From positions 14,942,001-15,006,000 of the forward strand of contig JANJGN010000033.1 of NCBI GenBank assembly GCA_026770705.1: a DNA stretch of 64,000 nucleotides, written 5' to 3'. Made by a program: the position numbers and the translations under genes. Positions 1-64,000 of the stretch are shown piece after piece; position 1 is the first letter of the stretch, and every line of letters starts with the position of its first letter. The stretch is from Isurus oxyrinchus (Eukaryota). The notes beneath the pieces were generated by a model, which worked only from the letters and a program-made list of their open reading frames with translations, had not been told where the DNA came from and did not search any database.

Positions 1-306
1 GGTGTGGCGGATACTTGTTATTTAAATTCATTATTTATTTTTGCTTTGCTTTCGTTATTAATTAATTCAGCCACTCTAAAAGGGCTCGTTGCCTCCGTTC
101 TTTTCATTTCATGGCGCTAAGTCGCCCCTGTGTCTCCTGATTGTCACCTGAAGTAAATACATTTGTGCGAATTATTTTTTACTTATTAGATACCCCTTGT
201 ATCAATTTATACCTTGTATCAAGGTATAAATATGACCAGGCCTTCAGCGGGTTTAACTAAATAGGAATTGCATGGTCGTGTAAAAAGCTCTTGTTGCGAA
301 ACGCGT

Positions 307-314
307 TGACGTCA
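307..314. promoter_or_regulatory. Perfect CRE palindrome TGACGTCA about 90 bp upstream of the first GPCR exon
   Basis: Motif match only; function untested. Confidence 0.3.
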
Positions 315-401
315 TTTGATTGTTCACTGATTGTAATTAAGCTCAATGAAGATGGGGCCAGATTTTATGGCGGGGTGAATTAACTCTCCTACAAATAAGG
401 G

Positions 402-3400
402 ATGCTTTCGAAATCTGTCAATCGGAAAATATACTCGCCATCAACGACAATCGTCCAATCAGCAATTCTTATCCAAATGGAAGCAATGTCTCTTAGTTAT
501 TTGATCAAACTCAAGGTCCTGTGGCGCTTAATGATATGCAGAAGATGTACTATCCGACCTTGGCTGCAGTCGGCGTCCCGGGTAAATTAGATCTAAGGGC
601 TGTTTTATCAGGAAACGTAATTTAACAGTATGTGTGTCAGGGTCCACGTGCCGCAGGGATTAAAATTCGAGAATGCTTTGGTTGCTCTACAGGAATTAGT
701 TGACACGATAATCTGCGGAACTTTACTGAAATGAGAATTAATTAATTATTTATTTCTTACGCTCTTTCTTACGTTCTTTCTTTCTATAATACCCAGCTTG
801 CACTAATATGAATTGTCATTTATTTGTGCCTGTTTCATGATACATGTTCCCTTGATATTTTGAGTTTTCTTGTGCTCCATTCGGACTATTTTCTTGAGAT
901 GACTGTGAATGCAGCACAGACAATGTCACAAGGTCTTTAATGCTTGTGTGTAAGTTCCTGCATGTGCAGGGGCCGAATGCCCAAGGCAGCAAATTTCATT
1001 CCATCTCACAGTCTTGAATTTCTGCAGTTTACAGCTGTAGTTTAATTTCTATAATCAGTCCCAGCTGAGAAATTGAGGAGAATAAAGTTGAAACATAGAT
1101 GGCGAAATATAGTTGAGTTCTTATATTTTCTACCTTTTCCTGTTCCACAGTTGTTTCACTGCTAATGTAGAAATTAAAATGGTCACTATTATTATTGAGC
1201 TCATTATCATGATTCCATATTCCACTAATTGAATTGCACAAGACCCTAATTAATCAGCTGCTGAGACTGGAGATGAGCACATCTGCAATTCGACGTAGTC
1301 AAAAATAATTCATTGCGAATCCAGGAACAGAGAAACCGAAAGAAGTTAATCAGAGTCCAGAGCCAGCAAGGCAAGTATTTAATGTTTCTGTGCAGGGAAA
1401 AGAAAATGCAACAATAACGCTGCAAAGGTTACATATAATTGCTTTATTTGTGCAGTTTTACAGAAGCACTGAATTAATTAAATTGGTGTTCAAAGTGTTT
1501 GAACTCAGGAAGATACATACGACCATGGAAATTAGGAGTACGGTAGGCCACTCAGCCCCTCGAACCTACTCCACCATTCAATACAATCATGGCTGATCTG
1601 ATCCAACCCCAAATTCCAGACAACACTTCAGTCCCTTGTTATTCAAGAATCCCTCTGGTTCCAATTTAAAAATATTTGAAGACTCTCCATCCATTGCCCT
1701 TTGAGGAAAAGAGCTCCAAAGACTCGCATTTTTTTTAAATCTCCTTATCTCTGTCTTAAATGAACGACCCCTTATTTTTAAAAAAAGTGACCGTGAGTTC
1801 TAGATTCTCCAACGGGAGGAAACATCCACTCCACATCCACCCTCTGAAGGCAACTCAGGATCTAAAATGCATCAATCTTACTCTTCTAAATTGCAGTTAG
1901 TACAAACCTAACCTGTCCAACCTTTCCTCATATGGCAGCCCGGTCATTCCTGGCTACTCTAAAAAATTGTAGCCCTGGTTTATCGCATTCGCCTAACTCT
2001 CAACCTATTTCTTCAACTACCCAGATCGGGCATTTACGCACTTCCATCCTCTCAAAAAGCTCACTCATACACAGAGTAATTAAGCCCAGAAATGACCCAT
2101 ACTTTCATGGCTCAGATGTAAGCAATATTTATTTTTCTGTTAAATGCTATGGCATTGGTCTTCATATCAGAAGCATTCGAAGCAATGTTGCAAAATCAAC
2201 TATGTAATCATTGTGTTGAGCTGTGATCTGTCAGTTATCGCCACAATCCCTCAGAATGGTTATATTGGTTTTCATTCATGCATCAGATATTCATCAGAAC
2301 GGTGCCTGTCATAGAAGTGTTAAATTATAAGGCCAGTGTGCACAGGAAATGTTTTTACGCCCATGACCCTAGAGAATTAAGAATTAAACTAATACAGGTA
2401 TTTAACTCCATGCTTTTATGCGGTAGAAAGAGATAGCTATGAATAATCCAATTGGAGTGAGGTACCAGAACAATGGGGCCTAAATTTAAGATTAAATATG
2501 GAGCGATCAGTTGTAATTTCATGGAAGATCTAATCACACATTGCATTGTGGGAATCCAGGGCTATATAAATTGCAATTTTGAAAATTGAGATTGCTACGT
2601 TTCTTTTTCGAGTTAAAGTTATTAAAATTTACAAAAACATTGATGGAAAATAAAATAGAAATTAACCAGGATCTACATGAATGGAGCAACGGCCCCAACA
2701 ATGTGAAATGTTTTTTTTTTTGATCCGAGGTTTACAAATGTCTGTGTAGTTTGTCCCTGATTTGGAGATTAGTCCTTTGCCGTAGTCATACCAGCAACAA
2801 TTTTTATTTACTTTGATCATGTTTCATCTCATCCATTGCTTTGCCTTTTTGCCAAATAGCTAATGATTACTATGTTTGCACATCGTCTCTCCCAGACATC
2901 CTCCCATAGATGAAATAATGAGAATTGATCACTCAATGCAAATTTAAAGAGCACATTTCTTGTCAAAATTGGGTGTTGTGAAAATAGTTGATAAACTATC
3001 AAACAATCTGTTCTGTTATTTCACTGGAGGCACAACAAACCTGCGTTTCTGTGCCCTGCCTGGTCCTAAATGTTCATATTTCCCTCTTCCTTCAAGTTAA
3101 CATGGTGACAATTGCGATCTTGGCTCGGGGAAAATGTGGCCTTTCCAAATGTGTCACTCACTACCTGATGTCTATGGCAGCGGCTGATCTACTGGTCATT
3201 ATCTTCGATCTGATATTAAGGCAAATTCCTATTGCGTATTGGGAAAAATTTCTTATTCTGAAATCCGTTCCACTATGTAACATCCATGCTATTCTGCTTT
3301 ATGCTGCCACAGACTGCTTTGTCTGGTTCACAGTCACTTTCATCTTTGATCAATTCATAGCCATTTGTTCCCAAAAGCTAAAAACTAAACATTGTACTGA

Positions 3401-3990
3401 GAAAATGGTGAATGTGGTTTTAGGATCTGTGACTGTGTTGAGCTGTTTGAAGAACTTTTTCTGATGTTTTCTCTATTCAAGTTGGTACTGGCTATCTAAC
3501 AGTCCCTGGATTTGTAACATTACATATGATGTACTACGTTCAAAGCCTGGGCAATCATTGAATTGATTCATTTTAATATAACACCATTTATTCCATTTCT
3601 TTTGATTCTACTGTTCAATGCTTTGACGGTCAGAAATATTTTAATAGCCAGCAGGACATGCAGGAGGCTCCGAGGTCAGACCACTGAGAAGACGCCAAGT
3701 GACCCAGAGATGGGGAGATGAAGGAAATCCATGACTGTGCTGATTGTTATATCGGGGAATTTCTTGCTCTTATGGGTGGTGTTTATTCTTTATCCCATGT
3801 TGAGGCGATTTGATTACTTGGATTATTCAGTTTCTCTGCCAACATTTGCAGTGGAAATCGGCTTTATGCTCCAGCTTTTTATTTGCTGCACAAACACTTT
3901 ATTTATGCAGCGACTCGGAGGAACTTCCGAGAAGAGATTAAGAATGGAATGAAGTATCCCTTCACAATGTTGGTCAAATTAATTCGATGA
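402..3990 (+). pseudogene. Two-exon class A GPCR pseudogene, shark GPR139-like family (exon 1 about 402-581, exon 2 3097-3990)
   Basis: Exon 1 ends ...MQKMYYPTLAAVGVP-G|gtaaat (donor at 582, phase 1), with an apparent 1-nt frameshift near 524. A pyrimidine tract and ag acceptor at 3095-3096 give V-NMVTIAILARGKCGLSKCVTHYLMSMAAADLLVII...FTVTFIFDQFIAIC...PFIPFLLILLFNALTVRNILIASR...RKSMTVLIVISGNFLLLW...CCTNT-IYAATRRNFRE. In-frame stops at 3462 and 3719; frameshifts near 3546 and 3899; terminal TGA at 3988-3990. Confidence 0.88.
1527..1950 (-). mobile_element. CR1-type LINE 3' fragment
   Basis: Begins with the reverse-strand CR1 3' end (gaaattaggagtacggtaggccactcagcccctcgaacc...catggctgatctg), followed by decayed ORF2 C-terminal sequence. 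Confidence 0.65.
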
Positions 3991-4394
3991 GAATTCCTGA
4001 AACATGTCAACATTAATCTGGACATTTTTGACAACTTCTGTGAAATTATCTTTTCAGTTCAGCTCCGTTCCTTAAAATGTCACAATATCTCCAAATCTTA
4101 ACAGTAACTTACGTTTTAGTTCAAGACATTTAAAAGATATGTTCTCAAAGTATAAGGCCAAGGTTTAAATTAGCTCACCATGCTTTAAATTGATAATTTT
4201 CGAAAGGGGACAAATGGCTCAACACAGTGTAAAGTGGCTGTCCAGGTATACTTTGGCAATAAATAGTGTTGATGTTCTTCACAACATCAATGCATTGGTT
4301 CACAATTTTCCTGCTCCTCGGGGTGGTTATTTCAGAATTAAAGAATGGTCACAGCGCAGAGAAGGCCATTTGGCCTGGGGTTTCTGGGGTGACT

Positions 4395-5070
4395 CTCCGG
4401 AGAAGCAATATCTGAATGCCATTCACAACGTTTCCTCCATAGCCCTGTACATTATTCCTTTCCAGATAATAATCATTTTCCCTTTTGAATGTCTCGGTTG
4501 AATCTTCCACCCTCACACTCGGAGACAGTGCATTGCACGTCCAATCCACTCACTGCGTGGAAAGGTTTCTTTTGCCAAATTACTCAAATCTCTGCCATCG
4601 TGTTTTGAATTCTGCCACTTATGGGGGCAGCATTTTCCTATCTGCTCTGCGCAAAGCCCTCATGATTTTTTAACCCTTTACCAAATCTCTTCTCATCCTT
4701 TGCTTCTCCAAGGACAATAGCTCCAACCACTCCCACATGTCCACCCCAACGTTGGAATCGTGTTCATGAATCTTTTCTGCACTTTCTCTAATGCTGTCAC
4801 ATCGGTACTAAATTGTGATGTCCAGACCTAGACAATACTCCAATGGAGGCCAAGCCAGTTTTCTATAAATCTTTAACATAAGCACTTTGCTTTTTCATTC
4901 TTTGTCCCTATAAATCAAGGAAAGGATGTCATATGTTTCATTAACTCGGCTCAAGGTGTTCTGCCACATTCAATGACTTACAGACAAATACAGCCAGGTC
5001 CCTCTGCTCGTGCACTCCCTTTCGAATTGTGTCCTTTATTTTACATTGCCTCTCTCCGTGATTCCTACCA
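4395..5070 (-). mobile_element. Decayed CR1-like LINE fragment
   Basis: Resembles the other minus-strand CR1 ORF2 3' fragments in the window (e.g. 16410-17580). Confidence 0.5.
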
Positions 5071-5278
5071 TCTTATTACTTGAATGTTGAGAGGTTTCCC
5101 TGATCTCTGCTTGTTTTTGAGGGTTTGGAGGAGGGGGGTGTTGTTGGGATTTACTTTCTGAAAATACTAAAGGATATCATGAGAAAGGACAAAGCTGCAA
5201 GACGACTTTTATTTAAAACAAAAACAGAATTACCTGGAAAAACTCAGCAGGTCTGGCAGCATTGGCGGAGAAGAAAAG

Positions 5279-5317
5279 AGTTGACGTTTCGAGTCCTCAT
5301 GACCCTTCGACAGAACT
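5279..5317 (-). ncRNA. Minimal type I hammerhead ribozyme in Penelope pseudo-LTR
   Basis: Minus strand reads AGUU-CUGUCGA-A-GGGUC-AUGAG-GACUC-GAAAC-GUC-AACU: stem I AGUU/AACU, stem II GGGUC/GACUC, GAAA box, ACGU palindromic stem III and a GUC cleavage triplet. Confidence 0.7.
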
Positions 5318-5719
5318 TGATTTCGAGTCCAAGAAAGAGTTGAAATATAAGCTGGTTTAAGGTGTGTGTGGGGGGGGGGGGGGGGGCGGAGAGAGAGAGA
5401 GAGAGACAGAGGTGCTTGTGTAGACAAACAAGCAGTGATAGAAGCAGATCATCAAAAGATGTCAGCAACAATGGTACAAAAGAACACATAGGTGTTAAAG
5501 TTAAAGTTGGTGATATTATCTAAACGAATGTGCTAATTAAGAATGGATGGTAGGGCACTCAAGGTATAGCTCTAGTGGGGGTGGGGGGAGCATAAAAGAT
5601 TTTAAAATATTTAAAAATAATGGAAATAGGTGGGAAAAGAAAAATCTATAAAATTTATAGGGAAAAAAAAGGGGAAAAAAGGAGGGAAACAGAAAGGGGG
5701 TGGGGATGGGGGAGGGAGC

Positions 5720-6515
5720 TCACGACCTAAAGTTATTGAATTCAATATTCAGACCGGAAGGCTGTAAGGTGCCTAGTCGGAAGATGAGGTGTTGTTCCTC
5801 CAGTTTGCGTTGGGCTTCACTGGAACAATGCAGTAAGCCAAGGACAGACATGTGGGCAAGAGAGCAGGGTGGAGTGTTAAAATGGCAAGCGACAGGGAGG
5901 TTTGGATCATTCTTGCGGACAGACCGCAGGTGTTCTGCAAAGCGGTCGCCCAGTTTACGTTTGGTCTCTCCAATGTAGAGGAGACCACATTGGGAGCAAC
6001 GAATGCAGTAGACTAAGTTGGGGGAAATGCAAGTGAAATGCTGCTTCACTTGAAAGGAATGTTTGGGCCCTTGGACGGTGAGGAGAGAGGAAGTGAAGGG
6101 GCAGGTGTTACATCTTTTGCGTGGGCATGGGGTGGTGCCATAGGAGGGGGTTGAGGAGTAGGGGGTGATGGAGGAGTGGACCAGGGTGTCCCGGAGGGAG
6201 CGATCCCTACGGAATGCCGATAAGGGGGGTGAAGGGAAGATGTGTTTGGTGGTGGCATCATGCTGGAGTTGGCGGAAATGGCGGAGGATGATCCTTTGAA
6301 TGCGGAGGCTGGTGGGGTGATAAGTGAGGACAAGGGGGACCCTATCATGTTTCTGGGAGGGAGGAGAAGGCGTGAGGGCGGATGCGCGGGAGATGGGCCG
6401 GACACGGTTGAGGGCCCTGTCAACGACCGTGGGTGGAAAACCTCGGTTAAGGAAGAAGGAGGACATGTCAGAGGAACCGTTTTTGAAGGTAGCATCATCG
6501 GAACAGATGCGACGA
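5720..6515 (-). CDS. Penelope ORF fragment: RT thumb/linker plus GIY-YIG endonuclease (no natural start; truncated)
   Basis: VY..C..C...YIGET GIY-YIG signature; uninterrupted frame. Confidence 0.85.
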
Positions 6516-8574
6516 ATGCTTATTTTCATGACATCACCTGGTCAGATGGCCAAATGTATTTAATGTTCTTGATCTGGTGGTACCAAAGGCAGCAAACACT
6601 GAGGCATTAGCTCCTATTGAGAGCCACATTGGAGCTACAACACAGGAGCCTAATTTGTTTGGACATTGGGGGCTGTAGTTCAGCAGAAATAATTCCATGG
6701 ATGTAGCTAGTGAACAACTCGTATTCAAGGTGTCAATGGCACTCTTCAGCGTGTGAACCTGGAATAGTTGCTCTATATATATAGCCTGTAATTTATACCA
6801 ATTTACTTAGGGCTGCTTCTAGGAGACATTGAGCCTGTTCGGCTTGGCAGCCATTGTAATTAGCTAGAGTGTTAATTTGGTCCTGGACCCTCGGCAGCAC
6901 CTGTACCTCATGCACCACCAAGTCTGGGCACCCACCGACAACCCACCACAACACTCCCACCTAATAGCCTCTGCTCAGCATCTGTTGCTCCTGCTCTAAT
7001 AAAAATACCTCCTTCCCCCCATACCATTCCTCGGATCCTTGAAGCCTCAGCACTCCAGATGTCAGAGGAGTGATGGCAGTCAATGGCAGCCTTTTGGCTG
7101 AGCCGAAGTGGCCTCTGGTCGCTGGTGTTGTGAACGGAGCCGGGGATCTGAGGGGTGAGCGTTGAGCAGAGGTGGATGGAACGGGGACAATGGGGGCATA
7201 GGTAAGAGAGGGAAGATCTGGTTATGGAGCCAGCAGTGGCAAAGTAGGTGAGTCATGTTTGCCTAGGGGTTTGAGCTAGAGGACCAGGAAGGTCCTGGGA
7301 TTAAAAGTTGAATCAATGAAACCCTGAAGCTCACATTCCCAAATTCACACATTTATTACAGCGAACAATCACGCCATTCCGCCCGTCATGCCTGTGCTTT
7401 CAGGATGACTCTGGAAAACACTTGGAAACAATGTAGAACATTTAGCTGTCTTTGAACTGAAGGCAGACCTGAAGGAGCAAAACTCCAGATTGTAACACCT
7501 TAGGCTGAGCAAACTTCGCTGGAATTGCACCACCCACTGGACCTTCCAGGTCAGCTGGCTGATTAATCCCTGCTTTTTTTTGGAGAGCAATTGCTCGCTG
7601 CACATTAACAAGGGAGCAAGACAGTAACTTAAAATGCAGTCAGCAAGAATGCCTTAACTTTGTCCCTGACCGCAAATCAAAGTCAAGGGACTAAATTCAA
7701 AGCTTTGAGATCAAGACTGTTACCCACTTTGCGGTGTGTATTATGGGGTGTGATGATGTCAGGTGGAGTTTACGAAGTCAACACGCCTATTTCTGCTAAT
7801 ATGCACACGGGCGGGTCAAAAAAGTCGGGAACCTCCCCGTGTTAGATAAATATCAATTTTAAAGGCATTTGAACTAATTAACTACCCATCTCACTGCAAT
7901 AATACCGTCATCAGGGAATAATATGACTTCGGGGAGATTTACGACAGGTGGGCAATTCGTTTTTGTGAGGGTACGTTTGTTTGGGCGGGTTTTAAATGCG
8001 CAGCTTTGCAGTTTAAATTCTGCTGACTGCAGGGACTGCTGATATGAGTGGACAGAGAAGCCTTTTGAATATCTTTTAGGAGAGAAACTCTCCTCTGATG
8101 AAGCGGGCCTGTATTATGGAACACGTTTTCTGCCCATCAAAGAGGGCTGAGGACTAATACGTGCTTGAGACAGGTAGGGCTTGTTGCCTCAGTTGGAGAC
8201 ACAACCTCCAGTGAGGAGGAGATAAGGATTAGGAGGAGGTGGAGGAGAAGGGTGCGAAGAAGAAGGGAACACTGCGAGGCTCAGGCTGCTTCCTTCCTCA
8301 GGACAAGGGCAGAGCAGCACTGTTAGATGTCGAAGGGAAGGTGGAATGTGTTAAAGGAGGTCATCATATCCAATAACAGTGGCGACATGAAAAATTGTTT
8401 TAATTACTGCGAAAATGAGTGAAATAAATTCTTGTGATCATGGACTTGCAGAAGCTAGTTCATGCAAAATATGCTAACAGACTGTTAACTAAAATGGAAG
8501 ACAAATTTCATGTGCTTGGCTGAAGAATAAAATGCAGAGAACAGAAATAATGGACGAGCATTGTTAAGAAACAT

Positions 8575-8725
8575 ATTAAGTAGTTCAGGCACTTGCAGCA
8601 GTGAGGGGGAAAGAGTTAATGAAGAGGAGACATATCGGGCCTAAAACGTAAGCTCTGTTTTTCTCTCGACAGATGCTGCCCAGACCTCTTAGGTTTTTTG
8701 CAGCACTCTCCATTTTAATTCAGGT
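8575..8725. repeat. Old, degenerate Penelope pseudo-LTR pair (inverted); paralogue at about 53940-54095
   Basis: agagttaatgaagaggagacatatcgggcctaaaacgtaagctctgtttttctctcgacagatgctgcccagacct resembles the pseudo-LTR/hammerhead consensus on the + strand. It is preceded by a reverse-oriented copy of the same terminus. Confidence 0.5.
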
Positions 8726-9857
8726 TCCCAATATTTTGCTTTTATTGTAAAATATTAAACTTTTTAACGCAACAATCTTTGGCCAGAAGCTGAAAAGGAC
8801 AGCCATGCGGCAGGAATACCACAATAAAAACAAAAGGGAACTCGAGGAAAGGGACGACATAAGTCTTGTGACATAATGGAAGCCTAAGTGAATGAATGGG
8901 TCGAATTTATGGTGCAAGGCAGCATTGAGTGTAAATAGGACAGGTTCAAAACCAAGTTAATCGGAGGGAATTGTGGGTGACAGGAGCAGGATAATTATCA
9001 GCACCCAAGTCTAAAGAAATGGAAGAAAATGGTTACAAGAGGGTTCCAGAAGCCTAGAAGATTGTAAGGTGCCTAACATAGAGCTGAGGTTTGGTGTATC
9101 TTGAGAATCCTTAGAGCAATATAGCAGGCCGTGGGCATAGAAAGTGGAATGGAACTGGGTGGACAATTAAAGTCACAAGAATTTCATGTTCATGATTAAG
9201 AACATATGGACATACAAAATGGAGATAATTTCGAACTTGCACAGCAAACAATATGATCTTAACTGACCTTCTATCTCAACGGAAATTTCATGCACGCTCA
9301 CCATCACTTTTGATTCCCCGAGAGATTAATTCCTCGGTTCTCAGTCTTTAATGGGCTCATTGCTGGAGCATCCACTGCCCCTTGTGATTGACCAAGTTTA
9401 ATATTCACAATCCTATGAGTAGAGAACTTGCTCTTCATTGCAGAATTCATTGATCAACGGCTTATGGTGTGGTTGTTCCCCAGCCACCCTCCCCCACACC
9501 TCCCCCCCACCCCCCGACCACTCCCAGCCCACCCGTTCACAACTCACTAGACTGGGTAAAGAGCTTCTCAATATCTTCAAGTAGGGTAACCCCTTACAAG
9601 TGTTAAATATTTCAATGATACCACCATAATTCTTCTAAGCACCAGGCAGCATAGGCCAAATTTACTCAAACCATCGTCATAGGAAAACATTCCCTTTCCA
9701 GGAACCCAAATCCTTACTCTAACCTCTCCAATGTAAGTATATCCTGCCATACGCATGGAGAGCAAAACTGCGTACAACACTCCAGATGTGTCTCACTAAA
9801 GCATTATACACTAGTAGGATCACTTCATTATTCTTGTGTTACAACCCCAATAAAAAC

Positions 9858-10505
9858 TAACATGGAAGTGCAGCATGCAATTAGGAAGGTGAATTGTATG
9901 TTGGCCTTTAATGGAATATGATTTGAGTACGGGTAAAGAAGTGTGGCTGTATTTATATCCAGCCTTGGTGAGAATGCAACTGGAGTATTGTGTATGGTTT
10001 TGGTTCACTTGCCACAGTGAAAGTGCACCTAAAATTACCCAGAATGATTTTTTGGATGCTTGTGAGTCCTCTGAGTAGTCTAGGCCTGTATTCGCTGGAG
10101 TTTCAAAGAATGAGAGATGACCTCATTGGAACTTGCAAAGCTTATAGGGTTCTACACGGTAGATGCAGGAAGGATGTTTCCCCTGGCTGGAGTGTCTAGA
10201 ACCACGGGACACACTCTCAGAATAGGAGTTATACCATTTAAGACTGAGATGAGGGGGAGTTTCTTCGCTCAGAGGAAGGTGAATCTTTGGAATTCACTGC
10301 GCCTTAGGGCTGTGGAGGCTAAGTCATTGAGCATGCTCAGCACTGACACTGATAGATTTTGCATAGTAAAAAACTTCAAGGGATATGACGATATTGCAGG
10401 AAAATGACGTTGAAGTAGAAGATCAGCTAATATCTCATTGCATGGCAGAGCGAGGTTGAAGGGCCTAATGGCCTCCTGCTGCTCCTATTTTTTTATATTC
10501 TTAGG
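9858..10505 (+). mobile_element. CR1 LINE 3' fragment (preceded by an inverted CR1 piece at about 9560-9810); paralogues at 20540-21180 and 54222-54420
   Basis: LYPALVRMQLEYCVWFW, LGLYSLEFQRMRDDLI, MFPLAGVSRTTGHTLRI..FKTEMRGSFFAQRKVNLWNSL. Confidence 0.85.
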
Positions 10506-10884
10506 TTACGATGGTCTGGTTACAATAGTGTCAATACTAATGGATGCAAGCGAGGGCAGTGCCGCCAAATAGGGTAATTTCAGTTGTATGGTGAGATGAT
10601 GGGCGGTTTTCCTCCAGGATTCCAAGAGAGTATGGAGATTGGAAAGTATGAGGACATGGAAGGATTTAAGCTTAAGGACTCAGTGATCAAATTGAAAGCA
10701 TTGGGAGTTTTAGAAGAAATGTGCTTCAGTGGTTATGTGGATAAGTGGCAAATGGTTCTTACCGAGGTCTTTAAATGAGCAGTACAGTTTTGGCACAATT
10801 GGTACCATTAGGAGTTGGGGAAAAGAGCTGCAGTTAGAAAACCGACTCTGTGTTGCAGGCCGCTGGGGCAGAAGCACCTCTTTG

Positions 10885-11090
10885 AAGCTGTGAAATTCCT
10901 TCTATCTCAGTTTTAAATGAGTGCCCCGTTATTCTGTAACTATGCATCCTAGTTCGAGACTCTTCGACGAGTGGAAACATCTTCTCAATATCTACTCTGT
11001 CAAACACCCCCAGAATCTTGTACATTTCAATAAAATCAACCCTCATTCTTCTAAAGTCTAATGAATGAAGACATAACGTGTTTAGCCCTT
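10885..11090 (-). mobile_element. CR1 LINE fragment; longer paralogue at 55395-55830
   Basis: LHSLDFRRMRVDFIEMYKIL..FDRVDIEKMFPLVEESRTRMHSYRI. Confidence 0.8.
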
Positions 11091-11489
11091 GTGATGTAAG
11101 TGCATAGTTTAAACTTCCTAGCATTTCTGTCGATGTCAGGATGACTCGCCTGTACGTATCTTTCATTTTCCCCGCCCCTTATTCTTGAATAGCGGTATTA
11201 CATTTGCTAACGTCAAATCCGCTGAGATTCAATGGGGAATTTTGCAGAATCATAGCCACTGACTCAATTAACCCATATTTATAATGTGTTTTACAACTCA
11301 AGGAATTAGACACTGAGGCCGTGGGCATTTTCTGGCTTATAATTCATTCATTCGGAAGCTAGATTTTAAAGTGGCCATTATTTCTCTTAATACCAGATTT
11401 CTTTATAGAATGCAACATTGCTATATCGGCCTCCCTCCAAGCAATATTTCTTTATAGTCCCCATTGAGATTATTGCCCCTTTGCACAAT

Positions 11490-12300
11490 AAATGAAACTA
11501 ACAAAAGGAGCTGGGAGTGGTTGGGATGGCGGTCAACATCACCTCATAGGGCACTTGTAATTAAAAGAAAAAACGTGAAAGGAAAGTTAATTAACTGAAC
11601 CAAAGTGTTACTTCTAGCGGTGACGATGCACCCCAAACCCTGTGATGCCCATTGATTGCAGAAGGCTTGCCGTGTACCGGTGAACAGCGTGTGCTCACAC
11701 TCCAGGGCCATAAACATAGGGGCAGCAGAGGGGTAGACAGTCAGGCTGGACGATCCCCTCGACCGCCCGCTGCCTGGATCTGTTGATGGCCACATTGGCC
11801 AGGTCCAGGAGCTGGCTTACGTAGAGGTGCCTCCCTCCCCGCACCACTCCGAACTAGGTGATCAGCAGTGGGTCTGAACCACAATCAACACATCCATTAT
11901 TGAAAAAGGGGCTCAAACCTCGGGGAATCAACGTACAGGTGGAGCACAGACTCCCATTGGCTGCAGAAAACACACGAGAGGGAGTCTGTGATTCGCTTTA
12001 ATCTATGATTACATGTACTGTTGCATGCAACACCCTCCAAGCGAGGTCCCTGATGGAAAAAGTATTTTTGTTGCTTTTTAAGTTAAACGAAATCAATAAA
12101 TTAAACTAAAAACCAATAAATCAGAGGGGAGACAGACCTTTCACAAAAACGTGAAAGGTAACTTACAAAAGTAAATAAAATTGTATTTTCTGCAGCGATC
12201 CCTGTTGCCCTCCAATCGCAGAAGGCCTCTCAGATACCTTTGGACACAGCATGTTCCATCTCCAGGGCCACCGAACACCACCGTAGCCTCAGTAGAGGGC
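11490..12300 (-). mobile_element. Two head-to-tail Tx1-like (L1 clade) LINE 3' fragments; paralogues at 21655-22035 and 56250-57135
   Basis: Minus-strand translation gives decayed IRDLAWRVLHA...FC...ESVLHLYV...LLDLANVAINRSRQRAVEGIVQPDCLPL. The same 3' UTR (aaaaacgtgaaagg) occurs twice, near 11570 and 12145. Confidence 0.7.
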
Positions 12301-13039
12301 AATATTTCTTTATCTGCGGTCAAGATACTTAATCAATCAATACACTTCACCTGAGTGTATTCAACTTTGATAATACAAATCACATGCCATTAACAATGGT
12401 CCCTCATTTTTCTCCAGTACTTTTTTATCTGGGGATATTAAATGCCTTAAATTCTTTGGTATCTTTATTTCTGGTTATGTAATTTATGTTTTCCACCATG
12501 AAGGAAGTCAGATCTTTTTATTGTCTCTTCCAATTTCTCTTTCCCTGTTATATTTTCTACTGTCCGAGCCCATAAGTAATCATTATTTACTTAAGCTACT
12601 TCTCTTCATACACTTTTAAGAAGTCTTATAATCTGTGTTCATAAATCCGACTTGAATCATCTGTTTTCCCCTTTATATCAAATTTTGCACTGCCTTTTGT
12701 TGTTTTCTAAAGCATTCTCCATTCCTTGGCTTAATCGTATTCTTTGTATCAAGTCTCATCTTTTAAGTTAATACTATTCTTTACTTCACTAGTAAGCCCT
12801 GGATCCATTATTCTTGTTAAGTTTTTTTAGCAGCATATTTTTTAGAGAGCACCTTTAACTGTTTCTTTAAATGTGTTGCGACCATTTATCTAGTCATAGC
12901 TTTTAGCCTATTTACCATACGGCCTTAGCCAGCTCTCCTTGCATATCTATGCAATTGTTTTAATTTCAACATTTCTACTTATGATCTTCCACATTAAGAA
13001 AAATAAACCAATTATTAAATGTACACTCAGCAGCTACGC

Positions 13040-13885
13040 TGTTATGGCACAGCGGATGATAAATTCTGAGCTGTTCAGATGCCAGAGGTAAACTTGAAAC
13101 AGTTGCCACAACTGTTTTGCAAATTGTATTGTTATTTTGAGATGCGTGCCCTGAATTTAGTAGTAACAAGACCTCCGAGCCTTAGAGGTTTTTTACAGAA
13201 CTCAACAATTATTAATTGAAGCAAAGATCTTAAGCCCATACATAGGTCTGCAAGTTATTCATATGATAACTCCCAGCTTCCCTAGTTAACCCGACTCCCA
13301 GTTATACCCCGTTAATGCGACAGTAAAACATTTAAAAAATTCAACAGACCCAAGCAAATTACCCAATGCCCTAGTCAGTGACATTGAAAATGAATTCCCT
13401 TAGTTTCAGTTCCTAGAGACAGCAGATTGGTACATAGGGGCTGGAGGCTTTTCACACTTTTTACATTTCAGAATGTCTTCTTCTTACACATAATCTCATC
13501 TCCTTAATAGAAGGGTCCTCTCTTTTTAATGTAACTCTCATTGTCTTAATGTTTTTTGCAACTGTACTTTTTCCATAATATACATGTTTCATAGCACTCA
13601 TGCAATCAGTAATCTTTGGGAAAAAAATAAACACACTGTTTGGCTTGCCCTCTGTTGGCTAGGCGTAACACCTTACCATCTCTTCCAAATTCACTACTCG
13701 GGTTTATCCAAAATTGCAAATGTTCCTCGTGCCCCCCATTCTAAAACTTCACACATTTTTACGTTTCGAGCATTTCAAACCTACTTTCTATTCTGTTACA
13801 GCAAAGCAGACAGATTAGCTCGCCGCAATTCAATCACCACGCCACCTGCCACGCACAACAACCCAGCCCGCCCCCCCGGCACCCA

Positions 13886-13924
<39 letters not shown>

Positions 13925-14015
13925 TACCAATACTCAGCAACTAATCCAAACCCCACTATTAATCTACGTTTACAATAAATTGCAACAATATTATGAAAAT
14001 TATATTTTCACAACG
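13040..14015. mobile_element. Solo LTR predating the duplication (paralogues 29707-30609 and a partial copy at about 57745-58529)
   Basis: Starts TGTTATGGCACAG and ends TTTTCAC(A/G)AC(A/G). A 5-bp TSD CTCAC is seen left of copy B (29702-29706) and right of copy C (58530-58534). Confidence 0.6.
13888..13918. repeat. (CA)n microsatellite
   Basis: Direct reading. Confidence 0.9.
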
Positions 14016-16409
14016 CTGAGCAATTAGTCCCTTCCTTTGAGGTGAGGAAATTTTATTTCCTAGTAGGTTAGCTTATTTTTTTACTTTGTCTCTTGCACTC
14101 CTTGCGTGCTCTCTCTTCCTTTATATATAACATAGATAAACATTAAAGGGTGCAGCACTTATCCCTTTGCTGCTCCCCTAATTAAAGCCTGCCAGCCCTA
14201 AAATGGCCCTTTTTCTATCTTCTCTACGCCCTGTTCGCTCACCAATCCTCTACTCATCTAATATACTGCCCCTACTGGTAGTTGGAGCCGCAATTTGCCT
14301 CATCGAATCTGTCCTGATTTTGTGCTGACTCAGCACATTGTTATCTGGCAGTGGAGCCTGGAAAATTTTGCCAAAAAACTGAATCTTCGCCCAGCGCCTA
14401 AATTCAGTAGGGATTGTGTTGAGAGATCTTTCAAAAAAGTGGCTACAAAGCAAGTGTGGTCAAAGGAAACATGGACTATTATTTTGCACAGCACTTCTGT
14501 GGAGAAAAAAATGGATATTTATTCTGATCATTCGAAAAAGTCCAAACTCAGATAATGAGACTGTTAAAGCTCTGGTCGTTCATGGTTATGGGGCTTGGCC
14601 CAGAAGCACATCAATTAAAATTTCAGACTTCAAAACAATGTGGCGGGGCTAGGGCTATCTGGACAGGTCTTGGATCGTTACAAATGTGTCACGAAATGAA
14701 AGCTACAGCAAAGATGGGGGCAATGCAGTCAGTCATGTTTCTCAGACTCTTTGGTAGATCTATCCGATTTATTCATGAACATACTATTTCACAATAATCT
14801 GGTATTTCCTTTCTTTCAAGTGTTCATTCAATTCCCCTTTGAAAATTAATTATGAATGTGCATCCACCGTCCATTCAGAGAAAGCATTCCAAAACATTTC
14901 TCAAAGCATAATCATGTTCCACAGTAATAACTTCACTTCGTTTGCTAATCACCTGTGGCCTCTGTTTCCCCATCCTTTTGATATCAGAAATAATTTCTCA
15001 GATATATTATAGCTTTCAATGTTTTGAGCATTTCTATAAAACCTCGTATCAACTTGATTTTCTATGACAATAATGATCCTCATTATTTGTATTCACCTGG
15101 AGTCGTCCACTTTTGCATTAATTGTTGAAAACCTCTATTGACCTTCGCTGGGGCCCTGACATCCTCAGAAATTGTGTTACTCAGATTTGGACAAAGTAGT
15201 CGACCTCAGTCCTAACCTGTTAAACAGTTTTGTGTTTTCTTCTCTATTCCTCTATTGAGAAAACCAATGACTGTACTTCTTTCAGTCCTCATATTACCTT
15301 GCCCTGCCACCTTCCAAGGTGTGAGTGTGTGTATCGACATGTAAGCTACTGAATCAACCGACACTCTCTTCATACGTAACCCTTCTGGTTCAATTGCTTC
15401 TCTCCGCTTTTCTGATTAAGTTGTATGACTTCACACTGTTCTGTGATAAATATCATGTTCCATGCATTTGACTATTTCACCAGTCTATGTCATCCTATCG
15501 TCTGTTTGTATCCTCCTCATTATTTGCTTCATTTCCAATTCTAATGCCAATTGTAACCTTTTAGATTAGGCTCTTTATGCCCCACTGCAAGAACTTGTGC
15601 ATAGCCATTCGAAGGCAGCTGAGCGTCTGATGGTACATCCTGTTCTATGGATGGCCACTCCAACACAGTGGAGCCTGGTCCACTTGCCAGCGGCCTTCTC
15701 CCGCGCCCCCAACGTCAGGCACTGATGTTGCTGCACTCCTGATGGCACTGATGTTGCTGCACTCTCGCAGTCTGAATTTGAAACTCTCTTCCTCTCTGTT
15801 CTTCCTCCCTACTCCTCCTCCTACACTTCAATAGTGGCTCTGAAGTCTGGATGAATGAGGCCTCTGCCATTATCCAAATCACTTAACTAAACAGCTCCCG
15901 CAACTGTGCCCACACCTCTGGTTATTCGGCACAATGCCCTTCCCAGTTGGCACTCTGACAACACGCCCCAGCAATGCCTGCCCTTTTTCTACCTATCTTG
16001 CGTCTTATTGTCCGTGCCTGCACTGTTTCACTCTTCCAAAAATACAGTGCTGGCTCCCATGATTGTTTTTGGAGAAAACTAGCATTATGCTCTCGCGTGT
16101 CTTCACACTTTCCACTTGTGAGGTTTTGGAACTCCGTGGCTCCCATTCAAACATCCTAAGTTTTAAGCAAAAAATGCAAATTTGCTGTAATTGGCTTAAG
16201 TATTTTCCATCTGTGCTCAAATACCTCACCTCTATATCAAAAGTTCTCAGGAACATCTGGCAGTGTCATGAATGTGCCAGGCTTTACCCTGGCGTTCTCT
16301 GTTCCAATATACTCCCATCCCCTTCTCAAGTCGCAGCCCATCCGCAAATGCCCAGGGGAATTCAGCCCAAAATCAGGTCCAAAATTCATTGAATAACATA
16401 AATATTACA

Positions 16410-18880
16410 GTACAGAAGAGGGCCATTCGGCCTATATTACCTGCCCCGGCTATCTTAATGGGCACTTCCCTTGGTGCCATTCTCCACTCCCACCTTCTCC
16501 CCGTAATCCTGCACATATTTTGTTTTCAGTTATCAGTCCAATTTCCTTTTGAATGCTTCGAATGAAATTGCATCTAGCACCCTCTCAGGCTGTGCATTCC
16601 ATACCTGAAACATGAGTTGACTGAATGCATTTTTTTTCTAATAACACTTTTGTTTCTCTTGGCAATCACTTTAAATCATTTCCCTTTCATTCTTGATCCC
16701 TTCAGCCGTGGGAATAGTTTTATTCCCTATCTGCTCCGGTCAGACACCTCATGGTTTTTAATACCTCTATCTAATTTCCTTTCACGCTTATTTTCCCCAA
16801 GGAAAACCGTCCTAAGTTCTCCAATCTATTGTCATAACCGTAGTTCCTCATAACAGGAACCTTTCCCGTTAACATTTCCTCTGCTCTCTACAGTACTTCC
16901 CCATTATTTCTAAATTGTGGCATCCAGAACTGGTGGTAAAACTCCAGCAGAGGCTGAACTATTGTCTTATACCTGTTCAAAATAACCTCCTTACTCTTGT
17001 ACACTACATCCCAATTAATAAAGGATTATTTATGCTTTATCAGCCTCTACCCTGCCTACATCCATGTCTTCTTCACATACATACCCTGGTCGCTGTGTCC
17101 CTGCATCTCATTTATACTTGTGCCCTTTTCTTTTTGCAATGTCTTTCCGTCTTCTTCCTTCAAAAATTTAATCAATTTACATTTTGCTGCACTGAACTTC
17201 ACCTGCAACACATGTTTGCACATTCCACCCTTTTGATTACGTCCTTCAAATTCCTAAACAATCCACCTTACAGTTCAGGATGCTTCTTTTTTTTATATCA
17301 GCCACAAAATTTGAAATTTGTCCCTACACACCAAGATGTAGGTCTTGAATATTAATACCTACATCAGGAAATTAAGGGTCCCAGCAATGACCTCTGGGGC
17401 CGTTGCCACAACATTCCTGCTGCCAGGGAGACACCTACTAACCATTGGGCTTAATTTCCTGTCTCCCAGCCATTTTCGTATCCATGTTGCTACTTTCCCT
17501 TTTATCACATGAACCTTAATCACGTGTCGGTTGTGTGGTACTGTATCAAATACCTTTCGGAAGACCATATACACCACATCAACAGCATTGCTTCATGAAA
17601 ACAAATTTCATATTTGTCTTTACAGCAAGGGAATTGATGGGCAAGAATAAGGAAGTCTTGTTCCAGTTCAGTAAAGCTTTGGTGAGATCAGACGAGGGCT
17701 ACTGTGCAGTTTTGTTCTCCTATCTATGGAATGATGAACTTGCCCTGGATATATTACAGTGGAGACTTAGAAAATTATTCCCAGGGATGGGAGGCTTGTC
17801 ATTTTATGACAGATTAAGTAAATTGGACCCTTATTTCTTGCGAGCTTAGGAGGATAAGAGGTGTTCTCATTGAAAAAGACATGATTCTGAAAGTGCTGAA
17901 CAGCGCAGACACTGAGAGTTTGCTTCACCTTACTGGGAAATATAGGACACCGGGGAAAAACCTCAGAAAAAGAGGCCGATCATACAGTAGTGGGATGAGC
18001 CGAAATTTGATCATTCAGAGGTTCTGAATCTTTTGAATTCCTGCCTCAGAAGGTTCTGGACCTCCCAACGTTGAGTATAGACAAGGCTGAGGCTGACTTT
18101 TTTTTCAAAAGCCTCGGTCAATCAACATCTCTGGGCACTGAGCACGAAAATATAAATCAGATAGAAATTAGTTCTAACAGTACTGAATGTCAGAACAGGC
18201 CGGAGGAGAGGAATATCCTATCCGTGCTCCTATTTATTTTGTTCTTATGGAAACGTGAGATGTCTGTTCAGAGGAGCCTATACCTAAGAAGCACTCGGGC
18301 AGTTATCTATTTATTTATGTTGAAACCATGAAAGTTGTTAAGTTCGGTAATATTATCCAGTACTGCAACTAGAGTTGCAGCGCAATGTCAGAGAAAGGAA
18401 AAAGTGCCAGAGATGTTTCAACATTCGGAGCTGTTTCCACAAGCATAGCGCACATTCAGTTGATTACAGAAAATTGAGGGTTGATATGATCCAAATGAGT
18501 GAGGTGTTAGTCCATCCAATAGATTGAACAGAGAGAAATTTAATTCTCTATTGTGGAAATCAAAAACAAGGAACATAGGTGTGCAATCGGAAATCGCTTA
18601 TGAGAAATGACATCGGGAAACACTTTGCCACACGACAGTAGTGGGCATTCTTGGAATTTTCTCTCACAAAAGGGTGATGCTGTGTCAATTGGAGTTTTTC
18701 AGCGCGAGGTCAGTAGATTTGTGTCCGGTAACACTGACAAGCAACATGGAGCAACGGCGTGAAAATGTGGCAGACGTCCGAGCGAAGTGAGAGTCGGAGC
18801 ATTCCCGAAATGTGACTGATCTACCTCCGTCCATCGACTTCCGACATTCCTGAGCCTAAAAGTGTGAAATATTATTGAAA
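16410..18880. mobile_element. Cluster of CR1-type LINE fragments (minus 16410-17585; plus 17590-18250 and 18400-18880); paralogue at 33055-35530
   Basis: MVYMVFRKVFDTVPHNR...IKGKVATWIRKWLGDRK (RT, minus strand); KNKEVLFQFSKALVRSDEGYC...LSFYDRLSKL (plus strand). Confidence 0.75.
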
Positions 18881-19497
18881 ATATCATTGTGAAAGTACGA
18901 CCAATAACTCCATCCCCCACTGGAGCCCAAGGAATACTGGGGGCGGGGGGAGGGGGGTGCGGGGCAGGAATGGGGTTGGGGTAGATTACCACGGAGCTCT
19001 TATTTTGCAGATGTCAAAATCCATCCCTATGTGACACAGGCCCCTAAATCTCCGTCAGAGATGTACAAACAGAGAAGTGTATTTTGTGCAACCATCAAGG
19101 ATGACCTATTAATTTCCGTGGAAACATATTACTCCACAACCATGTCTAAAGACACATATTACAGGCAGAAACTTGCCTTATCCAGGTGTTGTTGGAAAGT
19201 AGGAGGTTTTATCTTTCCAAATGCAAACAATGCCAATTTAAGGTTCAACGTATTATCCTACATCGAAACGGCGCAAACGTTTGAAAGAGTTTTGAAGAAT
19301 TATTTTTTCATCCAGTCAGAGCAGGGACAGGAGTGAGTATTAAATGTGGTACACGTGTTATATCTCAATCTCTGGAATACTTAGAATCAGAACAGCTGAC
19401 ATTTCAATTTGGCTCATATTGGAGAAGCATACACCGTTACAGCAAATGTAATGTTCAAATAACTGGAAGTAATCTCGCCATCTCTGCTGTGTTAAGG

Positions 19498-19530
19498 TCC
19501 CACGGGAAGTTTCCCTGGCTTATAAATAAA
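19498..19530 (+). promoter_or_regulatory. Promoter cassette A: O/E (EBF/Olf-1) palindrome TCCCACGGGA, overlapping kB-like GGGAAGTTTCCC, then TATAAAT
   Basis: TCCCACGGGA at 19498-19507, TATAAAT at 19521, ATG at 19601. Same motif and spacing in all three copies. Confidence 0.6.
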
Positions 19531-19600
19531 TGCTTCCTCTGAGTCTCTCATTACATCGAGTCACTTAGAACGTCGTGTCCAGCACCACTTCGTCGGCAAA

Positions 19601-19700
19601 ATGAGAACTCCATTTGCCCTCCTTCAATTTATGGATTTACCGCCAATTATACAGACAGGAATGGTTTACTATCCCATTATAGCTGCCTTTGCAATCCCCG
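19601..19700 (+). CDS. GPR139-like GPCR first coding exon A (N-terminus plus start of TM1), intact
   Basis: MRTPFALLQFMDLPPIIQTGMVYYPIIAAFAIP-G|gtaggt. Phase-1 donor and YYP.lAA...P motif as in the exon at 542-581. Confidence 0.82.
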
Positions 19701-22237
19701 GTAGGTTATTATATTCTGTCGCTAAAACTGTCAACCTGTATTTATCTGTGCTACTACTCTTATCTCAATTGATGTTCATATTGAATTTTTCTTGAATTTA
19801 ATTCAACAACAAGCAATCAAGCAACTAAGTTTTCGTTGCCTACATAGTTCTTTGAGGAAGTTATTAACATTGCGAAGGGTATTTAACCTCTATCAATGGC
19901 CGCAGCTATTCGCTTCATTTAACACAATTCAAATTGATGAAACTTTAATTTGAAATCCATGTGATATAGCATATAATGCATTCATTTTCATGTTCCAATC
20001 CTTTTCAGCTGCCTTAGCCAGTACTGACCTTTCTGCTTATATCCTATGAGCTAGCAATCGGCAGTATCTGGCATGAAATGTATTTTCTTGCACCTTCACT
20101 GTGTTGCAAGTGAACACTCTCACTTCCATTAAGGGGAAAACAACTGTTTGCCGCTTAATACCAATCGAAGTGTTATTCTATAGAAATTCACTTTTAATTT
20201 CCCTTCAGTCGCTTAAGGTTATAAATGTTTCTAGTCACGTTGTCTTGTCCCCGTACACCTTGAAAATTGCCTTTACCATATACTTACCCAACTTACTGTG
20301 AGTATAGACATACTTTATGCCTCAACCACTGACCTTGAAATTGAATTCCACGGTCTTGGATCCCTATTTGCAAAGGAGCTTATCTACTCGCTATTTCGAA
20401 TATGTTGCATTTCAATTGTGCCAATCACATTTTATTTTGAAATCCCCATCAGTTGGGGAGGAATTCTAAGTAAAGTCTTATACACTTGTAGCATTGTTTC
20501 ATTATTCTAGTATTCCAACCCCAATAAAACCGAACATTGAAATGCAGCAAGCAATTAGGTTGAACAATGGCATGTTCGCCTTTATTGCAAGAGGATTTGA
20601 GTGTGAGTAAAGATGACTCACCGCATTTATATAGAGCTTTGTTTGGAATGCAACTGGAGTTTTGTGTACAATGTTTGTACCCTTGATTGCAATATTGGAA
20701 GGGCACCTAAAATTTCCCAGACTGATTTTTGGAATGCTGGACATTGCAGAGTCTGAGCCTGTATTCTCTGCAGTTTAGGAGAACAAGAGGCGACCTCACT
20801 GGAACATACAAAGTGTTTAAAGGGTTTAACAGGGTATATGCAGGGAGGATGCCTCCTCTGGCATGGGGGGCCTAGTACCACGGGACACAGTCTCAGAAGA
20901 AAAGTTAGACTACTTAAGACTGGGATGAGGAGGAATTTCTTCACTCAGAGGGAGGTGAATCTTTGGAATTTCTGCCGCTGAGAGCTGTGGAGGCTAGGTC
21001 CTGAGTTTGTTCAGGACTGAAACCGATAAGTTACTACATATTAAGAACATTGCGGGGTATGAAGATAGAGCAGGGACATGGCGGTGAAATAGAAGATCAG
21101 TCAATATCACATTGATTGGCAGAGAGAGGCTGAAGGGCTGAATGGCCTTCTGCTGCTCTTATTTTTTATGTTCTTAGGATAAGATGGCTTGGTTACAATG
21201 GTGTTAATAATAATGGAAGCAGGCGAGGGACGTCCCACCAGATAGGGTAATTTCAGTGGTAAGGAGGGATCAAGGGTAATTTTCCTGAACGTTTCCAAAA
21301 GAAGGTGGAGATTAGGTATAGTAAGGACATAGAAGGATCTAAAGCTAAGGATACAGCATTTAAACAAAAGGCTTTGGGAAACTTAAAAGAAATGTTGGTT
21401 AGTGGCTATGTGGATGAGTGACGAGAGGGACTTTCCAAAGGCTTGAAATGGGCCAAATAGTTTTGAAGCTATTGACATAGTTGGAAGGTGAGCTTAATGG
21501 AATAAGCTACAGTAAGCAAAACGGCTCTGTGCTGCAGGCCACTGTGGCAGAAGCACCTCTTTGGGTCAGTGGTCTTTTGCTTGGCACAGTTGAAGATCTG
21601 AAATTGTCCTTATGAGCTACTGTTTGAGTGCACTCATGAATTCAGGAGAATGGAATCACAGATTTCCATTGGCTGCAGGAAGCACATGCGACCTGGGAGC
21701 TCGTGAATCACCTTAATCTATGATTACATGCCAGTACTGCATGCAACATTCCCCTCACGAGGTCCCTGATTGATAAAGGGAGGGGTATTTCTTAATACTA
21801 TGTTAAGTAAAATGAAATCAATACAATTATACTAAAAACCAATAAATTGGATGGGTGGCAGCCCCTAGCAGGGTACTGTAGGTAAAACAAAAATGTGAAT
21901 GGAAACTTAATAAATTAAATAAAATGTCAAGTTTTGGGGTGTTGATGCACCCCAGATCCCCGGTGGTACCCACCAATCACAGAAAGCCCCGAGCGTACCT
22001 GAGGATACCACATGTTCGGTCTCCAGGGCCACCAGTCTCTTTCTATGCGGTCAAGATATTTCATCAATCAATTACATTCACCTGAGTATCCTTAACTTTG
22101 ATAATATAAATCACATACCATAAGCAATAGTCCTTCAATTTTGTCCAAAACTTTTTATCTCGGTATATTAAATACCTTAAACTTTAGATATTTTGACCCT
22201 TGGTTACCTGAATTTCGAGTTATGTAATTTTTGCCTT

Positions 22238-22757
22238 TGTTAGGGGGAAGAAATTAAATAAGAATTTATGGTAAGGGAGAACGTATTGAAAGGGAATGAA
22301 TTACTTAAAATCTCCAAGCACATTCGTGGTTAAAGGTTTCCAGATGAACCTTGCACAGCTTTAAGGGCCTGCAAACAACAGAAAGACCTTGAAGCTGGAC
22401 TGCAGTCAGAGGATGGCAATAATAACTAAGATTGAGTGTGCTCTTCAACAGATATGGGAAGAACAGATGGTCCTAGATTAGGTAGGAGGGACGGTTTCTG
22501 CATGTGTGAAAACAAATAAGGACATACAGTGTATGTAATTGTTACCAGATATGTCTGTTTAATGTAAATCTGAATGTTGACGTGATCAGAAACTGGAAAC
22601 TGTTCTTGTACGTGACCAATAATGCATAAAAACCTCCAGTTTAGCAGAGTGCTCTCTCAAGCTGCATTGAGTTGTTCTCCCCTTGCAATTGCTTGAATAA
22701 ACGATAGTGACCTATACCTGTGACTCCTGAAGTCCATTTGTCAAAGTGACCACAACA
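22238..22757 (+). repeat. ERV 5' LTR (520 bp)
   Basis: TGTTAGGGGGAAG...CACAACA, AATAAA at 22696; direct repeat of 28605-29130. Confidence 0.92.
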
Positions 22758-22760
22758 GGT

Positions 22761-22778
22761 AGGCAATGTCAGCAGGAT
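22761..22778 (+). other. Primer-binding site, degenerate tRNA-Ser type
   Basis: AGGCAATGTCAGCAGGAT, 3 nt after the LTR; about 14/18 match to TGGCGCTGTGAGCAGGAT, the tRNA-Ser 3' complement as recalled. Confidence 0.55.
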
Positions 22779-22944
22779 ACCTGGATTGGACCCTCGGGAC
22801 AGCTCTGCAAAGTGGGTGAGTATATTTATTTACCACCCATAGTTAGCGCAGTAAGCCTACTCGAGAAGGGTCCGGTCAAGTATCAAACAATCAGGAGGCG
22901 GACTCAAGACAGGACATAGGAGGCGCCAGGGGTAAGATGCGGAG

Positions 22945-23250
22945 CTATGCAGGAGGGCTAGTGGTGTCAAAACCGCGCAGGGAGGGCCGGGTCATTACCA
23001 GAGATAGGAGGGAGAGCCATGCTGGCAGGTTGCGGTTTCAAATATTACCTTAGTCAAAGACGCGCAGGCCAAGCTCCTGTTAAGAGGAGGGCCGAGCCAT
23101 GGTGGCAGGCTATGGTTTGAGATATAGGCTTAGCCAAAGCCGCACAGGGAGGCAAGGACCCAGTAAGAGGAGGGCGGATCCGTGCTGGTGGGTCACAGTT
23201 TGAAATATAAACTTAACCGAAGCCACGCAGGGAGGCCAGTTCCAGTGAAA
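22945..23250 (+). repeat. Diverged tandem repeat (about 80-87 bp units, three full plus one partial) in the ERV leader
   Basis: cgcgcagggagg-like starts at about 22974, 23061, 23140 and 23224, each full unit containing gccatgctggcagg...tttgaaatat...ttagccaaag. Confidence 0.75.
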
Positions 23251-23299
23251 CCACACATACCTCAGATATTTAAGTTCTTAGGACCGTGCGAATATACCG

Positions 23300-24340
23300 G
23301 GCAGAGATAGATGGGAAATAGGAACAGAATGCTGTCAGGGAAACAAAATTGCACTATGGAACTCGATTGGGGGACCGTGGACACCATTACGAGGTACAAA
23401 GCGGAACAGCAGTTAACATTACTCACTAAAAATGCAGAAGGAAGGGTGGAATCCATAGGGAACACCTGCACAATAAAAGCAGTGGTGGATAGAGCAGAAA
23501 AAGGATCAGGAAAAGAAATGAGTGATGGTTATTTTGATCTTGTACCTGCAGTTGTGCAGCGGATTAACACTGTGTTCCTGTCGATTACAGAAAGAGAGAC
23601 AAAGTCAGATTCAGTGCACATCAGAGCAGTGGCGGCAGCGTGCAATGATACTGGTCAAGAGGAGGAGAGCTCCGAGGGGAAATCTGTGAGGAGCTGAGAT
23701 AAATCCTCCCTCTTACAAACCAACCATCCCACTGTGCCCGTTGAACCCCATGGCCCCATGGCAGTAACTGGTAGGAAAACTAAAGCCAGGAAAGGCGAAT
23801 TAAAAACTAAAGGGGGAAAGGGGCCTGAGAAATAGGGGGAGGATGAGGAGATTCAGAGGGTTATGGAGAAAGAAAAATATTTACCATTCATCCCTGGGGA
23901 GAAGCAGATACTTCGACTAAACTGCGGGAAATGCAAGATTTCCATGCAATGCACCCCCTTGATACCCATACACTGGTGAAGAGAATATGCACAGGGTATA
24001 TCTGGGGAGAATTAGCCCTACAGTTTAGAAGTGGTGACTGGGCAAAACGTGGGAACGTCCCAGATCGGGAGAAGGAGACATCCCTGCTCAGGGACTTTGA
24101 GGAGGCAGTTAAGGAGGGCTTGGGGAACGAGAGACGAATTGGGGTTGCATAACGTCCATAGTACAGAAGAGCGGTGAGCCTGTAATGGACCATGCAGAGC
24201 GGAAGTGGGAGACATATGTACAGTTTTCAGGACAAACACATTCCATGCTGGATGATGAGAAAATGTGGAAGGACGACAGGGACCCAAAACGTCCGCTACT
24301 CAATTTTGTGTAACTTTAAATATGAATTGATTTTTGCTGA
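23300..24340 (+). pseudogene. ERV gag remnant
   Basis: Position after the leader; broken ORFs (23311-23697; KLREMQDFHAMHPLDTHTLVKRIC...LRDFEEAVKEGLG). Family assignment rests on position and composition. Confidence 0.5.
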
Positions 24341-24345
24341 AGAGG

Positions 24346-24388
<43 letters not shown>

Positions 24389-25299
24389 GGGGCGTACCCC
24401 TAAGGGAGTTAATAAGCACTGACAGGCAGTAGCAGGGCAAATGTGAGCTTTCGTCAGTTTGAAAGTCCCTATAGGTGGAGCCTTCAAGATCCCTTTATTT
24501 CCCCACTGCTATTTGAAATTGTGTTTGGAATATGAGAGTTGTAAGTTGTTAAACAGGGTTAAATGAACTAACCTTTGTACCACCCCCTTGCAGACTAGAA
24601 TGACCAGCTTGCAAGCTGATTGGGATTGATACAAATGACTTGCATTAACTCATGTGAGTTAGTGTTTTACAATTCTGAGGGGAAAAATTACCTGAAGTTC
24701 AAGGGATTCTGGGAAAACCAAAAGGCATAAGCATACGGTCTAGGTCGTTCCAATTGATAAAAAGTGGTTTATTTTGAAGAGCTGATTAAATATAAAATGA
24801 AATCTGCACCCCAACAACACCGCTATTTGAATTTGGGACAAGGCTTGAGGTGTAAAGTCCAATGTAGTTTAGAAGATTAAATTACATTTCTTCCTGATAA
24901 TTTCTCAAAAGGGAATTTTCATTTTAAATTGGTGTTAATTCAAATGCCGCAAGCTTTTGCATTTGTCAGTCTATTCCCAAAATCTGAAGCTAAGCTCAAG
25001 ACGATGATAAAGCTTGGCAGAAATCCAATTTTTGGCCGAGTTAATGAATCTGGGATAATTCTAAAAGAAACGGGTCAGACACACTTTAGTGGGTTACTTT
25101 TGAGACAATAAAATTGTTTGAGAAGAAAAGGAAGAAAAACATGTCAATGCCTGATTTTTTTTTAAAACAGTTATCAGAATATCTTATTTATTTTAAAGTC
25201 TCTGCAGGCAACCTGAACAAGATAAGAAGGTAACTGCGGTATGTGTAAAATGGTATGATGCAAGTAGAAGAAAAAGTTAGGGAAAGAGAACACAATATA

Positions 25300-26420
25300 C
25301 AAACTTTTTTAAGGGAAGTGAATCCGATAATCTGGCCATGAACTGAGACATTGGAAACGCACATGGGGAGATAAGCAAAGATCGAGAGACAGAGATCATC
25401 ATTGACACGGAATAGTTAATATGGCCTAAAGAGCAAGGAAACATTATAAACGATCAAGACAACAGAGAAACTGACGTCAAGAGAATCTTAGGATGATCAC
25501 GGTTAGGGAAAAAAAACTTAGATGTAAAACTATGTGGTACTATGTCTAGTTCAGAAATTGAAATGTAAGGAGAAATAATGCTTAAAAATAATTTACCACA
25601 AGATGGATATAAGTGCAGGGAAAGCTCGGAAAAGGCTAAAGGGATGGATTACTGATTGTATTAATTTGCCTGCGGTCTACAAAAAGTAAGACCAAAGGAT
25701 TAACATGATGATGACAGACAGGCAGCTCGGACAAAGAACCCGTGTTGGAAGTGAAGATACTGAGCCATTGAAAGATAGGAAAAGAAGGCACATTGTAGAG
25801 TTCTTTAAGGAATTGAGGTCCAATGTGGGACAGCAGCAGGAGACAGTAGATTGGAAGGAGTGGAAGGTGCCTATCCAGATGGATTCAGATCAGGAAACTC
25901 ATTCGACAGGAAGAGTCATTAAAAAATGTATACATTGAAATTTAAAGAGAAATTCCACATTCCCTATCAGCCACAGAACTCGAGGATGGTGGAAAGGATG
26001 AACTGAACTTAAAAAAAACAAAAGCAATTCAAGAGCTAAGGAACAGCCCAAAATTCTAATCCACCTTAGGACTACCCAAGCACGACTACCAGGTTCACCC
26101 CATTTGAAATAATGAAAAGGAGAGCAATGCAATTACCCAAGGGAATCATAGTAGCAGTGGGAGATGTAGGACCACTAAAATGAAGGATGTGAGACTATTT
26201 GAGGGAAATAAGTCAGCAATTGTATGAGTTAAGGAAGGAAGTCAGAGACCGACAGGTGAATAAGGAAATGGAAACAGAAAAACCCAGTGAGCAGCAATGG
26301 ACCAAGTGTGGAATAAGGTGATGGTCAAGGTGATCTGGGAGCCAACAGGCATGGAACATACGAGGCAATTATGACAGGTGATATTTACACACTTGTAGTT
26401 ATGATAATGGGAAGTAAATA
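25300..26420 (+). pseudogene. ERV pol remnant (integrase only recognisable)
   Basis: WKVPIQMDSDQETHSTGRV, KFHIPYQPQNSRMVERMN, PSTTTRFTPFEIM; many stops and frameshifts. Confidence 0.8.
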
Positions 26421-26444
26421 GAGCCATTGCACACTGGTAAGAAT

Positions 26445-28390
26445 ACATGACAATTATGCAAGCAGTAACCTCGAGAACAGGAGCAAATGTTGATGTCTCC
26501 ACAGATCTATGGTCCCGGTCGTGGGTGTATCAGTACTGGAAACAAGGTCTGCGATCATCAGTACTCATCCCACACCTTACGAGGAACTTTGGTACAGCAT
26601 GGAGAGTATCGAATATGACGTGCAACGGGGAATGATAAATGTAACAGTAAGAGAACAAGTGCTTTCGAACTGCAGTAAGGTTTTGCTTCAGATCGGGCGT
26701 GGGAGGTCCACCACTATTCAGCCACCTTCCACATCTACTTCCACTGTCCAAGCAGAGAAAATTAAAGCCCCTCAAACCGCACCGACTGACCCACCTTGTC
26801 TGACTATGTATCCAGGACAGAAGAATATTTGGTACTGGTTAATCAGAAGTTTTTTTTTTATCACAACATACATCACTAGCTGGTACCTGTAGTCTTGAAC
26901 ATATCTGGAATTGCCCCGCAACAATGGTGCTGAACCCATATTCGAGCACTTTTCATGGCTCTAATGGGCCAGCTGATGACTGAAGCATCTCAGTCCAACG
27001 GCGAGATGTGATCAGGCTTGGGCATTAAGCGCAGCCTAATAAATGATGCCCCTATTATATTTAAAATAGGGACATCAGTGGTTCTTTCAGAACCTAGCAA
27101 CTGCTCACCAGAAGATCCAGACCCTGACCTTTAAGCTTAAGGAGATTCTAGAGCGGGGGAAGGGAATTCGTAACACACAATTAAATACAGACAAGGACAT
27201 GACATGCTTCAGCCAAAGCCTGGCTACCTTGGTCGAAAGTCATGAACTGATTGGGATAAAAAAATATTTCAGATGAATCAAGCAAAAATTATATTTGCAT
27301 TACTTATGGATCTTGGGCACTGGAACAAACCCGAGAGAATTTAAGACAGAAAAATGAAGGGGCAGTTCTTTTATGGGTAACTAATGCGCATTTATTTAAT
27401 CTTTCATGACACAAGGATCATGATTTGACCGGTGGCCAGCTCAGAGGTTTAACACGCGTATATAGAATGAATGTTGAATGTACAGTGAATAGTAATATGC
27501 TAATAAGCACTGTATTAGTGATACCTGTCATACCTATGTCAACACCCGGCAGGACATAGAATGGGGTTATCCGGGGCGGGGGGGAGGGGGAGATGGATTA
27601 CTATATTAAGTTTCACGATATTCCACCATACTCAGTAGATATAGAAGGAAATATAGTTAGCACCACATTAGAAGGGTGTAGCATAAAAGCTTGTATGTGC
27701 ATGTCCGATATATGATATGGAGGAAGAGAAGTGAGGATTTAAGGCAGCATAAAACTGTACAATATAGGGTACACTATGTGAGGTGCAAAAGAACCGACCC
27801 ATGTTGCTTGTACAGGGAAAGGGAGATATTGTATCACCACATGGCGGGAAAGAATCCCGTACGGGGGCGGGGGGGGGCGGTGGTGGGGGGGGGGGGGGGG
27901 GAGGGCGGTATCCGGATATGCCGCATCCACAATCATTTGGTATGCCTACACTCACAGGTGCCAGCGAGAGTGGGGAATGTGGAACTGGTTGAAATATACA
28001 AGAGTGGACCGACTACTATTCAGGCCAATGAAAGCCATAAGAATAACTTGATTCCATATTTGAACCTGTTCTCCTATGAAATTCCCCTATTGCCAGAGCA
28101 ACTAACCACGATTCAAAAATAGCTCAGCATACAGAGCTATACACTGCAACAACAGATTAGAGCCTTCAAGATGGATATTGAACAAATAGATGCTTCCACC
28201 AGGTTTGGAGGATCTGTTGAACTCGGGCTCGAGCTTTCAGATACACCGCTGGATTTGGATTATCTCCCATGCCCTAGTCATACTACAGTTAAAATTGATT
28301 AAGTATCTCATGTACTTGATATACCACACCCGAGCTCACAAAAAAGGTGGTGTTGGAAACGTTATAATAGATGGAGCAAGAATCTGGTAA
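26445..28390 (+). pseudogene. ERV env remnant
   Basis: Lies between integrase and PPT. Contains N-glycosylation sequons (NVT, NCS), a Thr/Pro-rich stretch, KR|SLINDAPIIFKIGTSVV (cleavage/fusion-peptide-like, about 27028), Cys-rich segments and a hydrophobic WIWIISHALVILQL anchor. Confidence 0.65.
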
Positions 28391-28604
28391 GCCAGAAATT
28401 CAGATTAAAGGACCAGATGATACAGATGGCCTGACCAGTAGCCATACCCTTTACTTGCCAAAACTGGATACCCGGCCAGTATCAGCGTGTGGCAGTATGT
28501 AAAGGAAGGGGGCGGGAGCAGGGGGGTGGAAGGCGGTGGGGAGAAGCGGGCATTATCAATATAGTTAGCTAACTTGGGCTAGGACAAGGCCCAAAAGGGG
28601 CGAC

Positions 28605-29130
28605 TGTTAGGCGGAAGAAAGTAAGTAGGAATTCATGGTAACGGAGAACTTATTGAAAGGGGATGAATTACTTAAAATGTCCAACCACTTCGGCAGTTAA
28701 AGGTTACCAGATGAACATTGCACAGCCTTAATGGCCTGCAAACAACAGAAAGACCATGAAGTTGGACTGTAGTCATACGATGGCAATGACAGCCAAGATT
28801 AACTGTGCTCTTAACAGATAGGGGAGGAACAAATGGTCGTAGTTTAGGTAGGAGGGACAGTCTCTGCTGGGTGAAAACAAACAGGGGCATGCGGTGCACG
28901 TACTTGTTACCAGAGATGTCTGTTTAATGTAAACTTTACGTTGATGAGATCGGAATCTGGAAACTGTTCTTGTACGTGACCAATAATGTATAAACGTGTT
29001 GAACACTTATAGTTCACCAGAGTGCTCTCTCAAGTTGCATTGAAATGGTTCTTCCCTTGCAATTTCTCGAATAAACAATCGTGATCTGTACCTGAGACTC
29101 CTGTGGCCCATTTGTCAAAGTGACACAACA
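28605..29130 (+). repeat. ERV 3' LTR (526 bp)
   Basis: TGTTAGGCGGAAG...GACACAACA; AATAAA at 29070. Confidence 0.92.
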
Positions 29131-32129
29131 CTGTCTACCATGAAGGAAGTCAGATTTGCTTTTCTTGTCACTTCCAGTTTATCTTTCCGCGTTAAAGTCT
29201 CTACTGTCCGAGCCAATAAGGAATCAATGTTTAAGTAAGGCGCTCTCTTCTTCATACTCTTGCAAAAACCCTTATAAGCAGTGTTCAAAAGCCTGTCTGC
29301 TTTGCTTGAATAACCTCTTTTCTGCTTTCTATCAAGTTTCCACTTGTCTTTTGCTGCTTTCAAAAGCATTCTGAATTCTTAGGCTTACTAGATTCTTTGC
29401 ATCAAGAGAATCCGCATCTTTTAATCTAATGTTATTCTGAACATCAATCGTAAGCCCTGGGTCAATCTTTCTTGTTGAATTTCTTTACTACTATAGTTGT
29501 TTTTGCAGAACACTTTTAATTGTTTCTTTAAATGTGCCGCTACTGTTTATTTACAGTCACTCCTTTTAGTCTATTTACCCATTGGACCTTGGTCAGCTCT
29601 CCTCTCATAAGTATGTAATTGGTTTAAATTTAATAATTAACCTTGCGGTCGTCCACAATAAGAAGTATAAACCTAATTCTTAAATACACACTCACCAACA
29701 ACTCACAGTTATGGCACAGTGGTAAATTCTGAGCTGCTCAGATCCCAGAGGGAAACTGGAAACAGCTGCCACAACTGCTTTGCAAATTGTAATCTTATTT
29801 CGAGACGCATGCCTTGAATTCAGTAGTAGCATGGCCACCGAGCCTTACAGTTTTTTTAACCTATCTAAATTATATAATTATTAATAGAAGAAAAGATCTT
29901 AAGTACATACATAGGTCTACAAATTACTCCTATGATAACTCCCAGTTCCTCTACTTAACCTGACTCGCAGTTACACCCTCTTTGATGAACAATAAAAAAA
30001 TCCAAATTTTCAGGCAAAGTGTACAATGCCCTGGACAGAGACACTTAAAACTAATTTTCTTAGATTCAGTTTGGTTCATAGAGTTTGGAGGCTTTTCACA
30101 CTTGTCAAATCTTAGAATGCTTTATTCTTACGCATAGCCCCATCTCCGTAATACATGTTTTTCACTTTTTAATGTAAATCCCATTGTCCCAATGTGGTTT
30201 TGTAACTTTACTTTTTCCATAATATGAATGTTTCATAGCACTCATGTTATCAGTAGTCTTTGGGGAAAATAAACAAACTGTTTGACTTAGCCTCTGTTGG
30301 CTAGGTGTAACATCTTACCATCTCTTTTAAATTGACTACTCGGATATGTACAAAAATTGCTAATGTTCTTCGTGCCTCCCATTCTAAAACTTCATCCATG
30401 TTTACGTATTTAGTATTTCAAACGTGGTTTCCATTCTGTTACAGCAATGCACACAGGCTAGCTGTCCGTAATTCAATTAAGTCAACTCCCTCCCCGCACG
30501 CCCCACACGCCTACACACCGATACACAGAAACTAATCCAATCCTCACTATGAACCTACCTTACCAATGAATTGTTAAACTATAATGGAAATTATTATGTT
30601 TCCACGACATTCTCCAATTAGTCCATTCCCATGTGGTGACACAATTTTATTTTCTGGTCGGTTAACTTAAATGTGTTATTTTTTCTCCCTCTCTCGCTCT
30701 CCTTGAATGGTCTCTCTTTCTTTATGTATAATATATATAAATATCTGAGTGTGCAGCACTGACCCCTGTGATGTTCCACTAATTATAGCATGCCAGCCCG
30801 AAAGTGACACTTTTGTCTCTCTTCTCTGCTTCCTGATCGGCCACCAATCCTCTACCCATGCTAATATGATGCCTGCTACAGGAGGATGGACCCATAATGT
30901 GCCTCATCGGATTTTTCCTGCTTTTGTGATTATTCAGTACATTGTCATCTGGCAGTGGAGCCTGGATAACTATGCCATAAAAATCAGATTTCGCCCAGCA
31001 CCTAAATTCAGTCAGGATGTGGCTGAGTGATCTTAAAAAAAAAAGTGTCTACAAAGCAAGTGTGGCAAAAGGCCACATGGACTCTTATTTTGCTAAGTGC
31101 GATTGTGGAGAAAATAATGGATGTTAATTCTGATCTTTTTGAAAAGTCAATCCTCAGGTTATGAGACTGTTAAAACTGTGGTGTTGCATGCTTATGGGGC
31201 TTGACGCAGAAGCGCATCAATTAAAATTCCTGACTTTAGGACAAAGCTGTTCACTAACCACAGTGTGAAACCAGGAGGGGTAGAGGTTGTGTGGTGTGGC
31301 CTGGGATCGTAAGAACTCTGTTATGAAATGGAAAGCTACAGCAAGTTAGGGTTGATGCAGTGATTCATGATGCTCAGCCTCTTTGGTAGATGTAATTGAT
31401 TTATACATGAACATTCTACTTCTCAACAATCTGGTATTTACTTTCCTTCAAGCATTCATTCAATTCACATTGGAAAATTAATGATGAATGTGCTTCCACC
31501 GTCCATTCAGAGAAAACATTCCATAACAGTTCTGAAAGCACAATAATGTTTCACAGTAATACCCCCACTTCTTTTGCCAATCACCTGTGGCCTCTGTTTC
31601 CTCATCCTTTTGTCATCAAAAACAATTTCTCAGATTGATTATCACCTTCATTGTTTTGAGCAGCTCTATCAAAACTCGTATCAAGTTGATTTGCTGTGAG
31701 GATAATGATTCTCAGTCCCTGCACTTAACTGAAGTTGTTCACCTTTGGCATAATTGTAGAAAATGTCTCTGCACCTACGCTGGGGCAATGCCATTCTCTT
31801 AAATTGTGTTACTCAGAATTGGACAGAATACGCGAGGTTGAGTTCTATCCTGTTAAGCAGCTTTGTGTTTTCTGCTCTATTCCACTATCGGGAAAGCCAA
31901 AGATTGTACTTCTTCTAGTTCTCATCTTACCTTGTCCTGACACTCTCGAAGGTGTGAGTGTGTGCATCGAGGTGCAAACTATTGTATCTCCCTGCACTCT
32001 CTTTATAACTGGTCCATTTGGTTCCAATTGCTTCTCTTCATTAATCATATTAAATTGCATCATTTCACATTTTCTGATAAATTTCATGTTCCATGCATTT
32101 GGTTATTTCATCAGCCGATTTCACCCTAT

Positions 32130-33050
32130 ACAAAAACATAAATAGCTGGAAAAATTCAGTAGGTCTGACAGCATCTGTGCAGAAAAATGCAGTTAACGTT
32201 TCGAGTACGCATGACCCTTCATCATAACTAAGGAAATATAGAAATGACGTGAAATATAAGCTGGTTGAGGAGGGTGAGTCTGGTACAGCTGGATAGAGGG
32301 CCAGTGATAGGTGGAGGCAAAGAAAAGGTTGCCAAAGATCTCATAGACAAAAGGACAAAGGAGTGTTGGCGGTGGGGATAATAGATAAGGAATGTGCTAA
32401 TTGTGAGACAAGGGTAGAAAACAAGATGAGCAAGTGGCAGATGGCCCCAGTGGGGCTAGCGTAGGGGAATGGAATAGAAATAAGGTAAAAGATGAAGATA
32501 AAACAACGGATGAAAATAAATTTTAAAAATAATAGAAATAGTTGGGAAAGGAAAAATATATTCAAAAATATATTTTAAAAGTTATAAATTATTGGAAAAA
32601 GGGGATCGGAAAGGGGTTGGTGATGGAGGGGAGAGTTCATGATCTGAATTTGTTGACTCAATGTTAAGTCTGGAAAGCTGTAAAGTGCCTAATCAAAAGG
32701 TGAGGTTCTGTTCCTCCAGTTTGCGTTGAGCTTCACTAGAACATTGCAGCAGACCAAGGGCGGACATGTGTGCATGAGAGCAGGGTGGTTTGTTGAAATG
32801 GCAAGTGACGGGGAGGTCTGGGTATTGCTTGCGGACAGACAAAATGTGTTCCACAAAGCGGTCACCCAGTCTGCGTCTGGTCTCTCCACTGCAGAGGAAA
32901 CCACATTGGGAGCAGTGAATGGACTGGACTAAATAGAGGGAAGTGCAAGTGAAGTTTTGCTGGACTTGAAAGGAGTGTTTGGGCCCTTGGACGGTGAGGA
33001 GGGGGGAAGTAAAGGGGCAGGTGTTGCACCTTCTGCGGTTGCATGGATTT
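32130..33050 (-). mobile_element. Older 5'-truncated Penelope-like element (GIY-YIG end plus pseudo-LTR with a mutated hammerhead at 32191-32229)
   Basis: CNRRRCNTCPFTS...SIHCSQCGFLCSGETRRRLGDRFVEH; minus-strand AGUU-AUGAUGA-AGGGUC...ACUC-GAAACGUU-AACU. Confidence 0.88.
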
Positions 33051-36028
33051 GCAATGCAGAAGAGGGCCATTTGGACTGTCTTGCCTGAACTGGCTTTCTT
33101 AATGAACAAGTCCCTTGGTGCCATTCTCTCACCATCTCCCTGAAATCCTGCGCATAATTTGTTTTCAGCTAACAGACAAATTCCCTTGTGAATGCTTCAA
33201 TTCAACCTACATCCACCACACTACCCGGCTATGCATTCCACACCTGAATCACGAGGTGCCTGAATGCCTTTTTTTTAATTCCTAACATCACTTTTGTTCC
33301 TGTTGGCAATTACTTTAAATCGTTTGCCTTTCGTTCATCTGTGGGCACGGTTTTTCCCCTTATGTACTCTGGCCAGACGCCTCACTGTATTCAGTGCCTC
33401 TATCAAATTTTCACCCGCCCTTCCTTTTGCTAAGGAAAACTGTCATAAGTTCTCCAAACTGTCGTCATAACCGTAGTTCCTCATCTCTGGAACCTTTCTT
33501 GTGAATCTTTTCTATGCTCTCTGCAATGCTTTCCCATCCTTTCTAAAGTGTGGCATCCAGAACTGGGTCTAAGACACCAGCCGAGGCTGAACTATTGTCT
33601 GATACCAGTCCATCATAACCTCCTTGCACTTGTACACTATGCCCTTATTGATAATGATTTATTTATGCTTCATTAACCACTGTCCTGTCAGCATCTCGAT
33701 GCACATATATACTCTGGTGCGTCTGCTCATGCACCTCCTTTAGAGTTGTTCCCTTTAATTTTCAATGCCTCTCCTTGTCCTTCCTATAGAAATTGAAGCA
33801 ATTCACATTTTGCTGCACTGAACTTCACCTGCCACACATGCTTGCACATTCCACTCATTTGTTTATGCCCAGTTCCAAACTATCCACCTTACAGTTCAGG
33901 AAACTCTAGTTTTCAAATGAAAGGCAAATTTTGAATATATATATATATTATATCAGGGAAATCAAGGGTCCCAACAGTGACCTCTGGGCTCTCTGCCACA
34001 ACATTCCTGCAGCCAGAGAGACACTTAATTTCCTGTCTCCCAACCATTTTCGTTTCCAGGTTGCTGCTTTTCCTTTTACGACATGAACGAGTCTGTTGTG
34101 CAGTACTGTACCAAAAACTTTCTGGAGTACCAAATATACCACATCAACAGCATTGCCCTCATGAAAACAAATTTTGCGTTCGCCCTTACTGCAAGAGGAC
34201 TGAAAGGTTTGAATATGGATGTCTTGTTCCAGTTCTGTAAAGCTTTGGTGAGATCAGGACAGGAGTACTGTGCGGAGTTTTGTTATTCATATCTATTGAA
34301 GGATGAACTTATCCTGGATGTATTACAGTAGAGGTTTACAAAATTATTCCTATGTATGGAGACTTGTAATTTTATGACCAGTTAAGAACATTGGACCCAT
34401 ATTTCTGTGGATTTTAGGACAATAAAGGGTTGTCTGATTGAAACCGATATGATTCTGAATGTTTTGGACACTGAGAGCTTGCTTCCCCTTACTCGGAATC
34501 GAGGACACGAGGGACAACCCTCAGAAAAAAGAGGCCGATCCTATAGCACTAGATAAGCCGAAATTTATTCTTTCAGGGGTTTTGAATCTTTAGAATTTCC
34601 TACGCCAGTGAGTTGAGAACCTCCCGGCGTTGAAAGTTAACGTTGAGGCTCGTGTTTAAAAAAAAAACCTGAGTAAATCAACATATCCTGGCAATGAGCA
34701 TGAAAGAGGGAATGAGAGGTAAGATTAGTTCCAACAGTATTGAATGACGGAACAGACTGGAGGAGGCGAATACTCTCGTCGTGAACCTATTTATATTGTG
34801 TTTTCATGGAAAAGGGAAGCGATTGTTCAGAGATCCCTATACCAAGCACAGCTCGCACAGTTATTTATTTATTTATTCATTTTGAAACCCTGAAATTTGT
34901 CAATGGCGGCAATATCATCGATGTACCGGCCCTCCTCCAATTGTGCTCTCTCGAGCATCCTGAACTTTCATTGCTGCTTTGGCGGGCGTGGCGGGGAGGG
35001 GTGAGGGTGGGGGCTGGTGGGCAGTTTGCAACGCAACGTCACAAAAAGGAAACAGGGCCAGGGAGGTTTCAATGTTGGGAGCTGTTTACATAAGTATGAC
35101 GCACATTCATTTGAATACAGAAAATTGATGGTTGATATGATCGAGATGAGTGAGGTTATATTGCATCCAATAGATTGCACAGAGTTAAATTTTATTTCTC
35201 TGGAGGGGGAATCAAAAATGAAGAACATGAGGCGTGAAATTACAGATCGCTCATGAGAAATAACATCGGGAAACACTTTTCCACACGACAGTAGTGGACA
35301 TTCTTGGAAGTTCCTCTTACAAAAGGGCGATGCTATGTCAACAGGAGATTTACAGGGCCAGGTCATTGGAATTGTGTCCGGTATCGCTGCCAATAAATAT
35401 GGAGCAACGGCGTGAAAATATGGCAGGCCTAGAAGCTTTATGATGTAAGTGAGTGACGGAGCTCTTTCCCGACATGTTGACTGGTCCATCTCCGTCAATC
35501 CACGTCCGATATTCCTCAGTCCGAAAGTGTAAAACATCATTGAAAACATCAAAGTGAAAGTACAAACAATAACGCCAGCCCAAACTCTTGCACATAGGAT
35601 CCTGGGGCTTGGGCGGGACGGGGAGGTGGGTAGATTTCCACGGAGCTCTTGTTTATTTTTTTAATTGGCAAAATCTATATCTATGTGATAGAGGTCGTTA
35701 TACCTCACTCACAGTTCTTCAAACAGAAAAGTGCTACTTGTGCAACCATCTATAGCATTTGATTAAATATGTATTTCATATTATTGCACAACCATGTCCA
35801 AAGGCACATATTCCTGGCGAAAATTTTAAGTTTTGCCTTTTCCAGATATTTGTGTAAAGTGCGAGATCTTCCCTTTCCAAATGCAAACAATGCTAATTCA
35901 AATTAGAATACTTAAAATCAGAAAATCTGCAATAGCAATTTGGCTCATATTTGGCAGCGCACACATGTTACAGCAAATGTAATGTTCAAATGACTGGAAG
36001 TAATATCACCACCTCTGCTGTGTTGAGG

Positions 36029-36060
36029 TCCCACGGGAGGTTTCCCTCAGTTATAAATAA
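36029..36060 (+). promoter_or_regulatory. Promoter cassette B: O/E site TCCCACGGGA plus TATAAAT
   Basis: TCCCACGGGA at 36029-36038, TATAAAT at 36052, ATG at 36133. Confidence 0.6.
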
Positions 36061-36132
36061 AGGTTTGCTCTAAGTCTCTCATTACATCGAATCAATTGGG
36101 AACCACGCGCTCAGCACCACTTTTTTGGCAAA

Positions 36133-36232
36133 ATGAGAACCCTATTCACCGCAACTCCATTTATGGAATTACCGCCATTTGTACAGGCAGTAATAGTTTA
36201 CTATCCCATTATAGCAGCTGTTTCAATCCCCG
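36133..36232 (+). CDS. GPR139-like GPCR first coding exon B, intact
   Basis: MRTLFTATPFMELPPFVQAVIVYYPIIAAVSIP-G|gtaggt. Confidence 0.82.
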
Positions 36233-37209
36233 GTAGGTTTTTTTATTCCGTCGCTAAAACTGAGATTCTCTGTTTATCTGTGCAACTACTCTTATCTCAA
36301 TTGATGTGTATGATGAATGTTTTGTCTAAATTCAATTCAACAGCAGAAAATCAAGCAAGGCATTTTTCGTTATCTTCAAGCCATTTAAGCATATTATTAA
36401 CATTATGAAGGATATTTAACCTTTATCAAGGAGCACAGCTTTTCGCTTTTTTTACCACAATTCAATCTGGTGAAATTTTAGTTTGAATTCGATGTTCTGT
36501 AGGATATAATGCTTTCATTTTAATGTAAAAGCCAGCTTAGCTGCTTTAACCAGTAGTGACCCTTCCGCTTATATCCTATGACCTAGCAATCAGCAGTAAC
36601 TGGCAAGCAATACGTTTTCTTTCACCTTCACTGTTTTGTAAAATGCTCTCACGTCCATTAAGGGGAGATGCACTGTTAGCTTTCTCTTGCCAATCAAAGT
36701 GCTGTTCCATAGAAATTCACTTTTAATTTCCCTTCAGTCGGTTACGGATATAAAACGTTGACTTGTCCCCATTCACCTTCAAAATTGCTTTTACCATATT
36801 ATTACCTAACCTACTATGAGTCTAGATTAAGTTTATGACTCAACAACTAACCTTGGAATTGAATTCCGCCGTCTTCCAACGCTATTTGCAAAGATGCTTA
36901 TCCACTCACTGTTTCGAATGTGTTACAATTAAAATTATCAATCACATTTTGGCTTGACAGCCCCATCGGTTGGGGAGAAAATGCTCCTGTCTAACTTCTC
37001 ACATTTTTTTATCATAATTGAAAATATTCCTGTCATGCCACTTTGTAATATTTTCTATGCTATATTATTCTACCTCAACTTTAGAGCTTGGAGATGAACA
37101 CGAATCTTTTATTCCTCACTGATATTGCGGCTTCTTCGAGCTACTTATGTCATGAGACCAGATTCCTGCTGTCTCGAATTTATTCCCACAGAACATTAAT
37201 CACCTGCTT

Positions 37210-38730
37210 TCGCATTATGGCAACCTGTTAGCTGATGTGGTTTTCTGTTCTGTCTCCTCAGGCACTACGCTCCCAACCCGCCCCCTGTCGCATTGTTTCA
37301 ATCTGCTAGCAAGCTACTATCCCATTTACAACTTCACTTTTCTCACCAATGTCTTGAAGGTGCCATCAACTTCCAAATCCACGAACATGTCTTCCGGAAT
37401 CCCCTGTCTAAATCATTCCAGTCAGTTTCATATCCTGTTGCACCCCTTAGCAACGTTACAAATTACATCTTATTTCGCAATGATACCACGCAAAACCACT
37501 CCTCCAATGTTACCTCGGATAACGCCTAGAATCTAGCCTTCAGTGTCTAACATTTTCATCTACATGCTCCTACACAGCCACATGACCTGAAGACACGTCA
37601 GGTTACAGGAGATTGAGGGCTAATGTGATCGAGAATTGTGAGGTGTTATTACATCCAAAAGTTGATCAGAGAGAAATGTTATATCTCTGGTGGTGGAATT
37701 GGAATGAATGGAACCACGTGCATACTGACTACGCATGTCTAGACTGCACCACTAACTTCTCCCGATCACTTTGGAGTACACATTGAGAGACTGTTCCTCC
37801 AACATCCTGTATTGGATAAACAGACATTGCCTCAAATGGAATGTCGGAAGAAGCAAAAGTGATTACCTTTGTGTTCCACAACAATATAATTTCCCCGGAC
37901 TTCGATTACTATAATTTCACTAGTATTATATTCGGCTGAACCAGAATTTTCACCATCTTACTGTCCTATCTGACACCAAAATTCCGATTATGGTCATTGC
38001 TAAGGCACTCCATCATATCACCCAACTCCACCCAGCCTCAGTTTATCTGTTGCTGAAACATTGATCTATGAGGTGGCTACCTCTATACCTGATCATTCCA
38101 CTCGTTCCAGTTTCTCATCTTCCACCCTTCAAAAGCTTAACATCATCCAAAAATGAGCTGCGCACTTTAGGTCGCACCAAATCCCGTGAGTCCCTCATCC
38201 CTGTGCTCGCTGCCTTATTTTAGCACTCGTTGGACATCGATTTCAACATTCTCGCTAGCTAATGTATTCAGCTAAACCAAAATATACCTTGCTGTCTTGT
38301 GTGACACCAAAAAAACACCAAGTCCCGTTAATTCATCATCCCTGCGCTCGCTGACTCGTTTTAGCACTCGCCTGAGCAACACAGTGACTTAAAATACCAA
38401 TCCTTGGTCAAAAATGTCAACATAATCTCGACCCTCCTTATCAGCCTAACCATCGACAGCTCTACAACATTCTGAGATCCGTACATTCATCCTACTCTGG
38501 ATCCTTGTGCATCCCTGAATTTGATGGGCAAGAAACTGTTGACCTCCGTGAAGCTCCCCGCACCTCAATTTCCGCTTTTAAATGGTTCTCGAATCCTGCC
38601 TCTTTGAGAATGCAATTGATGATCTGCATTGAGATCGACTTTTATAGTTTGGTGTCAAATCTCGATTGATTACAGTGCTTCCCTGGGCGTTTAGAAAAAG
38701 GGCGCTAAATAGATGTGAGTCATTACTGTT
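37210..38730 (+). mobile_element. Decayed L2-clade LINE 3' region; paralogue at 62600-63998
   Basis: Degenerate YADD region (LHADHTRL in copy C), LRDCSSNIL.W-like segment, L2 3' ORF end and an aaaggcgcta..taaatg..agttgttgtt-type tail. Confidence 0.7.
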
Positions 38731-38839
38731 TTGAATGCCAGTGCCGTTTGTAAGGGGAAACGCGATTTTTCTTTTATCACTTTCTGCGCAACTGTCTCGA
38801 ATTTGCTTCTCATTTAGGGAACTGCTATCTCCAAGTAAC

Positions 38840-41800
38840 CGAGGAATAGTCAACAGTTGTTCCAGATGTGACTCTAAATATTCGGAAATGAATCGTCCAA
38901 AATAGAGTAACTTGATTTTTGAAATGACGCATGAAATGGGACATTGGAAGGGAAAGTTGACAACATCGATCAGTCAGAAGGGACTTCAGTGCTCACCAGA
39001 AGTTGTAGTCTGCTAATGGGTGTTCTAATTTTGAACTTAATTAATTGTGCTCTGTTAGAGAGTGGTTGTACTTCCACATTGTGTGGAGTCGATTGATTGA
39101 AGTACTACCCGTTTGTTCGAAATAGTAAAGGCAGCAGAAGGGTTAAGGAATATGAAAGTTCGACCTACTTCAGGTTTCGGTTCGAAAATATGTTAAAGTC
39201 ACTAAAGAGTTTAGTGATTCCGTGTAAAATAGCCAGGGTAAAGTATTTCATAAGCGCAGATGTAGTATCCAATGAAATACCCTTATTATTGTGTAAGCCA
39301 TCACGAAAAAATCTCAAAAGAAATTAAACATGGAACACGATGAGGCAATTGTTTTTAGGCAATCTATAGGTTTACAGTTTACGAAATCGGTTCGTTATTT
39401 TACCCCCTCAACAAGACACAACATTTACAATCACATTGTTAAAGAAATGTTGATGAAATCACGGCATAGGTGTTATAAGGAAAAAAAACGGCAAACTGTT
39501 ACAAAATTACTTCGACAGTTTTTTCCATCCACCTTGTCATACTTAAAAAAACATTTTAATAAAGGATGCATTGACAATACATAATAACTATTCTTATAGA
39601 AGTGATTAGTGAGAAATGTAGCATCTGTAAAATACAAAAAGCACATCATCACGGGCAATCGTGAGTTTCCCATTAGCCAGAGACTATACTGGAATTGTGG
39701 GAGTGGACTTGAAGGTTTGGGATGACGACAAAAATAATTTGCTCACACTTACAGACAGGGCAACTAGATTCAGTTTGTCAATAGTAATATATATTAAAGG
39801 CAAGAGGTAATTGTGATCAGGATAATGGAAAAAAATGGATAGTAAATGGAGTGGGAGCACCAGCTACATTCCTATTTGACAATGGGGGGCAGGTCGGGTA
39901 GTGGGAGAAATTCCATGAATTTTGATGAAATTAGACGTACATGTGAAAACATGCAGGATATAGTAAAGAACACAGCAGCAGCAAGTTACTTCCGTTATGG
40001 GGTTTGTGGAAGAAATCATGCAGTAATTGATCAGATGTTTCCAAAATCTTAGCCAACCTACCGACTTGTAAAATGGTATCTGTCCTTGCATGGGCTATTC
40101 CTGCGAGGAATTCAGTTCAAATTGTCGGGGGCTACTGTCCTGAACTCTTATTTTTTGGATGAAATCCGAAAATGTCTTGGGAAATAGAAACTGAAGAGAT
40201 ACAATGCACTTCACATGCATATATTTTGGACAGGTACAAGGAGCAGCTGACTGAATATGGACAAAGTGAAAATGAAGCGCAAGAGAAGGCTATTCATCTC
40301 AAAGGGCAGCTTCCCGAAGTTGACACTAGAGTAACGTATATGCCAGTAGGGCCCAGTGAATGGAGGGATGTTGCCATTAAAGGGAGAGCTGGAAAAGCCA
40401 CCGGCAAATACATGCAATGGCTGAACGTACAAGATGAAAGACATGAGGTAAAATCCATAGACTGGCAAAATAATCCAGAAGTGTGGGAAGCCAGAAAATG
40501 CATTGTGAGTTCTGAAATAGGACATGGGAGATATCGAGCCCTAGGCAAAGTTCAAAACTCTGATAGTGGGAAGGAAAGGCCGTGTTGTTATAGTGCAGAA
40601 AGAAAAAGGAGGGTGAGTAGAGGCCGTAGCTTCAAAAGAAGAAGAGCCATAGATCAGGTCAGGAATGCCACAAGAATTAGAAGGCATTATGATTGTTAAG
40701 TTTTAGTGGCTACTAACAAACTAGAAAATAAGTTAATAAAGCATGCTGAACAAGAAACATTTTACAGCTGGAAAGAATTTGGCATGTACACTGAATTACC
40801 AGACAGGGGACAACCACCCATATCACAGATGCAGATACACACAGAAAAATGAACGTCCTGATGGCACGTAAAAGGCTAAAGCCATACAAGTTGCTCGGGG
40901 TTTTGAATAGAGACTTGGAGATCAAGATGTCAGAGTGTAGTCCCCCATGGAACTAAAATGAGCTTAATGCTTTTCTTAGCTTTTTTAGCAACATGTTCCT
41001 CGGAATCGATTAATATGAAATTTGTATTTTGGCAGTGTGAGAAGTTTCAAAGGGAAGTGTTTTTGAAAGCATCTAAATAAGCCCTGTGATAGAAGGGGAG
41101 CTTTGGATATTAAACACGTGTGTTTATCTGTTCAGTTACGCTCTAAGGGTGTGACATTTCTCGGTTTGGTCCATCCTGTTCAAAACTGGTGCATCCAGCT
41201 AAAAGCAGACCCTTTAAATGTCTATTGTTATCATCAGGAGAAATAGGCTGGCACCTTTATGATGCACCTTGCTGACTGTCTGTGAGGAGGTTATATAAAA
41301 TTTAAGAAATGGGTGATAGATAAAGTGAAAGATTGAATGATTGGATGACAGGCTTTCGGGGCCTTTAAATATATATGGACAGAATATGCCTGGCTAAGTT
41401 CCCAGGTTGTGATGTAAATATCAGTATTGTAGCTGCACAGCAACACATTGACTAAGAGTGTGGCCAGCTCTCAAATACAATGTTGCAGGACAACAGTCAA
41501 GAGGCTGTCAGGGGCTAAAGCCTTTGCTGAATCCAGTGACTTCAATCATTTCATGATCGCATGTGGTGTGAATCGCCAAAAATGGACACTAATCAGAATA
41601 AGTTGGGACTGACCATGAATCAGGAGTCTTATTGAGAAAATATCTATCACATTCCAATAAACCCAGCCAGGCCCTCACAGAAAGAGGACCCTGCAACCAA
41701 GGATGAACTAGAACAATTAAAAGGTTTGAATGGACAGTTGGATGGATTGTCCTGTCAGACCAGGCTTGATGCAATTTATGGCATATTGGAATGGAATGTT

Positions 41801-42265
41801 AGGATGAAACATTCCGCAGTTGAGGAGGTTCTGAGGTAAAAAAAAAGTTAAATAATTAAAGTCAGTGAACTGTGCACTTAATTTTACAGCCATGGTTGAT
41901 ACAGAATAATTCGAGTTAGTAATGGTCAGTGATGCTTCACATGCCAATCTTTCAGATAGATAATCTTAAACGACGGGTTTTATCACATTCCTGTTGAGAA
42001 AGAATAAGAAATTTTGCCCATTGGCCTGGGAAGGGAAGAAAATAAAAATTGTAGTTAAAAGCACCTGACCAGCAGAAACGCTCGTTCCAGGGGGAGCGAT
42101 TGATTTGGGATTTCACTTAAGAAAACTTCTGCAGGAAATCCAATAAAAAGGGCATTCAGGAATAAGAAGTTCTGTCATGTGGTTAACCATTCTACAAGGG
42201 CTAATGTACATTCAATAATGACAAAAGTTTAAGGATTGACCTGGCTTTGAATTAACAAATGGTCT
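38840..42265 (+). mobile_element. Decayed Ty1/Copia LTR retrotransposon internal region (gag knuckle, PR, INT, RT, RNase H)
   Basis: In order: CSRCDSK (about 38858), ALLESGCTSTLCG (about 39050), KLLRQF/CSICK, VGVDLKVW, APATFLFDNGG, GVCGRNHAVID, RAGKATGKYMQWLNV, KAKAIQVARGFE (about 40875), CVYL..., MHLADCL*GG, FKY, SDASHANL, CPLAWEGKKIKIVVKST*PAETL, LRIDLA. Integrase upstream of RT is the Copia domain order. Confidence 0.85.
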
Positions 42266-43099
42266 TGTTCAGAAAATGGCTCAGTTTGCATTCGAAACTG
42301 TAAGTCTCTTTTTCTGTCACAAGTGCTTTCAGGGCTGTCCAGTTTTTCCTTGCAGAATGGGATAGATTCAGAACAGATCCATCAGCTCAAAACTGGTCAT
42401 CCGTGAGCAGCTCTCTGCCATCAGTGTCTTCTGCGAGTCAGAGTTATTCCACCTGCTATGAAGAAGTAGGTGACTGCACTTGATTCAGCAAAGGATCTAG
42501 TCACTGATAGGATCTGAGCTCTTGTTCTTAAACCCGGATCTCTCTGCTGGCCGCACCCTTAGCCAAGATGTTACAGTACAGCTAAAATACTGGCATTTAC
42601 AACACAACCCGGAAAAGCTGCCAAACATATTATCTCTATAAGCGGCTGGGGTCATCCAGTCCAACCAATCATCACCCCATCAGTCTGTTTTAAATAATGT
42701 GCAAAGTGATAGAAAGTGTCATCAACAGTGAGAAGAAGGGTGCGCTATCTCACTAACAACCTATGACCAGGTTGGGTCCAGCCACGACCTCTTAGCTCCC
42801 TACCTCATTGCAAACTTGCTACGAATGCGGGAAAAGAGTGGAGCTTCACTGCTGATGCAAGAGTGGCTCTGCATGACAAATTTGTATTTGAGGTCATAAA
42901 ACGAAAAAGGACATTTTCTGAACATAATGGGGCAGCAATGATGTAGCGAGAATTAGAACAATGAGAAAGAAAAGAAACATTCAACGCGAAGCGAGGTTAC
43001 TTGTTAAATTCATGGGAATGAGTGTGAAAAATCAATTTAGCCTAGTGATGATACCTGAAGCTTTTTCCTAACATTGCAAAACTCCATACAGTCTAGAAC

Positions 43100-43645
43100 A
43101 GTTGCCAAATTTTGTAATGTAGCAACCATGGGATGTATACTTCAGAAAAGAGGAAAGGAGAAAACGGGTATCTGCAGGTCAATTGAACTAACATCAGTAT
43201 TGGCAAAATCTCAGAAATATTAGAAATGTTGTTGCAAGACATGAAAAAAACGTAATATAATTAAACAGAATCGGCACAACTTCGTGAAAAAGAAATCGTA
43301 TTTGATAAATCCGTTATACTTTTTTTTGGCCATCAGAAGTTAGATGGGTCTGCAGGACCATTGAATGCAGTGCATTCAGCTTTTCAAAAAAAGTGCCAGA
43401 GAGCACATTTCATAAACACAAACTAGAACACGAAATGAAGTGTCATGGGACCTGGAGAAATATATTAAATGTACTCAAGGCTGGAAAAGGACACAAAAAG
43501 GCAGTGCCCATCTGAATCATAAAATCCTTCATAGGCTTGACAGCTGAATGGTGAGAAAACGATCCCTCAGACTGTGGAATCTAGAATTCGTGGTAAAAGT
43601 TACAGAATAAGGAATTGGCCCTGGGCTGAGCTGATGAGGAGTTTT
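43100..43645 (+). mobile_element. Highly decayed CR1 RT fragment
   Basis: FRKEERRKRVSAG..LTSVLAK and IKQNRHNFVKKKSYLINPL resemble CR1 NYRPVSLTS / SQHGF..KSCLTNL. Confidence 0.55.
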
Positions 43646-44439
43646 GTTTCACTCCCAAGTTCGGTTGAAATGGATAATTTTGGACTGGGATAAAAAGATG
43701 ACATGGTTTGTTGCTGCTTTCTTCTCAAGTTATTCCTCTTCGTTGTCATTTCTGAAGTTTACCGGATGAGGTTGAGCTGTGGTTTGGTTTTCCTAAAGCC
43801 TGAAGAGCGGCTGAATGTTCTAATAATGACACCAGCCTTTTTGGAAGCCTTGATTGAACCCACATTTTGGTCCTGATTGCAGATTTACTTGATTTGACCT
43901 TGCTTGGAGGCGACAAACATGAATCATTCAGCTTTTCCACGCAAACAAACAGCAGTCGAAATGTTCCGGAATCAGTATTTGTGAGGTACTCACAAACGTT
44001 TCCACTGAAATTGTGGAGTGTTTTTGATGGCACACAGTGGCACGTTGAGGGATGGCTCGGAGACAGAGTAAGACGATGCATGGATGCACTTAGTTGATTT
44101 CCTGATGGCGGAGAGAGTTAGAGTGACTGTCACATCATATCTCTGGGTGTAGTGTTAAGAAGCCCAAGGAATGTTGAAGTCAATGGGAAATGGGAGACAA
44201 CTCTCCACTGGTTTAATTCACACCGAGCTCAAAGAAAGATGTTTGTGGCTCATGGAATCCAAGCACCTCAGGAACAGGTCATCACTGCAGGAGTTCTGAT
44301 TGTAATGGCTTAGAGCAACAATAGTCAACTGCTTTATCAATGACATTTCATCCATATTAAGGCCAAAAGTAGGGCGTTCACAAATGGTTGTGCGGTGTTC
44401 AGCATAATTCACAAGTGCATAAAATGCTGATGCAGTCTA

Positions 44440-44865
44440 ATCCCCTATGCAAGAATTACATGTGAAAAACTCAAGATGAACTGATAAGTGGCAAGTAACA
44501 TTCACACCAACCACGATTCAGGCAATGACCATCTACAACAAGAGAGAATCGAGCCATTTCCTCTTGACATTGAATTACATTGACATCGCTCATCCCCGCA
44601 CCATAAACATCCTGGGGCTTTGCATTGACAACAAACGGAATTAGACTGGCCATTTGAATACTGTGGCTACCTCAGGCATTCAGAGACTCGGAATTCGGCA
44701 CTTAATAACTCACTCCATGACTCCCCAAAGCCTGTCCACAAGGCACAAATCATGGGGGTTAATGGAATATGCATCACTTTCCTGGGTGTGCAGCTGCAGT
44801 AACACTCAAGACGCCCAGCATAATCCCGGAGAATTAGCCCGCTTGATTGGCACCAACGTATCCAA
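44440..44865 (+). mobile_element. LINE RT C-terminal fragment (CR1/L2 group)
   Basis: DKWQVTFTP...QAMTIYNKRE...INILGLCIDNKRN*TGHLN...MEYASLSW. Confidence 0.6.
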
Positions 44866-47069
44866 AATCTCCAACTTTCACTTCATCCATCAGTGAAATC
44901 CAATGATAACAGAGGGTGCCACCCCAAGCGTTATATTTTCCAAGCATTTCTGCTGTAGACGAGTGCACTCAGGATGCAGGTTTTGTGGACACACACTTTG
45001 TTGTTCTCAGTGAAGTTGCTGATCTGCCATGCTCTCTTATTCTGCTTGGACGTAACAGCTGCAGCTTTTCAAAAGTGTGTGCTCTTTTCAGCATTATATA
45101 GCACATTGCTTGTGATTGCTCGTCCTTGATAACCTCCAGAATCACATTGTCAATGCAGATTGCTGTCAGTATGACAACCTACTGGACTATGAAATATCCT
45201 GCCTCATGCTGATGTTCTAACCATACTTTTCACAAAATTCACAGAGGCGCCCATCTGTCAAGGAAGGTCATCTTCTGGCCTTCAGGATGGAATTCTAGTG
45301 CATCAGCGTGGAAAAATTTCACTGATGCCTTTGATCTCTGATGAGCAAAGCTGAGCAGCTTTCCAGCAGTTCTGGCATGGAAAAAACGCTTACTGTGGAT
45401 GATTTGTCTTCATATGATAATAGCAAACAGATTAATATGCCAGCGAGTCAGCTACCAGAACACAAATTCATTTTGACCCCACTGGAGCTCTAAAAGTGTT
45501 CCAATGAGCCTCGTCATAGCTGACCTTACCAATGATATTGTCATGAAAAGGTAATGAAGCGGCTTCGGGGGTTGCGGGAGGTGGGGGGTGGGGGTGGTGG
45601 TTGGGGGGACGGGCAGCCGATTTTCTTCAGAAGATTGCATGGGCTTCCTCTGCTCACGTGGTAGCATGCCTTGGTGAGATTGATGAAGGCAATATAAGGT
45701 GGTCCCTTTTGTTCACCACAATTCTCTTGCAGCTACATTAGGCAATGACATGCAGCCTGACAGGCTGACACACAATACTTTTTTCAGCATGATCAGCATG
45801 GTGGTGCCCCGATGGTTCTTTCAATTGATGCGGTCACCCTTGTTCTTGCGCACATTCACAGTCTTTGCATCACACACATCCAAGGACTTTGCTGAGAACA
45901 GTTAGTTAATCTAAATGTCTCCAAGCCTGACTCCAGCAGCTCTGATACCGTTTTGTGCTCTAACAAGCGTTGACTGGCATAAGGCAGGACTTCCGCACTC
46001 ACTCAGGTGGAAGTTATGCCTTGTAGAGCTGCCAGCAAGTCAGATTGATCAGCAGATCTCCAGTCACTCCAGACGCAGTAATGCAGTGGTTGGAAGAGGC
46101 AGTGCCAGGAGCAACCTGAAAATAATGTCCCGGGGTGCAGAGGACACGTAAGTGACAGTGGTCTCATGGCAAGAAGGGTATGCAAAGTATGGAGGGGGGT
46201 CGGGGGAGGCTTGAGTCACGGGCAGACACTCGGGGTCTCAATGCATAGGCTGTGGTGGCAGAAGTGGGGGTGGAGGTGGGCACTGGGCCCAAAATCGAGG
46301 GTGTACCTAGTCAGAAGGGGCCTTCTGATGGAATCAATTCTGCGTTGAGCTGCCATCCACCCGTCAGCAGAAAATTGAGATTGGGCGGGAAAAGGCCCTT
46401 AAGTGAGCCTTTGCGATTACCTATCCATCAGGCTGTCTATTGCTTCTAGCGTTTCCTTGGGTAACCTTATTCTCCTAGAGTGGGTAATGCTTCATTCATC
46501 TCTCAAGCTACTTATTTCAGTCAGTGATGACCTCTCCTGCCATTGTTTTCAGTTATATTATTTTGGTTGCTGATGGGCCTGATGCCTTTCTGATCCAATC
46601 ATACACGCCCCTAGTGATTCCTGTGTCCAGAAACATCTGGATATTCTGTCAAAGTTATAACCAGCAGTAAAGCCATCTGTTGGTCTATACTTCGAGCAGT
46701 GATCTGACTTTTCGCGTATGAAAATGTTTCCATTTAACAAGACAGGATTTTTGGCTGCATGATAGGCTTCATCACAGTGATCATAGCATCCAATCAGTCA
46801 ACGTTTTATTTGCAGCCTTTGCTTCACATATTTTGTAAATGCCTTGTTGTAAGTGTTTTCTCGAATTATTTTGCATTTCAGGTGTGCACTATGCGAGTGA
46901 TTGTGAAAAAAGCTTGTTCAACCGAGTGGCGGAACTGTGGGTTCTTCCCTGAGCAGGCTGACATTGCTATGAGGAAACCCTTTCTGTATTGATTTAAGAA
47001 GCTTCAAGGGTTGAATGCTAACCCTAGAGCACCCCATGGAGTGGTCTGTATCACAATCAGAATTGTAGG

Positions 47070-47600
47070 TCAACAGGCTTTTCCCCGGGACTGCAGCACT
47101 CTCCTATGAAGAGAGGTTTGGGAAATGGGATCGGTATTCTTTAGAGTTTCGAAGAATGACTTGTGATCTCCTTAAAACCTACACAGTACTTAATGGGATG
47201 GGCAGGGCCGATGTAGGCAATATTTTCCCCTGGCCGTGAAGTCTGGAACCAGGGGGCACTGCTTTTAAATCTGAGGGGAGCCATTTAGAACTGAGATAAG
47301 GAGTTTTTATTTTACTCATAGGGTTGCAAAGCATTAGAATTGTCTATCCTAGAGGGCTATGGAAGTTCAATCGTGGAACACTTTTAAAGTAGAGCTTGAC
47401 AGATCCTTGAATATCAATGACCAGTCCTAAATGGCTCCACCCTAATTTTCAAATAGAATCCCCTGGTTCTAGGCTTCCAACGAGGGCAAATTAATACAAA
47501 CATTTTCCCTGCCCATCCCATTAAGAATTTTGTATGTTTTAATTAGATCGTTCTTCGAAACTCTAAATAATACAGGCCCTGTTTCCCAAAGCTCACCTAA
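47070..47600. mobile_element. Tail-to-tail CR1 3' fragments (plus 47070-47420; minus 47425-47600)
   Basis: LSYEERFGKWDRYSLEFRR..FPLAVKSGTRGH-type sequence. Confidence 0.65.
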
Positions 47601-48569
47601 TAGGACAGCTGCTCTTCCTGCTCAGGGGATGTTCCATCAGCAGAGATCACAATGCCTATCACCAAGGTTATAAAAGTTTGACTGACACTTGGATGGGGCC
47701 AAATGGTCAAAATCCTTTGGGGGCCTTGGAGGCGCCAATGAGTCCTGAAATGAAACGTGGAATTGCGAGCACTGAAGCTCAGAACGGACATGAAACTGTC
47801 AAGTTCTAATTAGCTACCAGCAGCAAAATATCTTCAAAATTCCTCGCTGCTCACGATCTCAACACTTTTTGGACTTTTTTCTCCCATTCTTGGACGAGGT
47901 TTTGAAAAATGTGGGCTGCCGGCAACACAAAATCAGGATCATTTGGGTTTTTGATGGCATCAAGTGGCCTTTTAGCTAATGGAGGGCACAACTCCAACAC
48001 CCATGTGGGCGTGCGTGCCAAGTGAAGGAACACACAAGCGCGATGAGATCAGGACGCTCACCCGATGGCATCTCACGCAATTTTATGGCTACTCAGGTTG
48101 TGCATGTGCCCACCTATCAGACATAAAATCCTGCCCCTTTGTGTGATTGGCAAGACATGCTTTCATTTGCGAGGCATTAGTTAATTTGTTGCGAGGCTGT
48201 TTATATTCAGGAATAGCGACGAGGTCGTCGAGTTCAAATGTACATCTTTTATGAACCATTATGTCTGAAAGCAGGATGCTTCGCCAGGAACAGTCGCACA
48301 GACCAGTCTGACACTTCATCTGATCACCTGAACCTTTAATATCACAACTTTGTAATGTACTTGCAACACATAAATAACGACCCCATTTACTTCTGGTAAA
48401 TCCCAAATGCACCATCTCCAAACTGTTGACACCCTCCCTACAGTGTGGTGCTCAGATCTGAACGCAATTCCCTTTCCAAGCTCTTTCATTCAATTAAGTT
48501 ATGGTTGATTATTTGCAGCAACTACACCTTAGCAAAAATTTCCAGTGTTCCTTAACACCATTCCTCCTG

Positions 48570-49870
48570 AAAAATGTATCAACCTCTGGCTTGAATATGG
48601 TTAATGACTGCACATGCACAGTTCAATGTTGGACACACATTCAAGAATGAGCAACACTTTAAGAGAAAAAAATCCAATCTCAGTCCTAAAGACTCACCAC
48701 TTATTCTGATACTGATCTGGTGTTCTATGTTCTTCAGGTAGGGGGAACAACTCTCAGCTTTTTTTGCTCTCAGAATCCTTAAAGCTCTAACATGCTTCAA
48801 TTAGATCAACTCTCATTCTTCAATATTGCAGAAACTATATGCCTTTTGACTCAATCGCTCTTCATATGACGTGCTTCATAACCGGGATCAATATATTCAA
48901 ACTTGGCCTCACTCTGGGGAGACTTTTCCCTCCTTTGGGTAATAAGAACACAACAGGTCAGCGTATTGCAGGTATGGAATAACCATTCCTTGCATAATTA
49001 CATTAAGATTTTCTTACACTTGTCAACATCTTATGTTTCGATTTTGGATTTTCTCCATTACAGAATTTGGTTTTCATTCACCACTATATTCCATCCGTTT
49101 GTAACTGGAGCTGTTATACAATTTGCCTTCCAAATTCGTTGCTGTACCTGCATATTAATTTTATGAAATTCACGTGCAAGGTGACCCAAGTCCCTCTTAA
49201 CTTAGAAGAAAAACAGTCTCTCACAATTCTAATATATGCTACATTTGTGTTTTCCTACATAATTTGATATCTTTACACTTCAGCACACTACAATCCATCT
49301 GCCATGTTCATCCCCACTCTCCCAACCTGCCCATATTCCACGACAGTCTCTTTGTTTCCTTCGCACCACATGTATCCACGACCATTAACCCCATGTGCAT
49401 CATCAGCAAACTTGGATAGGAATCAGTTAATCTCTCCACCTTAAATATTAACGTAGCTTGTAAACGGCTGGCGACCAAGTGTGGTACTTGCAGTATCCGG
49501 ATAGTTATCGTCTTCCAAACTGTAAACATCCCTTTTATTCCTAGTTTTTGATTGCTATTTGTAAAAAATCACCATTCCATGGCAACATCTCACTCACTAT
49601 ATCCTGACATTTAATGTTGCACAATAACATGCTGTGCAGTAACTTATCTCATTTTATTTTAAACAAAAATCCAATAAAATATTATAACCAATCTTAATCC
49701 CCGATGTACATTTCATTTAGATATATCCGGAAAATCTCTCAAAGACATATTAAATGCAATTTCACTTTTAGAAGGGTTCTAGACCATGTAATCATACAGC
49801 AAGTTTCGAAGGACCCTGTTAGAAATTCCTTAATAACTGATTCGAGTAATTTCTCTGCAACTGATGTAAA
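48570..49870 (-). mobile_element. Decayed CR1 LINE ORF2 fragment
   Basis: Similar to the other minus-strand CR1 pieces; directly upstream of the GPCR exon 2 acceptor. Confidence 0.55.
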
Positions 49871-50025
49871 ACCATGGGCCAGTCTTTTGCAATTTCTCCG
49901 ATGTACCTCAACTGAGTACTAGTTTATTTTGTTTTACTACCTTACAATGCTTGTGAGCTGTTCTGGAATCTAAATAATTTATGTAGCTTCATAGCTGATT
50001 CCCTCCATTTGTTTCTCTTTTACAG

Positions 50026-50997
50026 CCAACTTAATGAAGATTGTGATACTTTCCCGTGGAAAGTGCGGTCTCTCCAGTTGTGTCACATGGTACTTGGTGG
50101 CTATGGCAGCGGCAGATCTCCTGGTCGTTATCATTTATGTTATATTGACTCGAATTAAGGACTCTTATTTTCCGACTAATTTTATGTTCATTAATCCTGT
50201 TTGTTCTTTACAATCTGCCTTAAATCATGCTTCGACTGACATTTTTAGTGGGTAACAGTCGCTTTCACTTTTGATCACTTTGTTGCCATTCGTTGCCAGA
50301 AGCTGAATGCTAAGTATTGCAATGACCGAACCGCAACCACGATTATAGGAATTATTTGCCCAATTTTCTGCGTGAAAAACATACGCTGGTACTTTGCATA
50401 TGAAGCCATATATATAACTGACGTCATACCATGGGGTTACAACAGAATAGTTGATTATTATACTGCAAAAGCTGGAATAGCATTTAATTGGATTCACCGG
50501 TGCTTGACAACACTGCTTCCAACAGTTCTGATATTGTTGTTTAATGCTCTGACTGCAGGACACATTTTCGCAGTAAGTAAGGCCTGGAAGAGACTGAGGT
50601 CCAGCCAGAATAATGGGGTTCAAAATGATCCAGAGATTGGAAACTGGAGAAAATCTGTCATCATGCTCTTTGCTATATCTGGCTACTTTATACTTCTCTG
50701 GGTGTAATATACTACTCTGATGTAATATAATTCTTATTAATCCACATTATCAACCATTATTATTCAACAGGTTTCCATGACCCAATGTATATAGCAGATC
50801 AAACCAGTCATATGCTCCTGCTTCTCAGCTGCTGCACTAACACGTGTATCTATGCAGTGAGGCAGACTAAATTTAGGGAGCAACTTACAAATGGAATCAA
50901 ACATCCAGTGAAAATAGTGTTTATATTAATGAAACAAAGAGAGAAACATACTGATTCCCAGGATTGGATCAGTAGGGTATATGTTGGTTTATGGTAG
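50026..50997 (+). pseudogene. GPR139-like GPCR second exon (TM1 end to TM7 and C-tail), disrupted
   Basis: Acceptor tttctcttttacag|CC gives A-NLMKIVILSRGKCGLSSCVTWYLVAMAAADLLVVII...; frameshift near 50247; VTVAFTFDHFVAI..QKL..KYC; LTTLLPTVLILLFNALTAGHI; DPEIGNWRKSVIMLFAISGYFILLWV* (stop at 50705); LLLLSCCTNTCIYAVRQTKFREQL. Confidence 0.9.
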
Positions 50998-51320
50998 TTT
51001 CTTTTCATGTTTCACCTGGCCTCAACATATTTCATCTCTTTGCAAACTTTTCTATACATCATAATGGGGGATAATCAACAAATTTGTACTTTCCTGTATC
51101 ATCGGCAATCAACAAGGTCAAGCAACTAATATAATTTGTATTGATAGGTTATTTTATTCATTCGTAGTTAACTGGGTTATGTCACATTCCCAGACACAGA
51201 AAGAGAAACAATATAGTTCAGGCTATAATGTGTAGACAATGAAAGGAAATGACTAATAATACAAGAGAAAATGAAGATGCAAACATACAAATAAACAAAA
51301 TTATCTATTTATATATCTAT

Positions 51321-52435
51321 TGTTATGATCCTGAACAAGGTTCCCAGATTGTTGGTAGAATACCTTTAAGGGCCGCAAACTTTTAACTGAAAATGTAGCC
51401 AAACCTTGAGATGGAAAGTATTTACTCAGAGAATAAAGCCACATATTTCCAAGGTTTTTAACAAACGAATTGAACTTTACTGTGCAAAGTCAGAAAAGTG
51501 AAATAACGTACAATGTTTAGCTGAAGCATTAACATTCATAATTAACAATAGCTATAGGTGAATAAACAGGCAACTGTGATCAAACACACTACATCGATTA
51601 ATAAATGTTAGATGCAAAGGCGACGGAGTCTACAGATTTCCCAGCAATCCACCCAGTCCTCAGTATGCACAGTGAGTTACAAAATCTCGTTAAAACTCTG
51701 TCTCCCCCACAAGTGGTTCCAAATTCGGAGATCTGGTCTCTGGATTCCCAAAAGGCCTGTTCTAACTTGGGTTGTCTCATTGACTGTTCAACTCCCAGGA
51801 TTTCTCTCTTGTCTGCTGAGTTCATGTGCCCCTTAATTTTCGAATCTGTAGTCCAGCCTCTACTCATTGGCAGAATGGTACCGCTTTGCAAAGACAGCTA
51901 GCTTCACCATGCTGGCACTACCTCGAGATTTCTCCAAACTCTGGTCTCTCGGCAATTACGCAGCTGAATATCCAGGTCATCTCCTGAGACCCAGGACTTA
52001 GCATTACACAGCCAGGGACCTTCTGCACACCTTCTCAGCTCTCGATAACTTCTGCGACCTGACTGCCTGATGCCTGCTAGCGCTAGCAATTGTCGTGTCT
52101 GGTGCATTGCTTTCTCATTCTGAATAATTAATCACGCGGAATTTTATGAGCCCCCACTTTTGGCTGTACCAAACTATCAATTGCTCTGAAGCCTTCTTCC
52201 AAACCTGAACTCTCTGTCAACAAGACACAATGAGCCAACCGTTTGCAGGGCTTCACAGAGCCCCCATACCAGCTCCTCAGTGCTAACAGTAGCAGGTTAG
52301 TTGCATGAAGCTTCTTCCACTGTTCCACACTCTCTGTTCGCCTATAACTGCCTGGCCCTTGAACTAACCTGTGAAATCTATCAAAAAATAGATGTTTGTT
52401 CTCGCCCGTGTTATTAGGCAGGATCCGATGTAACA
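51321..52435. mobile_element. Probable solo LTR
   Basis: Begins TGTTATGATCC and has a TAACA end near 52435. Composition resembles the 13040 LTR. No TSD confirmed. Confidence 0.35.
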
Positions 52436-52449
52436 AGTGTTGGGACATG

Positions 52450-52773
52450 CACATGTGCACATGCCAGTGCGTGCACGCATGCACACACTCACACAGACAC
52501 ACACACACACACACACTGATGAGCAGACTGGCGGGCATGCGGGCGGATGGACAGATGGACAAATGGACGGAGGGATGGATGGATAATAAAAACAGCATGT
52601 GCTGGAAAAACTCATCCTTCTTCACAGCTCCCAACAGCTGTCAAAGAGAATGGAAACGTTATCTGCCTTTTTCCCTCCATAGATGATGTCAGACCTGCTG
52701 AGTTTTTCCGGCCTTTTCTGTTTTCAATTTACTTTGCCGGGATCTGCAGTATTTTGCTTTTAGTGTAGATCGG

Positions 52774-52817
<44 letters not shown>

Positions 52818-53125
52818 GATAAACAGATAGATAACAGATAAATGGACGNNNNNNNNNNNNNNNNNNNNNNNNNNNNNNNNNNNNNNNNNNNNNNNNNNNN
52901 NNNNNNNNNNNNNNNNNNNNNNNNNNNNNNNNNNNNNNNNNNNNNNNNNNNNNNNNNNNNNNNNNNNNNNNNNNNNNNNNNCGAGACAGACAGACAGGTA
53001 GACAGACAGATGGACAGACTGAAGGACGGATGGACTGCATGGGTGGATGAGTGAATTCATTGATGCACGGAAAGGCAAATGGACGGACGGACAGATGGTT
53101 GGACAGATGGATGGATGAATGGTAC
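52450..53125. repeat. Compound microsatellite ((CA)n, (TA)n, GGAT/GACA) with a pseudo-LTR remnant (about 52590-52760) around an assembly gap
   Basis: Direct reading; N run at 52849-52981. Confidence 0.85.
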
Positions 53126-56100
53126 TGAACATTGACAGCGTGAAAGAGTTTGTGCCCTTAAAAGTGCCTAGTCTGCTTCAGATTTGCCTGAACATGTATT
53201 TTACCCAATGCCACTATTAATAAAGTTTGAGGTTCTATATGCTTTATTAATTGCTCTCTCAACATGTCCTACTCCTTCAGTGACCTATGAATGTGTATTT
53301 CTTCTTTGTTCCTACACCTCCTTTAGATGGTCTCCCTTTATTTTATACTGTCTCAGAATATCTTTCTTGTCAAAACGAATCACCTCTCATTCCTGTGCAA
53401 TATTGATATCTGGAACATTATTCATGCCAATACCTCTACCAATGAAAGTTGGTTTGTAAACCAATGAGCTTTTTTGCGTCATATCTGTAAATTGCTGTTT
53501 TTTTGATTATTGGTATTCTTACGAAAGGCCCCAGTGAACACAATGCCAAAGGCTACAGCAGCATTTCATTTTCTTTTCAGCAACATTTAATGTAATACTC
53601 GAATATTAATGCCACTCATGTTGATTATGTCAATGAATCCAGCAAAGCAATACGCGAAATTTTGTGTCAATAAATTCTGTACGGTTACAGTGGCAATTTT
53701 CCAATCTTCAAAGCTTTCTTTGTCTCCAGAAGATCCCTCAATCTGGACTCAACAAGCAAAAGAATGGTGTCCAAACGACAACATGGAAAAAACGATTTTG
53801 TTTAACAGAGATTTCATCATATTTTGCAATTTTACTTTGTCAATCCAAAGTCAAAATAGCTTACACATTTCACAGTGGCTAGGAGAACGTTAGGGCTTTA
53901 TTACAGTGAGGAGGAATAATGGACAAGTATTATTCATAGACATATTAAGAAGTTCAGGCAGTTCTTGTAGAGAGAGGAACAGAGTTAATGAAGAGGAGCC
54001 ATATCAGACTAAAATATTAGTTCTTTTTCTCTCTCCACAGAAGCCGCCAGGCCTGCTAAGTTTTTTGTTTGCAGCACTCTCTATTTTAATTCAGATTCCT
54101 AAAATTGTGTATGTATTATAACAGAATTAACATTTCAGCTCAGCAATTTTTAGCAGAACCTGAAAAGTACAGCCAAATGTCAGGAATTCCACAATAATAA
54201 GAAAAGGGAACTCAAGGAAAGAGAGCTGTGGAGGTTAGGTCAGTGAGTATGCTCAAGACTGAGACCACTAGATTTCTAGATCTTAAGAACATCGAGGGAT
54301 ATGACGATAGTGCAGTAAGATGACGTTGAATTAGGAGATCAGCCAATATCTCTTTGAATGGCATAGCGGGGTTGAAAGGCTGCACAGCCTCCTGCTGCTT
54401 CTATTTCTTATGTTCTTAGGTTAAGATAGCCTGTTTACAATACAGTCAATAATGATGGAAGCAAACGAGGGATCTCCCAACAGATAGGGTAATTTCAGTG
54501 GTAAGGAGAGATCACGGGTAGTTTTCCTGCAGGTTTCCAGGAGAGGATGAAGATTGGGAAGTGTGAGGACATTGAAGGATTTAAGATTAAGGATGCAGCA
54601 ATTAAATTGAAGGCATTGGGAGATTTGGAAGAAATGTGCTTCAGTGTTTCTGTAGATAAGTGGTGAGTGGGTCTTCCTGAGGGCTTGAAATGGGCAGCAG
54701 AGTTTTGGTGCAATTTATTATAACGGAAGTTGGGCTTCGTGGAATGTGCTGCAGTTAGGAAACCGACACTATGCTACAGGCCACTTGGGGCAGAAGTACC
54801 TCTTTGGACCTGTGGCCTTCTGTTCGGCGCGGTTGAAGATTTGAAATTGTGCTGATGAGATAATTTTTGAGTGTACTCAGGAATCCAGGAGAACGGAATA
54901 TGGAAAGGCGAAATCCAATCTATTTTGGGGTGGATCATTGTTAAAGCCATCCATGTGGGAGTAAAGTTTGGACAGAATTCCACGTCAGCATCCTCAATTG
55001 CATACCTTCATGAGAGAGACAAAGTTTCAGTGAGATTGGTTGGCTCACAATGTGATGAACGTCTGGGTGGGGGTTTTGGGAAATCCATGGAACTGGCTTC
55101 CTAATTATCCTGAATGTTAGCGTGAAAGACAAATTTGTAAATTGTATTATATTGCTGAACTTGTGAAGTAAAGTTTGTTTTATTGTTTGTTCAAAACCCG
55201 TGGAATCTTGTGGATTTACTCCAAAATCAGGTCTCTTCAATTACAACATGTATCTACTTTAAACACATTATTGGTTCCTAGACAGATCTCACCACCATCG
55301 CCAACCCCACCCACCCACATCCCCAACCACCCCCCACCCGCACCCATTCCGGGGTCTGGCCAAAGATTATAAGAATATTATTATTTTTTAGACATAACAT
55401 AACATAAGAAATAGGAGCAGGAGGAGACCATTCGGCCCTTCATGCCAGCCCTGCCATTCAAAGACCATGGCTCATCAGCCACAGACCTCAAATGTCCTTT
55501 CTTGGCAGTTCCTTATAGCCCTTAACTCCCCGGTATTTCAAAAACTATCCACCTCCTATTGAATTAATTTCAGTGATCTACCCGGAACAACTCTCTGGGG
55601 CAGATAATTCCAGACATTCCCTACGCTCTGAGAGAAGAAGTCCCTTCTCCTCTCAGTTTTAAATGAGTGTCCCCTTATACAGTAACCATGTCCCCTGGTT
55701 CGAGATTCCTCCGCTAGTGGAAGTATCTTCTCATCCACAAATCTGTGAAGCCCCTTAGAATCTTGCACATTTCAATAAAATCACCCCTCATTCTTCTAAA
55801 TTCTAATGAAAAAAGGCCTAAACTGTTTAGCCATAGTAATGTAAGTGCATTATTAAAAAGTCCTAGCATTTTTGTCGAGTAATGTCAGGATGACTTGCCT
55901 GTTCGTCCTCGGCTATCTTCCGCACACCTATTGCTTGATAATTTGTGTTCCATTTGCTGGCGTGTATTTCGCTGAGATTCTCTGGGGAATTTTGCAGAAA
56001 GATAGCCATTGCACCAATTATCCCCTATTTATAATCTCTTTTGCAGCTCCAGGAATTAGACCCTGAAGCTGTGGGGATTTTCCAGCTTATAATTGTTAGT

Positions 56101-57804
56101 TCACTCGGAAGCCAAATGCTGAAGTAGCCATTCTTTCTCTTAATACCAGATTTCTTTCTAAAATGCAATGTTGCATGTATCGATATCCCTCTAACATATG
56201 CCGGGTATCCAAGCAGTATATCCTTATCGTCTCTTCTGCATAAAACAAATGGTCAATAAATGAAATCAACGAAAAGAGTGTGGGGTGGGGGGTGGTCGGT
56301 GGTGTGATGTAAGCAGCCCCTGATGGACCACTCTAAGTAAAACAAAATACATAAATTCCAAGTTAACTAACTAAACCAAAGTATTGTTTCCAGGATGATG
56401 ATGCACTCCAGCCCTCATGCTGCCCATCGATCCCGGAAGGCATTCAGTGTACCGGTAGACAGCGTGTGCTCACTTTCCAGGGCCACCTGGCCTTGAACAT
56501 AGTGGCGGAAGAGGGGTAGATAGTCAGATCTGATGAAGCCCTCGACCGCTCGCTGCCAGGACCTGCTGATGGCCACATTAGCCCTGCCCAGGAGCAGGCT
56601 TATGGAGAGGTTCCCCGCCCTCTCCGCGTCGTTCCAAACCAGGTGATCAGTAGCGTGGGACTGTGGGACTGAAGTTCAATCAACACTTAAGGAACAGTCC
56701 CTTCCAATAATGAATAACGTGCTGAAACCTCGGGTAATCTAGGTTCACATGGAACACCGAAACCCATTGGCTGCAGAAAATACATGCGTCCTGGGAGTCT
56801 CTCAATCACCTTAATCTAGGTTAACATGGTACAGCTGCAAGTAACACCCTCCACACGAAGTCCCTGATGGAAAAAGGGAGCAGTCCTTCTTCCTACTCTT
56901 TTAAGTAAAACGTAATCAATAAATTAAACTAAGAATCAGTAAGTCAGATGGTGACAGCACTCGGCTGGGCACTACAGCTAAAACAAAAACGTGAAAGGAA
57001 ACTGACAAAATTAAATCAAAATGTCCTTTCCGGTGGTGCTGATACACCCCAGTCCCTGTGGTGCCCACCAATCACGGAAGGCCTCTAGCTTACATTTGGA
57101 GACTGGGCGCTCCATCTCCAGGGTCGTGACTGTCTCAGTGATAGAGGGGAATATTTCTTTGTATGTGGCCCAGATAGTTAATCAAACAATACCCTTCATC
57201 TGGGAATAATTAACCTTAATATATAAAATCACATACAATTAATACTATTCCCTCAATTTTCTACAAAACTTTTTACCTGGAATTATTAAATGCCTTAAAT
57301 TCTTCCCTTCCCCCCTTGGTTATCTTTATTTCTCGTTATGTAATTTATGCTTTCTACCATGAAAGAAGTCAGATTATTTTTTCTTGTCCCTTCCTCTTTC
57401 ACTTTCCCCGTTATGTTTTCTACTGGTCGAACCCATAAAGAATCAATATTTACTTAAGCTCCTCCTCTTCATACACTTGTAGAATCTCTTATAATTCGTG
57501 TTCATAAACCTGACTGGTTTGCTTTAATAACCTGTTTACCGCTTAATATCAAATTGTCGGTTGCCTTTTGATGTATTCTAAAGCATTCACAATTCAAAGG
57601 CTTATGACTATTTTATGCATCAAAGGAAGTCTCGTTTTTAATCTAATACTATTCTTAACTTCACTGGTAAGCCTTGGTTCTTTCTTTCTTCTTTTTAGTA
57701 TAATATCTTTTGCAGAGCACTTTATACCGTTTGTTTAAATGATTAACCTGACTTCCAATTACACTCCCGTTAAGGCAACAGTAAAACAACAAATATTTCA
57801 ACAG

Positions 57805-57900
57805 AAACAGAATTACCTGGAAAAACTCAGCAGGTCTGGCAGCATCGGCAGAGAAGAAAAGAGTTGACATTTCGAGTCTTCATGACCCTTCGACAGAACT
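57805..57900 (-). mobile_element. Solo Penelope pseudo-LTR (about 95 bp) with hammerhead at 57862-57900
   Basis: Nearly identical to 5222-5317; absent at the paralogous site of copy A (about 13340). Confidence 0.85.
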
Positions 57901-60900
57901 ATTTCAACAGAAATATTTCAACAGACCCAGGCAAAGTGCACAATGTCTTCGAGAGTGACATTTAAAATAATTTATCTTAGCTTAAGTTCCTGGAGAATGC
58001 AGCTTGGTACATAGAGGCTGGAGGCTTTTCACACTTGTTAGATCTCAGAATGCCTTCTTCTTACACGTAACCTAATGTGTTGTATACAGATTTCTCACTG
58101 TTCAATGTAAATCTCATTGTTCCAATGTGTTTTCACAAATCTACTTTTTCCATAATCTGAATCTGCCCAGCAGTCATGTTATCAGTAATTTTTGGGAAAA
58201 ATAAGTAGTAGTTTGTTTGGTTCAGCCTCTTTTGGCTAGGTCTGTTGCCTTGCCATCTCTCTCAAATTAATTATTCAGGTATGTCGACAAATGCAAAGTT
58301 TTTTGTACTCCTCGTTCTAAAACTTCAACCATGTTTCCGTTACTAGCACTTCAAATCTAGTTTCCAATGTGTTATAGAAAAGCACACAGACTAGCTGTCC
58401 ACAGTTCAATTACCATTGCCCCCTGCCCCACACACACAACCAATACAGAAACTAATCCAAACCCAACTATTGACCTGCCTTCACAATAAATGGTAACAAT
58501 ATTATGAAAATTATTATATTTTCACGACACTCACCAAATGCTCACTTCCTTTGTGGTAACGTAATTTCATTTCCTAGCTGGTTAGCTTAACTGTGTTACT
58601 TTCCCTCTCTCGCTCTCATTTGCTGTCTCTTTTTCTTTATATGTAATATATATAAAAATTTGAGGGTGCAGCACTGATCCCTGTGGTTCTCCACTAATTA
58701 AAGCCTGCCAGCTCGAAAGTGATCCTTTGTCTGCGTTCTCTGCTTCCTGTTCACTCACCAATCCACTACTCATGCTAACATGCTGCCTCGACAGGTGGTT
58801 GGAACCACAAGTTTCCGCATTTGATTTGTCCTGCTTTTGTGCTGTTTTAGCACATTGATATCTGGCAGTGGAGCCTGGACAAATTTTCCAGAAAATTGTG
58901 CCTTCACCCAGCAAGTAAACTCACTCTGGTTGGTGCTGAGAGATCTTTCAAAAAAGGGGCTAAAAAGCATGCGTGGCCAAAGGACACATGGATATTTATT
59001 TTGCAGGGATATTGTTGGAGAAAAAAATAGTGGTGTACTCTGATAATTCGGAAAGGCCAGTCCTCAGTTTATAAGAAACATAAAACTGTCGCCTTTCATG
59101 GTTATGGGGCATGGCCCAGGAGTATAACAAATAAAAATTAGGACTTGGAAACAAAAAGTAACTGTTCTATCCAATTTATTCATAAGCATGCCATTTTTCA
59201 AAAATTCGGTCCTTCCTTTCATTCAAGTATTCATTCAATTCCACTTTGAAAATTAATGTTGAATGTGCTTCCACCGTCCATGCAAAGAAAGCATTCCAAA
59301 ATAGTTCTCAAAGCGAAATATTGTTTTACAGTAATATCTCCGCTTCTTTAGCCAGTCATTCTCTGTTGCTACTGCTTACCCATCATTTTGTCATTAGGTA
59401 ATTATTTCTCACCTTTATTACAACATTCATTAGTTTGAGCAGCTCTATCAAGTCTCACATCAACTTGATTTTCTGTGACGGGAATGATTCCAAGTCTCTG
59501 TACTTAACTGAAGCCTTACACCTTTGACATAATTGTGGATAATTCCTATGGAGCTCCACTGGCGAATTGACATCCTCAGAAATTGTGTTACTCAGAACTG
59601 GACAGTATAGTCGAGCTGAGTTCTAAACTTTTTAGCAGCTTTCTGTTTTCTGCTCTATTCTTTTCGAAAATGCCAATGAGTGTACTTCTTTTAGTCCTCA
59701 TCTCACGTTGTCCTGCCAACCTTCGAAGGTAAGAGTGTCTGCATCGCCCTGCACTCTCTTTATACTTAATCAGTTTGGTTCAATTGCTTCTCACCGTTAT
59801 TCCTATTAAATTGTATGATTTCACACCCATCTCTGAAAAATATCATGTTTCATGCATTTGGCTACTTCACCAGTCTATGTCATCCTGTAATAATTATCCT
59901 CATTATTTGCTACATTTCCAGTTTTAATGCCACCTCTAATACCAAAATGCTGTGCTGGCTCCCACGATGTTTTCGGGAAAAAAATAGCAGTTTGATCTCG
60001 CTTGCTTGCATACTTCCCACTCGTGAAGCTTTGAATCTCCGTGGTTCCCGTTCAAACTTCGTCCGTTAAAAGAAAAAAAATACAGATTGCTGTAACTGGT
60101 TTAAGTACCTTCCCGCTGCATTCAGATGTGATGTGTCACCACCAGATCAACTATTATGAGGAATATCTGGCAGCGTCATGGATATGCCACGCATTATCCT
60201 GGCATCTTCCATCCCAATATTCTCCAACCTCTTTCTCTCGTCCTAGCCCATGCCCAAATTGCCAGAGTTAATTCAGCCCTAACGCAGGAGCAGAATTCAA
60301 TGAATAACCTTAAAACTACAGTGCCAGAGGGGCCCTTTCGGCATGCCTTGCCTGCACCAGCTATCTTAATGAACGGTTCCCTTGGTGTAATTCTTTCATC
60401 TTCACACCAAAATCCTGCGCATATTTTGTTTTCAGTTAGCAGTCCAATTCCTTTTTAAATGTTTCGATTGAACTTGCATCCAACACAATCTCAGGCTGTG
60501 CATTCTAGAGCTGAAACGCGTGGTGCATGGAGTCGATTTTTTTAAAAATATCACTTCTTTGCTCTTGTACACTGTGCCCCATTTAGTAGCGGATTCTTTA
60601 TGCTTTATTCACCGCTGCCCTGCCAACAGCCATGTCCTCTGTGCATATATACTCAGGTGCCTCTGCTCCAGCAACTCCTTTAGAGTTCTGCCCTTTACTT
60701 TGCAATGTCTGTCCGTGATCTTCCTACAAAAATTGCATCAATTTACATTTTGCTGCAGTAGACTTCACCTGCCACATGTCTGCATATTCTAACCATTTGT
60801 TTATGTCCTTTGAAGTTCTAAACCTTCTAGCTCACTATTGGAGCCCATAGAAACCTGGCGGGAGAGGAGAAGTGTGTGGGGGCGGGGAGTGCTGTAGATT

Positions 60901-61383
60901 TCCACTGAGCTCTTGTTTTTCACATGTCAAAATCTATCTATATGTCATGCCGTTCCCTATACCTTGGTCACAGCTTTTCAAACACAGAAGTGTCATTTGT
61001 GCAAACATATGTCGGCTTTGTTGTGGAAAAATGTTATTGCACAGTCATGTCTGAAGGCATACATTAGGTGCGGAAATTCTAAGCATTGCTTTTTCCAGGT
61101 GTTCGTGGAGGTGTGATATCTTCCCTTACCAAATACAAACAATGCTAATTCAAAGGGTGCAATCGTTTGAAAGATGTTTTGAGAAATGTTTTTCATCCAG
61201 TCTGAGCAGGGACAGGAGTGTCAATTACATGTGGAACATATATGTTGCATCTCAGTCTCCGGAATACTGAAAATCAGAACACCTGCAATGTCAATTTGAC
61301 TAATATTTGTGAAGCGCACACATGACAGCAAATGTAATGTTCAAATGAATGGAACTAATATCACTACCTCTGCTGCGCTGAGA

Positions 61384-61416
61384 TCCCACGGGAGCTTTCC
61401 CTCAGTTATAAATAAA
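61384..61416 (+). promoter_or_regulatory. Promoter cassette C: O/E site TCCCACGGGA plus TATAAAT
   Basis: TCCCACGGGA at 61384-61393, TATAAAT at 61407, ATG at 61487. Confidence 0.6.
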
Positions 61417-61486
61417 TGTTTTCTCTAAGTCTCTCTTTACATCGAGTCACTTGGAAGCTCGTGTCCAGCACCACATCTTCGGTAAA

Positions 61487-61586
61487 ATGAGAGATCCATT
61501 TACTGCAACTCCATTTATGGATTTATCGCCAATTGTACAGGCAGTAATGGTTTACTATCCCATTATAGCAGCTGTTGCAATCCCCG
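61487..61586 (+). CDS. GPR139-like GPCR first coding exon C, intact (not in the ORF track; exon 2 presumably beyond the window)
   Basis: MRDPFTATPFMDLSPIVQAVMVYYPIIAAVAIP-G|gtagat. Confidence 0.82.
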
Positions 61587-64000
61587 GTAGATGATTATAT
61601 TCCGTCGCTGAAACTGTGAATCTGTGTTTATCAATGCTAATGCTCTTATCACCTTTGCTGTTCGAATTGAAATTTTTTGTTTAATATTCAGTTCAACAGC
61701 AGACAATCAAGCAATGCAGTTTTCGTTGCCTACAATGATCTTTGAGCATATTATTAACATTATGAATGATATTTAATCTCTATCAAAGAGCGCAGCTATT
61801 CTATTCATTTAACATAATGCAATCTGGTGAAATTTTAATTTGAAATCCAGGTTGTATAGGGTATACTGCATTCATTTTAATGTTCAAGCCATAAGCTCTT
61901 TTAGCCAGTAGTGATCCCTCTGCTTATATCCCAAGATCTAACAATCAGAGATATCTGGTAAGCAATAAATTATCTTGCGCCTTCACTGTTTGGTATAATG
62001 TCCTGGTTTTTGCACCTCTCACGTATATTAATGGTACATCCACACTTAGTGACTTAATATCAATCAAAATGCTGTTCTATAGAATTATACCTGTGATTTC
62101 CCCTCTGTCGCTTATAGCTATAAAATGTTTCCAATCAGGTTGACTTGTCCCCATACACCTTCAAAATTGCTTTTATCGTATTATTTCCAAACTTACTATG
62201 AGTATTGTCATAGTTTATGCCTCAACCACTAAACTTTGGAACTGAATTCCACGGTCTACAACTTCTATTTGCGAAACTGCTTATCCACTCGTTGTTTGGC
62301 ATATGTTACATTTAAAATTGTGTCAATCACATTTTGTCTTGACATCTCCATCAATTGGCGAAAAATTCTGTTATCTACCTTCCCACATTTTTTCATAATA
62401 GTAAATATTCCTGGAATGCCATTCTGCACTATGTTCTATGTTATATTCTTCTACTCAAGTTTACAGTTTAAAGATGAGCATGAATCTGTTATTCCTCAAA
62501 CATATCACGGACTCTTCATGCTCACTTTGTCATGAGACCCAACTCCTGCTGTCTCAGATTTATTCCGACAGAATATCAATCACACATTTTCGCTTTCTGG
62601 CCCCATGTTCCCTGATGTGGTTTCGGTTCTGTCTCCTCAGGCACTCCACCCCCCAACCAACCCTGTGTCGCATCGTTTAAATCTAATTTCTGCACCCCCC
62701 TCATCAAAAGTGCCGCGAACACAGAGTGCTGGCAAGCTACTGTCACGTTTCCAACTTTACATTTCTCATCAACGTATTGTCAAAGTCGAAAACCGCGGAC
62801 ATCTTTCCCGCAACTTCCTGCCTAAATTACTCCAGTTTTCTGCACCGTTACGCTCAGTAGCAATGTTACAACTTGCATCTTATGTCGCAATGGCACCACG
62901 CAGCTCCGCACCTCCATCCCTTAGCCCAAAGGATCTAGCCTCCAGTACCCCGCATTTTACATGTACTTTCTTCTACTCAGATCGGAAGTCAAATAAGGGT
63001 ACAGGAGATTCAGAGCTGATCTGTTCGAGAAGAGTGATGTGTTATTCATCCAATAGGTTGAACAGAGAGAAATTTCATTTCTCTGGTGGGGGAATTGGAA
63101 TGAATGGAACCACTTGCATGCTGACCATACCCGGCTCGACCACACCACTAACTCCTCCCGGAGCATTGATGTCTACACATTGAGAGATTGCTCCTCCAAT
63201 ATCCTGTGCCGGTTGAGCAGACATTTCATCAAACGGAATATTAGAAGAAGCTAGATGATTATTTTTGTGTTCCACAACAATGTGATTTCCCTGGACATCG
63301 ATTACAATATCTTCACTAGCTATTTCATTCGCCTGAACCACATTTTGTACCACTTGCTGTCCTCTTCAGCACCAAAATACCTATTCGTGTCATTTCTAAG
63401 TCACTCCATCATATCGGCCAGCTCCACCCCGCCTCAGATAATCTGGTGTTGAAACACTTATCCATGAGTTTGTTACCTATAAGCCAGATTATTCCACTCA
63501 TTCGATATTATAATGTTCCACTCTTCAGAATCTTAACATCATGAAAAAGTGAACTCCGCATTTTATCTCGCACCAAACCCCGTTTATCCATTATCCCTGG
63601 GCTCGCTGTCTTATATTAGCATTTGCCTGAGCAACACAGCGGCTTAAAATTCCTACCCTTTGTTTGAAATGTCCAAATGCTCCCTCACCTCCTTAATAGT
63701 GTAAACAACGACAGACCTACAACACTCTGAGATCTGTATTATTATTCCCAAACTGTCTCCTTGTGCATCCCTGTTTTTGATGGGCGAGCAATTGTTTCCC
63801 TCCTTAAATCTCCCCACACCGCTATTTCCTCTTTTATATCGTCCTCGAAACGTGCCACTTTGAGAGAACGCAGTTAAGCATCTACATTGATACCTCGTTT
63901 TAACGTTTGTTGTCAAATTTCAATTGATTGCAGTGCTGCTTATCTTGGGATGTTTTGGAAACAGGTGCCAGATAGATGCGAGTTGTTGTTGTTGTTGAAT

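What the first reader, a model, noticed from the sequence alone, without database searches (positions are those of the whole stretch)
402..61586. Birth-and-death cluster of GPR139-like receptors: a candidate uncharacterised chemosensory receptor repertoire in a shark
Seen: four first exons and two second exons of one class A GPCR family in 64 kb, all on the same strand, with tandem duplication and pseudogenisation. The two second exons are strongly diverged, and the three intact first exons encode very short N-termini. Established: mammalian GPR139/GPR142 are single-copy sensors of aromatic amino acids (Trp/Phe); clustering with rapid turnover typifies chemoreceptor families; cartilaginous fish have few canonical ORs. 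Inference: this expanded family may serve as an amino-acid or peptide chemosensory (or immune-sensing) repertoire. I cannot check from the sequence whether that has been reported.
Basis: partly seen in the sequence, partly recalled or inferred. Interest (0 to 1): 0.8.

Follow-up and report, generated by a model that had tools for sequence, protein, structure and literature searches.

The report
Shark's thousand-gene orphan receptor repertoire
This window is a mostly decayed corner of a receptor gene family with thousands of copies in this shark's genome, distantly related to the brain receptor GPR139 and diversifying fastest on its outward, ligand-facing side, which likely makes it a large overlooked set of chemical sensors in animals thought to have very few.

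Summary
Confirmed, and much larger than the window. The window holds four first exons and two second exons of a two-exon class A GPCR family. Both second exons are broken; only the first exon at 61487-61586 has an intact partner, 7 kb past the window's end.

Genome-wide, two family motifs match 2,496 and 3,570 times (reversed controls 1 and 0). Sampling suggests roughly 1,000-2,500 open second exons, many near-identical. Paralogues show purifying selection on the inner half and a positively selected site class on the outer half in two subfamilies; in one these sites are the ligand pocket.

These are not GPR139 copies: true GPR139 is a single gene elsewhere. The family groups (100/100) with a low-copy amphibian and sturgeon orphan gene.

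Best reading: a diversifying repertoire for outside chemical cues (0.55); immune sensing is the main rival. Tissue and ligands are untested.

Ten literature searches found no description. NCBI auto-labels members 'probable GPR139', and one white-shark paper that may mention them was unreadable. This scan found the family before in a ray (e1-7813824).

The parts
486..581 (+). Gene A first exon, pseudogene (one base short near 525); donor GT at 582
   Evidence: 96 nt; matches the N-terminus of P0008. A related shark's DNA contig shows no compensating indel there, so it is not an assembly error.
3097..3990 (+). Gene A second exon (TM1-TM7), pseudogene: in-frame stops at 3462 and about 3719, frameshifts near 3545 and 3897
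   Evidence: weak 7tm_1 match of its first 121 residues
9791..20467 (+). Truncated copy of the duplication unit; ends about 770 bases after its first exon
   Evidence: self-alignment at 72-79% to 29134-36980 and 54222-62369
19601..19700 (+). Orphan first exon (33 codons, GT donor, TATA-like box about 80 bases upstream); no second exon of its own
   Evidence: 83% to the 61487 exon against 82% upstream and 78% downstream flank, so no sign of extra constraint
36133..36232 (+). Gene B first exon, open, GT donor
50026..50961 (+). Gene B second exon, pseudogene: 1-base loss near 50243, 11 extra bases near 50702-50708
   Evidence: 85% (788 of 929 bases) to the intact gene C exon
61487..61586 (+). Gene C first exon. 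Its intact second exon (309 codons) lies outside the window at G000:C33:15012998-15013929. This is the only complete gene touching the window.
   Evidence: the N-terminus matches full-length sawshark P0249 and skate P0266, which group with gene C

Best explanation
The window is a piece of a birth-and-death cluster of a two-exon class A GPCR family that has thousands of copies in this shark, and the family likely works as a repertoire of sensors for outside chemical cues. Shown: copy number, turnover by tandem and segmental duplication, a conserved signalling face and a fast-changing outer face, and descent from an orphan lineage that appears low-copy in amphibians and sturgeon. Inferred: each intact receptor binds a different water-borne small molecule or peptide in the pocket and outer loops and signals through a shared G protein. 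Untested: expression in sparse sensory cells, most plausibly the microvillous neurons of the nose or solitary chemosensory cells, and the ligands themselves.
For: Size: 2,496 and 3,570 motif matches, controls 1 and 0. Open second exons: 25 of 40 motif-picked loci and 18 of 37 loci in contiguous stretches. Selection: pN/pS 0.32 inner half against 0.62 outer half in 14 close pairs, Fisher p 8e-7. Site-class test in 29 copies of one subfamily: LRT 136, omega 4.2 at 7% of sites, 15 of 17 sites in the outer half, 10 of them among 31 pocket positions named beforehand (p 6e-7). Second subfamily, 25 copies: LRT 109, 14 of 14 sites in the outer half. Age: members in chimaera, skates, rays and sharks. 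Nearest invertebrate clusters are FMRFamide-receptor-like and carry the Srw Pfam family in 16-74% of members; that Srw-type receptors serve as chemoreceptors in nematodes and molluscs is recalled, not from a call. The known shark olfactory repertoire is small despite a large nose (PMC10116579, passages; PMC11979771, section 13).
Against: No tissue evidence. Immune sensors also cluster, turn over and show positive selection, and in the second subfamily the selected sites are mainly loop residues (3 of 14 at pocket positions), which fits large ligands or an arms race as well. The mean omega of the 31 pocket positions, 1.32, is not significantly above 1 (p 0.15). Gene conversion can inflate the site test. 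Four RNA-guess runs of a related shark, tissue not on record, carry 9, 7, 7 and 1 contigs of other family members; if these are non-sensory tissues, expression is not confined to sense organs, but one loose end reads like an intron acceptor, so DNA carry-over is possible. Many copies are near-identical, which adds dose, not range. In catshark, several OR and V2R genes are expressed outside the nose, so repertoire shape does not fix the organ.
Confidence: 0.55

Rival explanations
1. An innate immune or barrier repertoire: receptors on leukocytes or mucosal cells that detect microbial or parasite products, working like formyl-peptide receptors or MRGPRX.
For: Positive selection on extracellular loops in one subfamily; recent, massive amplification; family contigs in RNA-guess runs from three studies of a related shark. 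PMC8455134 notes that cartilaginous fishes lack MAS1 and related receptors (passage), leaving that role open.
Against: The nearest solved relative by sequence and fold is GPR139, not a chemoattractant receptor. Selected sites in the other subfamily line a small-molecule pocket. The RNA-guess runs have no tissue record and low depth.
Confidence: 0.27
2. Receptors for fast-evolving signals between sharks or between gametes (peptide pheromones, reproductive-tract or sperm receptors), amplified as ampliconic arrays.
For: The lineage sits among peptide receptors. Nine copies of one receptor on eight scaffolds encode almost the same protein while the surrounding DNA of eight of them is 91-96% alike, as in dosage-selected arrays.
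Against: Diversity is very wide: 42-100% identity in 43 sampled copies and 120 library representatives at E 1e-30 or better, each standing for a 50%-identity cluster. No matching ligand family was looked for or found.
Confidence: 0.1
3. Mostly passive amplification: a few functional genes carried along in unstable segmental duplications, with copy number inflated further by assembly.
For: About half of loci are broken (19 of 37 in contiguous stretches; 11 of 15 around the window). Most copies lie on small scaffolds (752 of 852 hits of one motif variant come after the listed ones, from C46 onward). Some copy pairs are 99.5-99.9% identical over 8 kb.
Against: Inner-half omega 0.30 in a recently amplified subfamily (p 1e-20 against 1); all 16 pairs have dN/dS below 1; selected sites concentrate on the outer face; subfamilies persist across sharks and skates; copies differ too much in their flanks to be one locus assembled repeatedly.
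Confidence: 0.08

Closest known systems
GPR139 / GPR142 (class A orphan receptors activated by L-Trp and L-Phe)
   Same: Best match among solved structures by sequence (E 2e-10) and fold (7VUG, TM 0.70, 23% identity). Same two-exon build, with the intron at the end of the first helix's start motif. W6.48 kept in 42 of 43 copies, H5.42/43 in 29, an aromatic F/Y at 3.33 in 30.
   Different: Separate clade. True GPR139 gave one motif match in this genome, 85% identical to the human protein. R6.51 is absent in all 43 copies, N7.38/39 present in 3, P6.50 in none.
Low-copy amphibian and sturgeon orphan (e.g. Xenopus XP_031757816, sterlet RXM35349; auto-named 'probable GPR139')
   Same: One clade with the shark family, support 100/100; shares the DPEM..RR.S motif before TM6.
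   Different: One 90%-identity cluster per listed species, 66-74% conserved across 19 amphibian hits, against thousands of copies here. No amniote or teleost hit in that search, whose sensitivity is limited.
GPR210A/B (PMC6504862) and 'Orphan 139-like' (PMC5207463): non-mammalian orphan groups beside GPR139/142
   Same: Same neighbourhood of the tree; coelacanth, teleost, lamprey and amphioxus relatives appear next to the family.
   Different: The passages seen list few-copy genes and describe no shark expansion. I could not map their identifiers onto my sequences.
Vertebrate chemoreceptor repertoires (OR, TAAR, V1R/ORA, V2R/OlfC)
   Same: Clustered birth-and-death evolution, many pseudogenes, short N-terminus, conserved inner and variable outer face; size comparable to the elephant's 1,948 ORs (figure from PMC11979771).
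   Different: Different ancestry (peptide-receptor-like lineage), a coding intron, and no expression or ligand evidence yet.

Membership tests
Class A (rhodopsin-like) GPCR | 7tm_1 match above curated cut-off and a seven-helix fold | tested here: met
   69-74 bits against cut-off 30.5 for gene C's second exon and a neighbour; model of P0001, pLDDT 88.6, whose listed fold matches are all class A receptors
Class A (rhodopsin-like) GPCR | DRY-type motif, C3.25, W6.48, NPxxY-type motif | tested here: met
   D3.49 43 of 43, R3.50 42, C3.25 42, W6.48 42, N7.49 and Y7.53 43; P7.50 is T or I and P6.50 is absent
GPR139 orthologues | Falls in the GPR139 clade | tested here: not met
   AU p 8e-6 against family+GPR139; GPR139+GPR142 form their own clade at 100/100
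GPR139 orthologues | Trp/Phe site F3.33, H5.43, W6.48, R6.51, N7.38 (PMC5430874, passages) | tested here: not met
   R6.51 0 of 43, N7.38/39 3 of 43, F3.33 8 of 43 (Y in 22), H 29 of 43, W 42 of 43
GPR139 orthologues | Two coding exons with the intron at the same place in TM1 | tested here: met
   family second exons start at xx|N[LV].TI; the true GPR139 frame departs from P0121 just before ANILTV
GPR210 / 'Orphan 139-like' groups | Orthology to the coelacanth and gar reference genes named in the papers | tested here: inconclusive
   identifiers not found in the supplement; a coelacanth-teleost pair is sister to the family clade at only 91/87
Chemoreceptor repertoire (works-like claim) | Large clustered family with birth-and-death turnover | tested here: met
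Chemoreceptor repertoire (works-like claim) | Purifying selection on the signalling face, diversifying selection on the ligand face | tested here: met
   gene conversion not controlled
Chemoreceptor repertoire (works-like claim) | Sparse, one-receptor-per-cell expression in a sensory epithelium | not testable with these tools
   run tissues not on record; catshark atlas supplement unreadable
Chemoreceptor repertoire (works-like claim) | Activation by environmental ligands | not testable with these tools
   needs a cell assay
OR, TAAR, V1R or V2R families (sequence membership) | Nearest relatives belong to that family | tested here: not met
   nearest solved and clustered relatives are GPR139 and peptide receptors; no tree with OR, TAAR or V1R sequences was built

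The most novel reading that the evidence does not exclude
Cartilaginous fishes carry a further, undescribed vertebrate chemoreceptor family, recruited from a peptide-receptor-like orphan before sharks and chimaeras split, which in this shark rivals the largest mammalian odorant repertoires and does much of the work of the shark's sense of smell.
Probability: 0.35. Interest if true: 0.95.

Novelty: new variant of a known kind. Interest (0 to 1): 0.8.

Why it matters
Sharks are described as poor in GPCRs and olfactory receptors (PMC8455134, passage; a few dozen V2Rs in catshark) despite large olfactory organs. A family of a thousand or more open receptors under diversifying selection, hidden under one automatic label, overturns the first statement whatever its tissue. 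It also makes the mismatch between nose and repertoire testable by recounting existing RNA data. The low-copy Xenopus and axolotl relative gives a laboratory handle on the ancestral ligand and cell type.

Tried and rejected
Expression: no RNA holder listed for a neighbouring intact gene. Laying RNA-guess runs gave only paralogue contigs of unknown tissue. The catshark tissue atlas supplement was too large to read and may bear directly on expression. Supplements of PMC5278576 (three of ten files unsearched), PMC10115646 (one file unsearched) and PMC8455134 (one file cut) had no GPR139 hit.

Alternative first exons spliced to a shared second exon: considered for the orphan exon at 19601 and set aside. 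It is no more conserved than its flanks and differs from the 61487 exon at 10 of 33 residues for 17 base changes. Not excluded without RNA.

Assembly indel errors as the cause of the broken genes: rejected for gene A, which has two stops and whose first-exon frameshift is shared with a related shark; not tested for gene B.

Haplotype duplication as the cause of the copy number: rejected as the main cause; some 99.5-99.9% pairs remain suspect.

Mean pocket omega above 1: not significant. IQ-TREE mixture runs failed and were replaced by my own site-class code. The first intactness threshold was mis-set and corrected. The first tree was a quick search; conclusions use. Monophyly of the shark family without the amphibian and sturgeon gene is unresolved (74/11). 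Findings look-ups by sequence and by genome returned nothing.
Full report
WHAT IS IN THE WINDOW. The window is G000:C33:14942001-15006000 of a 4.98-Gb genome. A neighbouring gene is 98% identical to a white shark protein, so the animal is a close relative. Gene A has a first exon at 486-581 and a second at 3097-3990; both are broken. A related shark's DNA contig covers the first exon with two other indels and none at the frameshift, so the defect is real. The other three first exons (19601, 36133, 61487) are copies of one unit, 72-79% alike. The first copy stops near 20465 and has no second exon. The second leads to a frameshifted exon at 50026. The third leads to an intact 309-codon exon 7 kb past the window; its N-terminus matches full-length sawshark and skate proteins. 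In 264 kb around the window there are 15 second exons on both strands, 4 of them open.

HOW BIG THE FAMILY IS. A 28-letter TM7 motif matches 577 times exactly and 2,496 times with up to two mismatches (controls 0 and 1). An independent 32-letter TM3 motif matches 3,570 times (control 0). Two protein searches each scored 150 of about 6,000 candidates; by my count 128 and 141 lie in open frames of 296 codons or more, and I saw no place shared between the lists. For intactness I took 40 of the first 100 listed exact TM7 hits: 25 were open. In five contiguous stretches 18 of 37 second-exon loci were open, or 12 of 29 without the eight loci that led me there; five first-exon hits were set aside. 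Among non-seed loci, 12 of 18 with the TM3 motif and 11 of 19 with the TM7 motif were open. Scaling gives about 2,400 (range 1,500-3,100) and 1,450 (840-2,000). The samples are not random and their first exons were not checked, so I state roughly 1,000-2,500 open second exons. Distinct receptors are fewer: 43 open copies form 29 groups at 90% identity, 29 copies of one subfamily form 10, and nine copies picked for equal scores encode nearly one protein. Eight of those are only 91-96% alike over 5-7 kb, so they are separate loci. Several hundred distinct types is my inference.

WHAT IT DESCENDS FROM. GPR139 is the best solved match by sequence and fold, and NCBI names most members 'probable GPR139'. 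But a GPR139-specific motif finds one locus, on C15, whose protein is 85% identical to the human one. In a 34-protein tree the shark family groups with an amphibian and sturgeon gene at 100/100, GPR139 and GPR142 group apart at 100/100, and family+GPR139 is rejected (p 8e-6; LG+G4, midpoint root, one long invertebrate row left out). The amphibian gene gave one cluster per listed species. Members in a chimaera, skates, rays and sharks put the start of the expansion before sharks and chimaeras split; whether the shark family is monophyletic without the amphibian gene is unresolved. Gene C's subfamily includes horn shark, sawshark and skate proteins. Of the GPR139 residues needed for Trp/Phe (PMC5430874, passages), the aromatic cage is partly kept, while R6.51 is in 0 of 43 and N7.38/39 in 3 of 43 copies.

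SELECTION. All 16 independent pairs have dN/dS below 1; in the 14 close ones pN/pS is 0.32 in the inner half and 0.62 in the outer half. In 29 copies of one recently amplified subfamily the inner half has omega 0.30. A site-class test (my own code, branch lengths scaled only) favours a class with omega 4.2 (LRT 136); its 17 best sites include 2.61, 3.29, 3.33, 3.36, 45.51, 5.39, 5.42, 6.51, 6.58 and 7.42, ten of 31 pocket positions listed beforehand. In 25 copies of gene A's wider subfamily the test repeats (LRT 109), with all 14 sites in the outer half, mostly loops; three rows were left out (two divergent copies, one duplicate). Against this: mean pocket omega is not significantly above 1, and gene conversion can inflate such tests, though it would not by itself aim them at the outer face.

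HOW IT LIKELY WORKS. A fixed signalling face, a changing ligand face and constant gain and loss mark receptors that track many outside ligands. I put environmental chemosensing at 0.55, immune or barrier sensing at 0.27, reproductive signalling at 0.10 and passive amplification at 0.08. The deciding evidence, tissue, is missing. Four RNA-guess runs of a related shark hold 9, 7, 7 and 1 family contigs at depth 4-35; tissue is not on record and at least one contig end reads like an intron, so this is weak.

PRIOR KNOWLEDGE. Ten library searches (seven paired GPR139 or GPCR terms with shark or cartilaginous terms) listed no paper describing the expansion. Seen as passages: PMC11979771 (also section 13; no GPR139 in the main text), PMC10116579, PMC10620051, PMC8455134, PMC6504862, PMC5207463, PMC12294341, PMC7270403, PMC5430874. 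Seen as supplement searches only: PMC5278576, PMC10115646. Subscription papers are not covered. I recall that the white shark genome paper (Marra et al. 2019) may mention a few dozen GPR139 copies; it was not held, so this is unverified and would lower novelty from 'unnoticed' to 'noticed but not characterised'. An earlier finding of this scan reported the family in a ray. My data agree on size and differ on range, since the lineage survives in amphibians and sturgeon.

VERDICT. The family is real, very large, under selection, and not GPR139. It works like a chemoreceptor repertoire in every sequence test run; membership by expression and ligand is untested. Interest 0.8; new variant of a known kind.

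Noticed in passing
window 5720-6541 (-) and 32693-33196 (-): Two related decayed elements (79% alike); the first gives a GIY-YIG match just under cut-off, likely Penelope-type retroelement ends (label recalled).
   Followed up: partly
first exons at G000:C72:985273, 1009519, 1064420, 1109625; also P0066, P0097: Some subfamilies have long first exons made of tandem 14-residue repeats carrying N-V-T glycosylation sites, unlike the short N-termini in the window.
   Followed up: no
L128 6049-7996: GC-rich 64-bp and 32-bp minisatellite arrays flank a recently amplified receptor copy; they may drive the segmental amplification.
   Followed up: no
P0351, P0400-P0419: A conserved orphan GPCR of frogs, salamanders, caecilians and sturgeon, mislabelled GPR139, with no amniote or teleost hit.
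   Followed up: partly
P0346, P0361, P0382, P0383, P0373, P0389: Two further orphan lineages beside GPR139/142 (coelacanth-teleost; lamprey-teleost) and amphioxus relatives, most auto-named GPR139.
   Followed up: partly
about 80 bases upstream of 19601, 36133 and 61487: A shared TATAAATAAA box; the 200 upstream bases are more conserved (82-87%) than the following intron (78-79%).
   Followed up: no
window 47095-47613 and 41374-42640: Old inverted repeats, 67-70% alike.
   Followed up: no
window 40163-40699 (+) and 23311-23697 (+): Open frames of 178 and 128 codons with no Pfam match; probably repeat-derived.
   Followed up: partly
P0302 cluster (Chiloscyllium): A family member is modelled within longer proteins, one labelled RING-type domain; gene-model fusion or real fusion not checked.
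   Followed up: no
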